A stretch of DNA of 64,000 nucleotides from Chrysomallon squamiferum. Its lineage: Eukaryota; Animalia; Mollusca. Under the pieces are notes generated by a model that saw only the letters and a list, made by a program, of their open reading frames with translations, did no database searches and had not been told where the DNA came from. Position numbers and translations under genes: made by a program. The stretch covers positions 2,666,001 to 2,730,000 of the forward strand of contig CM022674.1 in the NCBI GenBank assembly GCA_012295275.1, given 5' to 3'. This document shows positions 1 through 64,000 of this stretch, one piece after another (positions within the stretch are counted from its first letter, which is position 1; each line of letters begins with the position of its first letter).

Positions 1-1326
1 AAGTATTTTTCAAAAGGATGCTTGTAATTTGTGGATTATGTTGGGGAGAAAAAGGAAAATGGAAATAGGAAGAAAGAAAGTGCTGATGAAATGAAATGGT
101 GGTTAGGGGTTTCTGGGAGAAGATAGAAGGTATTTAAAAAGAGAAATTTAAAACTTGTTGCTTGTCAAGCGAACTTGGGAATTCTCAAAACTCAGCTTGT
201 GGGAAAAAAAAAAAAAAAAAAAAAAAAATAAAAAATTATTAAAAAAAATGAGAAATAAACAGTTTTAATGACATGGAAACAAAACCTGTTGGAGAAGAAA
301 CATATTTCCAAAAATAAAATCTGGAGATTTTGGAACATTTTATATTTCAAATGTGTCTAGGGAGAAAAATGTAAAATTACAAATATTAAAATTGGTACTC
401 ACTTCTTTCTTTCTTTCTTTTTTTTTCTTTTTTTTTTTGTTCTTTTGAAATAAAAAATGTTTTCTTTAAAAATACAAATGAATATTTTTATCACAAAAGA
501 TTTCTTTATATAATAAAAGGTTCTTAAAAGAAAAAGAACGGAGCTTGTGCATCAATAGCTACAACTGCATTACCTAAAATAACAACAACAACAACAACAT
601 AAATCTCAGCAACGACATTAACGAAATAAACGTCAGCAACAACACTAAGAATATTAATATTTAAAAACCAGACATTCACACGTACATTCAGCTACAAAAG
701 AAACAAAACATAAGTAATAATATTAATATTAATATTAATAATAATAAACACAAAGGCACAAATCTGAATGAAAAAATAAATAAAGCAGTGAACAGGTATT
801 ACAAGAAAACAAACGCCCACCAATAAAAAACGAAAGAAAAATCAAATCAAATAGAGCTCCGACGACGATGACGAAAACACGCGACATTCCGATTAATAAC
901 CATCGTAATTGTTACTCCGATCCATACAGCGGAAATCGGTTATAAATGATATATTTCAGAGAACAATTGTAGTATACTAAAGTGCATTATAAACTATTAC
1001 TAAATCAGTTTAATTGTTGTTGTTTTTGTTTTTTTGTTCTTATGTTTTATTACGGATTTGTCCGATGACGTTATACATAGTCATTGCTAACTGTGACGTC
1101 ATTTTCATTGTTGAACGGATATCAAAAGCCGAACTTCAAGTAATTTTAACTAGCACTGATTTTCATCGAAATACAGGGACGTGGTTATTATATTCTGACA
1201 TTTAAGAACGATTATTTTTTCATTTTTGAAGGAAAAATTTATAAGGTAAATTATGCATATTAATTTGGTTTTCGCTTTAGCATTAACGTGTAATTTAAAT
1301 GTTTATTATTAATAATAATAATGTAA

Positions 1327-1379
<53 letters not shown>

Positions 1380-1542
1380 TTAAATAATTAGTTATTACCG
1401 GTAATAAAATTAAATTTAAAACAGTTATCTAAAACACACATACAAAAACAAAAAACAACAACAGCAAAATCAAAATATTATTGACTAACAAATCGTACTA
1501 ATGCAGATAAATATTGTATTTAATTATCTACGTATCTACCTT

Positions 1543-1603
<61 letters not shown>

Positions 1604-1702
1604 GTCTATATATATATATATATATATATAGTGCCTACTTATTTATTTTAATTTAACATAATTCAATATATTTGTTTGTTTGTTTAATCTATTTTTTTAG
1701 AC

Positions 1703-7961
<6,259 letters not shown>

Positions 7962-9082
7962 AACAATGCATTTATTATACAACGTTCTGTGGTATTAGTT
8001 AAACAGTACAAAACATGCTGTTTTAACGTTACTTTGGAATTTTGATGAATATGGATTGATTTTGTAAGCTTCAGTTCTTAATATCTGTATTGTTTATTAC
8101 TGATGATAAGCAGTTTTATATACAGGGATCCCGAATGTTAATGCTAAAAATGTTATTTGATGTTTCTGTAATATACAGATATATGGTACTTGTCTTACAG
8201 ATTGTTTCAAAGATGCCTTTCGAATTTTACTTAACATGGAATGATTTTGTAACAGTGAATTCGTAATATCTTTTTTGTAAATTTACCATAATTGTTTTTG
8301 TTTAATTCTTCTTCTTCTTCTTCTTCTTATTATTATTATACAATTTTTTTTTTTCATTTTTTTAGAATGAACAACTCAAAAGCGTAATTAGACATTTCTG
8401 TAAAAACAGAAAATATATTTCTAGCTATGAATCACTGATACAGGTACAGGATACGTAACGTTTTTGTAATGTGATCCTAAGTATTAGAAGTATTCAGTAA
8501 ACAGAACATTTGTATATAGCGATTTTTTTAACATACCGAATATATATATTGTTAAAGTTTATCCTTAACATGCATGCTGTACAGGATTACTGTTAAATAC
8601 GTTTTTATTGAATGAATCATTTGAATTGACATCGTATGTGATACAGAAATTTATTCAAGCGGTGGTAATATTTATTTAAACGATTTTATTTTGCAAGACG
8701 GTGATGGACATCAAAATTTATTACGTAAGATTTGTCTGATGTCTGGAGTGTTTGGTATTGATTAAGGAATAGATTCTGGCTTTCAGGTGATGTGTGTTTT
8801 TAAAACTTCTTTAAATAATTTATTTCTGAAAAAAAAAATATATAATTAAAAATATGAATATGTAGATTAGTAAAAGAATAAAAATAATTATAAAATAAAA
8901 CAATATTTCGAGTTAGCCGTCTTTTCTGTATCCACCAGACTCTCTCAGTCTGTTTGTACTTCTTGCATACTCAGTTTTCTCACACACACATTCTCGCGTT
9001 CTTGTTGTTATAAGCATGTAAGAGAACATAGTTATATATAGTTAAATACAGAAAAATAGCAAACCAGAGACAAAACTTAAAG

Positions 9083-9195
<113 letters not shown>

Positions 9196-9261
9196 TAAAT
9201 GAGTATTAAAATCTTTACGACGCTCAATTATTGCATGGTTAAATAATGTTTGCAACTCTAG

Positions 9262-10193
9262 TTAATCTATATAAAATTCCTCTAGAATTCTTTCATTACC
9301 ACTTACGTGTTTTACTGGGTTTAACGAGTCCCCGTTTGGAGGATAACCACACATGCAGACGTTGTCGATGCAGTGTAGGCTGTGGGTGTCTGCACACTCG
9401 CAGTTGTGGTGCGTCGTCGACTCATACCATTCTCTACAACGTCTGCTGCTCATGCATACAACTGAAAACAGCAACAGCAGCTACAGAGAATGTAACGTTG
9501 GCAGAGGTAATAGTAGTAGCAGAAGTAGTAGCAGTAGTGATAGAGTTGTAGATGTGGTAGTTATAGTAGTAGAGTTAGTAGTAAATACAGAAATAGTAGT
9601 AGTAGCGTGTCAGTTGTAGTAGCAGTATTAGTAAAAATAGTAGTAGTAATAATAGAAGTAGCAGCAGTAGTGATAGAGTAGTAGTAGTAGTAGTTGTAGA
9701 AATAGTATCATTAGAGTAATAATACTAAATAAATTAATTAATTAATTAATTAATTAATAATAAATAAACAAATAGATAAATAAATAGACAGACTGATAGA
9801 GAGAAAGAGAAAGAGAACGAGATATAAAGAAACACAAAGAAACAATCAATCAAACAAACAAACAAACAAACAAATAAATAAATAAATAAACAACTAACTA
9901 AATAAATAAACATATAGATAAATAAATAGACAGACTGATAGAAAGAGAGTGAGATTTAAACAACCCCAAAGAAACAATCAATCAAACAAACAAACAAACA
10001 AACGAGTAAATAAATAAACAACTAAATCAATAAAGAAGTACCTCCAACATTTTCGCCATCAGTACAGGTGTGGTCAATGACGCACGTGCACTTCCGGTCA
10101 AGATCGCACACAAGAACTCCTCCGGCTATGCACTCCGTAAAAGTGCAGTCTTCTACCACCAAACAGTTCTCAGCGAAAACTGTTAACAATGAC

Positions 10194-10270
<77 letters not shown>

Positions 10271-10272
10271 TG

Positions 10273-10309
<37 letters not shown>

Positions 10310-10751
10310 CAACAACAACAATAATAATAATAATAATAATAATAAAAGCAACTGTGTCGTTCTTTCATGTGATAAGATTCGTTGAAAATAATAACTAACA
10401 AAAGCACTATGTTGTTCTTTCATGTGATAAGATTCGTTGAAAATAGCAACTAACAAAGAACACGAAATTTTCTCCCTTCTTACAGACATCCGTCTTTCAG
10501 ATAACTTCACCATAAAAAAAAATCAACACGATAATACCAGTCAATTTTAATAGATATAAATATGTTCAGTGGCGCCCCCTATTTAGTGGGGCTCAAAGAA
10601 CACGTGACATACTTGATGCCATACCTTAGGTACGCCAGTTAGAATATCTGAAAGAAAAAAAAGAAAGAAAGTTAAAAAATACATCAGAGTCATTACCTGA
10701 TACCGAGAATAGTGCCAGGAGAAAAACTGACAAAACGTGTTCGATCAACAT
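9262..10751 (-). CDS. Secreted cysteine-rich protein, cvSI/I84-like protease inhibitor, paralog A
   Basis: Exons 10751-10697 (signal peptide MLIEHVLSVFLLALFSVS), 10179-10042 and 9461-9262, all phase 1. Product continues VFA-ENCLVVEDCTFTECIAGGVLVCDLDRKCTCVIDHTCTDGENVGVVCMSSRRCREWYESTTHHNCECADTHSLHCIDNVCMCGYPPN. The C-terminus after PPN is uncertain because there is a possible donor CAC|gtaagt near 9305. Confidence 0.85.
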
Positions 10752-11101
10752 TTTCATTTAACAGAATAAAGTGTAGAAATAATCGACACTGTAACACGTT
10801 TGTTATCGAGAGAAAAGGACATTTGTTGTTTTATCATTAATCTTTTTTTTTTTTTTTTTTTTTTCAACTTTTTTTTTTCTTAGATAAGAAAAACTTATCT
10901 TGTTTGCACGTGGAAAAGAAAGAGGTCACGTCATCTAATCTGAATTCAAACACACACACACACACAAGCACAAATGTATACTAAAAAATAAATAAAATAT
11001 CTCACAACCAAAAAAAAAAAAAAATAAAATAAAAATATAAATAAAAAAAATAAATAAAAAAATAAATAAATGAATAAATAAATAAAAATAAACAAAAATA
11101 G

Positions 11102-11139
<38 letters not shown>

Positions 11140-11471
11140 TAGATAGACAGACAGACAGATGACAGACGACAGACAGACAGACAGACAGACAGATACATCT
11201 TAAAGAAAAAAAAAAGATAAATTAAAAAAAAAAAAATACAATACTAGGTAAATAGATGAATGGATTTAAAAGTGATCGAACAAGAAGATGAAGACGAAGA
11301 AAAAAACGCCTCAACATAAAAATATACACAGCGATAAAACATTCTTTAAAAAATAAAACAAAACTAATTATTTTATCAGCAGTTAGCAGTTTAAATAGTA
11401 ACAACACGTGTCATAGTTTGATTTATTTCTCACGTTTAAACACTTTTTCAGATACCTCTAATACTTACGCG

Positions 11472-12821
11472 ATGCACCAACTTCTTGGATTTGTGTTTGT
11501 GGTATATTTGATATATATCTCATCTACGTGTGAGTAAAATGACATTCATAGAAAGAAATTTCTCAGTTGTCTACGTTTACGATGTTAAATAAGTTTGGCA
11601 GTTTTGTCGATAACTTGAACATTGGCTGTAAGGGTGTCATATGATTTTGGCTCCTTCCTTTTTGTAAACTATTGAAATATTTATTTCTGCTGTTTCTGTC
11701 GTTCGTCTTATGCATTGCGATTCTTTCTGCCAGTAACTGCTGTGTTTTTGAGTACTGGAATAATTCTGTATTAGTCCTGAATCTAAAGGAACAAACATAT
11801 ATTTACTAGATTTTTGTTTATTAGTATTATTGTTATCATTATTGTTATTATTATTATTATTATTATTAGCAAAACTGGCAATACTATCAGTATCACAAGC
11901 AGTAAAAGTAACAACAGCAGTATAAGTAGCAGTAGTAGTAACAGTAGAAGTGGTAATAGCAGTAGTAACAGTAGTTGTAATAGCTGTAGTAGTAGTAGTA
12001 ACAGTAGTCGTAGTAGCTGTAGTAGTGGAAGTAGTAATACTAGTAGTAGTTGTTGTTGTTGTAGTAGTAGTAGAAGTAGTAGTCGTGGTGGTAGTATCAC
12101 AGTTTTCATCACTGTTTATTTATTAACAGGCTGTCGTAGTGAAAGCTGTCTTACTGTCCGTGACTGTACCGTGACGTCGTGTACGAAGGGCGGAACGTTG
12201 ATGTGCACGCACGAAGGACAGTGCACGTGTGGAATTCTGTGCAAAGACGGAACCAACTACCGTACACAAATTTTCCTTTCATTTAAAATAAGCAGTCGTT
12301 TGTTTTCATCCTGTTAGTAGCCTAATTCAATAACGTCTTGCTTTTAATGATCTCAATGGCCTATATGGATATATAAAAATACACACACAAACACTCACAC
12401 ACAGACATACATATACACAGGTATATACTTTGTACGAAAAATACGAGCAACTTTGTAGATAAAAAATTGTCCGTCTTACGAATGGGCAACAAAGCCCGGA
12501 TAAAATCGGCATTCTAACCTTCGATGAAGGATAGGTTAACACAGTAACTAACTATTCTCTAAATATATTTGTCTGCATATGCATGCATTCAAACACACTC
12601 ACACGCACGCACACACACACACACACGCACACACACACTTCCATATTTTAACTTGTAATTTTATTTGAACAGAACACAGATGTGGAATAAATCCAAACGT
12701 TCCTGACAGTGCGGAGTGTCAGATCTGGTACGAGTACGAAGCCGAACACCCGTGTGAGTGCGAAGACGGACATCTTCACTGCATCGACGGGTACTGCCAC
12801 TGCGGCTACCCACCCAATTAA
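11472..12821 (+). CDS. Secreted cysteine-rich protein, cvSI/I84-like protease inhibitor, paralog B
   Basis: Exons 11472-11529, 12130-12261, 12673-12821 (phase 1). Product MHQLLGFVFVVYLIYISSTCCRS-ESCLTVRDCTVTSCTKGGTLMCTHEGQCTCGILCKDGTNYQHRCGINPNVPDSAECQIWYEYEAEHPCECEDGHLHCIDGYCHCGYPPN*. AATAAA near 12878. Confidence 0.87.
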
Positions 12822-13798
12822 CAACCCGTTCCACCCGTTTGTCTTTATCTGTGTATTTATGGTGTCAGTTAATTAATAATAAATATTTCATTGTTTTATT
12901 TTCTTTATTTTTTTTTTTTATTGTTGTTATAAAAGATTATTGTATAAGCTGAGGTTTTATGCATAAACGAAAAAGGTAAATGATACTCGTCCTTATATTT
13001 CTGATACCAACAACAACAACAACAACAACAATAGCAGTAACAACAATAATAACAACAACAATAACAATAACAATAACGACAGAAACAGTTATTATAACAA
13101 TAGTAATAACAACACCACTACGAATAACAATAATAACAATAATAATATTAATAACAACAACAACAACAGTAATAATAACTGTAATCATGATGAAGATAAT
13201 AGGAAAAACTTTGACCTTTTAAATAATTAGGGTCAGATAAAAGGGATTAAAAAAATAATAAGAATAAAACATAAAAGACTGTTATATTACAGAAACTAGT
13301 AGTATAAAAAAACCAAAAAAAAAAAAACCTCAAAAAACATAATGATACTTGACATTATGTAAGTATACAATAATAATGAACACTTGTTTATTTTCTGTGC
13401 TTAAAACATATATCAACGACCTTTCACCGTTTAGACCGTAAAGCTAGCGATTAATAAATTTCAAGATCAGTCCTGATAAACACCACCAATGGCACAGTAC
13501 TATTCTCCCCCCCAACTTATGAGAAGGTGGGTACAAACGATTCCTTATTGCTAATCCAAAACGTAATAGCGCGTCACGTGGCCGAACTACATCACGTGAC
13601 GACAGTGGGTTTTCCTTTCTCGTTATCTTTGTTGTTCTCAGTACTGTGACGTCATATAATCGTAGATTCATGGCCGTACGAGAATTACGTGAGAGAACCA
13701 TCTGTTTATTTCCGATTACGGGAACATGGCAGATAAAATAAAAAGAGACACAGTTATTATAGATTTAGTTTTCAGTGCTGGAACCTCATCGAATTATC

Positions 13799-14081
13799 AT
13801 GAATCGAATCACTTTGTTGTGCGTTTTCCTTGTGCTGGTTTGCGGTATGTATGTGATTCTGTATTTCGGTATTTTAAATTGTTATTGTTGTTGTGGTTTT
13901 CATTGTTTTTACACTGTTGCTGTTGTTGTTGTTATTGTTACTGTTATTATTTGTATTATTCAATTTTTCTTTATTAACAACAACAACAATAACAATAATA
14001 ATAACAATCATTATTATTACTATTATTATTATTATTATTATTATTATTCGTCTTCTTTTTCTTGTAATTCGTATTTTCTTT

Positions 14082-14157
<76 letters not shown>

Positions 14158-14811
14158 CTTCTTCTTTTTTTTGTGCATTTTTTGCATTTTTTATGTAATA
14201 TTATTTTTAATCATCATGATCTCTCCTTCATCAATTTTTCCTATTTTATAAATTTTTCTAATTCTAAAACTTGCTGTTACTATACATTTTCTTCAGGTTC
14301 TTCTTCTTCTTCTTCTTCTATTTATTTATTTTGTTTCTCCATTTCATTCTCCTCGGAATTTTACATCAAACTAAACTATAACCTATAATAACTAATAAAA
14401 AAACACAAAAAAAACACACACACAACAACGTAGAGGTTGTAAATAAACTGCAATTATTCTGTATATATAAAGATGCTGCGTGTTTCTACTCTTATTTCAG
14501 TGTATGCTGAGGACTGCAACGATGTCGGGGACTGCACGATAACAGGCTGCGAACACGGCGGAACTCTCGTCTGCGACGTCGACGGAAAATGTACTTGCGA
14601 CAGCGGCCACGACTGCCACGACGGAGAGGACTTAGGGGGTACGACGTTACATAAATAGTCCAGACAAGATACGTGAGAAAATAAGTTTGAAAATTGAAAA
14701 GAATTTTACTAGTTCAGTATTCAAATAAACTGTGAAGTAATTGGTTAATGTATTTTATTTTTCTGATAATAAACATGATAAACATGATGTATATATAATA
14801 ATAATAATAAC

Positions 14812-14872
<61 letters not shown>

Positions 14873-15858
14873 TATCGTTTGAGCGACTAGGATATTAATA
14901 ACGTTATGGGTTAGACCTTATTCTTTTCTTCTTTTTCTTTTTTTTCTTCTATACGTTATAACACAAAATCCACTATTAATAATTTTATCGCAAACATTCA
15001 TTTCACATAAAAGGTTTGCTCGTAATTCGATGAATTGGACGTATCGGCTTACCTTATTTTGCCAACATCTATTTATAAACACTGTAGACCGGATATTCTT
15101 TCAGTTAAGTGTAGTCTTGATAAACAAAACCTCGAGTCTCGCTGTCCCAGTATCGTAAAACTGATCGTGACCATTCGGATTATCTCGACCGAATACGCGG
15201 ACAAATCCGAACCTACCCGAATGTAGCTTCTGTCGTCTGCTTTGCGGTGGCCCATATTTACTGGCCCAAATTTATTTTTCCGGCAAGTAATAATCACATA
15301 GACAGTCAGACTGTTTCATCTTTGTCCACACACACACACACACACATATATATAATATTCGTACTTCATCATCATAAAGTGTTGTATTTGAATATCGCTG
15401 TATCGTGTATTTCAGTTCACTGCAGAAGCAGTCACCGATGCAAAGACTGGTACGAGTCGGCTCACTATCACAAATGTGAATGCGCAGACACACACAACTT
15501 GCACTGCATTGACGGGCTCTGCAGATGTGGTTACCCACCGAACTGTAAGATATCACTGTATTTGTCGTAGTAAACTGATTATAACTGTTTTGACCTCTCC
15601 TGGTTAATTTCTGTGATGTAGAATGTATTAATGCATTCTGTTACTGAGATATAATATAATTTTATGTAATATAATGTAATATAAGATGATATAATATAAT
15701 ATAATATGATATAACATGATCTAGTAGGATATATGATATGATATGATATGATATGATATGATATAATATAATGTAATCTAATATGACAGAAATATCGATT
15801 CAAGATAACAGAAATACTTTTATATTAATATATCAAAATAATTTTAACACAGAATGTC

Positions 15859-15891
<33 letters not shown>

Positions 15892-15964
15892 GTGTGTGTG
15901 TGCACGCGCGCGCTTGTATATACACACATATGTATAGAAATTAACATGTTTTTTTGTTTCAGAA
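13799..15964 (+). CDS. Secreted cysteine-rich protein, cvSI/I84-like protease inhibitor, paralog C
   Basis: Exons 13799-13844, 14501-14638, 15416-15544, with the stop completed at 15963-15964. Product MNRITLLCVFLVLVCVYA-EDCNDVGDCTITGCEHGGTLVCDVDGKCTCDSGHDCHDGEDLGVHCRSSHRCKDWYESAHYHKCECADTHNLHCIDGLCRCGYPPN*. Exon 2 is 138 nt, the same length as in paralog A. Confidence 0.88.
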
Positions 15965-16227
15965 CGTGGTTTTTGGACCAAGGATTTTCATCTAACAAAA
16001 CAGTTTAGTAACAACTGATTCCTGAAATATTCATTTTCTTCTTTGTCTTTTCTTCTCTCTGACTGATTGTGGAAGCAGCAGATGCTTATAGGACATACAA
16101 GAATCACTGAATAGGATTTAAAAATTAATAATGAAAAATAGTATAAAATAATAATAATGAAAATAATAATAATAATGATGTATTATTATTATTTTTATTA
16201 TTTTTGTTACTGTTGCTGTTGTTGTTG

Positions 16228-16265
<38 letters not shown>

Positions 16266-17577
16266 TTAACTGATACTTTAAATATAATGAATTGTTCTTT
16301 CATGATACTTTATTTTATTTATTTATTTAGTTTATTGTTGTATTTATGTTCTTATCTATAAATTAGGTATTTATTTATTTATTTATTTATTACTTTGCCC
16401 ATTTATTTCATTTTCATTGTTTTTTAATTATAGATTTATATATATATATATTTAAAATTTGTATTTATTTATTTATTCGTTTTATTTATTCATTCAAAAA
16501 TCATTTATTTACTAATTTATCGTTAATAATAATTCAACAACTTTCGCTCTATATTCCGTTGAAAATGTAACAGGATAAATATTATCAAAATCTCTGTTGT
16601 ATTTAATGTTTCCAGAATAAACAAAAGTTCACAATTTGACTGTGTTTTCTGCTCTGTGCTATTTGGTTTTTGAAATATTTAAATTTTGCTGTAGCATGTA
16701 AACTAACTGCTACAGTATCAATACGACAATCTTCTCTTTCTTTATGCAATGTCTGCCACGAATCATTTCTGTGCCACCTACAGGAGGACTGCCACTGTCA
16801 GAACTGCTACCAATAAGTTTATATTCCATCAGAATAACTCCTATTCCTCCTTTTTGTTCGATTATAGAATAATTATCAGATATTGTTTGTGTCACATGTA
16901 GGAAGACTTCCACTCATATTTTCTGTTCCTTCTATAGTATCTCTGTTTCTGTTCAGTCAATAGGAAGACAGCCACTCGGCCGTTTTGTTCCTCTGATGGC
17001 TGGGTTGACACTCATTCTTTGTTTCGTATGTAGGAGAACCATCATTCATTGTTTCTGCTACTCATCTTTTCAGCGGACCCAGAGTTTTATTGAGATCTGT
17101 ATTATAGACTTTTCATTTCTATGGTTCAAGTGCTGTGAAATAGTTTTATAGCATCAATATAATTAACTTTTCTGTAACAAATAATGTGGAATGAAACTAA
17201 CAGTACAAATATATTAGCAATTGTTGTTCATGCATAACTTTATTTATTTATTTATTTGTTTATTACTTAGCCTATTTTTCTTTTATCTTTTTGTTTGTTT
17301 GTTTGTTTGTTTTTATAATGACCTTAGTTGTTGTAGTCGGTGTATTCTGGTGTCATAACTAATCGTCTTAAAATACATCCGATTGAACAGGCTACAGACA
17401 ATTTACATTTCCATCTAACTGACATTCCAGATGTTTGCATATTTGTTTTTTGTACAATCAATGACCAGCAGTTGCTGCGGATTCATCAGTATGACATTTA
17501 GGGATTATATTTCTGTACAGTCCATTGCCGATAACTGAATCTACCAAAACACTTGATAATCTTCGACGAGATTAGTA

Positions 17578-18942
17578 CCATTGTGCCTACATCACATTTT
17601 GAATACAGCTTAATAAAAAATAATTAGGGTCCTTAATTGGGGACTAATTTTGCTAGAGTGATTATTACATTCTGCATGTTTCACTTGCCTACATGTAATA
17701 GTTTTGTCCAATACTGAAGACTGATAAACAAAGCAAAAGCAAATATTTTGTATACATCTTTTTTATTTTGTTTTATTTTTTTTTTTTTTTCAGTTTTCAT
17801 TGGTTAGTTGATTATATTATGTTTAATGTTCATAGGAGTTCACGCAGTTCCCACAGATCAGTGTTCACACTATTTAAGTTTAGCTTGATCAAATAATGTT
17901 CTACGGCATCCAAATCCTGCTTTGCGGTTATCCTGCCGGTCGTTAGGTGATCTTTGAGACGGACAAGGTGCTCATTCAGTGCCCTGTAGATCCGTCTTCT
18001 CTTTGATGGGGCTCCTTCAAGATTCACTTGAACTATTTCTGCACGGTCTGTAGTATCGACTTTCTGTGTGCATTAATCAACGTGAACAACCTACCATATG
18101 TATCCTTGGACTTCCAGTGTGTTGCTGCTACCTGACGACGAACATTGAGGCAGTACTGATATCCCTCAAGCAAAATTTGCTGTCCCCCCAGCCTGGCATG
18201 TGACACACTCCACTCGTTGAACGGCTGCCACGATGTAAGCATCCCTTGAACCTTGAACATTGAAAAAAATTAACGTGCTAATCAGAGCTAGCTGTTGTGA
18301 AGCACGTTTATGACGGGCAAGCTGTCTGACAGGTCAGCAGGTGTGTCCGTCGCAGGAAAGAGTTTTTGGGTAAGGTAAGAATGTGGGTTGTCGCTACGAT
18401 TGCAGGACACAAGGGAGTGTCCAGCATATCGGATCGTAACGAGTCAGTTCCGATGTTTCGTTGTTGTTTTCCGCTCCTTGTTGTTTCTGGCACTTGTCTT
18501 GCTCACTGAATGTCTCGTATTCGTCACCGGGTCCGTGTTGGTTGCGTCCTGTTTCTTTGTTCTCTCCTCGGCTGCTGTTGATGTTTCCTTGTTCTTTCTG
18601 GCTGCTTCCCTCTGATCCAACAATTCCAAACTTTCCTTTTTTTTGTTTTTTTTTTCCTTTTTTTTTTTCTTTTTTTTCCAATGGTGTTTTTATTGATTTA
18701 AAAGATGTTAAATACATCTGTAACTAAAAATAATAAGAACATGAACGTAATTAACTTATTTACATTTATTATGTACAGATTTAAATTCCGATGACCGGGT
18801 TAGCATGGATATTTTCATTTAAAGATAGGACCATTGCACTATACTGTGGGGCTACATCTTAACGTCCCAGTCTGCCTACAGACCCAGTGTAGGCAAACTG
18901 GGTTGTAGTCAAATTGGGATGTAGGCACAATGGGATGCATCC
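17578..18942 (-). mobile_element. Non-autonomous, internally deleted Mutator (MULE)/FLYWCH-type DNA transposon
   Basis: Imperfect inverted repeats ccattgtgcctacatcacattttgaatac (17578-17606) and gtagtcaaattgggatgtaggcacaatgg (18905-18933). Minus-strand remnants: FLYWCH-like RLGGQQILLEGYQYCLNVRRQVAATHWK (18033-18260) and a MULE C-terminus-like GAPSKRRRIYRALNEHLVRLKDHLTTGRITAKQDLDAV (17830-18027). No DDE core and no clear target-site duplication. Confidence 0.72.
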
Positions 18943-20392
18943 GTGTGTAGTGTATTATAAAGAAAGAAAGCAATTTGTTTCTTCTTTTTAAATTATAAAA
19001 TGGGTAGCAATACTGTGAAGATAAATTCAGTGGGGCTTGAGTTTCAAAAATGTTTTTGTTGCTGTTGTTGTTGTTGTTCTTGCCGTATTATTTTTATCGA
19101 GATATTTCCCTTATATTTTCTCGTTTTCTGTTTCTGTCCCCCTCATATTTGTGAGTGTGTGTATGTTTCTTTGTATGCGCGTGAATGTGGCTTTGTATTC
19201 TAATTTCTATATAGACACATGTATCAAATAAATAGCATTCTGCGTACCCAGTCACCAGCGTTTGTTTGAACCTGATATAAACAATTTTGTTACACCGTTC
19301 ATTTTATTTGTACCATGAGAGAGAAGCTGTCAGTATGACACACACACACAAGAACACACACAAAAAAACCCCATCATCATCTTTATTCTAAGTTAATAAA
19401 TAAACTAATATCTTAAGAGAACAACCAGTTATTTCTCTCTTTTTTAAATAAATAAATAAAAAATAAATCTGTTTTCTTAAACAAACATACGAACATGTAC
19501 ACGAACTGCAAAAAAACGAAACCTATAAAATACACGTAAAAGACATGCAGAACAAAACACACACAGTAAATAAAGTAACCAGAACAAAAGGAAATAAAGG
19601 ACAAATAAATAAAAATCACGATCTCGGGAGATGTTAGGCCCCAGTAGGTACTCCTGGATTTGTTTTATTACTGTACCCGAAATAAACGGAGTGACATAAC
19701 CCATTAATGTGTGATACTTGATGTTGACTTAAGATTATTTATCGATAAGTGTACACACGGATAAGGGTATTTCTTACCTTGCAGGAAAACCTGTTTTAAC
19801 ATGACTGGTATGACCTTAATTTGTAAAAATGTCGAAGCACTCGACGAGGCAGCTAGAGTTTCATACGGTACCCAGATATACGGGTGACCTAGAACTGTTA
19901 CCTCGATGGGTTTTGGCAGGCAAAGCATACGGGGAACACCTGACGTCATCGAGAAGAGAAATCACGCGCTGTGCACGAGCTGTCAGATGAGTGACTGTAC
20001 TGACAGATCACCGATTGAATTGAATACAGCCGTCGAGTGCTTTGGTCAATCGTCCGTCTCCAAAGCAGTCAGATGTGAATGATTATGTACATAATGTAAA
20101 ACGTTTATTAAAACCAATTAAAACAACTGACATGGTTACAGAACGAACGGTAGTTAGAAGCACACAGTCAAAACGACGAGAGATCTGAGTATAAGTCGTG
20201 TAGCAGTTATTCGTGTTCTAATATTAGAAAAAATGAAACTTAAATAAATAAATAAAAGAATTAACATAGTCGTGTAGCAGTTATTCGTGTTCTAATTAGA
20301 AAAGTTAAACTTAAATAAATAAATAAATAAAATAATTAATATAGAAGAACAATAATTAAAACATAGAAATGTATCTGAGTCTCGAACAACAT

Positions 20393-20427
<35 letters not shown>

Positions 20428-20659
20428 CCTCAAATATTGTTGCCGTTATTATCACTTTAAAAAAAAAAAAAAATTCAAGTGCATGCTTATTAACTGCATA
20501 TACATGTATATGCATTTTGACTGATGTGTATATTTGGGGTCGTCGTTGACCAGCAGTCTATTTAATAACAATAGCTACAACAACAACAAAACCAAAGCGC
20601 ATTTGTTATCGAGCTAACAGAGCGACCGGAATATGAGATCACGTGATGTATTCAAAGCG

Positions 20660-20750
20660 GATGTCAAACAGAACGAGTAGAGAACACATATTTTCTGTGT
20701 GAATTTGTGAGTCTTATAAGATTGGAGTTTCAATTCCATTTCTACAATAG
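20660..20750 (+). promoter_or_regulatory. Candidate first non-coding exon and promoter of the NLR-like gene
   Basis: Strong donor AG|gtaagc at 20750/20751. It is preceded by a CpG-containing stretch with an E-box (cacgtg, ~20640). The start is approximate and the link to the downstream gene is inferred from orientation only. Confidence 0.35.
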
Positions 20751-21247
20751 GTAAGCAAAATTTATGCTATACTGTTCAGAGTGGTGACTGTTTGATTGTT
20801 TATTTATTTCACTGTGAACTTAGTTATTAATGTTCTTTTATGACCTCTGACTCTAGTACCCGAAATTCGACTTTCGTTTGTGTTTTTTCTTTAAGAACAA
20901 CCCTTAAGAACCAGGAAAGAATAATATTATTTTTATTAAACTATTTATTTATTTATTTGTGACATGGTATAGAACAATGAGCAATTAGTATTAATTAATT
21001 AATTTTTTTTTAATTTAATTCATTATTTATTTATTTATTTATTATTAGACTGAATTACATCTTTGTATAAACGACAACAACAAAAAACACACACACAAAA
21101 AAAAAAAAACACACACAAAAAAAACACAGTAAAGTAAACGGTGTCAAAGTATAACTAACCACTTGATGTACAAGCAGTTTGTAAAAAACAATAATGTACA
21201 CTTTTTTCAGTTATGTTATAAAACAGTTGTTGGAGGAATAAAATATC

Positions 21248-21290
<43 letters not shown>

Positions 21291-21878
21291 TATTTTTTAT
21301 TTATTTATTTTTTTCGTTTAATATGCAGTGTCGTCTCATTAATACTTTATTTTGGACAAAGTCATGAAACATTTGCATTGTTAAATATCCCGATTTCATT
21401 GAAAGAAAAATAATTATTATTTTCTTAAATTACATCCCTACGAGAAATTAAATCAACGGATAAATACTACGGTAGAAATAACTTTGTAAATGTTTGAGAA
21501 TAACATTTTTAATTTTAAAATTTAATGATAAAATGAACAAGGTCATTGTTACTTTAAGGTGATATTGTCACGTGATGTAAATACCTGAGGCACGTAATGT
21601 GAGTTTTGTCACGTAGACTCGAGTAAGCCAAAAAAGTATTCCTTTTCTTGTGATTATTATTTTCTTGATTAAAAGTAAATAAATAAATTTAAAAAAAAAA
21701 AAAAAAAATAAAATTACTCGTTTTTGAAATAAATAAATGATTCAATGAAGAGTTTCTGTACTGTAAATGTTATTGACTTTGAAATAATAATTTATAATAA
21801 TTACGTGTGCATATCATATCATACATAGATATTTTAAAAATGATACCGTACTGTCAGATTTTCTGAATATGTGACTAT

Positions 21879-21937
<59 letters not shown>

Positions 21938-24018
21938 ATAATAATAATAATAACATCAAAAAAAATAACAATAATAAAGAATATATATTTTCCTAGTTTG
22001 CAAAAAATAAAAAATAAAAACAAAAATAAAAATGTATTATTATTATTAGCACGTAGGAACAAAAACTCGCAATGGCACAAATTACGTGACCGGAAAAAAT
22101 GCCTCCGGAATTTAATGGGTGCAAACTACACCTGAATGGTCTTCGCTGTTGGGTTCTGATACGGTGAACATTGCCAGTTACAAAAGTGAATACATTAATC
22201 TTGTATCGATATTATAATTTTAGTTTATAATGCATGCACAAACATAATCCAGTTTGAAAGGTTTAATTAAGTTGAAAAAGTAGTTACGAAAGGCGAAGGA
22301 CACCATGGTTTGGTAATATGAACAACCATATTTATCTTTATCAGTGCAAATCATAAAAAGTTCAGACAATAGACGTAAAATAATTTAATTTGACATTTTA
22401 AAAACTTCCGTGAGCTCACAGAAACTTCCGATCAAAATCCAAGATGGCAGCGTCGAACGCCGATCAATGATTACTAACTTTTAAACAGGTGTTCCTTCAT
22501 AATGCAATCAATTCTACATGGATTATTAAGTGAAATTTGGGGAAATATGTCATTTAATCAATGCCTCGTATACACAGATATTTATTATTGAGTAAAAATT
22601 GCTACAAAGGTTGATAACATGTTTCTTTTCTATTTTGTTTTGGTAACGTTGACGTCATACCATCTCATACTGGTTCGTACTAAATATTTTATTAAGATTT
22701 TATTACGACGTCGCCAGCCAAAGAATAAAAATAAATAAAAAATAATATAAGATGACTATCCTCATTAGGTATCGTAATTTGGACACATTACTCTACTAAA
22801 ACTCCACAGCGGACAGTTCTGAGTACGTAGTTGTAAAACGGTACTTGAAGCTATTCTGTCGTATACATTTTTATTTATTTATTTATTTATTTATTATTGT
22901 TTTTTATAATATTTATTTCCTTTTTCAATTAATTAGAAGTGGTATTTACATGTAAAAAGCAAACTGATCACATGCTATTTGAATGATTGCCTTGATACAT
23001 TCATCATAACGCTTGATACCCATTTTACAACAAAAAATTGCAAAAAATATAAAAAAAATCAAAGGTCAGTCAACCAACTGCATAAAAAAATTAGTTAAAA
23101 ATTAATTTTTCACACTTTTTCAGTAAAAAAAAAAAAAAAAAAACATTCGTCTTCTAAAATATGTACTATTATGTATGCAAACAATGTGTTTAGATTTTTA
23201 TTTTTTTAAAAATCATTTTCCATCCTATTCTTCTTCTTCTTCTTCTTCTTCTTCTTCTTCTTCTTCTTCTTCTTCTTCTTCTTCTTCTTCTTCTTTTTCT
23301 TCTTCTTATTATTATCATAAACTGAATTTTGTGATGCTCGTACACACATTGTTAAGATTTTAGTCTGGGTCAGTTCATCAGTTCTAAAATAAATAAAAAC
23401 TGCTGCTGCTGCTGCTGCTGCTGCTAAGAAGAAGAAGAACAACAACAACAACAACAGTAATCTTAGTTTGACACACCTGTAATTTACTTTTCTTTGTCTT
23501 ATTTGAATTGTAATCACTCATACATGTACATAAACTAGATGACCCTGTACTAGAACAGTACACACAAGTGCATTGTCTTTTTGTATAGCTATTATAATTT
23601 ACTTGATGCCTAAGTTATTTGATTTTCTCACTATCCAGCTGTTTGGATTTTTTATGCAAAAAAAAAAAAAAAAAACTAAATAAAAATATAAAAAGATGCA
23701 GTAATTGTTTGTGACAAATTTCCTGTTTATTAACTGAAATTCTGTGTAGGAAAAGGCAAAATCATTTCATCAGTGAAATTAAAAGTAACAACAATTTTTA
23801 TATGGAAATAGTTCCAAGATTTCATCCTGTCTGTTTTAATTATAATTCTTATTGTTTTCGAGAATGTGGATTTTTTGTTGTTGTTGTTGTTTTTGAAAAG
23901 AAAATGTTTTTATTTTATTATATTTTATTTATTTTATTTTCTAAATGAAAATTGAAACATATATTAACAATAACTCAGATTTGGAAACGTCTATGTTTTG
24001 TATTGTTCTTTTGACAGG

Positions 24019-24525
24019 AGTGAAGAGTTGTATGGTCAGTTACAGACAACTAGTTTAACAGAAAACATCAAAAATCTCAAAATGGGTTAAAGTGATATAA
24101 TAAGTAAGTAAATGTTTCGAGAGTAATGTATTTATGTATATATGTGATTCTGCAGTCAGTACTGTAATAAAGAACAACAGTGTGCATTAATAATTTTTTG
24201 ATACTTCGAAAAATAACAATTGTAATGAATTTACTTTTAAATTTAGTAAGTATTTTATTTTATTTTTCTTGACAGTTAATTCATTGTTTTTTTTCGTTGT
24301 TTTTGTGTGTTTTTTTTTTTATATTTTGGGTAAATTTTTCCATACTAATAATTAAAAAAATGTATTACATGGCAATATTAATTTAAGAAGAGCAGTAAAT
24401 CAGTGTGTAAGTTTTGTATTGTTCTATTGACAGGTCAGAAGAGTTGTATGGTCAGCGACAGACAACTGGTTTAACATACAGTAGATAACATCTAAAGATG
24501 GGTTAAACTGAATTGTAAGTAAGTA
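24019..24525 (+). repeat. Two diverged copies of an exon-like ~85-nt segment (candidate 5' UTR exons)
   Basis: ttgacag|gagtgaagagttgtatggtcagttacagacaact...gtaagtaaatgtt (24019-24102) and ttgacag|gtcagaagagttgtatggtcagcgacagacaact...gtaagtaaatgtt (24434-~24519). Both keep acceptor and donor consensus. Confidence 0.55.
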
Positions 24526-25590
24526 AATGTTCTGTTTGTTTAAATTACTTACATTTAAACACAAACAGAAGCAGAAACACACACACATACATACCCATAC
24601 ATGTACAGATTTCAAATTCAAGAATGATAAAAGTGACTGTCAGTAAAAAATACTAAATTTTAATTTAATATTATTAGTTTACAATGTACAGTACAAGACT
24701 GACAAAACTTCAGTTGTCAGAGTTTGTAATCATTTCTTTACAAGTTTTTAACCTTTATGTAAACTATCTTACACTGACTTCAGTAAGGAAATTTATCTGT
24801 CTCTGATATTACAAATAATTTATATTAAATAAAATTGATTTTTGCCTTAGTTTTCTTTTATTTCTGGGGAAGAGTGTTATGCCTGTTGCGGGGTTCTAGT
24901 TTGGTCACATGACGACTGTGTTAAGTATGGGTTGCATGCGACTGGGTTAGATGCCCTGTAACGCCAGTAAACCCAGTTAGGTGACACAAACTTTCATTCA
25001 AACATTTTAAAACATAAACGCAGTATTTTTATAATCTAGCAAAGAAAACATTTGTTTCAAGTGGAGGTGTGTGTTTATGTTTATACATCTTTAATATGTC
25101 ATACATTATATTTACTGTGGAATAATTTTCATTCAGAAAACTATCAAACTGTTTAAAATAATAATAGAATAATGACTGTTAGTATCATTTGAAAATACAT
25201 TTACATTTAAAGTTAATGTGCAGGAATATCTATTCAAACACAGACATTAGTTGTTATAATTTCTGTAGAATAATTCTTAGCTACATGAAATAATTTTGAA
25301 ACATGTTAAACAAATGTTTTTTCAGTTACATGTATATTTAGTGTAAGGAAATAATTTTTAGAAAATAATTAAATAAAGAAATGTGTACATAGTTTAACAA
25401 TATGATAATGGTTGAATGTTGTTCTGTTTACAGATGTCAGTATTGTGTTGGTGGTCTGTCAAGATGAAAGTTTCAAACACAGCACACAGGAAATGTGTCT
25501 GTACATTAACATGAGACCATAAACTGACCAAGTTCTGGAATGGAAAATGTAGTAGATTACTGAAAGCTGAAAACTACAAATCCTCAAAGT

Positions 25591-28500
25591 ATGTTGATAC
25601 AAACAGACACAACAGAGAGAAATATAACTGAGTAATATTTATTTAACAAATATAAGAGTGTTGTCACCATGATTTGAAGTTCTACCCATGTTCATACTTA
25701 TTTATTCCAAAAATTTAATATTTTCAGAACTTCTTATGGTACTAAATAAGTAAATATAAAATACTTTAAGAATTAAATTGAAAACAAACAAATATGAATA
25801 GTCTATTAAAAATGAGTACACAGAAAACTGAAAATATAATATGCATTGGGAAAATTGTTAAGCACTCTGGTAGAGAGAAAATGTTACTTTGAGTGTCTAG
25901 ATTACATCTGTAGTTAAAGGGTTCACTGGCAACTATTTTTATTTCTTTTATTCATTATATTGTCATATAATTACCAGTACTATTTAATACTAAAAATATG
26001 TCATTCCAAAGTGTAGAGCTGCAGAGTTCATAAATACTCAAGATAACATTTTCAGAGAGAAAGTGTTACATTGAGTCTCTAGATTACATCTGCAGTTAAA
26101 GGGTTCACTGGCAACTAAACATTCAGGTGCCTCCAACTCATCGCTCCACTTAAATGTTGGGTTTGTCAAATGGTCAACAAATGTCATTCTCAGTGCTAAG
26201 CTGATTCCACTTCCATTGTATATAAAATGTCCAACTATGATCAAATGTTCTCGAGTGGATTCAAAACTGAATTCATGACTGATCAAGGCAGAAGTGTTAA
26301 AACACTGTTTTGTACATAGCCTGTTGGAGGTCACTACTTAACTGATGACTGTAACTGTACTGAAGCTGATATCCTGTAGGTTTGATATCTTAAATTTATT
26401 CCTGTTATCTGCCATCTTTGTGTTTCTCTTGTCCACCATTGTGCCTTGTTGACACTGAATGACTGAGTTGTGGAGTTAAAGATCCCTGTCAGATACATGA
26501 GCAAACTCCAGTTCAAGAAAAACATGCAGACTTGATGCACTGGCCTATCAGATTGAAATCAGTTTTAACTGTGTTTCAGAAACAGGCAACATCATTCTGT
26601 TGTTAATTATCACAAAGTTGTAATTACTTGTAATTATTTCAGTGGTTAAATTTTCTCCAGGTGTGTATTTGAGACATTTCCATTCTTATTGTTCATAGCA
26701 CATAAATAACTGCAGTAAGAATATAATTAAGACTATTCAGATATTATCTGTACATTTATTCTGTTTATATATCATAATTCAGTTACAGGATTAAGTGTTA
26801 CTATTCTGATATTACTCATATAAATCCTGAATAATTTTAACTCACCCAAGTATGACTGTTCTACATGTTTTTGGAATTTGTGAATAGTTTTCAAAGAAAT
26901 GACAGGAAGATTTAAAATCAAATAGTAACTTCATATAAGACAAATTTCTATATAATTTATTTAATTGATTTCTGATGTCAACGTGTTCTGAGAATGAAAA
27001 ATGCATTAAATGGAAAGTTCGTGTCCCCTAAACCTAAAATAATGTCAGTGCAGTAATTTTCATTGTCTCTTGTTACATTGCTCAGATTTAGTCATTTCCA
27101 GTGATTTCTGACAACTGTTCTGTTGATTTATATCATGCATATCCATAATGTTTAGATAAATTTGGATCAGCTCTAGTAAATCTGTGTGTATTTCAGGTTG
27201 AATATGTCCAGTCACAAAAGCAGCAGAACTGCTGAGAAACAAGGTAATGCAGAGCCAGAACCTGCTGGCAAACCACCACCCCCTGAAAAGAAGAAAACTA
27301 TCAATTCCGAAACAAGGTAATTAATTAGAACTAATTTTTTACATAACTAATTGTTAAAATTGTGTTTTCATGAGTTCTTTTAAATATCATAATATAATAT
27401 CTCTATTTCAAAAATTGGGACATTTATTAGAACCGTTTTTATTTGATTATTTTTTTTTTGAAATGTTCCAGGAATATTATTATAGAATAAAAATTGAGAA
27501 TGTTGATACAAACAGACACACAGAGAAAAATAATCAAGTAATATTTATTTATCAGATATAACAGTGTTGTCACCCTGATTTGAAGTTCTACCCATGTTCA
27601 TACTTATTTATTCCAAAAATTTAATATTTTAAGAACTTCTTATGGTACTAAATAAGTAAATATAAAATACTTTAAGAATTAAATTGAAAACAAACAAATA
27701 TGAATAGTCTATTAAAAATGAGTACACAGAAAACTGAAAATATAATATGCATTGGGAAAATTGTTAAGCACTCTGGTAGAGAGAAAATGTTACTTTGAGT
27801 GTCTAGATTACATCTGTAGTTAAAGGGTTCACTGGCAACTATTTTTATTTCTTTTATTCATTATATTGTCATATAATTACCAGTACTATTTAATACTAAA
27901 AATATGTCATTCCAAAGTGTGGAGCTGCAGAGTTCATAAATACTCAAGATAACATTTTCAGAGAGAAAGTGTTACATTGAGTCTCTAGATTACATCTGTA
28001 GTTAAAGGGTTCACTGGCAACTAAACATTCAGGTGCCTCCAACTCATCGCTCCACTTAAATGTTGGGTTTGTCAAATGGTCAACAAATATCATTCTCAGT
28101 GCTAAGCTGATTCCACTTCCATTGTATATAAAATGTCCAACTATGATCAAATGTTCTCGAGTGGATTCAAAACTGAATTCATGACTGATCAAGGCAGAAG
28201 TGTTAAAACACTGTTTTGTACATAGCCTGTTGGAGGTCACTACTTAACTGATGACTGTAACTGTACTGAAGCTGATATCCTGTAGGTTTGATATCTTAAA
28301 TTTATTCCTGTTATCTGCCATCTTTGTGTTTCTCTTGTCCACCATTGTGCCTTGTTGACACTGAATGACTGAGTTGTGGAGTTAAAGATCCCTGTCAGAT
28401 ACATGAGCAAACTCCAGTTCAAGAAAAACATGCAGACTTGATGCACTGGCCTATCAGATTGAAATCAGTTTTAACTGTGTTTCAGAAACAGGCAACATCA

Positions 28501-31500
28501 TTCTGTTGTTAATTATCACAAAGTTGTAATTACTTGTAATTATTTCAGTGGTTAAATTTTCTCCAGGTGTGTATTTGAGACATTTCCATTCTTATTGTTC
28601 ATAGCACATAAATAACTGCAGTAAGAATATAATTAAGACTATTCAGATATTATCTGTACATTTATTCTGTTTATATATCATAATTCAGTTACAGGATTAA
28701 GTGTTACTATTCTGATATTACTCATATAAATCCTGAATAATTTTAACTCACCCAAGTATGACTGTTCTACATGTTTTTGGAATTTGTGAATAGTTTTCAA
28801 AGAAATGACAGGAAGATTTAAAATCAAATAGTAACTTCATATAAGACAAATTTCTATATAATTTATTTAATTGATTTCTGATGTCAACGTGTTCTGAGAA
28901 TGAAAAATGCATTAAATGGAAAGTTCGTGTCCCAAACCTAAAATAATGTCAGTGCAGTAATTTTCATTGTCTCTTGTTACATTGCTCAGATTTAGTCATT
29001 TCCAGTGATTTCTGACAACTGTTCTGTTGATTTATATCATGCATATCCATAATGTTTAGATAAATTTGGATCAGCTCTAGTAAATCTGTGTGTATTTCAG
29101 GTTGAATATGTCCAGTCACAAAAGCAGCAGAACTGCTGAGAAACAAGGTAATGCAGAGCCAGAACCTGCTGGCAAACCACCACCCCCTGAAAAGAAGAAA
29201 ACTATCAATTCCGAAACAAGGTAATTAATTAGAACTAATTTTTTACATAACTAATTGTTAAAATTGTGTTTTCATGAGTGCTTTTAAATATCATAATATA
29301 ATATCTCTATTTCAAAAATTGGGACATTTATTAGAACCGTTTTTATCTGATTATTTTTTTTTTTTTTGAAATGTTCCAGGAATATTATTATAGAATAAAA
29401 ATTGAGAATGTTGATACAAACAGACACACAGAGAAAAATAATCAAGTAATATTTATTTATCAGATATAACAGTGTTGTCACCCTGATTTGAAGTTCTACC
29501 CATGTTCATACTTATTTATTCCAAAAATTTAATATTTTAAGAACTTCTTATGGTACTAAATAAGTAAATATAAAATACTTTAAGAATTAAATTGAAAACA
29601 AACAAATATGAATAGTCTATTAAAAATGAGTACACAGAAAACTGAAAATATAATATGCATTGGGAAAATTGTTAAGCACTCTGGTAGAGAGAAAATGTTA
29701 CTTTGAGTGTCTAGATTACATCTGTAGTTAAAGGGTTCACTGGCAACTATTTTTATTTCTTTTATTCATTATATTGTCATATAATTACCAGTACTATTTA
29801 ATACTAAAAATATGTCATTCCAAAGTGTGGAGCTGCAGAGTTCATAAATACTCAAGATAACATTTTCAGAGAGAAAGTGTTACATTGAGTCTCTAGATTA
29901 CATCTGTAGTTAAAGGGTTCACTGGCAACTAAACATTCAGGTGCCTCCAACTCATCGCTCCACTTAAATGTTGGGTTTGTCAAATGGTCAACAAATATCA
30001 TTCTCAGTGCTAAGCTGATTCCACTTCCATTGTATATAAAATGTCCAACTATGATCAAATGTTCTCGAGTGGATTCAAAACTGAATTCATGACTGATCAA
30101 GGCAGAAGTGTTAAAACACTGTTTTGTACATAGCCTGTTGGAGGTCACTACTTAACTGATGACTGTAACTGTACTGAAGCTGATATCCTGTAGGTTTGAT
30201 ATCTTAAATTTATTCCTGTTATCTGCCATCTTTGTGTTTCTCTTGTCCACCATTGTGCCTTGTTGACACTGAATGACTGAGTTGTGGAGTTAAAGATCCC
30301 TGTCAGATACATGAGCAAACTCCAGTTCAAGAAAAACATGCAGACTTGATGCACTGGCCTATCAGATTGAAATCAGTTTTAACTGTGTTTCAGAAACAGG
30401 CAACATCATTCTGTTGTTAATTATCACAAAGTTGTAATTACTTGTAATTATTTCAGTGGTTAAATTTTCTCCAGGTGTGTATTTGAGACATTTCCATTCT
30501 TATTGTTCATAGCACATAAATAACTGCAGTAAGAATATAATTAAGACTATTCAGATATTATCTGTACATTTATTCTGTTTATATATCATAATTCAGTTAC
30601 AGGATTAAGTGTTACTATTCTGATATTACTCATATAAATCCTGAATAATTTTAACTCACCCAAGTATGACTGTTCTACATGTTTTTGAATTTGTGAATAG
30701 TTTTCAAAGAAATGACAGGAAGATTTAAAATCAAATAGTAACTTCATATAAGACAAATTTCTATATAATTTATTTAATTGATTTCTGATGTCAACGTGTT
30801 CTGAGAATGAAAAATGCATTAAATGGAAAGTTCGTGTCCCGAAACCTAAAATAATGTCAGTGCAGTAATTTTCATTGTCTCTTGTTACATTGCTCAGATT
30901 TAGTCATTTCCAGTGATTTCTGACAACTGTTCTGTTGATTTATATCATGCATATCCATAATGTTTAGATAAATTTGGATCAGCTCTAGTAAATCTGTGTG
31001 TATTTCAGGTTGAACATGTCCAGTCACAAAAGCAGCAGAACTGCTGAGAAACAAGGTAATGCAGAGCCAGAACCTGCTGGCAAACCACCCCCCCCTGAAA
31101 AGAAGAAAACAAGGTAATTAATTAGAACTAATTTTTTACATAACTAATTGTTAAAATTGTGTTTTCATGAGTGCTTTTAAATATCATAATATAATATCTC
31201 TATTTCAAAAATTGGGACATTTATTAGAACCGTTTTTATTTGATTATTTTTTTTTGAAATGTTCCAGGAATATTATTATAGAATAAAAATTGAGAATGTT
31301 GATACAAACAGACACACAGAGAAAAATAATCAAGTAATATTTATTTATCAGATATAACAGTGTTGTCACCCTGATTTGAAGTTCTACCCATGTTCATACT
31401 TATTTATTCCAAAAATTTAATATTTTAAGAACTTCTTATGGTACTAAATAAGTAAATATAAAATACTTTAAGAATTAAATTGAAAACAAACAAATATGAA

Positions 31501-34500
31501 TAGTCTATTAAAAATGAGTACACAGAAAACTGAAAATATAATATGCATTGGGAAAATTGTTAAGCACTCTGGTAGAGAGAAAATGTTACTTTGAGTGTCT
31601 AGATTACATCTGTAGTTAAAGGGTTCACTGGCAACTATTTTTATTTCTTTTATTCATTATATTGTCATATAATTACCAGTACTATTTAATACTAAAAATA
31701 TGTCATTCCAAAGTGTGGAGCTGCAGAGTTCATAATACTCAAGATAACATTTTCAGAGAGAAAGTGTTACATTGAGTCTCTAGATTACATCTGTAGTTAA
31801 AGGGTTCACTGGCAACTAAACATTCAGGTGCCTCCAACTCATCGCTCCACTTAAATGTTGGGTTTGTCAAATGGTCAACAAATATCATTCTCAGTGCTAA
31901 GCTGATTCCACTTCCATTGTATATAAAATGTCCAACTATGATCAAATGTGCTCTAGTGGATTCAAAACTGAATTCATGACTGATCAAGGCAGAAGTGTTA
32001 AAACACTGTTTTGTACATAGCCTGTTGGAGGTCACTACTTAACTGATGACTGTAACTGTACTGAAGCTGATATCCTGTAGGTTTGATATCTTAAATTTAT
32101 TCCTGTTATCTGCCATCTTTGTGTTTCTCTTGTCCACCATTGTGCCTTGTTGACACTGAATGACTGAGTTGTGGAGTTAAAGATCCCTGTCAGATACATG
32201 AGCAAACTCCAGTTCAAGAAAAACATGCAGACTTGATGCACTGGCCTATCAGATTGAAATCAGTTTTAACTGTGTTTCAGAAACAGGCAACATCATTCTG
32301 TTGTTAATTATCACAAAGTTGTAATTACTTGTAATTATTTCAGTGGTTAAATTTTCTCCAGGTGTGTATTTGAGACATTTCCATTCTTATTGTTCATAGC
32401 ACATAAATAACTGCAGTAAGAATATAATTAAGACTATTCAGATATTATCTGTACATTTATTCTGTTTATATATCATAATTCAGTTACAGGATTAAGTGTT
32501 ACTATTCTGATATTACTCATATAAATCCTGAATAATTTTAACTCACCCAAGTATGACTGTTCTACATGTTTTCGGAATTTGTGAATAGTTTTCAAAGAAA
32601 TGACAGGAAGATTTAAAATCAAATAGTAACTTCATATAAGACAAATTTCTATATAATTTATTTAATTGATTTCTGATGTCAACGTGTTCTGAGAATGAAA
32701 AATGCATTAAATGGAAAGTTCGTGTCCCAAAACCTAAAATAATGTCAGTGCAGTAATTTTCATTGTCTCTTGTTACATTGCTCAGATTTAGTCATTTCCA
32801 GTGATTTCTGACAACTGTTCTGTTGATTTATATCATGCATATCCATAATGTTTAGATAAATTTGGATCAGCTCTAGTAAATCTGTGTGTATTTCAGGTTG
32901 AATATGTCCAGTCACAAAAGCAGCAGAACTGCTGAGAAACAAGGTAATGCAGAGCCAGAACCTGCTGGCAAACCACCACCCCTGAAAAAAGAAGAAAACT
33001 ATCAATTCCGAAACAAGGTAATTAATTAGAACTAATTTTTTACATAACTAATTGTTAAAATTGTGTTTTCATGAGTGCTTTTAAATATCATAATATAATA
33101 TCTCTATTTCAAAAATTGGGACATTTATTAGAACCGTTTTTATCTGATTATGTTTTTTTTTAAATGTTCCAGGAATATTATTATAGAATAAAAATTGAGA
33201 ATGTTGATACAAACAGACACACAGAGAAAAATAATCAAGTAATATTTATTTATCAGATATAACAGTGTTGTCACCCTGATTTGAAGTTCTACCCATGTTC
33301 ATACTTATTTATTCCAAAAATTTAATATTTTAAGAACTTCTTATGGTACTAAATAAGTAAATATAAAATACTTTAAGAATTAAATTGAAAACAAACAAAT
33401 ATGAATAGTCTATTAAAAATGAGTACACAGAAAACTGAAAATATAATATGCATTGGGAAAATTGTTAAGCACTCTGGTAGAGAGAAAATGTTACTTTGAG
33501 TGTCTAGATTACATCTGTAGTTAAAGGGTTCACTGGCAACTATTTTTATTTCTTTTATTCATTATATTGTCATATAATTACCAGTACTATTTAATACTAA
33601 AAATATGTCATTCCAAAGTGTGGAGCTGCAGAGTTCATAAATACTCAAGATAACATTTTCAGAGAGAAAGTGTTACATTGAGTCTCTAGATTACATCTGT
33701 AGTTAAAGGGTTCACTGGCAACTAAACATTCAGGTGCCTCCAACTCATCGCTCCACTTAAATGTTGGGTTTGTCAAATGGTCAACAAATATCATTCTCAG
33801 TGCTAAGCTGATTCCACTTCCATTGTATATAAAATGTCCAACTATGATCAAATGTGCTCTAGTGGATTCAAAACTGCATTCATGACTGATCAAGGCAGAA
33901 GTGTTAAAACACTGTTTTGTACATAGCCTGTTGGAGGTCACTACTTAACTGATGACTGTAACTGTACTGAAGCTGATATCCTGTAGGTTTGATATCTTAA
34001 ATTTATTCCTGTTATCTGCCATCTTTGTGTTTCTCTTGTCCACCATTGTGCCTTGTTGACACTGAATGACTGAGTTGTGGAGTTAAAGATCCCTGTCAGA
34101 TACATGAGCAAACTCCAGTTCAAGAAAAACATGCAGACTTGATGCACTGGCCTATCAGATTGAAATCAGTTTTAACTGTGTTTCAGAAACAGGCAACATC
34201 ATTCTGTTGTTAATTATCACAAAGTTGTAATTACTTGTAATTATTTCAGTGGTTAAATTTTCTCCAGGTGTGTATTTGAGACATTTCCATTCTTATTGTT
34301 CATAGCACATAAATAACTGCAGTAAGAATATAATTAAGACTATTCAGATATTATCTGTACATTTATTCTGTTTATATATCATAATTCAGTTACAGGATTA
34401 AGTGTTACTATTCTGATATTACTCATATAAATCCTGAATAATTTTAACTCACCCAAGTATGACTGTTCTACATGTTTTTGGAATTTGTGAATAGTTTTCA

Positions 34501-37500
34501 AAGAAATGACAGGAAGATTTAAAATCAAATAGTAACTTCATATAAGACAAATTTCTATATAATTTATTTAATTGATTTCTGATGTCAACGTGTTCTGAGA
34601 ATGAAAAATGCATTAAATGGAAAGTTCGTGTCCCGAAACCTAAAATAATGTCAGTGCAGTAATTTTCATTGTCTCTTGTTACATTGCTCAGATTTAGTCA
34701 TTTCCAGTGATTTCTGACAACTGTTCTGTTGATTTATATCATGCATATCCATAATGTTTAGATAAATTTGGATCAGCTCTAGTAAATCTGTGTGTATTTC
34801 AGGTTGAATATGTCCAGTCACAAAAGCAGCAGAACTGCTGAGAAACAAGGTAATGCAGAGCCAGAACCTGCTGGCAAACCACCACCCCCTGAAAAGAAGA
34901 AAACTATCAATTCCGAAACAAGGTAATTAATTAGAACTAATTTTTTACATAACTAATTGTTAAAATTGTGTTTTCATGAGTGCTTTTAAATATCATAATA
35001 TAATATCTCTATTTCAAAAATTGGGACATTTATTAGAACCGTTTTTATCTGATTATTTTTTTTTTTTTGAAATGTTCCAGGAATATTATTATAGAATAAA
35101 AATTGAGAATGTTGATACAAACAGACACACAGAGAAAAAATAATCAAGTAATATTTATTTATCAGATATAACAGTGTTGTCACCCTGATTTGAAGTTCTA
35201 CCCATGTTCATACTTATTTATTCCAAAAATTTAATATTTTAAGAACTTCTTATGGTACTAAATAAGTAAATATAAAATACTTTAAGAATTAAATTGAAAA
35301 CAAACAAATATGAATAGTCTATTAAAAATGAGTACACAGAAAACTGAAAATATAATATGCATTGGGAAAATTGTTAAGCACTCTGGTAGAGAGAAAATGT
35401 TACTTTGAGTGTCTAGATTACATCTGTAGTTAAAGGGTTCACTGGCAACTATTTTTATTTCTTTTATTCATTATATTGTCATATAATTACCAGTACTATT
35501 TAATACTAAAAATATGTCATTCCAAAGTGTGGAGCTGCAGAGTTCATAAATACTCAAGATAACATTTTCAGAGAGAAAGTGTTACATTGAGTGTCTAGAT
35601 TACATCTGTAGTTAAAGGGTTCACTGGCAACTAAACATTCAGGTGCCTCCAACTCATCGCTCCACTTAAAAACAAATGTCATTCTCAGTGCTAAGCTGAT
35701 TCCACTTCCATTGTATATAAAATGTCCAACTATGATCAAATGTGCTCTAGTGGATTCAAAACTGAATTCATGACTGATCAGGGCAGAAGTGTTAAAACAC
35801 TGTTTTGTACATAGCCTGTTGGAGGTCACTACTTAACTGATGACTGTAACTGTACTGAAGCTGATATCCTGTAGGTTTGATATCTTAAATTTATTCCTGT
35901 TATCTGCCATCTTTGTGTTTCTCTTGTCCACCATTGTGCCTTGTTGACACTGAATGACTGAGTTGTGGAGTTAAAGATCCCTGTCAGATACATGAGCAAA
36001 CTCCAGTTCAAGAAAAACATGCAGACTTGATGCACTGGCCTATCAGATTGAAATCAGTTTTAACTGTGTTTCAGAAACAGGCAACATCATTCTGTTGTTA
36101 ATTATCACAAAGTTGTAATTACTTGTAATTATTTCAGTGGTTAAATTTTCTCCAGGTGTGTATTTGAGACATTTCCATTCTTATTGTTCATAGCACATAA
36201 ATAACTGCAGTAAGAATATAATTAAGACTATTCAGATATTATCTGTACATTTATTCTGTTTATATATCATAATTCAGTTACAGGATTAAGTGTTACTATT
36301 CTGATATTACTCATATAAATCCTGAATAATTTTAACTCACCCAAGTATGACTGTTCTACATGTTTTTGGAATTTGTGAATAGTTTTCAAAGAAATGACAG
36401 GAAGATTTAAAATCAAATAGTAACTTCATATAAGACAAATTTCTATATAATTTATTTAATTGATTTCTGATGTCAACGTGTTCTGAGAATGAAAAATGCA
36501 TTAAATGGAAAGTTCGTGTCCCGAAACCTAAAATAATGTCAGTGCAGTAATTTTCATTGTCTCTTGTTACATTGCTCAGATTTAGTCATTTCCAGTGATT
36601 TCTGACAACTGTTCTGTTGATTTATATCATGCATATCCATAATGTTTAGATAAATTTGGATCAGCTCTAGTAAATCTGTGTGTATTTCAGGTTGAATATG
36701 TCCAGTCACAAAAGCAGCAGAACTGCTGAGAAACAAGGTAATGCAGAGCCAGAACCTGCTGGCAAACCACCACCCCCTGAAAAGAAGAAAACTATCAATT
36801 CCGAAACAAGGTAATTAATTAGAACTCATTTTTTACATAACTAATTGTTAAAATTGTGTTTTCATGAGTGCTTTTAAATATCATAATATAATATCTCTAT
36901 TTCAAAAATTGGGACATTTATTAGAACCGTTTGTATTTGATTTTTTTTTTTTTGAAATGTTCCAGGAATATTATTATAGAATAAAAATTGAGAATGTTGA
37001 TACAAACAGACACACAGAGAAAAATAATCAAGTAATATTTATTTATCAGATATAACAGTGTTGTCACCCTGATTTGAAGTTCTACCCATGTTCATACTTA
37101 TTTATTCCAAAAATTTAATATTTTAAGAACTTCTTATGTTACTAAATAAGTAAATATAAAATACTTTAAGAATTAAATTGAATACAAACAAATATGAATG
37201 GTCTATTAAAAATGAGTACACAGGAAAGTGAAAATATAATATGCATCTGGAAAATTGTTAAGCACTCTGGTATTGGACATATTTTTATTTCTTTTATTCA
37301 TTATATTGTCATATAATTACAAGTACTATTTAATACTAAAAATATGTCATTCCAAAGTGTGGAGCTGCAGAGTTCATAAATACTCAAGATAACATTTTCA
37401 GAGAGAAAGTGTTACATTGAGTGTCTAGATTACATCTGTTGTTAAAGGGTTCACTGGCAACTAAACATTCAGGTGCCTCCAACTCATCGCTCCACTTAAA

Positions 37501-40500
37501 AACAAATGTCATTCTCAGTGCTAAGCTGATTCCACTTCCACTGTATATAAAATGTCCAACTATGATCAAATGTGCTCTAGTGGATTCAAAACTGAATTCA
37601 TCACTGATCAGGGCAGAAGTGTTAAAACACTGTTTTGTATGTAGCCTGTTGGAGGTCACTAATTAACTGTAAGTGTACTGAAGCTTATATCCTGTAGGTT
37701 TGATATCTTAAATTTATTCCTGTTATCTGCCATCTTTGTGTTTCTCTTGTCCACCATTGTGCCTTGTTGACACTGAATGACTGAGTTGTGGAGTTAAAGA
37801 TCCCTGTCAGATACATGAGCAAACTCCAGTTCAAGAAAAACATGCAGACTTGATGCACTGGTCTATCAGATTGAAATCAGTTTTAACTGTGTTTCAGAAA
37901 CAGGCAACATCATTCTGTTGTTAATTATCACAAAGTTGTAATTACTTGTAATTATTTCAGTGGTTAAATTTTCTCCAGGTGTGTATTTGAGACATTTCCA
38001 TTCTTATTGTTCATAGCACATAAATAACTGCAGTAAGAATATAATTAAGACTATTCAGATATTATCTGTACATTTATTCTGTTTATATATCATAATTCAG
38101 TTACAGGATTAAGTGTTACTATTCTGATATTACTCATATAAATCCTGAATAATTTTAACTCACCCAAGTATGACTGTTCTACATGTTTTTGGAATTTGTG
38201 AATAGTTTTCAAAGAAATGACAGGAAGATTTAAAATCAAATAGTAACTTCATATAAGACAAATTTCTATATAATTTATTTAATTGATTTCTGATGTCAAC
38301 GTGTTCTGAGAATGAAAAATGCATTAAATGGAAAGTTCGTGTCCCGAAACCTAAAATAATGTCAGTGCAGTAATTTTCATTGTCTCTTGTTACATTGCTC
38401 AGATTTAGTCATTTCCAGTGATTTCTGACAACTGTTCTGTTGATTTATATCATGCATATCCATAATGTTTAGATAAATTTGGATCAGCTCTAGTAAATCT
38501 GTGTGTATTTCAGGTTGAATATGTCCAGTCACAAAAGCAGCAGAACTGCTGAGAAACAAGGTAATGCAGAGCCAGAACCTGCTGGCAAACCACCACCCCC
38601 TGAAAAGAAGAAAACTATCAATTCCGAAACAAGGTAATTAATTAGAACTAATTTTTTACATAACTAATTGTTAAAATTGTGTTTTCATGAGTGCTTTTAA
38701 ATATCATAATATAATATCTCTATTTCAAAAATTGGGACATTTATTAGAACCGTTTTTATCTGATTATTTTTTTTTTGAAATGTTCCAGGAATATTATTAT
38801 AGAATAAAAATTGAGAATGTTGATACAAACAGACACACAGAGAAAAATAATCAAGTAATATTTATTTATCAGATATAACAGTGTTGTCACCCTGATTTGA
38901 AGTTCTACCCATGTTCATACTTATTTATTCCAAAAATTTAATATTTTAAGAACTTCTTATGGTACTAAATAAGTAAATATAAAATACTTTAAGAATTAAA
39001 TTGAAAACAAACAAATATGAATAGTCTATTAAAAATGAGTACACAGAAAACTGAAAATATAATATGCATTGGGAAAATTGTTAAGCACTCTGGTAGAGAG
39101 AAAATGTTACTTTGAGTGTCTAGATTACATCTGTAGTTAAAGGGTTCACTGGCAACTATTTTTATTTCTTTTATTCATTATATTGTCATATAATTACCAG
39201 TACTATTTAATACTAAAAATATGTCATTCCAAAGTGTGGAGCTGCAGAGTTCATAAATACTCAAGATAACATTTTCAGAGAGAAAGTGTTACATTGAGTG
39301 TCTAGATTACATCTGTAGTTAAAGGGTTCACTGGCAACTAAACATTCAGGTGCCTCCAACTCATCGCTCCACTTAAAAACAAATGTCATTCTCAGTGTTA
39401 AGCTGATTCCACTTCCATTGTATATAAAATGTCCAACTATGATCAAATGTGCTCTAGTGGATTCAAAACTGCATTCATGACTGATCAGGGCAAAAGTGTT
39501 AAAACACTGTTTTGTATGTAGCCTGTTGGAGGTCACTAATTAACTGTAAGTGTACTGAAGCTTATATCCTGTAGGTTTGATATCTTAAATTTATTCCTGT
39601 TATCTGCCATCTTTGTGTTTCTCTTGTCCACCATTGTGCCTTGTTGACACTGAATGACTGAGTTGTGGAGTTAAAGATCCCTGTCAGATACATGAGCAAA
39701 CTCCAGTTCAAGAAAAACATGCAGACTTGATGCACTGGCCTATCAGATTGAAATCAGTTTTAACTGTGTTTCAGAAACAGGCAACATCATTCTGTTGTTA
39801 ATTATCACAAAGTTGTAATTACTTGTAATTATTTCAGTGGTTAAATTTTCTCCAGGTGTGTATTTGAGACATTTCCATTCTTATTGTTCATAGCACATAA
39901 ATAACTGCAGTAAGAATATAATTAAGACTATTCAGATATTATCTGTACATTTATTCTGTTTATATATCATAATTCAGTTACAGGATTAAGTGTTACTATT
40001 CTGATATTACTCATATAAATCCTGAATAATTTTAACTCACCCAAGTATGACTGTTCTACATGTTTTTGGAATTTGTGAATAGTTTTCAAAGAAATGACAG
40101 GAAGATTTAAAATCAAATAGTAACTTCATATAAGACAAATTTCTATATAATTTATTTAATTGATTTCTGATGTCAACGTGTTCTGAGAATGAAAAATGCA
40201 TTAAATGGAAAGTTCGTGTCCCGAAACCTAAAATAATGTCAGTGCAGTAATTTTCATTGTCTCTTGTTACATTGCTCAGATTTAGTCATTTCCAGTGATT
40301 TCTGACAACTGTTCTGTTGATTTATATCATGCATATCCATAATGTTTAGATAAATTTGGATCAGCTCTAGTAAATCTGTGTGTATTTCAGGTTGAATATG
40401 TCCAGTCACAAAAGCAGCAGAACTGCTGAGAAACAAGGTAATGCAGAGCCAGAACCTGCTGGCAAACCACCACCCCCTGAAAAGAAGAAAACTATCAATT

Positions 40501-41740
40501 CCGAAACAAGGTAATTAATTAGAACTAATTTTTTACATAACTAATTGTTAAAATTGTGTTTTCATGAGTTCTTTTAAATATCATAATATAATATCTCTAT
40601 TTCAAAAATTGGGACATTTATTAGAACCGTTTGTATTTTTTTTTTTTTTTTTTTAAATGTTCCAGGAATATTATTATAGAATAAAAATTGAGAATGTTGA
40701 TACAAACAGACACACAGAGAAAAATAATCAAGTAATATTTATTTATCAGATATAACAGTGTTGTCACCCTGATTTGAAGTTCTACCCATGTTCATACTTA
40801 TTTATTCCAAAAATTTAATATTTTAAGAACTTCTTATGTTACTAAATAAGTAAATATAAAATACTTTAAGAATTAAATTGAAAACAAACAAATATGAATG
40901 GTCTATTAAAAATGAGTACACAGGAAACTGAAAATATAATATGCATCTGGAAAATTGTTAAGCACTCTGGTATTGGACATATTTTTATTTCTTTTATTCA
41001 TTATATTGTCATATAATTACCAGTACTATTTAATACTAAAAATATGTCATTCCAAAGTGTGGAGCTGCAGAGTTCATAAATACTCAAGATAACATTTTCA
41101 GAGAGAAAGTGTTACATTGAGTGTCTAGATTACATCTGTAGTTAAAGGGTTCACTGGCAACTAAACATTCAGGTGCCTCCAACTCATCGCTCCACTTAAA
41201 AATTGGGTTTGTCAAATGGTCAACAAATGTCATTCTCAGTGCTAAGCTGATTCCACTTCCACTGTATATAAAATGTCCAACTATGATCAAATGTGCTCTA
41301 GTGGATTCAAAACTGAATTCATGACTGATCAGGGCAGAAGTGTTAAAACACTGTTTTGTATGTAGCCTGTTGGAGGTCACTAATTAACTGTAAGTGTACT
41401 GAAGCTTATATCCTGTAGGTTTGATATCTTAAATTTATTCCTGTTATCTGCCATCTTTGTGTTTCTCTTGTCCACCATTGTGCCTTGTTGACACTGAATG
41501 ACTGAGTTGTGGAGTTAAAGATCCCTGTCAGATACATGAGCAAACTCCAGTTCAAGAAAAACATGCAGACTTGATGCACTGGCCTATCAGATTGAAATCA
41601 GTTTTAACTGTGTTTCAGAAACAGGCAACATCATTCTGTTGTTAATTATCACAAAGTTGTAATTACTTGTAATTATTTCAGTGCTTAAATTTTCTCCAGG
41701 TGTATATTTGTGAAATTTCCATTTTTATTGTTTATATTAC
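25591..41740 (+). repeat. Tandem array of ~1.9-kb units (about 8.5 units), each full unit carrying one coding exon
   Basis: Near-identical sequence recurs with exon starts at 27197, 29101, 31009, 32897, 34803, 36691, 38514 and 40391 (spacing 1.82-1.91 kb). The same shadow ORFs recur in the ORF track. Confidence 0.97.
27197..40510 (+). CDS. Eight copies of the ATG-containing 120-nt exon of the NLR-like gene
   Basis: tatttcag|G TTG AAT ATG TCC...ACA AG|gtaatt encodes LNMSSHKSSRTAEKQGNAEPEPAGKPPPPEKKKTINSET. Copies: 27197-27316, 29101-29220, 31009-31113 (105 nt), 32897-33017 (121 nt), 34803-34922, 36691-36810, 38514-38633, 40391-40510. The phase-2 end joins in frame to exon 42835. Confidence 0.75.
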
Positions 41741-41759
41741 ATAATTTACTACAATCAGA

Positions 41760-42300
41760 GTATAACTAAAACTATTCCGATATTATCTTTACATTTTGTT
41801 TATATTATTTAATGCAAATGTCAAAATATTTGTTACAAAACTGATATATAACTTAGTACACTATTGTGATAATCATTATATTTACTACAAAAGAAAAATG
41901 TTACTTTATATAACTATTCTGATAATTAGTGCATTTACTACAAAGCTAAGATACAGCTTAGAATAACTGATAGTTATTACATTTATTACAAAATTAATAT
42001 AATCTTAGCCTAGCTATTGTGATTATTATATTTACTATAAAATTACTATATAATTTAGAATAATTATTATGTTGATTACAAAACTAATATATATATATAT
42101 CTTAGAATAGCTACTGTGATAATTACATTTAGTACAAACCTAAGATATAACTTAGAATAACTATTATGATAATTATTACATTCACTACAAAACTAAGATA
42201 ATATAAGTTAATATAACTATTCTAATAGTTATAATATTTACAACAAAACTAAAGTATGTCATTGTATGACTATTGTGATAATTATTTAGTACTGCAGTTT
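41760..42300. repeat. Degenerate AT-rich minisatellite, ~50-60 bp period
   Basis: Recurring approximate unit ataattattacatttactacaaaactaagatataacttagaataactattgtg directly after the 1.9-kb array. Confidence 0.7.
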
Positions 42301-42574
42301 AAGAAACATCCCACAAATGTTTTTGTGATAATTATCACTTGATTGTTATAAAATATTTCGAATGAACTGATTCTAATATGAATATGAGTAATTAATTACA
42401 ACAATATTAAGTTTGACATTAACAGGGTAGCAGTAATTACATTTTCATGATTTTTTACATAACAGTCTAACATCACTATTTACAAAATGATGATATTTAG
42501 TAAAACCATTTTCATTTTACTATTTTTAAATATTTTCATTAATATATTTATAGAACAAAAGTTGAGAATTCTGA

Positions 42575-42806
42575 CTGAGCTGTTTCACATTAGTACTGGT
42601 CAGCAACTGATATGTAAAATAGTATGCACTGTCTGTGGGTAGGTGTAAATGACATATCACTTGTTGTTAATAAGAAAGAGTAGACTTATGAGGAGGTGGC
42701 AGTGGGTTTCTTCTCTTTTTTTTTTGTTATCAGAATTTTATTGAAATACGTGTCTGTCCCCATATAACAGTGAGTACAATGTGTTAAATAAAACATTTGT
42801 TTTCTT
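42575..42806 (+). mobile_element. Degenerate 3' part of a molluscan SINE-like element in an intron
   Basis: ctgtctgtggg...cacttgttgttaataagaaagagtag...gtggcagtgggtttcttctc...tgtctgtccccatataac...atgtgttaaataaaacattt resembles, from memory, the core and tail of widespread molluscan SINEs. Not checked against a repeat library. Confidence 0.55.
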
Positions 42807-42834
42807 TCATAAATAATTATATTATCTTTTACAG

Positions 42835-42968
42835 CTCAGCCATTATGGATGTCAGAGAAGAGAGTTCAGAAAATTCATCTGATTTAACAGTTGCATCTTC
42901 CTCAGACAGTATGAAAAAAAATGATTAATATCTTTAATAATGAAGTATTTCAAATCCTGTTTACTTTT

Positions 42969-43000
<32 letters not shown>

Positions 43001-44022
43001 CCTTTTTTTAGTTATGCTTTGTAAAGCAAGACATTTTTGTTTTATATTCATAATAAATTAACAGTCAAAGATTTTGGTTTGGTTTTTGTTAGAAAATACA
43101 CATTTATTATTACTTGATTATTTTATGCACAATTAGTTAACAATTTTATTGTTATATTCAGAAATACTGTTCAGACAGATTTTGTTAAAACTGTACACTG
43201 CCATATCTCTGCATGCACATAAAATGTGTTTAGAAATAATATTTAGAAATTGTTAATTTAAATAATTTCTTTTCCTCCACTGACAAAGATACTGGAAGAT
43301 CACAACCAGTGGTAGAACACAATGTAAATATCAGCACAGTTCAGAAGGCTGTGTCTAACAACAGGAATGTTGTGTTTGGAAATCAAGTTACTAAAATCAG
43401 TAAGTTAAAAACTGAAAGTTTCCTTTCCTCTACCTTCTTAATAAATAAGTGAATACACGTCGCAGTAGTCATTAGTATTTTTCTGTCAGACACTGTGACC
43501 AGAAGAACATAGAAACATGCACATACATGTATAGACATAATACATACAAACATATGTACATGTATACTCAATTAACGTATACACAGAAGACATACGTACA
43601 CACACATAAACATGCAGACATGCATTAGACACGCACACACATATTCAGAGACAGATTATCTTCTTAAACTATTAATATATATGCCTGTCATTATTATTGC
43701 CTGTAAATATTGAAATATGGTCCAAGGTACAATAACAACAACAACAACATTAATAATAATACCAACAATATCAATAAATAAATAACATCAGTGATAAGAA
43801 ACTAGAACAGTAGATTTGACAATAGGATGAATAATTATAATAAATGAATAACAAAAAATAAAATTCTAATAATTTTATATATTTAGTGTTTCACGAATAA
43901 AGTGCAGTGTAGTTGTACACATCCCTTTAATCATTCTCTTTTATTCATCATCAATATAAACTTATTTGTTTTATTTTTTATTATTTCAGCAAAGACTGAT
44001 GGACGAGCATCCAATATCAAAG
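42835..44022 (+). CDS. Three small linker exons of the NLR-like gene, the middle one with a RHIM/cRHIM-like motif
   Basis: 42835-42908 (SAIMDVREESSENSSDLTVASSSD, phase 2 to 1), 43289-43399 (TGRSQPVVEHNVNISTVQKAVSNNRNVVFGNQVTKI, phase 1 to 1), 43990-44022 (KTDGRASNIK, phase 1 to 1). All have AG/GT boundaries, no stops, and phases that match the NTPase exon starting at 44269. Confidence 0.8.
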
Positions 44023-44268
44023 GTATTTTTATATTTTCTTAAATTATTATTTGTACAATTTTCAAGGACGTTCATAAATAAAAGATAATCTTATTATCTT
44101 CATTAAACTCTGATGAACTAAAATTGTGACAAAAAATTCCTGCATCATTTTAAAACCTTCACATCTGATGACAACTTAAAAATAATATTATTTATAGTTA
44201 AATGATAAAATATGTTGAAAACAGTTACCAATAAATTTTAATTTTTTTTTTTAAATGTTGTGATACAG

Positions 44269-47200
44269 AGTCTACCAGGTTAGAGTTAAACTCAGTTGAC
44301 TGGAGAGTCTATGTGGAAACAAGAGTAGAGAAAAGAGGTGTAGAACTTTTGAAGAAGCATGGTGTTGTGATTGTAGTAGGATGTCCAGGTTCAGGGAAGA
44401 CATCTCTAGCTTTGAGCATAATGAGACAGATAGAAAATGAAGAAAAAATAAAACTTTACAAGCTGACTCATCACAATGAATTTTATGACATCTCTTTGAA
44501 AATAAAAAATGTGTTGTTCTCATTGATGATATATTTGGTAAGACTAATCTTGTTTCAGATTTTATAGTCATCATGGAAACTAAAATTTCCAAACATATGG
44601 AATCATGTTCAGAATGGTTCTTTGAAATGTATTATTACTTTAAGAAAGCAAATATTTTCAGAAGCTAAAATTGGTTTGAAGGAATTTGGTCTGTTTAATG
44701 AGAATCATGTTCTTGATCTGCAGAGTGATGACTGTTGTCTGCTTCATGATGAAAAGAAAAAAATTCTTAACAATTATCTCGAATTAAAGAATGTTAAAAT
44801 GAATCAATATGATAAACACACTATCTTATTTCTGAGTTCATGTAAAGAATTAGGATTTCCTCAGATTTGTGTGTATTATGTTAATTCAAGTGATGCACAG
44901 AAAAGAGGAGTTAAGTTTTTTAACAAACCTATAGAATATCTTGGACAACAGCTAGAAAATGTGAAAAATGACAAATCTTTACAGATCAATTACTTGGTTC
45001 TACTGCTACTCTTGTTCAAGCAAGGCAGTCTCAGTGTTGATTCACTGGACCATTTTGAAAATGACATTGACAGTGACATAATGAAATTAGTAAGACTGCT
45101 AGAGGGAGCCTGTCTGAGTCTGAAAAACACTGGTCTCAGAGATATAAAGAAAACAGCTGATGAAATGTGTGGTACCTATTTGATGTGTTCACACAATAAA
45201 TATACATTTATTCACCAGTCAGTGTTTGACTGTTTATTTCTGATGTTTACATCAGAGTTTCCAAAGAAAGCAGCAGAATTGCTAGAAGTGTGTCCAGTTT
45301 CCATGTTGTTAGAATATGTTGTGACGCCTGGAGTGTCTAACAAAAGTCACATTACAATGACACTGAAACCTGACTGTTTTGATGTTCTTGCTCGCAGATT
45401 CACTGACCTGCTGGCATCAGATAATGCCAGTGAAATTGTTTCACATCCATCACTGAAAGATGATGAGTTTTTGAAGTATCTCATACAGGAAAAAATGTTT
45501 TATGGAAGGTTTTCTGAAATACTGCATCAGGAACTTTCTCTAGGTCGAAATAGTCATGGTTATATATCATTCGTGCATGCAAACAATGCTAATGAAATGT
45601 TTAGCCTCATTCCATATGTTTCTGACAATGATTCAAACTTTAATTCGTATGACATGAGGAGGGTGAGAATTAGAAAAGATTTTATAGAGACATCATTGAG
45701 AGTTAAAGAAGATTTTATAAAGACATCATATGTTGCAAGTGAGTGTATTGTGGGCAAACTAAGAACATTGTCACAATTTTTCACAAATATAGTGTGTGAA
45801 ATGGAATTAACTTACCAGAAAACAGAACTTCTGAATTTTTCTTGTTTGTTTGGTGATGAAGATGTTGTGAGGATGTTGCTAAAATCAGGTGTTACTCCAT
45901 ATTTTGAAACATTCACTATAGCTGCTTGTTCAAAAACAGACAGTGCTACTGTATTCAGAGAATTGATACAGTATAAAAAGGATATGAAATTGACTATGTG
46001 TTCCTGCTTGTTATGTATTTCAATTTGTTCAGAAAACATGAATATTGCCTGTCTTTTGGCTGACATGATAAACAATGAGGAACACAACCATGTCTTCAAG
46101 AAAAGAGCTGTGAAACTGTTATTGATTTGGTTCCACAGACATGAAAATATGTACCAATGGAAATCTTTTTTAGATGCCCAGAGACTTTTAAAGTTGTTGA
46201 TGTAAGCCAACTTTTTAAGAAACTGGTCACCATTGATATAATAAAAGAAATTAAAAACATTGCTATCATTGCTGCTGGTCAGAGGAATTCAGGTGTTATA
46301 AAAGAAATAGTAAAACTGAAACCTGATTGTTTAAATGTTGAGAACAGAGATAAAGTATTTTAGCAGCAACAATATGGGGATGTCACTGATACAGTGAATT
46401 TTCTCATTGAACAGAGACAAAATGATACGGATGAGAACAATTGGAAAAAAGTCAGACACTGAAAGCAGCTGTGACGTTTAACAGTGCTGATGTTGTTCAG
46501 AGTCTTCTTGATAAAGGAGCTGATCCTAATGTAAATGAAGCTATTAACCAGAAATTGATTCACTTGTTTGAACATAAAACTAGTTTGAAATTGTTGCCTT
46601 CAGACTCACCTCTCCACATTTCAGTTCTGTTTGGTGACTTAGATATAATAAAATCACTAATAAAGAGAAATGCTGATGTTAACGCAGTAAACAGTGAGGG
46701 GAAAACTCCACTTCATGAAGCTGTAAACGCAGAGACAAACAGAAAGGAAATAGCTTTGTTGTTACTGGAAAATGGTGCTGATGTTAACATAACAGATAAA
46801 CAACAGAATTCAGCATTGCACATAGCATCTCAAATTGATATAGATGTAGTGAAAGAAGTAACAAAAAGGGGTGTTGAAATAAATGTAATTAACACTGAAG
46901 GGGAAACTCCTCTTCTTTTGTCCTTACGCAATAACATACCAGAAATAGCTTTACATTTACTAAAACAAGGAGCTGACCCTAATTTTACAGACGATGGTGG
47001 CTATTCTGTTTTACACACAGCAGCTGAATATGGAAATATAGAAATTGTGACAGCACTGGTTGAAAAAGGAGTTGATGTAAATAGTAAAAACTCTCAAGGA
47101 GGAACTCCTCTTTTAACATCTGTTAATTATGATGAAGATGATCTTCATCCATCTTCACATGATGAAGAATGTAAAGCGGCTTTTTATATACAGGAAGATG

Positions 47201-50200
47201 GAGCTGATCCTAATTTAAAAGACAGTGATAACATTTCTGTTTTACATCTAGCAGCTAAATATGGAAATATAGAACTTGTAACAGCACTGACTGTAAAAGG
47301 TTTTGATGTAAATATTAAAAACAGAAAAGGTGAAACGGTTCTTCTTACAGCACTGAAATCTTATATATATAGTTTTGAAAAACATCACACATGGATTAAA
47401 ACACATTTTGATGTAAATATTAAAACTAGTCAAGGTGAAACTCCTCTTTTTGCAGCTGTTAAGCATGGACACAACAAAGTAGCTTTGTACTTACTGGATC
47501 ATGGAGCTGAACCTAATTCTGTTTTGCGTCTAGCAGAAGAAATGGAAAATTTAGAAATTGTGACAGCACTGATTGAGAAAAGTGTTGATGTAAATATTAG
47601 AAATGCTCGAGGTGAAACTCCTCTTTCTATAGTTGTTAATTATGATGAAGATAAACTTCATCTGTATCTGAATAGTGAAATGGATAAAGTAGTGTTTCAT
47701 TTACTGGAACAAGGAGCTGATCCTAATTTAACAGACAATGATAACAACTCTGCTTTACACTTAGCAGCTAAACATGGAAATACAGAAATTGTGAAAGCAC
47801 TGATTGAAAAAGGTGTTGAGGTAAACCTTAAAAACTGTTATGGAGAAACTCCTCTTTTTACAGCTGTTGAGGATGTTGATAAACATGATCTATCCGTGGT
47901 TTTAGAGAAATGTAAAATAAGTTTGTTTTTACTGGAAAATGGAGCTGATCCTAATTTAACAAACAATGATAAAAATTCTGTTTTATACGTAGCAGCTAAA
48001 CAAGGAAATATAGAAATTGTGAAAGTTTTGATTGAAAAAGGTGTCGATGTGAATATTAAAAATAGTAGAGGTAAAACTCCAATTTTAGGAGCTTTTGATT
48101 ATGATATATTTGATGCTTCTCAATCTAGGAATGATGAAAAATGTAGGGTAGTTTTTTATTTACTAGAACACAGAGCTGATCCCAGTTTAACAGACGATGA
48201 TCAGAATTCAGTTTTACACTTAGCAGCTGAACATGGAAATATAGAAATCGTGAAAGCACTGATTGAAAAAAGTCTTGATGTAAATACTAAGAATAGTAGA
48301 GGTGAAACACCTTTATTTTCAACTCTTTGTTATGAAGAGCATAAACTTTATCCATCTCTTCGTTATGATATTAATCCGTCTCTGAAAGAGGAAAAATTGA
48401 AAGTACTTGTTCATTTACTGGAACATGGAGCTGACCCTAATATAACACGCAATGATCAGAATTCTCTTTTACACCTGGCAGCTATTTCTGGTGATATGAA
48501 CATTTTGAGGGAACTAATTAAAAATGGTTGTGATGTTAATATTACAAACGGTGAAGGGGAAACTCCTCTTCTTCAAGTTCTGAGTTCCAAAGCACGTGCT
48601 TCTAAAATAATTCAGTCTTTTACGACTTTTAACAAAGATATTATTATTTTTTTACTGGAACATGGTGCTGATCCACGTGTTACAGAAAAATATTCTAACA
48701 ACTCTCTTTTACACTTAGCAGCTAAAGAACAAAAGATAGAAATTGTGAAACTACTGATTGAAAAAGGTTTTGATGTAAATATTAAAAACAACAGAGGTAA
48801 AACTCCTCTTTTTGCAGCTGTTGATTATAATCTATATCTGAATGACAAAAAATGTAAAGTATTTTTTCATTTACTGGAACATGGAGCTCATCCTAATTTA
48901 ACTGACAGTGATAACAATTCAGTTTTACACAGAGCAGCTAACCATGGAAATGTAGAAAGTATGACAGCACTCATTGAAAAAGGTGCTGATGTAAATATTA
49001 AAAACAACAGAGGTGAAACTCCTCTTTTTAAAGCTGTTGATTATAATCTATGTCAAATAGTTTTTCATTTACTGGAACATGGAGCTGATCCTAATTTAAT
49101 TGACAGTGATAACAATTCAGTTTTAGACAGAGCAGCTAAACATGGAAATGTAGAAATTATGACAGCACTGATTGAAAAAGGTGCTGATGTAAATATTAAA
49201 AACAACACAGGTGAAACTCCTCTTTTTACACCTGTTAAGTATGTTGAAGATGAAGATGATCCATTTCTGAATGATGAAAAATGTGAAGTAGTTTTTCATT
49301 TACTGGAATGTGGTGCTGATCCTAATTTAACTGACAGTGATAAAAATTATGTTTTATACGTAGCAGCTAAACAAGGAAATATAGAAATTGTGAAAGTTTT
49401 GATTAAAAAAGGTGTCGATGTGAATATTAAAAATAGTAGAGGTGAAACTCCAATTTTAGGAGCTCTTGATTATAATATATTTGATGTTTCTCAATTTCTG
49501 AATGATAAAAAATGTAAAGTAGTTTTTTATTTACTGGAACATGGAGCTGATCCCAATTTAACAGACGATGATCAGAATTCAGTTTTACACAGAGCAGCTG
49601 AACATGGAAATATAGAAATCGTGAAACTACTGATTGAAAAAGGTGTTGATGTAAATATTAAAAACAACAGAGGTGAAACTCCTCTTTTTGCAGCTGTTGA
49701 TTATAATCTATATCTGAATGATCAAAAATGTAAAGTAGTTTTTCATTTACTGGAACATGGAGCTGATCCCTAATTTAACTGACAGTGATAACAATTCTGT
49801 TTTACACAGAGCAGCTAAAGATGGAAATGTAGAAATTGTGACAGCTCTGATTGAAAAAGGTGTTGATGTAAATATTAAAAACAACAGAGGTGAAACTCCT
49901 CTTCTTGTAGCTGCTAATTATGAAAAGGCTGAACTGTTTCCATGTCTGAAAAACCAAAAAGTAAAACAGCTCTTCATTTACTGGAACATGGTGCTGATCC
50001 TGATTTAATTGACAATGATAAAAATTCTGTTTTACACTTAGCAGCTAAATATGGAAATACAGAAATTGTGAAAGCACTGATTGAAAAAGATGTTGAGGTA
50101 AACCTTAAAAACTGTTATGGAAAAACTCCTCTTTTTACAGCTGTTGAGGATGTTGATAAACTTGATCTATCCGTGGATTTAGAGAAATGTAAAATAAGTT

Positions 50201-53200
50201 TGTTTTTACTGGAAAATGGAGCTGATCCTAATTTAACAGACAATGATAAAAATTCTGTTTTACACTTAGCAGCTAAACATGGAAATGTAGAACTTGTGAA
50301 AGTTTTGATTAAAAAAGGTGTTGATGTGAATATTAAAAATAGTAGAGGTAAAACTCCAATTTTAGGAGCTCTTGATTATAATATATGTGATGTTTCTCGA
50401 TCTAGGAATGATGAAAACTGTAAAGTATTTCTTCATTTACTGGAACATGGAGCTGATCTCAATTTAACAGACGATGATCAGAATTCAGTTTTACACTTAG
50501 CAGCTAAACATGGAAATATAGAAATCGTGAAAGTACTGATTGAAAAAGGTCTTGATGTAAATACTAAGAATAGTAGAGGTGAAACACCTTTATTTTCAAC
50601 TCTTTGTTATGATGAGCATAAACTTTATCCATCTCTGAAAGAGGAAAAATTGAAAGTATTTTTTCATTTACTGGAACATGGAGCTGACCCTAATATAACA
50701 CGCAATGATAAGAATTCTCTTTTACACCTGGCAGCTATTTCTGGTAATATGAATATTTTGAGGGAACTAATTAAAAATGGTTGTGATGTTAATATTACAA
50801 ACGGTGAAGGGGAAACTCCTCTTCTTCAAGTTCTGAGTCCCAAAGGACATACTTTTAACATAACTCAGTCTTTTATGACTTTTTACGACGATATTATTAT
50901 TTTTTTACTGGAACATGGTGCTGATCCACGTGTTACAGAAAAATATTCTAACAATACTGCTTTACACTTTGCAGCTCAACAACGAAATATAGAAATTGTG
51001 ACAGCACTGATTGAAAAAGGTGTTGATGTAAATATTAAAAACAACAGAGGTGAAACTCCTCTTTTTACAGCTGTTAAGTATGTTGAAGATCAAAATGATC
51101 TATTTCTCAGTGATGGAAAATGTGAAGTAGTTTTTCTTTTACTGGAATGTGGAGCTGATCCTAATTTAACTGACAGTGATAACAATTCTGTTTTACACTT
51201 AGCAGCTAAAAAAGGAAATATAGAAATTGTGACTGCACTGATTGAAAAAGGTGTTGATGTAAATATTAAAAACAACAGAGGTGAAACTCCTCTTTTTGCA
51301 GTTGTTGATTATAATCTATATCTGAATGACAAAAAATGTAAAGTAGTTTTTCATTTACTGGAACATGGAGCTGATCCTAATTTAACTGACAGTGATAACA
51401 ATTCTGTTTTACACTTAGCAGCTAAAAAAGGAAATGTAGAAATTATGAAACCTCTGACTGAAAAAGGTGCTGATGTAAATATTAAAAACTGTAGAGGTGA
51501 AGCTCCTCTTCTTGTAGCTGCTAATTATGAAAAGGATCAACTGTTTCCATATCTGAAAAACCGAAAAAGTAAAACAGCTCTTCATTTACTGGAACATGGT
51601 GCTGATCCTGATTTAATTGACAATGATAAAAATTCTGTTTTACACTTAGCAGCTAAATATGGAAATACAGAAATTGTGAAAGCACTGATTGAAAAAGATG
51701 TTGAGGTAAACCTTAAAAACTATTATGGAAAAACTCCTCTTTTTACAGCTGTTGAGGATGTTGATAAACTTGATCTATCCGTGGATTTAGAGAAATGTAA
51801 AATAAGTTTGTTTTTACTGGAAAATGGAGCTGATCCTAATTTAACAGACAATGATAAAAATTCTGTTTTACACTTAGCAGCTAAATATGGAAATACAGAA
51901 ATTGTGAAAGCACTGATTGAAAAAGATGTTGAGGTAAACCTTAAAAACTGTTATGGAAAAACTCCTCTTTTTACAGCTGTTGAGGATGTTGATAAACTTG
52001 ATCTATCCGTGGTTTTAGAGAAATGTAAAATAAGTTTGTTTTTACTGGAAAATGGAGCTGATCCTAATTTAACAGACAATGATACAAATTCTGTTTTACA
52101 CTTAGCAGCTAAACATGGAAATGTAGAACTTGTGAAAGTTTTGATTAAAAAAGGTGTCGATGTGAATATTAAAAATAGTAGAGGTGAAACTCCAATTTTA
52201 GGAGCTCTTGATTATAATATATGTGATGTTTCTCGATCTAGGAATGATGAAGACTGTAAAGTATTTCTTCATTTACTGGAACATGGAGCTGATCCCAATT
52301 TAACAGACGATGATCAGAATTCTGTTTTACACTTAGCAGCTAAACATGGAAATACAGAAATTGTGAAAGTACTGATTGAAAAAGGTCTTGATGTAAATAC
52401 GAAAAATAGTAGAGGTGAAACTCCTTTATTTTCAACTCTTTGTTATGATGAGTATAAACTTTATCCATCTCTGAAAAAGGAAAAATCGAAAGTATTTCTT
52501 CATTTACTAGAACATGGAGCTGATCCCAATTTAACAGACGATGATCAGAATTCAGTTTTACACTTAGCAGCTAAACATGGAAATATAGAAATTGTGAAAG
52601 CACTGATTGAAAAAGGTCTTGATGTAAATACGAAAAATAGTAGAGGTGAAACTCCTTTATTTTCAACTCTTTGTTATGATGAGCATAAACTTTATCCATC
52701 TCTGAAAAAGGAAAAATCGAAAGTATTTCTTCATTTACTAGAACATGGAGCTGATCCTGATTTAATTGACAATGATAAAAATTCTGTTTTACACTTAGCA
52801 GCTAAATATGGAAATACAGAAATTGTGAAAGCACTGATTGAAAAAGATGTTGAGGTAAACCTTAAAAACTGTTATGGAAAAACTCCTCTTTTTACAGCTG
52901 TTGAGGATGTTGATAAACTTGATCTATCCGTGGTTTTAGAGAAATGTAAAATAAGTTTGTTTTTACTGGAAAATGGAGCTGATCCTAATTTAACAGACAA
53001 TGATAAAAATTCTGTTTTATACATAGCAGCTAAACAAGGAAATATAGAAATTGTGAAAGTTTTGATTAAAAAAGGTGTCGATGTGAATATTAAAAATAGT
53101 AGAGGTAAAACTCAATTTTTAGGAGCTCTTGATTATAATATATGTGATGTTTCTCGATCTAGGAATGATAAAAAATGTGAAGTAGTTTTTTATTTACTGG

Positions 53201-55614
53201 AACATGGAGCTGATCCCAATTTAACAGACGATGATCAGAATTCAGTTTTACACTTAGCAGCTAAACATGGAAATATAGAAATTGTGAAAGCACTGATTGA
53301 AAAAGGTCTTGATGTAAATACGAAAAATAGTAGAGGTGAAACTCCTTTATTTTCAACTCTTTGTTATGATGAGCATAAACTTTATCCATCTCTGAAAAAG
53401 GAAAAATCGAAAGTATTTCTTCATTTACTAGAACATGGAGCTGATCCCAATTTAACAGACGATGATCAGAATTCAGTTTTACACTTAGCAGCTAAATGTG
53501 GAAATACAGAAATTGTGAAAGCACTGATTGAAAAAGGTCTTGATGTAAATACGAAAAATAGTAGAGGTGAAACTCCTTTATTTTCAACTCTTTGTTATGA
53601 TGAGGATGAACTTGATCCATCTTTTTGTTATGATGAGTATGAACTTTATCGATCTCTGAAAAAGGAAAAATCGAAAATATTTCTTTATTTACTGGAACAT
53701 GGAGCTGATCCCAATTTAACAGACGATGATCAGAATTCTGTTTTACACTTAGCAGCTAAACATGGAAATATAGAAATCGTGAAAGCACTGATTGAAAAAG
53801 GTCTTGATGTAAATACGAAAAATAGTAGAGGTGAAACTCCTTTATTTTCAACTCTTTGTTATGATGAGGATGAACTTGATCCATCTCTTTGTTATGATGA
53901 GTATGAACTTTATCCATCTCTGAAAAAGGAAAAATCGAAAATATTTCTTTATTTACTGGAACATGGAGCTGATCCCAATTTAACAGACGATGATCAGAAT
54001 TCTGTTTTACACTTAGCAGCTAAACATGGAAATATAGAAATTGTGAAAGCACTGATTGAAAAAGGTCTTGATGTAAATACGAAAAATAGTAGAGGTGAAA
54101 CTCCTTTATTTTCAACTCTTTGTTATGATGAGCATAAACTTTATCCATCTCTGAAAAAGGAAAAATCGAAAGTATTTCTTCATTTACTAGAACATGGAGC
54201 TGATCCTGATTTAATTGACAATGATAAAAATTCTGTTTTACACTTAGCAGCTAAATATGGAAATACAGAAATTGTGAAAGCACTGATTGAAAAAGATGTT
54301 GAGGTAAACCTTAAAAACTGTTATGGAAAAACTCCTCTTTTTACAGCTGTTGAGGATGTTGATAAACTTGATCTATCCGTGGATTTAGAGAAATGTAAAA
54401 TAAGTTTGTTTTTACTGGAAAATGGAGCTGATCCTAATTTAACAGACAATGATAAAAATTCTGTTTTATACATAGCAGCTAAACAAGGAAATATAGAAAT
54501 TGTGAAAGTTTTGATTAAAAAAGGTGTCGATGTGAATATTAAAAATAGTAGAGGTAAAACTCCAATTTTAGGAGCTCTTGATTATAATATATGTGATGTT
54601 TCTCGATCTAGGAATGATAAAAAATGTGAAGTAGTTTTTTATTTACTGGAACATGGAGCTGATCCCAATTTAACAGACGATGATCAGAATTCAGTTTTAC
54701 ACTTAGCAGCTAAACATGGAAATACAGAAATTGTGAAAGTACTGATTGAAAAAGGTCTTGATGTAAATACGAAAAATAGTAGAGGTGAAACTCCTTTATT
54801 TTCAACTCTTTGTTATGATGAGTATAAACTTTATCCATCTCTGAAAAAGGAAAAATCGAAAGTATTTCTTCATTTACTAGAACATGGAGCTGATCCCAAT
54901 TTAACAGACGATGATCAGAATTCAGTTTTACACTTAGCAGCTAAACATGGAAATATAGAAATTGTGAAAGCACTGATTGAAAAAGGTCTTGATGTAAATA
55001 CGAAAAATAGTAGAGGTGAAACTCCTTTATTTTCAACTCTTTGTTATGATGAGCATAAACTTTATCCATCTCTGAAAAAGGAAAAATCGAAAGTATTTCT
55101 TCATTTACTAGAACATGGAGCTGATCCCAATTTAACAGACGATGATCAGAATTCAGTTTTACACTTAGCAGCTAAATGTGGAAATACAGAAATTGTGAAA
55201 GCACTGATTGAAAAAGGTCTTGATGTAAATACGAAAAATAGTAGAGGTGAAACTCCTTTATTTTCAACTCTTTGTTATGATGAGGATGAACTTGATCCAT
55301 CTCTTTGTTATGATGAGTATGAACTTTATCCATCTCTGAAAAAGGAAAAATCGAAAATATTTCTTTATTTACTGGAACATGGAGCTGATCCCAATTTAAC
55401 AGACGATGATCAGAATTCTGTTTTACACTTAGCAGCTAAACATGGAAATATAGAAATCGTGAAAGCACTGATTGAAAAAGGTGTTGATGTAAATGTTATC
55501 AATTCAACAGGTGAAACTCCTCTTGATAAGGCTACGAGCTACAGATTTCACTGTAAGGAAAGTGACACTATTTTGTATTTATTGGAGCATGGTGCTAAAC
55601 ACAGTAACAGATAA
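44269..55614 (+). CDS. Giant terminal exon: nSTAND3-type STAND NTPase, helical/winged-helix region and about 80 ankyrin repeats (NLR-like receptor); broken by several 1-nt frameshifts in this assembly
   Basis: YVETRVEKRGVELLKKHGVVIVVGCPGSGKT (Walker A), CVVLIDDIFGK (Walker B, in the shifted frame ~44512-44545), IITLRKQIF (sensor-1), LGFPQIC (GxP), YTFIHQSVFD (MHD-like). ORFs 46441-49773, 49757-50008 and 49942-55614 contain TPL/SVLHLAA...GADPN/GVDVN ankyrin repeats. Stop TAA at 55612-55614. Confidence 0.92.
47000..55560 (+). repeat. Coding tandem repeat of ~228-264-bp two-ankyrin cassettes with very high nucleotide identity
   Basis: Blocks such as aattcagttttacacttagcagctaaacatggaaatatagaaattgtgaaagcactgattgaaaaagg recur about every 230 bp. 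Identity is highest from 51.6 to 55.5 kb. Confidence 0.95.
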
Positions 55615-56226
55615 AATAAATTTTGAAATAAAAAGCCCTGAACATTTCAGTGCACACAGGCTGTCACTTTTAAGTTGAATATTAACTGGTGAGAACATTT
55701 TAAAGTCGTGCAGAAGTAATATTTATGTACAAATGTGTTTCAAAGTTCATCTTAATTTTCTACATCATCCTGAAGCACAATGACATGGTTTCATTCTAAA
55801 CTGCTTTATTTGTACTTATTTTCAATAATGTTCTATGAGTGTATATCACTATGTGCTAGGAAATGTGCACAGGTTTAACTTTTCAGTTCAAAAGTATAAA
55901 TATTGATACATGAGCCAAACAGCATTTTCGAAAATAGAATTTGTGAACAAATGCATTGTGGTGAAGAGTTAAAATCCAATACAAGTTTCTGTAACTATAT
56001 TGCTATGTAGTCTGGTGTATGTCAAGATACTATTAATTGTTTCTATTCTATACTGTGTGCCCTGTTATTTCTATTCAAGTGTTGTATTATTGAATAGCCT
56101 TATTTTTGTTTCTGTACAAATATTGTATTATCATATTGTATAACATTTTGTTTCTATACAAATATTGTACGATCATATTTTATAATCTATTGTATTTATT
56201 CAAATATTGCATTAATGCATGGTGTA

Positions 56227-56854
56227 GTTTTTGTTTCTGTATAAATAATGTATCTACACCATATTCTATAATTTGTTGTATCTATTCAAATATTGTATTA
56301 TTATTATTATATAGTTTTGCACTTCTATTCAACTATTATAATACTGTGCATATTTATGAAATTTTGACCTAATTTTTACTTTTCTCTGAAACACTGTGAA
56401 GGATTTATTGCACGTATCAGTTTAAAAAGATGTAACTATATGTTATGGTTCCCTGTAATAAAACAATAGTAAAACCTAAGCTAATTTTGAACAGGTTATT
56501 CAGTTGGTGAAAAGTCAAGCAGTTTAAAACTCAGATTTGTTATATTATTCATGATGACTTGATTTATTACTGGTGGTTATATTAGACTGTTTATGTATGA
56601 AAATGTCTGTTAAATAGGATATAATAATTAAAGCATATATTTTAATGTTGAGCACAACATTTTTAATTTATATATTTTTTTTCATTTTATAAAATGCTTG
56701 CATTTTAAAATAAATTTGTATTTTGAAGTAAAATGTAATTTTTCAATATAGTTATAATTTTAATGTATATTGTACTTTTTTTTTTTACTTTCATTTGTTT
56801 TATTGTTAGACAAAATGAAATATCTGCATTTTTTTTTTACTTGTTAATCAGGAG

Positions 56855-56889
<35 letters not shown>

Positions 56890-56906
56890 CAATATGTTAA
56901 TGTATG

Positions 56907-56937
<31 letters not shown>

Positions 56938-59900
56938 GTATACACATACACATAATAATTATAAAATAGTAGTTAATAGTAGTTTAAATTAGGAATACCC
57001 TTATTTGATGCATAATATTATTTTATTATTTAATATTTCTTTTTGTTGGCTGAGGTAATTTTAGATTTATTAATGATCGTTATTAAGGTTCTTATTGCCA
57101 TCATCATCATTATTATTATTATTATTAATATTATTATTATTTCTTTTATTATTACTTTGGAATCTATTCAGTTTATTTATTTATTTATTTGTTTGCTTTT
57201 ACTTTTATCTGTTTAATCATTAGAATATAATGAATGAATTTACATAAGAGATACTTGTACATATTTTTAATTACATGGTTTATTTTTTGATAATTTGCAT
57301 GACAGAACGTTTTCGCTACCTTTGTTTTGTGTGTTAACTAATTTTAGATGAAACTTCAACTTACTTCAAATTATAATTAACTGTATCTTTAATTAATAAA
57401 TGAAAAGGACAAATCAGGTTTGTTTCTCATTTGTTACACACCCTGTTCTTACAGCTGGATGAACTAATTAAGCCAGTTCCAGTAATTGTAGTGTAATAGT
57501 CACTGATGACCTGGTGTTTTTTATTTGTTAGCAGCTATAACAGATAATGTTCTAATTTAAATTCATCTTTAAACACTCTGTAATTAATGCCTTGAGATGG
57601 CTCATGTTTGTATCTATTCCATTTTTGTAAGAACCAATCAGGCACATTTTTTAAGAGTTTATTTTGTCCACAAGACAGTCACTTGGACACATGAAGGTTT
57701 GCTTCATAAAACAAAATAGATTCATCTAGTACAGCTTTCATAGGAGATTCAGCATTTATACTACAGTTGTATGATAAGAAAATGTATAGAACAGCAGACA
57801 ATTTAGATGTTTTACTTTAACACTTATGGACATAAACCATAAATCTTGCTGTTGTCTTGTTAACACATAATATATATTTGACAAACATATCTAAATTACT
57901 AAAACCCCAGATTTGACAGCCATATAATAATATTGGTTTTATAGTTTTTTCAAACAAATCTGATAGTCGATGATTAAGTTATATTGATCTGCATTTTGTT
58001 AATACAGTTTTTGTTTCTGTATAAATAATATATCTACACCATATTGTATAATTTGTTGTATCTATTCAAATGCTGTATTATTATTATATAGTTTTGCGCT
58101 TCTATTCAGCTATTATAATACTGTGCATATTCATGAAATTTTGACCTAATTTTTACTTTTCACTGAAACACTGTGAAGGATTTATTGCACATATCAGTTT
58201 AAAAAGATGTAACTATATGTTATGGTTCCCTGTAATAAAACAATAGTAAAACCTAAGCTAATTTTGAACAGGTTATTCAGTTGGTGAAAAGTCAAGCAGT
58301 TTAAAACTCAGATTTGTTATATTATTCATGATGACTTGATTTATTACTGGTGGTTATATTAGACTGTTTATATATGAAAATATCTGTTAAATAGGATATA
58401 ATAATTAAAGCATGTATTTTAATGTTGAGCACAACATTTTTAATTTGTATTTTTTTTTTTCATTTTATAAAATGCTTGCATTTTAAAATAAATTTGTATT
58501 TTGAAGTAAAATGTAATTTTTCAGTATAGTTATAATTTTAATGTATATTGTACTTTTTTTTTTACTTGCATTTGTTTTATTGTCAGACAAAATGAAATAT
58601 CTGCATTTTTTTTTTACTTGTTAATCAGGAGATACATTAACATATTGTTAATATATATATATATATATATGTATGTATATGTATGTATACACACACAGAT
58701 AATAATTATAAAACAGTAGTTAATAGCAGTTTAAATTAGGAATACCCTTATTTGATGCATAATATTATTTTATTATTTAATATTTCTTTTTGTTGGCTGA
58801 GGTAATTTTAGATTTATTAATGATCGTTATTAATGTTCTTATTGCCATTATTATTATTATTATTATTATTATCATTATTATTATTAATATTATTATTATT
58901 TCTTTGATTATTACTTTGGAATCTATTCAGTTTATTTATTTATTTATTTGTTTGCTTTTACTTTTATCTGTTTAATCATTAGAATATAATGAATGAATTT
59001 ACATAAGAGATACTTGTACATATTTTTAATTACATGGTTTATTTTTTGATAATTTGCGTGGCAGAACGTTTTTGTTACCTTTGTTTTGTGTGTTAACTAA
59101 TTTTAGATCAAACTTCAACTTACTTCAAATTATAATTAACTGTATCTTTAATTAATAAATGAAAAGGAACAAATCAGGTTTGTTTCTCATCTGTTACACA
59201 CACCCTGTTCTTACAGCTGGATGAACTAATTAAGCCAATTCCAGTAATGTTAGTGTAATAGTCACCGATGACCTGGTGTTTTTCATTTTATTCTGTTACT
59301 AAATACATTGATAATAAAGAATAAAAAATAGACAGAAGGAAAATACTAATTACAATAACAATAATAATAATAATAATAATAGAAAAATAAATAATCAGAA
59401 AATATCTTCTAGTACACAGAAATAAAAATCCTAATTTTTATATAGTTGAGTCACGTTTATCAACTTTATGTACTTATGAATTTGGTATGTATATTTATGT
59501 ACTTGGTACAGATTTGCTAATATTAATTTATATACGTGCATTTAAATATTTTGTATATTTTATTCATATATATGACTCTCTCTAAGTTTCTTATGTTAAA
59601 GTGTCACAAAACTTTTTGTCTATGATTGTTAGGACAAGACAAGACAATATATATATAAAACCCACATAAAATTAACAGTATTTTCTCTAGTGGTACAAAA
59701 CATATATTTTTACTTAACCCTGAAGACTGACTATCAGTGACAAAAGTGATTTTTAAAACAGAAATTTGGTTGCTATTGACGTAGAAAATAAATGTTGAAA
59801 TGTTACTGCATTTGATCTAAGTGTATAATAATACAGTATATATTCTGAAAATAAAAAAATAAAGATGTACAATTAAAAATGCATCACCACTATCAGAATT

Positions 59901-61135
59901 GCATCAATCATTAAATGACACATTGAGCCATCTTTCAATATTGAACCAGCTACCAGTTTCTTTAAGAACACTTAACATTAGTGGTTCTAATTTTTTAAAA
60001 TGTTATCAGCTTTAACAGATAATGTTCCAATTTAAATTCATCTTTAAACACTCTGTAATTACTGCCTTGAGATGGCTCATGTTTGTATCTATTCCATTTT
60101 TGTAAGAACCAATCAGGCACATTTTTTAAGAGTTTATTTTGTCCACAAGACATTCACTTGGACACATGAAGGTATGCTTCATAAAACAAAATAGATTCAT
60201 CTAGTACAGCTTTCATAGGAGATTTAGCATTTATACTACAGTTGTATGATAAGAAAATGTATAGAATAGCAGACAATTTAGATGTTTTACTTTAACACTT
60301 ATGGACATAAACCATAAATCTTGCTGTTGTCTTGTTAACACATAATATATATTTGACAAACATATCTAAATTACTAAAACCCCAGATTTGACAGCCATAT
60401 AATAATATTGGTTTTATAGTTTTTTCAAACAAATCTGATAGTCGATGATTAAGTTATATTGATCTGCATTTTGTTAATACAGTTTTTGTTTCTGTATAAA
60501 TAATGTATCTACACCATATTGTATAATTTGTTGTATCTATTCAAATGCTGTATTATTATTATATAGTTTTGCACTTCTATTCAGCTATTATAATACTGTG
60601 CATATTCATGAAATTTTGACCTAATTTTTACTTTTCACTGAAACACTGTGAAGGATTTATTGCACATATCAGTTTAAAAAGATGTAACTATATGTTATGG
60701 TTCCCTGTAATAAAACAATAGTAAAACCTAAGCTAATTTTGAACAGGTTATTCAGTTGGTGAAAAGTCAAGCAGTTTAAAACTCAGATTTGTTATATTAT
60801 TCATGATGACTTGATTTATTACTGGTGGTTATATTAGACTGTTTATATATGAAAATATCTGTTAAATAGGATATAATAATTAAAGCATGTATTTTAATTG
60901 TGAGCACAACATTTTTAATTTATATTTTTTTTTCATTTTATAAAATGCTTGCTTTTTAAAATAAATTTGTATTTTGAAGTAAAATGTAATTTTTCAATAT
61001 AGTTATAATTTTAATGTATATTGTACTTTTTTTTTACTTTCATTTGTTTTATTGTCAGACAAAATGAAATATCTGCATTTTTTTTTTACTTGTTAATCAG
61101 GAGATACATTAACATATTGTTAATATATATATATA

Positions 61136-61190
<55 letters not shown>

Positions 61191-61352
61191 ACACACACAG
61201 ATAATAATTATAAAATAGTAGTTAATAGCAGTTTAAATTAGGAATACCCTTATTTGATGGATATTATTATTTTATTATTTAATATTTCTTTTTGTTGGCT
61301 GAGGTAATTTTAGATTTATTAATGATCGTTATTAATGTTCTTATTGCCATCA

Positions 61353-61393
<41 letters not shown>

Positions 61394-63802
61394 ATTATTA
61401 TTATTTCTTTTATTATTACTTTGGAATCTATTCAGTTTATTTATTTATTTATTTGTTTGCTTTTACTTTTATCTGTTTAATCATTAGAATATAATGAATG
61501 AATTTACATAAGAGATACTTGTACATATTTTTAATTACATGGTTTATTTTTTGATAATTTGCGTGGCAGAATGTTTTTGTTACCTTTTTTTGTGTGATAA
61601 CTAATTTTAGATCAAACTTCAACTTACTTCAAATTATAATTAACTGTATCTTTAATTAATAAATGAAAAGGAACAAATCAGGTTTGTTTCTCATGTGTTA
61701 CACACCCTGTTCTTACAGCTGGATGAACTAATTAAGCCAATTCCAGTAATGTTAGTGTAATAGTCACCGATGACCTGGTGTTTTTTATTTTATTCTGTTA
61801 CTAAATACATTGATAATAAAGAATAAAAAATAGGAAGAAGGAAAATACTAATTACAATAACAATAATAATAATAATAATAATAGAAAAATAAATAATCAG
61901 AAAATATCTTCTAGTACACAGAAATAAAAATCCTAATTTTTATATAGTTGAGACACGTTTATCAACTTTATGTACTTATGAATTTGGTATGTATATTTAT
62001 GTACTTGGTACAGATTTGCTAATATTAATTTATATACGTGCATTTAAATATTTTGTATATTTTGTTCATATATATGGCCCTGTCTAAGTTTCTTATGTTA
62101 AAGTGTCACAAAACTTTTTGTCTATGATTGTTAGGACAAGACAAGACAATATATATATAAAACCCACATAAAATTAACAGTATTTTCTCTAGTGGTACAA
62201 AACATATATTTTTACTTAACCCTGAAGACTGACTATCAGTGACAAAAGTGATTTTTAAAAAAGAAATTTGGTTGCTATTGACGTAGAAAATAAATGTTGA
62301 AATGTTACTGCATTTGATCTAAGTGTATAATAATACAGTATATATTCTGAAAATAAAGAAATAAAGATGTACAATTAAAAATGCATCACCACTATCAGAA
62401 TTACATCAATCATTAAATGACACATTGAGCCATCTTTCAATATTGAACCAGCTACCAGTTTCTTTAAGGACACTTAACATTAGTGGTTCTAATATTTTTA
62501 TTTGTTAGCACCTTTAACAGATAATGTTCCAATTTAAATTCATCTTTAAACACTCTGTAATTAATGCCTTGAGATGGCTCATGTTTGTATCTATTCCATT
62601 TTTGTAAGAACCAGTCAGGTACATTTTTTAAGAGTTTATTTTGTCCACAAGACATTCACTTGGACACATGAAGGTATGCTTCATAAAACAAAATAGATTC
62701 ATCTAGTACAGCTTTCATAGGAGATTTAGCATTTATACTACAGTTGTATGATAAGAAAATGTATAGAATAGCAGACAATTTAGATGTTTTACTTTAACAC
62801 TTATGGACATAAACCATAAATCTTGCTGTTGTCTTGTTAACACATAATATATATTTGACAAACATATCTAAATTACTAAAACCCCAGATCTGACAGCCAT
62901 ATAATAATATTGGTTTTATAGTTTTTTCAAACAAATCTGATAGTCGATGATTAAGTTATATTGATCTGCATTTTGTTAATACAGTTTTTGTTTCTGTATA
63001 AATAATGTATCTACACCATATTGTATAATTTGTTGTATCTATTCAAATGCTGTATTATTATTACTATATAGTTTTGCGCTTCTATTCAGCTATTATAATA
63101 CTGTGCATATTTAAGAAATTTTGACCTAAGTTTTACTTTTCACTGAAACACTGTGAAGGATTTATTGCACATATCAGTTTAAAAAGATGTAACTATATGT
63201 TATGGTTCCCTGTAATAAAACAATAGTAAAACCAATGCTAATTTTGAACAGGTTATTCAGTCGGTGAAAAGTCAAGCAGTTTAAAACTCAGATTTGTTAT
63301 ATTATTCATGATGACTTGATTTATTACTGGTGGTTATATTAGACTGTTTATATATGAAAATATCTGTTAAATAGGATATAATAATTAAAGCATGTATTTT
63401 AATGTTGAGCACAACATTTTTAATTTATATATTTTTTTCATTTCATAAAATGCTTGCTTTTTAAAATAAATTTGTATTTTGAAGTAAAATGTAATTTTTC
63501 AATATAATTATAATTTTAATGTATATTGTACTTTTTTTTTTACTTTCATTTGTTTTATTGTCAGACAAAATGAAATATCTGCATTTTTTTTTACTTGTTA
63601 ATATTGTTAATATAGATATATATATATATGTATATGTATGTATACACATACACATAATAATTATAAAATAGTAGTTAATAGCAGTTTAAATTAGGAATAC
63701 CCTTATTTGATGCATAATATTATTTTATTATTTAATATTTCTTTTTGTTGGCTGAGGTAATTTTAGATTTATTAATGATCGTTATTAATGTTCTTATTGC
63801 CA

Positions 63803-63837
<35 letters not shown>

Positions 63838-64000
63838 TGGGAATCTATTCAGCTTATTTCTTTCTTTCTTTGTTTGCTTTTACTTTTATCTGTTTAATCA
63901 TTAGAATATAATGAATGAATTTACATAACAAGATACTTGTACATATTTTTAATTACATGGTTTATTTCTTGATAATTTGCGTGGCAGAACGTTTTTGTTA
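56227..64000. repeat. Tandem repeat of ~2.5-kb units downstream of the NLR-like gene (first unit ~1.78 kb), continuing to the window edge
   Basis: Anchor gtttttgtttctgtataaataat(g/a)tatctacaccata at ~56227, 58007, 60482 and 62983. The first unit lacks a ~0.7-kb segment (junction near 57525). Confidence 0.95.
62360..62982 (-). mobile_element. Decayed 3' end of a non-LTR retrotransposon (LINE ORF2 C-terminal region); further copies at ~59860-60480 and ~57525-58005
   Basis: Minus-strand translation gives DLFEKTIKPILLYGCQIWGFSNLDM...FVKYILCVNKTTARFMVY, then WFLQKW...NYRVFKDEFKLEHYL...RTTN..P.ETGSWFNIER...GDAF. These match post-RT motifs of invertebrate LINE ORF2 (PILLYGCEIWG; YRxFKxxFxLExYL; ETGRW; GDEFH). 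Stops and deletions are present. Confidence 0.8.

Follow-up and report, generated by a model that had tools for sequence, protein, structure and literature searches.

A gene on the + strand of the 64-kb stretch of Chrysomallon squamiferum DNA analysed here (the window) is best explained as an nSTAND3-ankyrin NLR-like intracellular sensor that may signal through a RHIM-like N-terminal motif, a reading whose chances we judge to be even. Its sequence matches place the gene in a mollusc family of nSTAND3-ankyrin proteins that has undergone expansion. That this family acts as an NLR-like sensor is very probable; that the motif is an amyloid signal, which is proposed by analogy, could go either way. 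The features are as follows.

24018-24103, 24434-24518 and 25434-25588, + strand: three likely 5' UTR exons, with AG/GT ends called from sequence alone
25588..41805, + strand: about 8.5 tandem ~1.9-kb DNA units, with one start exon in each (self-BLAST)
27197..40510, + strand: eight start exons of 120 nt, each an ATG and a disordered 40-aa unit
42835..42908, + strand: acidic Ser-rich linker exon
43289..43399, + strand: RHIM-register motif exon of symmetric phase 1-1, with a weaker AAG acceptor
43345-43380, + strand: RHIM-register motif KAVSNNRNVVFG, inside the preceding exon
43990..44022, + strand: linker exon of 11 codons
44269..45420, + strand: nSTAND3 STAND module (Pfam, alignment, motifs and the fold of homolog P0003), with the first two frame breaks
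45421..46440, + strand: helical connector and degenerate ankyrins, with the next four breaks
46441..55614, + strand: ~80 ankyrin repeats, with the last two breaks; stop codon at 55612-55614
near 44486, 44570, 46150, 46356, 46384, 46440, 49768 and 49965, + strand: eight 1-nt frame breaks

If the eight breaks are read through and one start exon is used, the result is a 3,894-aa protein that consists of a disordered spacer, the 37-codon RHIM-register exon, the nSTAND3 NTPase, a helical region and the ankyrin repeats. AG/GT ends and matching phases occur at 42835-42908, 43289-43399, 43990-44022 and 44269-55614, and the N-terminus is free of stops as far as the first break. The first two 5' UTR exon candidates are duplicates (82% identity). 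A sequence-only reading of this DNA had proposed that the exons join into one protein. The phases, splice ends and read-through agree with this proposal, but the assembly contains no single open frame from ATG to stop because of the eight breaks. The spliced junction 44022/44269 is present in loose contig ends of RNA runs X2 and X7, and neither a motif-exon junction nor a start-exon-to-start-exon junction is among the listed contig joins (a further 177 joints and 1,114 loose ends lie beyond those listed). Contig depth in the RNA runs is higher over exons than over introns; the introns are covered too, and depth cannot rank the parts of the gene, so this contrast was set aside.

Whether this particular copy is intact is independent of the question of mechanism. 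The balance is level for a pseudogene or null allele in which recent duplication and conversion keep the ankyrin array clean, and which may donate repeats to intact paralogs; we regard an intact copy as a tentative reading. Six of the eight breaks fall within the 2.2 kb that is not repetitive, a clustering with p = 0.001 when the whole exon is the reference and p = 0.04 when the older 5.7 kb is. The private letters of the window copy (16 nonsynonymous and 6 synonymous, in the best rows of 621) are near the neutral 24% synonymous, and at 44570 there is residual single-copy-like depth without a gap in runs X1 (88) and X3 (8). Podospora NWD pseudogenes, too, retain intact repeats (PMC13449251). 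Against a dead copy, in-frame nonsense codons number zero across the nine segments, and the breaks at 49768, 49965 and in start exon 4 resemble merged-allele or homopolymer consensus errors. The extra T at 46361 is present in an X2 loose end, near-identical X2 and X3 contigs over the 46150 break bear one gap (sign not shown), and the extra base at 44570 is absent from all X7 depth.

NTPase core and mollusc family

Pfam nSTAND3 (PF20720) matches two pieces of the core, the first (E = 5.7e-11; 42.8 bits) above the curated cut-off of 27.2 bits and the next at E = 5.9e-5 (23.3 bits). The read-through contains Walker A, Walker B, GxP and the winged-helix H-motif. An NBD-HD1-WHD STAND fold is predicted on a model of the homolog P0003 rather than of the window protein. 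The best Foldseek match of this model is the NRC1 NB-ARC (E = 2.4e-6, TM 0.49), its best VIA matches are MalT (Z 16.1, rmsd 4.8, 309 aligned), NRC2 (Z 14.3) and an archaeal STAND-TPR protein (Z 13.5), and it also agrees with NLRP structures. The gene falls outside the strict definition of an NLR (NACHT or NB-ARC with LRR), since NACHT (18.2 bits) and NB-ARC (17.3 bits) both score below cut-off and its sensor is made of ankyrins where LRRs are required. Death-fold, TIR and enzyme families were not found by a Pfam-type scan of 71 upstream and intronic + strand open frames of at least 45 aa (one tandem unit scanned). The earlier expectations of an nSTAND3-type STAND NTPase, of Pfam matches to nSTAND3 and Ank families without a death fold, and, in the frames scanned, of no conventional effector domain upstream were borne out.

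A family search at E <= 0.001 returned 2,811 cluster representatives, and 58 of 62 profile matches are named Gigantopelta or Haliotis proteins, nearly all of them nSTAND3-ankyrin. The nearest relatives by genus are Gigantopelta and then Haliotis; in a tree the window protein groups with seven Gigantopelta proteins at 99/98, and its helical piece is 35-37% identical to Gigantopelta proteins. When the same piece was compared with 6,587 candidate proteins of near length, none matched. The N-terminal slot is occupied by a caspase (1), Death (2), HEPN (4) or SAM (3) domain in 10 of 30 chosen relatives. Many relatives have no folded N-terminal domain; their N-terminus is just a disordered tail that bears a beta-prone motif like that of the window protein. 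Family members have database names that are 'uncharacterized' or generic for ankyrins, and a description of mollusc nSTAND3-ankyrin proteins or of their motif was not found in the open-access literature.

The N-terminal motif and a possible mechanism

The core of the window motif reads VVFG, which departs from the canonical RHIM tetrad (V/I)Q(V/I/L/C)G and conforms to the cRHIM pattern VxxG (PMC13506858). Pfam RHIM did not match the motif exon at E <= 0.05 or 30 further relatives, and a sequence search of the PDB with the motif exon gave no match up to E = 10. Close Gigantopelta relatives come nearer to the tetrad, with VKDCSNVQFG in P0064 and ISGNRNVQI in P0095. Canonical [IV]Q[IVL]G occurs in none of 56 first-set N-termini, and the tetrad is found in 2 of 59 held-out relatives. 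The Solemya proteins P0093 and P0099 carry the canonical forms IQLG, VQVG and IQIG. The RHIM-like motif of the earlier reading is a candidate cRHIM, with a VxxG core on its own exon but neither the canonical tetrad nor a Pfam RHIM match.

Of 59 held-out N-termini, 13 score p <= 0.05 with a profile built from 8 first-set sites (~3 expected), and 8 score p <= 0.01. Reversed N-termini are also elevated (7 of 59; 13 versus 7, p = 0.11), so part of this signal reflects local composition. With a profile of 12 relatives, whose sites were chosen by hand (six of them with the help of a profile to which the window motif had contributed), the window motif ranks first of 60,306 12-mers. The beta-propensity peak at the motif is not significant (p = 0.06). 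A second Gibbs run reached a total of 125 against 97-110 in 12 nulls (fewer starts each) with partial convergence, and in the window protein it chose the motif exon (p = 0.004). A first run had settled instead on the helix preceding the NTPase. A by-eye regular expression that matched 8 of 15 representatives proved overfitted (out of sample, 4 of 59 versus 2.4 expected); all eight of its first-set matches sit 55-71 aa before Walker A. An Atlas search with the motif exon gave weak, uninformative matches only, and a four-copy complex prediction (score 0.01) tells nothing either way. The motif is absent in P0014 and P0021, fivefold in P0041 and unstructured in the P0009 model (pLDDT 24), so it is a modular element outside the NTPase fold. 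Its co-occurrence with the NTPase holds for the many relatives in which it recurs just upstream, but not for P0014 and P0021.

By analogy with STAND and NLR biology, a ligand would bind the variable ankyrin surface, and ADP/ATP exchange would then drive assembly of a ring that brings together the otherwise disordered motifs. In the way that NWD2 acts on HET-S, the clustered motifs could nucleate a cross-beta fold and template a partner whose motif resembles theirs. Renewal of the ankyrin sensor would come from unequal crossover and conversion. A second high-scoring coding site for the motif, as might mark a partner gene, was not found within the window.

An unlikely alternative is that the family are NLR-like sensors in which the motif is not amyloid, being a short linker strand or a vestige, and that effector-less members signal through Death, caspase or HEPN paralogs. 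Such sensor-helper logic is known from plant NRC networks. The departure from the canonical tetrad and from Pfam RHIM, the weak register specificity, the existence of effector-bearing family members and the members without the motif all fit this alternative. However, the motif is restricted in position, near-canonical in close relatives and canonical in Solemya, and it lies on its own exon and is multiplied in P0041; the effector-bearing members may also belong to other genomes than that of the window gene. Two published observations count against an amyloid signal: RHIM-bearing PGRPs and Imd were reported not found in molluscs (PMC9835746), and Aplysia is without RIPKs (PMC9334734).

Start-exon and ankyrin arrays

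The eight start exons are a genuine tandem duplication of DNA. Their ~1.9-kb units share 90-98% identity by self-BLAST. Copy 3 lacks 15 nt and copy 4 is frameshifted, so a transcript with all eight copies would run into a stop; the N-terminal repeat of one to eight units that had been proposed is present as eight ATG exon copies in the DNA and is putative at the protein level. The repeated start exon shows no sign of selection; it is as variable (5 of 121 columns) as the introns (26 of 1366) or nearly so, and no better conserved. A 99-aa minus-strand frame in each unit has no Pfam match and was set aside.

The sensor comprises 78 repeat anchors and two double-length gaps, or about 80 ankyrins, and Pfam Ank families match the protein. 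Its units of two repeats each (198-264 nt, with a variable insert) include 29 pairs that are at least 97% identical and three non-adjacent units that are identical at the DNA level, and near-identical units stand in shuffled, mosaic order. High internal conservation denotes repeats at least 70% alike within one gene in shuffled order; by our own measure (not T-REKS), such repeats cover 82% of the C-terminal part. This conservation is found in 43 of 60 proteins measured, the window protein among them, and in none of its seven Gigantopelta relatives measured. The domains, the homolog fold and the shuffling together support the earlier view of a STAND/NLR-like receptor with about 80 repeats in a shuffled, diversifying and internally conserved sensor. 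It is very improbable that assembly error inflated both arrays and that the true gene is much shorter: the units are near-identical, the assembly probably contains indel errors and neither array is spanned by any contig, but the head-to-tail unit junction is found in contigs of three runs from two studies (X1, X2 and X3), the start units share diagnostic substitutions, and the ankyrin units form a mosaic instead of being identical. Long conserved arrays, and N-terminal segments that are repeated, also occur in homologs.

Significance and comparison with known systems

Gastropods appear poor in classical NLRs, with one NACHT-LRR protein in Aplysia (PMC9334734), which raises the question of how they sense non-self inside the cell. 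The large nSTAND3-ankyrin family, whose N-termini are swappable and whose sensors are hypervariable, offers a concrete candidate for this role, and the value of the present finding rests with the family because the window copy may be dead. Should the motif prove to be an amyloid signal, receptor-encoded amyloid signalling, known in fungi and bacteria, would reach into a lophotrochozoan phylum, and a findable partner would be predicted. The family may also be relevant to disease resistance in abalone and to symbiont control in chemosymbiotic molluscs. We offer only as a rather doubtful synthesis that molluscs possess a so far unrecognised NLR-like repertoire with nSTAND3 in place of NACHT, that in gastropod clades a RHIM-related amyloid motif occupies its effector slot, that shuffled, concertedly evolving ankyrin sensors arose more than once (in the window lineage and in Haliotis), and that an amyloid partner is still undiscovered. 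Animals would then have a variable non-self receptor system of the fungal kind.

The window motif shares its 12-residue register, alternating hydrophobics, Asn and closing Gly with the mammalian RHIMs of RIPK1, RIPK3, ZBP1 and TRIF and with insect and crustacean cRHIMs; unlike the mammalian RHIMs, it is missing the tetrad and the Pfam match. In PMC4262963, the amphioxus (Branchiostoma) protein BF82280 is a RHIM-NACHT-repeat protein predicted in 2014, and in it and other amphioxus RHIM proteins the RHIM takes the usual death-fold position, as does the window motif. The RHIM-NTPase-repeat design is therefore not new to animals. The combination had been thought uncharacterised in molluscs, which agrees with the open-access literature found, but its design had already been predicted in amphioxus. 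BF82280 is NACHT-type and chordate, whereas the window gene belongs to a mollusc nSTAND3 family in which the core is degenerate and the ankyrin array shuffled.

According to PMC4262963 and PMC13449251, Podospora NWD2/HET-S and HNWD likewise pair a STAND core with a short N-terminal motif that lies in a disordered tail, and fungal HNWD genes likewise have internally conserved, shuffled repeats and pseudogenised alleles. The window gene differs from fungal amyloid NLRs in having nSTAND3 rather than NACHT and two-repeat ankyrin units rather than WD40. It differs from NWD2/HET-S in that no effector gene is adjacent within the 64-kb window and its amyloid is putative. The mollusc nSTAND3-ankyrin proteins known from Gigantopelta, Haliotis, Solemya and Pinctada have family and clade in common with the window gene; unlike these relatives, the window copy is longer and frame-broken.

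Gene structure and integrity of the window copy

The anatomy of the nSTAND3-ankyrin gene is real. Its exons, listed below, join without stops as far as the first frame break when the sequence is read through, and counting a single start exon and an X at each of eight 1-nt breaks gives a predicted product of 3,894 aa.

Exons of the gene
24018-25588, + strand: three likely non-coding exons, upstream of the start-exon array
40398-40510, + strand: start exon, ATG at 40398; AG/GT ends, matching phases
42835-42908, + strand: exon; AG/GT ends, matching phases
43289-43399, + strand: motif exon; AG/GT ends, matching phases
43990-44022, + strand: exon; AG/GT ends, matching phases
44269 onward, + strand: giant exon; acceptor AG, phase matching exon 43990-44022

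The single protein proposed by the sequence-only reading is thus backed by the exon phases but interrupted by the eight breaks. Six-frame translation yields a P-loop piece (44235-44564) and a separate piece of 545 aa; the ankyrin sequence falls into two frames, 1,112 aa and 1,893 aa long. The proposed number of about 80 ankyrin repeats holds, as 78 repeat anchors together with two gaps of double length. Pfam returns the expected Ank families and nSTAND3, the latter at 42.8 bits against a cut-off of 27.2. In 71 upstream and intronic plus-strand open frames of at least 45 aa, covering one unit of the start-exon array, there is no death-fold, TIR or enzyme family above cut-off, in agreement with the proposed lack of an upstream effector-domain exon. 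Exons of a cytochrome P450 gene lie upstream on the same strand (2271-7467, +), with two further frames at 2.8-7.5 kb matching Pfam p450.

The eight start exons sit in ~1.9-kb tandem units (25588-41805) that include introns. This duplication is real DNA, because the unit-to-unit junction is present in contigs from three sequencing runs of two studies. All copies are phase-symmetric and carry a separate ATG. The predicted series of one to eight 40-aa units therefore has genuine tandem copies behind it, but copy 4 is frameshifted. Translation as a 40-aa repeat is only possible, since conservation of the start exon does not exceed that of the introns (5/121 versus 26/1,366 variable columns). Relatives commonly have repeated disordered N-terminal segments. 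Each unit also carries a 92-99-aa minus-strand stop-free frame (e.g. 26041-26337, -) with no Pfam match. A second tandem array (56226-64000), made of three or more ~2.5-kb units with 89-95% identity, starts ~600 nt past the stop codon, and large tandem duplications occupy both flanks of the gene.

The window copy is possibly dead, and the chances that it is intact or dead are about even. It has no in-frame nonsense codons. At 49768, two codon variants that occur in sister repeats are fused by the break, and the 49965 break and the frameshift of start exon 4 fall at homopolymers; these three look like probable consensus errors. The extra base at 44570 is missing from most contig depth, including all of RNA run X7, and is kept by single-copy-like residual depth in runs X1 and X3. 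At 46150, near-identical contigs of RNA run X2 and of X3 carry one gap (an insertion or a deletion), and an X1 contig carries three. The breaks concentrate in the non-repeat part (p = 0.001; p = 0.04 against older sequence only), and the nucleotides private to this copy look near neutral (16:6 nonsynonymous to synonymous). The spliced 44022/44269 junction occurs in loose ends of one X2 contig and three X7 contigs (paralog-like), in runs that also contain intronic DNA. Some transcripts therefore start upstream of the giant exon. Among the matches listed for these runs' contigs, none spans a motif-exon junction.

A candidate amyloid motif ahead of the NTPase

Disorder prevails in most mollusc N-termini of the initial family set, and a short stretch rich in Asn, Gly, Val, Ile and Thr closes them ahead of the NTPase. 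A Gibbs profile made without the window selects the motif exon (p = 0.004). With a 12-relative profile, whose sites were hand-picked and half of them found via a profile that had included the window, KAVSNNRNVVFG ranks first among 60,306 stop-free 12-mers. The sequence is VKDCSNVQFG in one near relative and ISGNRNVQI in another, and canonical tetrads, (V/I)Q(V/I/L/C)G, are present in two Solemya proteins. Recurrence and rank speak for the RHIM-like label. Against it, the tetrad is found in 0/56 initial N-termini, and neither the motif exon nor 30 further relatives match Pfam RHIM.

An 8-site profile matches 13/59 held-out N-termini at p ≤ 0.05 and 8/59 at p ≤ 0.01, after exclusion of 77/136 new proteins in which the N-terminus was short or Walker A was not called. 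Downstream zones match in 4/59 and reversed N-termini in 7/59 (forward versus reversed, p = 0.11), and some of the held-out matches look like the training motifs and could be related to them. A regular expression finds 8/15 in sample and only 4/59 out of sample, versus 2.4 expected. The motif is absent from some members; it can be lost or multiplied as a module. It is unstructured in the monomer model of P0009, a related protein. In 10/30 chosen relatives, caspase, Death, HEPN or SAM domains precede the NTPase, a point in favor of the motif. Haliotis P0041 has a motif-bearing 28-aa segment five times in tandem ahead of the NTPase, and P0064, another relative, has VQFG at two places. Five relatives (P0082, P0084, P0086, P0105, P0025) share a second recurrent N-terminal motif, GM.GG.A.N, possibly another amyloid-like class.

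A candidate amyloid motif is plausible here, and judged from sequence the window motif has an equal chance of being an amyloid signal or not. By analogy with STAND/NLR biology, ligand would bind the variable ankyrin face, nucleotide exchange would drive oligomerization, and the clustered motifs would nucleate a cross-beta fold that would template a partner. The chief competing reading is a sensor that has no effector of its own and would act through effector-bearing paralogs.

The ankyrin sensor and the mollusc family

The ankyrin region 47194-55374 divides into 32 segments in the order ABCDEFGCHIBCDJKIBBCLLBCLMMLBCLLM. Twenty-nine segment pairs are at least 97% identical, and units 21, 24 and 31 are identical, a mosaic that bears out the predicted shuffled sensor. 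Variation concentrates in an insert within every second repeat. High internal conservation occurs in 43/60 proteins measured (window included) and in 0/7 Gigantopelta relatives, which suggests separate origins in the window lineage and Haliotis. According to the available text of PMC13449251, proteins with an ATPase are enriched for repeats of this kind across all domains of life.

The closest proteins, at 35-37%, belong to Gigantopelta aegis. Searching with a profile of the NTPase-helical core retrieves 62 proteins, 58 of them named Gigantopelta or Haliotis, and also 2,811 cluster representatives, with Solemya and Pinctada named among the best 150. A tree built from 32 of 63 family rows, window included, clusters the window with the seven Gigantopelta proteins (99/98). 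Among 5,137 aligned X1 contigs, 2,966 are 90-95% alike, a sign of numerous paralogs, either in this species or in one close to it.

For the core of the related protein P0003, the top Atlas cluster is mollusc nSTAND3, followed by bacterial nSTAND3 clusters. Its predicted structure (pLDDT 73) has the NRC1 NB-ARC as its Foldseek top match and, in VIA, MalT (Z 16.1), NRC2 (Z 14.3) and an archaeal STAND-TPR protein (Z 13.5); AAA+ proteins rank after these STAND matches and cover shorter ranges.

Five nSTAND3 relatives (P0001, P0007, P0059, P0104, P0171) have an N-terminal hydrophobic segment, likely transmembrane, with a Cys-rich part ahead of it in P0059 and P0104; their sequences suggest STAND receptors anchored in the membrane, or else a fusion of gene models. 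P0064, P0120, P0121 and P0165 each have two nSTAND3 domains, which probably reflects either the fusion of tandem gene models or genuine tandem receptors. P0069 fuses a caspase domain, nSTAND3 and a long ankyrin array into a one-protein sensor-protease.

Comparison with described systems

The mollusc nSTAND3-ankyrin family pattern is real and apparently undescribed so far. Among the open-access papers searched, nSTAND3 and ankyrins appear together only in two versions of one Podospora study (PMC13449251), the available text of which names no molluscs; its Figure 8c could hold mollusc examples, as might Figure 1 or the supplement of PMC4262963. Further background comes from the accessible parts of PMC8195603, PMC13506858, PMC9444067, PMC9334734, PMC11463336, PMC12261475, PMC9835746 and bioRxiv 10.64898/2026.01.04.697583. 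A Branchiostoma protein that combines RHIM, NACHT and repeats, and is likened to NWD2, is already present in the available portion of PMC4262963, whereas the window gene has nSTAND3 and ankyrins.

Follow-up and report, generated by a model that had tools for sequence, protein, structure and literature searches.

The 64-kb window (the whole stretch of DNA analysed here) is AT-rich, intron-containing animal DNA, and its central feature is a gastropod gene on the + strand. In the spliced frame of this gene, a charged, Pro/Ser-rich N-terminus of ~80 residues leads to a short motif, which is followed by an nSTAND3 NTPase (PF20720) and a long ankyrin array. A probable 5′ non-coding exon lies at 25434–25588, with its start placed from an AG and its donor at 25588, where GT comes next; in RNA run X2, the loose end preceding 40391 is similar to the final bases of this exon. 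From 25588 to 41805, the + strand carries a tandem array of ~1.9-kb units (89–98% identity by self-BLAST), and every unit includes a copy of the first coding exon with its ATG. The eight copies start at 27197, 29101, 31009, 32897, 34803, 36691, 38514 and 40391, and all are 120 nt long except for two, of 105 and 121 nt. The last copy (40391–40510, phase 2-2, placed by an RNA joint) encodes a charged, Pro-rich segment of low beta propensity. X2 contains a joint 40492→42833 whose end matches the 105-nt form, and RNA joints into the exon at 42835 in X2 and X4 likewise have ends like that form. This array could represent alternative first-exon use, a repeated N-terminus or an assembly artefact.

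Downstream of the array, the second coding exon (42835–42908, phase 2-1, AG/GT ends) encodes a Ser/Glu-rich linker and is followed by the motif exon (43289–43399) and then by a 33-nt phase 1-1 exon (43990–44022). The latter has RNA joints on both sides and leads into the first NTPase helix, as the matching segment of homolog P0010 begins helix 28–45. The NTPase and its following helical region occupy 44269–46205 (PF20720 at E 7.5e-11 and 5.9e-05 on two pieces), with the Walker A sequence at 44379–44402 and a Walker B-like VVLIDD in another frame at 44513–44530. The ankyrin array extends over 46206–55614 in ORFs of 1112 and 1893 aa, with frame breaks near 46355–46435, 49770 and 49930, and is recognised by Pfam. 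The succession of a PF20720 NTPase and ankyrin repeats is that of an nSTAND3-ankyrin receptor. Elsewhere in the window, a spliced cytochrome P450 gene lies at 2200–7400 on the + strand (PF00067 in all three pieces tested). Small Cys-rich, exon-like pieces in repeated form occur at 9200–15650, near 9350, 10050, 12200, 14500 and 15450, and two of their ORFs that were tested gave no Pfam match. Tandem repeats of ~2.5 kb (89–95% identity) fill 56226–64000, downstream of the receptor gene.

The motif is encoded on a 111-nt exon, a multiple of three, with AG at 43287–43288, GT at 43400 and phase 1 at both ends. Its core, AVSNNRNVVFGNQVTKI (43348–43398), is the top-scoring site of the homolog profile described below, and codons 43369–43380 read VVFG; splice ends, phases and codons all agree with the exon proposed in the first-pass annotation. 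That annotation also placed the motif just before the NTPase. It is indeed upstream, with its Gly at residue 93 of the spliced frame and 55 residues before Walker A, but the 33-nt exon separates it from the NTPase exon (start at 44269). A GT..AG joint 42908→43289 is present in RNA contigs from all four of the runs X1, X2, X3 and X4, and a second, 43399→43990, in three of the four (X1, X3 and X4). These contigs come from one study and were matched at 80% likeness, so paralogs contribute to the joints. Run X5, of unrecorded kind and extending over the introns, contains neither 42908→43289 nor 44020→44267. Because RNA joints flank it on both sides, the motif exon is a real, included and spliced part of the gene, which answers the question of inclusion raised with the first-pass proposal.

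The related suggestion that this exon might be spliced out without a frameshift found no counterpart: skipping joints (42908→43990 or 42908→44269) are absent among the 15 of 18 joints listed, in contigs that drop rare forms. The 33-nt exon (1-1) and the 120-nt first coding exon (2-2) are also symmetric and, with three of four short coding exons having this property, symmetry alone says little. A literature search on exon shuffling yielded nothing relevant. Mid-exon joints with unknown letters between their ends, such as 43346→43990 in X2, are most simply read as diverged paralogs. In X1 and X2, some paralog contigs enter the motif exon ~8 bases further upstream (joint 42906→43281), suggesting that these paralogs use a different acceptor. 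Paralog contigs have indels of +6, −12 and similar sizes upstream of the motif core, and one diverged contig end retains VFGDQHIEI. Among 40 substitution rows listed, none falls in 43361–43390; with 85 more rows not displayed, this view of variation at the core is qualitative.

In the assembled sequence, an in-frame TAG (44565–44567) just after Walker A ends the frame at 209 residues, and the continuous frame through the NTPase that a receptor of this class would have is interrupted. Further breaks occur at 46142–46435 (several), 49770 and 49930. The assembled copy could not make a full receptor, and this gene copy may be broken. One explanation, whose chances we place a little below even, is that the copy is a disabled paralog or encodes a shortened product of 209 residues in which the motif is retained, rather than being a full receptor marred by assembly errors; such a truncated product could have a Pirk-like decoy role. 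Two frame changes and the TAG lie between Walker A and the remaining NTPase, several more breaks lie in 46142–46435, and breaks are denser in 44490–46440, where ~6 fall within 2.2 kb against 2 across the 9 kb of the ankyrin array. This clustering in the NTPase and linker is unlike uniform sequencing error. By contrast, the long ankyrin ORFs are nearly intact, some breaks fall in short homopolymer runs typical of long-read error, and an extra base at 44569/44570 is absent from all X1, all X3 and most X5 contig depth, in contigs that were matched at 85% likeness and may be paralogs. As this copy may carry either a lesion or an assembly error, we propose the mechanism below for the family as a whole.

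The closest named relatives come from Gigantopelta aegis, with ~35–44% identity, and in a quick tree of 63 rows the window protein clusters with eight Gigantopelta proteins (SH-aLRT 99). The motif is present in three of these eight relatives, P0003, P0008 (in both of its NTPase modules) and P0010, at 57–62 residues before Walker A versus 55 here, giving spacings from Gly to Walker A of 55, 57, 61 and 62 in the closest clade; the second P0008 module has a spacing of 112, possibly through a gene-model error. The corresponding sequences are LTVKDCRSVQFGCTTHKHY in P0008, LKNCRETNVGC in P0010 and VTGNQNVHVGD in P0003. Among the other five relatives, two have no upstream region in their models, P0001 and P0007 carry degenerate versions, and P0009 has, by eye, a Gly-less look-alike ~160 residues upstream. 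In bivalves, P0105 (INNSSGVEIGC) and P0132 carry the motif 93 and 98 residues before Walker A. The precomputed family PF28177 is annotated on the motif-bearing proteins P0003 and P0010 and is absent from P0001, P0002, P0004, P0105 and P0132.

Could such a motif have arisen by chance, as an N/V-rich piece of disordered linker that has no role of its own? We consider this very unlikely. For statistical comparison, 66 upstream pieces were taken from 151 homologs, the choice being limited to proteins with a regular Walker A preceded by 70 residues or more. With the window excluded, an unsupervised search of these segments recovered a G-centred motif in two of the three best of eight runs. It was mixed there with a second motif from a different clade, and the best match of the G-centred motif to the window is the exon motif, in register. 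A profile built from five mollusc homolog sites (three Gigantopelta and two bivalve), with the window sequence left out, scores AVSNNRNVVFGNQVTKI at 14.7 bits, first of the 46,284 stop-free six-frame 17-mers in the window, with the next at 11.9. Shuffling the N-terminus 3000 times never produced a score of 14.7 bits, and shuffling the exon 5000 times did so in 3 cases. Some observations do fit a chance stretch: a simple h-x-h-G pattern arises in ~20% of exon shuffles, and the motif is absent from most homologs. In the wider family it is patchy, with 5 of 61 other segments above the 95th null percentile against ~3 expected. A regular expression matches 9 of 66 homolog segments versus 1.3, an enrichment to which we give little weight because the expression was composed after the homologs had been viewed and P0008 is counted as two modules. 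Nevertheless, recovery of the motif by an unsupervised search, its presence in both gastropods and bivalves, and its rank in a homolog-only profile largely refute the chance reading, and by these comparisons the motif is more than chance.

Conservation relative to the flanks, on which the first-pass proposal was to be judged, gives a divided answer. The motif recurs in register and in position in homologs, and its core (BLOSUM 0.8–1.4 versus P0003, P0008 and P0010) stands above the upstream flank (−0.5 for P0008 and 0.2 for P0003). It is no better conserved than residues +7 to +22 (0.7–1.25), although that stretch includes the first NTPase helix.

What occupies this position in other family members? 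In 10 of 23 homologs chosen for their long N-termini, the region before the NTPase contains caspase, CARD, Death, DED, SAM or HEPN domains, and these folded signalling domains therefore mark it as the output end of the family. A homolog search with the Walker A piece returned 0 of 237 candidates. Among distant homologs, other RHIM-flavoured motifs lie upstream in P0076 (VQVG and IQIG), in the scallop protein P0061 (FDHAENMVFG), in the Solemya protein P0103 (YTQIG) and in P0093, P0131, P0040 and P0036; these may be separate motif classes. Another clade (P0013, P0017, P0026 and P0028) has a conserved beta-rich motif of the S-Y-I-N-x-V-x-Y-K type upstream of the NTPase, with a repeat before it, which is a candidate second signalling tag.

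RHIMs are motifs through which cell-death proteins form cross-beta amyloid and bind one another. The RHIM of RIPK1 contains IYNSTGIQIG, and the Drosophila proteins PGRP-LC and Imd contain LTNSTDVTFG and FSNANNLHFG, sequences with which the first-pass annotation aligned the exon; the PGRP-LC and Imd sequences were not confirmed in the paper searched for them. The spacing deduced from this alignment, h-x-N-x-x-[GDN]-h-x-h-G, does not generalise, as it matches only 1 of 66 homolog segments. Nor did a RHIM profile support the assignment: Pfam RHIM is not reported for the exon (E up to 10) or for 11 homolog segments, in searches whose HMMER filters drop most weak matches. The canonical RHIM core is (V/I)-Q-(V/I/L/C)-G (PMC13506858, in its available part), whereas the core here is VVFG, with V in place of the Gln of the tetrad. 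The cRHIM core is looser, VxxG or IxxG with an invariant Gly (available portions of PMC13506858 and PMC9387487), and VVFG has this form with a Gly that is invariant in alignment A2, which is a weak criterion. The accessible text of a deep mutagenesis study of RIPK1 and RIPK3 (bioRxiv 10.64898/2026.02.19.706818) places a nucleating tetrad at −11, −9, −3 and −1 from the Gly. Here these positions are K, V, V and F, so that three of the four nucleation positions, −9, −3 and −1, are hydrophobic; in P0008 and P0105 all four are filled by aliphatic residues.

Structural databases offer a further comparison. A six-sequence profile searched against 177,635 PDB sequences aligns with the tetrad of the RIPK3 RHIM chain 6jpd (VFNNCSEVQIGN), which ranks second of four (E 0.26) behind a serpin; with a 12-sequence profile, 6jpd ranks fourth of four (E 2.4). 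This match to the RIPK3 RHIM is suggestive and below significance. The motif exon alone gave no PDB match, and one homolog segment gave only a chance match to an ankyrin. ESM Atlas matches to the exon (unnamed short proteins and NUMOD families) were dismissed, with a recognition value of 2242 below the mark of 2300, and residues 1–40 of P0010 gave no usable match there. The first-pass reading of a RHIM- or cRHIM-like element thus survives in its VxxG core, its three nucleation positions and its predicted disordered setting at the effector end of a STAND protein, and fails on the canonical tetrad. On sequence grounds we call the motif RHIM-like, outside the canonical RHIM definition, and regard it as probably a signalling tag of cRHIM type carried by nSTAND3-ankyrin receptors of molluscs.

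RHIM and cRHIM motifs lie in unstructured regions, and the AlphaFold model of homolog P0010 predicts the same here. Residues 1–28, including the motif, have pLDDT <50 and no secondary structure; pLDDT is ~26 over residues 1–20, a low value that may partly reflect few aligned rows at the N-terminus, and a confident NTPase follows. The motif is predicted to sit in a disordered tail immediately ahead of the first helix of the NTPase and is not docked on the NTPase in this model. When the P0010 model was used for a fold search, all entries listed were ankyrin-repeat proteins.

In fungi, NLR-like receptors have been shown to signal through amyloid, and the same has been proposed in bacteria and amphioxus. 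In the present gene, splicing, domain order and conservation of the motif are observed and its disorder is predicted from a homolog, and we infer oligomerisation, amyloid assembly and a partner by analogy. We consider it moderately likely that this conserved RHIM-like motif on a gastropod nSTAND3-ankyrin (NLR-like) gene is an amyloid-seeding output tag. By analogy with STAND biology and NWD2/HET-S, binding of a ligand to the ankyrin array would switch the nSTAND3 NTPase to an oligomer. Oligomerisation would then cluster the N-terminal tails, allowing the V..V-x-F-G motifs to stack into a cross-beta seed. Finally, this seed could template a partner with a matching motif, either a RIPK/IMD-type adaptor or another effector. 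The 64-kb window contains no second site with a matching partner motif, and a weak motif-profile search for partners recovered, of 435 candidates, only four of the proteins from which the profile was derived.

A different mechanism would preserve the conservation but dispense with amyloid. The motif could be a conserved short linear motif that adds a beta strand to a folded partner, or an autoinhibitory latch on the NTPase or the ankyrins; we think this possible, though doubtful. A latch or docking strand would account for the nearly constant distance to Walker A within the closest clade and for downstream residues that are conserved as well as the core, and it sits comfortably with the lack of a RHIM profile match and of a partner in the window or the weak database search. 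The longer spacings of the bivalve proteins and of the second P0008 module speak against it, as do the undocked tail in the AlphaFold model and the alignment of the h-x-N-x-x-x-h-x-h-G pattern on the RIPK3 RHIM.

An amyloid-seeding tag would have close parallels in fungi. In NWD2/HET-S, a STAND receptor carries at its N-terminus a motif of 21 residues that serves, once ligand has bound, as the template for an amyloid fold, according to the accessible text of PMC4344463, and RHIM-like PP motifs on fungal NLRs have been tested experimentally (PMC12881547 and PMC7889193, each available in part). As far as these partial sources describe them, NWD2/HET-S (PMC4344463) and the PP motif of PNT1/HELLP (PMC12881547) share with the gene described here a short tail motif directly ahead of a STAND NTPase, with a repeat sensor after it, and in the fungal systems as in this gene a motif at the effector end replaces a folded signalling domain. 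NLR-associated amyloid motifs precede a STAND NTPase in proteins that end in a repeat sensor, which is the arrangement seen here. In contrast to the fungal systems, in their available descriptions, the present gene is animal, has nSTAND3 rather than NACHT or NB-ARC, and places ~80 low-complexity residues before the motif; moreover, the window holds no neighbouring effector gene that bears a matching motif, and amyloid formation is here a proposal.

Among animals, Branchiostoma RHIM-NACHT-repeat proteins such as BF82280 carry a RHIM where CARD-related domains usually sit (Kajava et al. 2014, PMC4262963). Like the mollusc gene, BF82280-type proteins are invertebrate STAND receptors with a RHIM or RHIM-like motif in the CARD-type slot, but they belong to a different phylum and NTPase clade and their motifs match a RHIM profile, whereas the mollusc motif has no Pfam RHIM match. 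With the RHIMs of RIPK1, RIPK3, ZBP1 and TRIF and the cRHIMs of PGRP-LC, PGRP-LE and Imd, as presented in the accessible parts of PMC13506858 and PMC9387487, the motif has in common the VxxG core, an Asn at −7, hydrophobic residues at −9, −3 and −1, an unstructured context and the weak 6jpd alignment. It differs from them in having VVFG rather than [VI]Q[VILC]G, in the Lys at −11, and in its STAND-ankyrin host, which is neither a kinase, an adaptor nor a PGRP. nSTAND3+ankyrin proteins are on record from bivalves (supplements of PMC8195603, available in part) and combine a PF20720 NTPase with an ankyrin array, as here; unlike here, the N-terminal domains described for them are TRADD-N and other folded types (Kaur et al. 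2021, PMC8195603). The term RHIM has no occurrences in the main text and supplementary files of that paper, as covered by all files except 13 and by part of file 4. In a literature search conducted largely without full texts, we found no report of a RHIM-like motif on mollusc nSTAND3-ankyrin proteins. RHIMs on amphioxus NACHT-repeat receptors and amyloid motifs on fungal NLRs are thus already known, and the mollusc nSTAND3-ankyrin version is probably new.

More broadly, mollusc nSTAND3-ankyrin receptors might constitute an NLR amyloid signalosome of the fungal style, an extension that we advance tentatively and would not expect to hold in full. A diversified cRHIM-type tag would stand in for death-fold domains in several clades, the effector that is seeded would depend on which paralog-specific version is present, and truncated copies that keep the tag would act as decoys. 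We know of no tested output for the large nSTAND3-ankyrin families of molluscs. A RHIM-like tag would provide a concrete and cheaply testable mechanism for one branch of this family, and the motif profile offers a tool with which to search mollusc genomes for the missing effector. The tag also bears on how far amyloid signalling reaches in animals, a question posed in the available text of PMC7889193.
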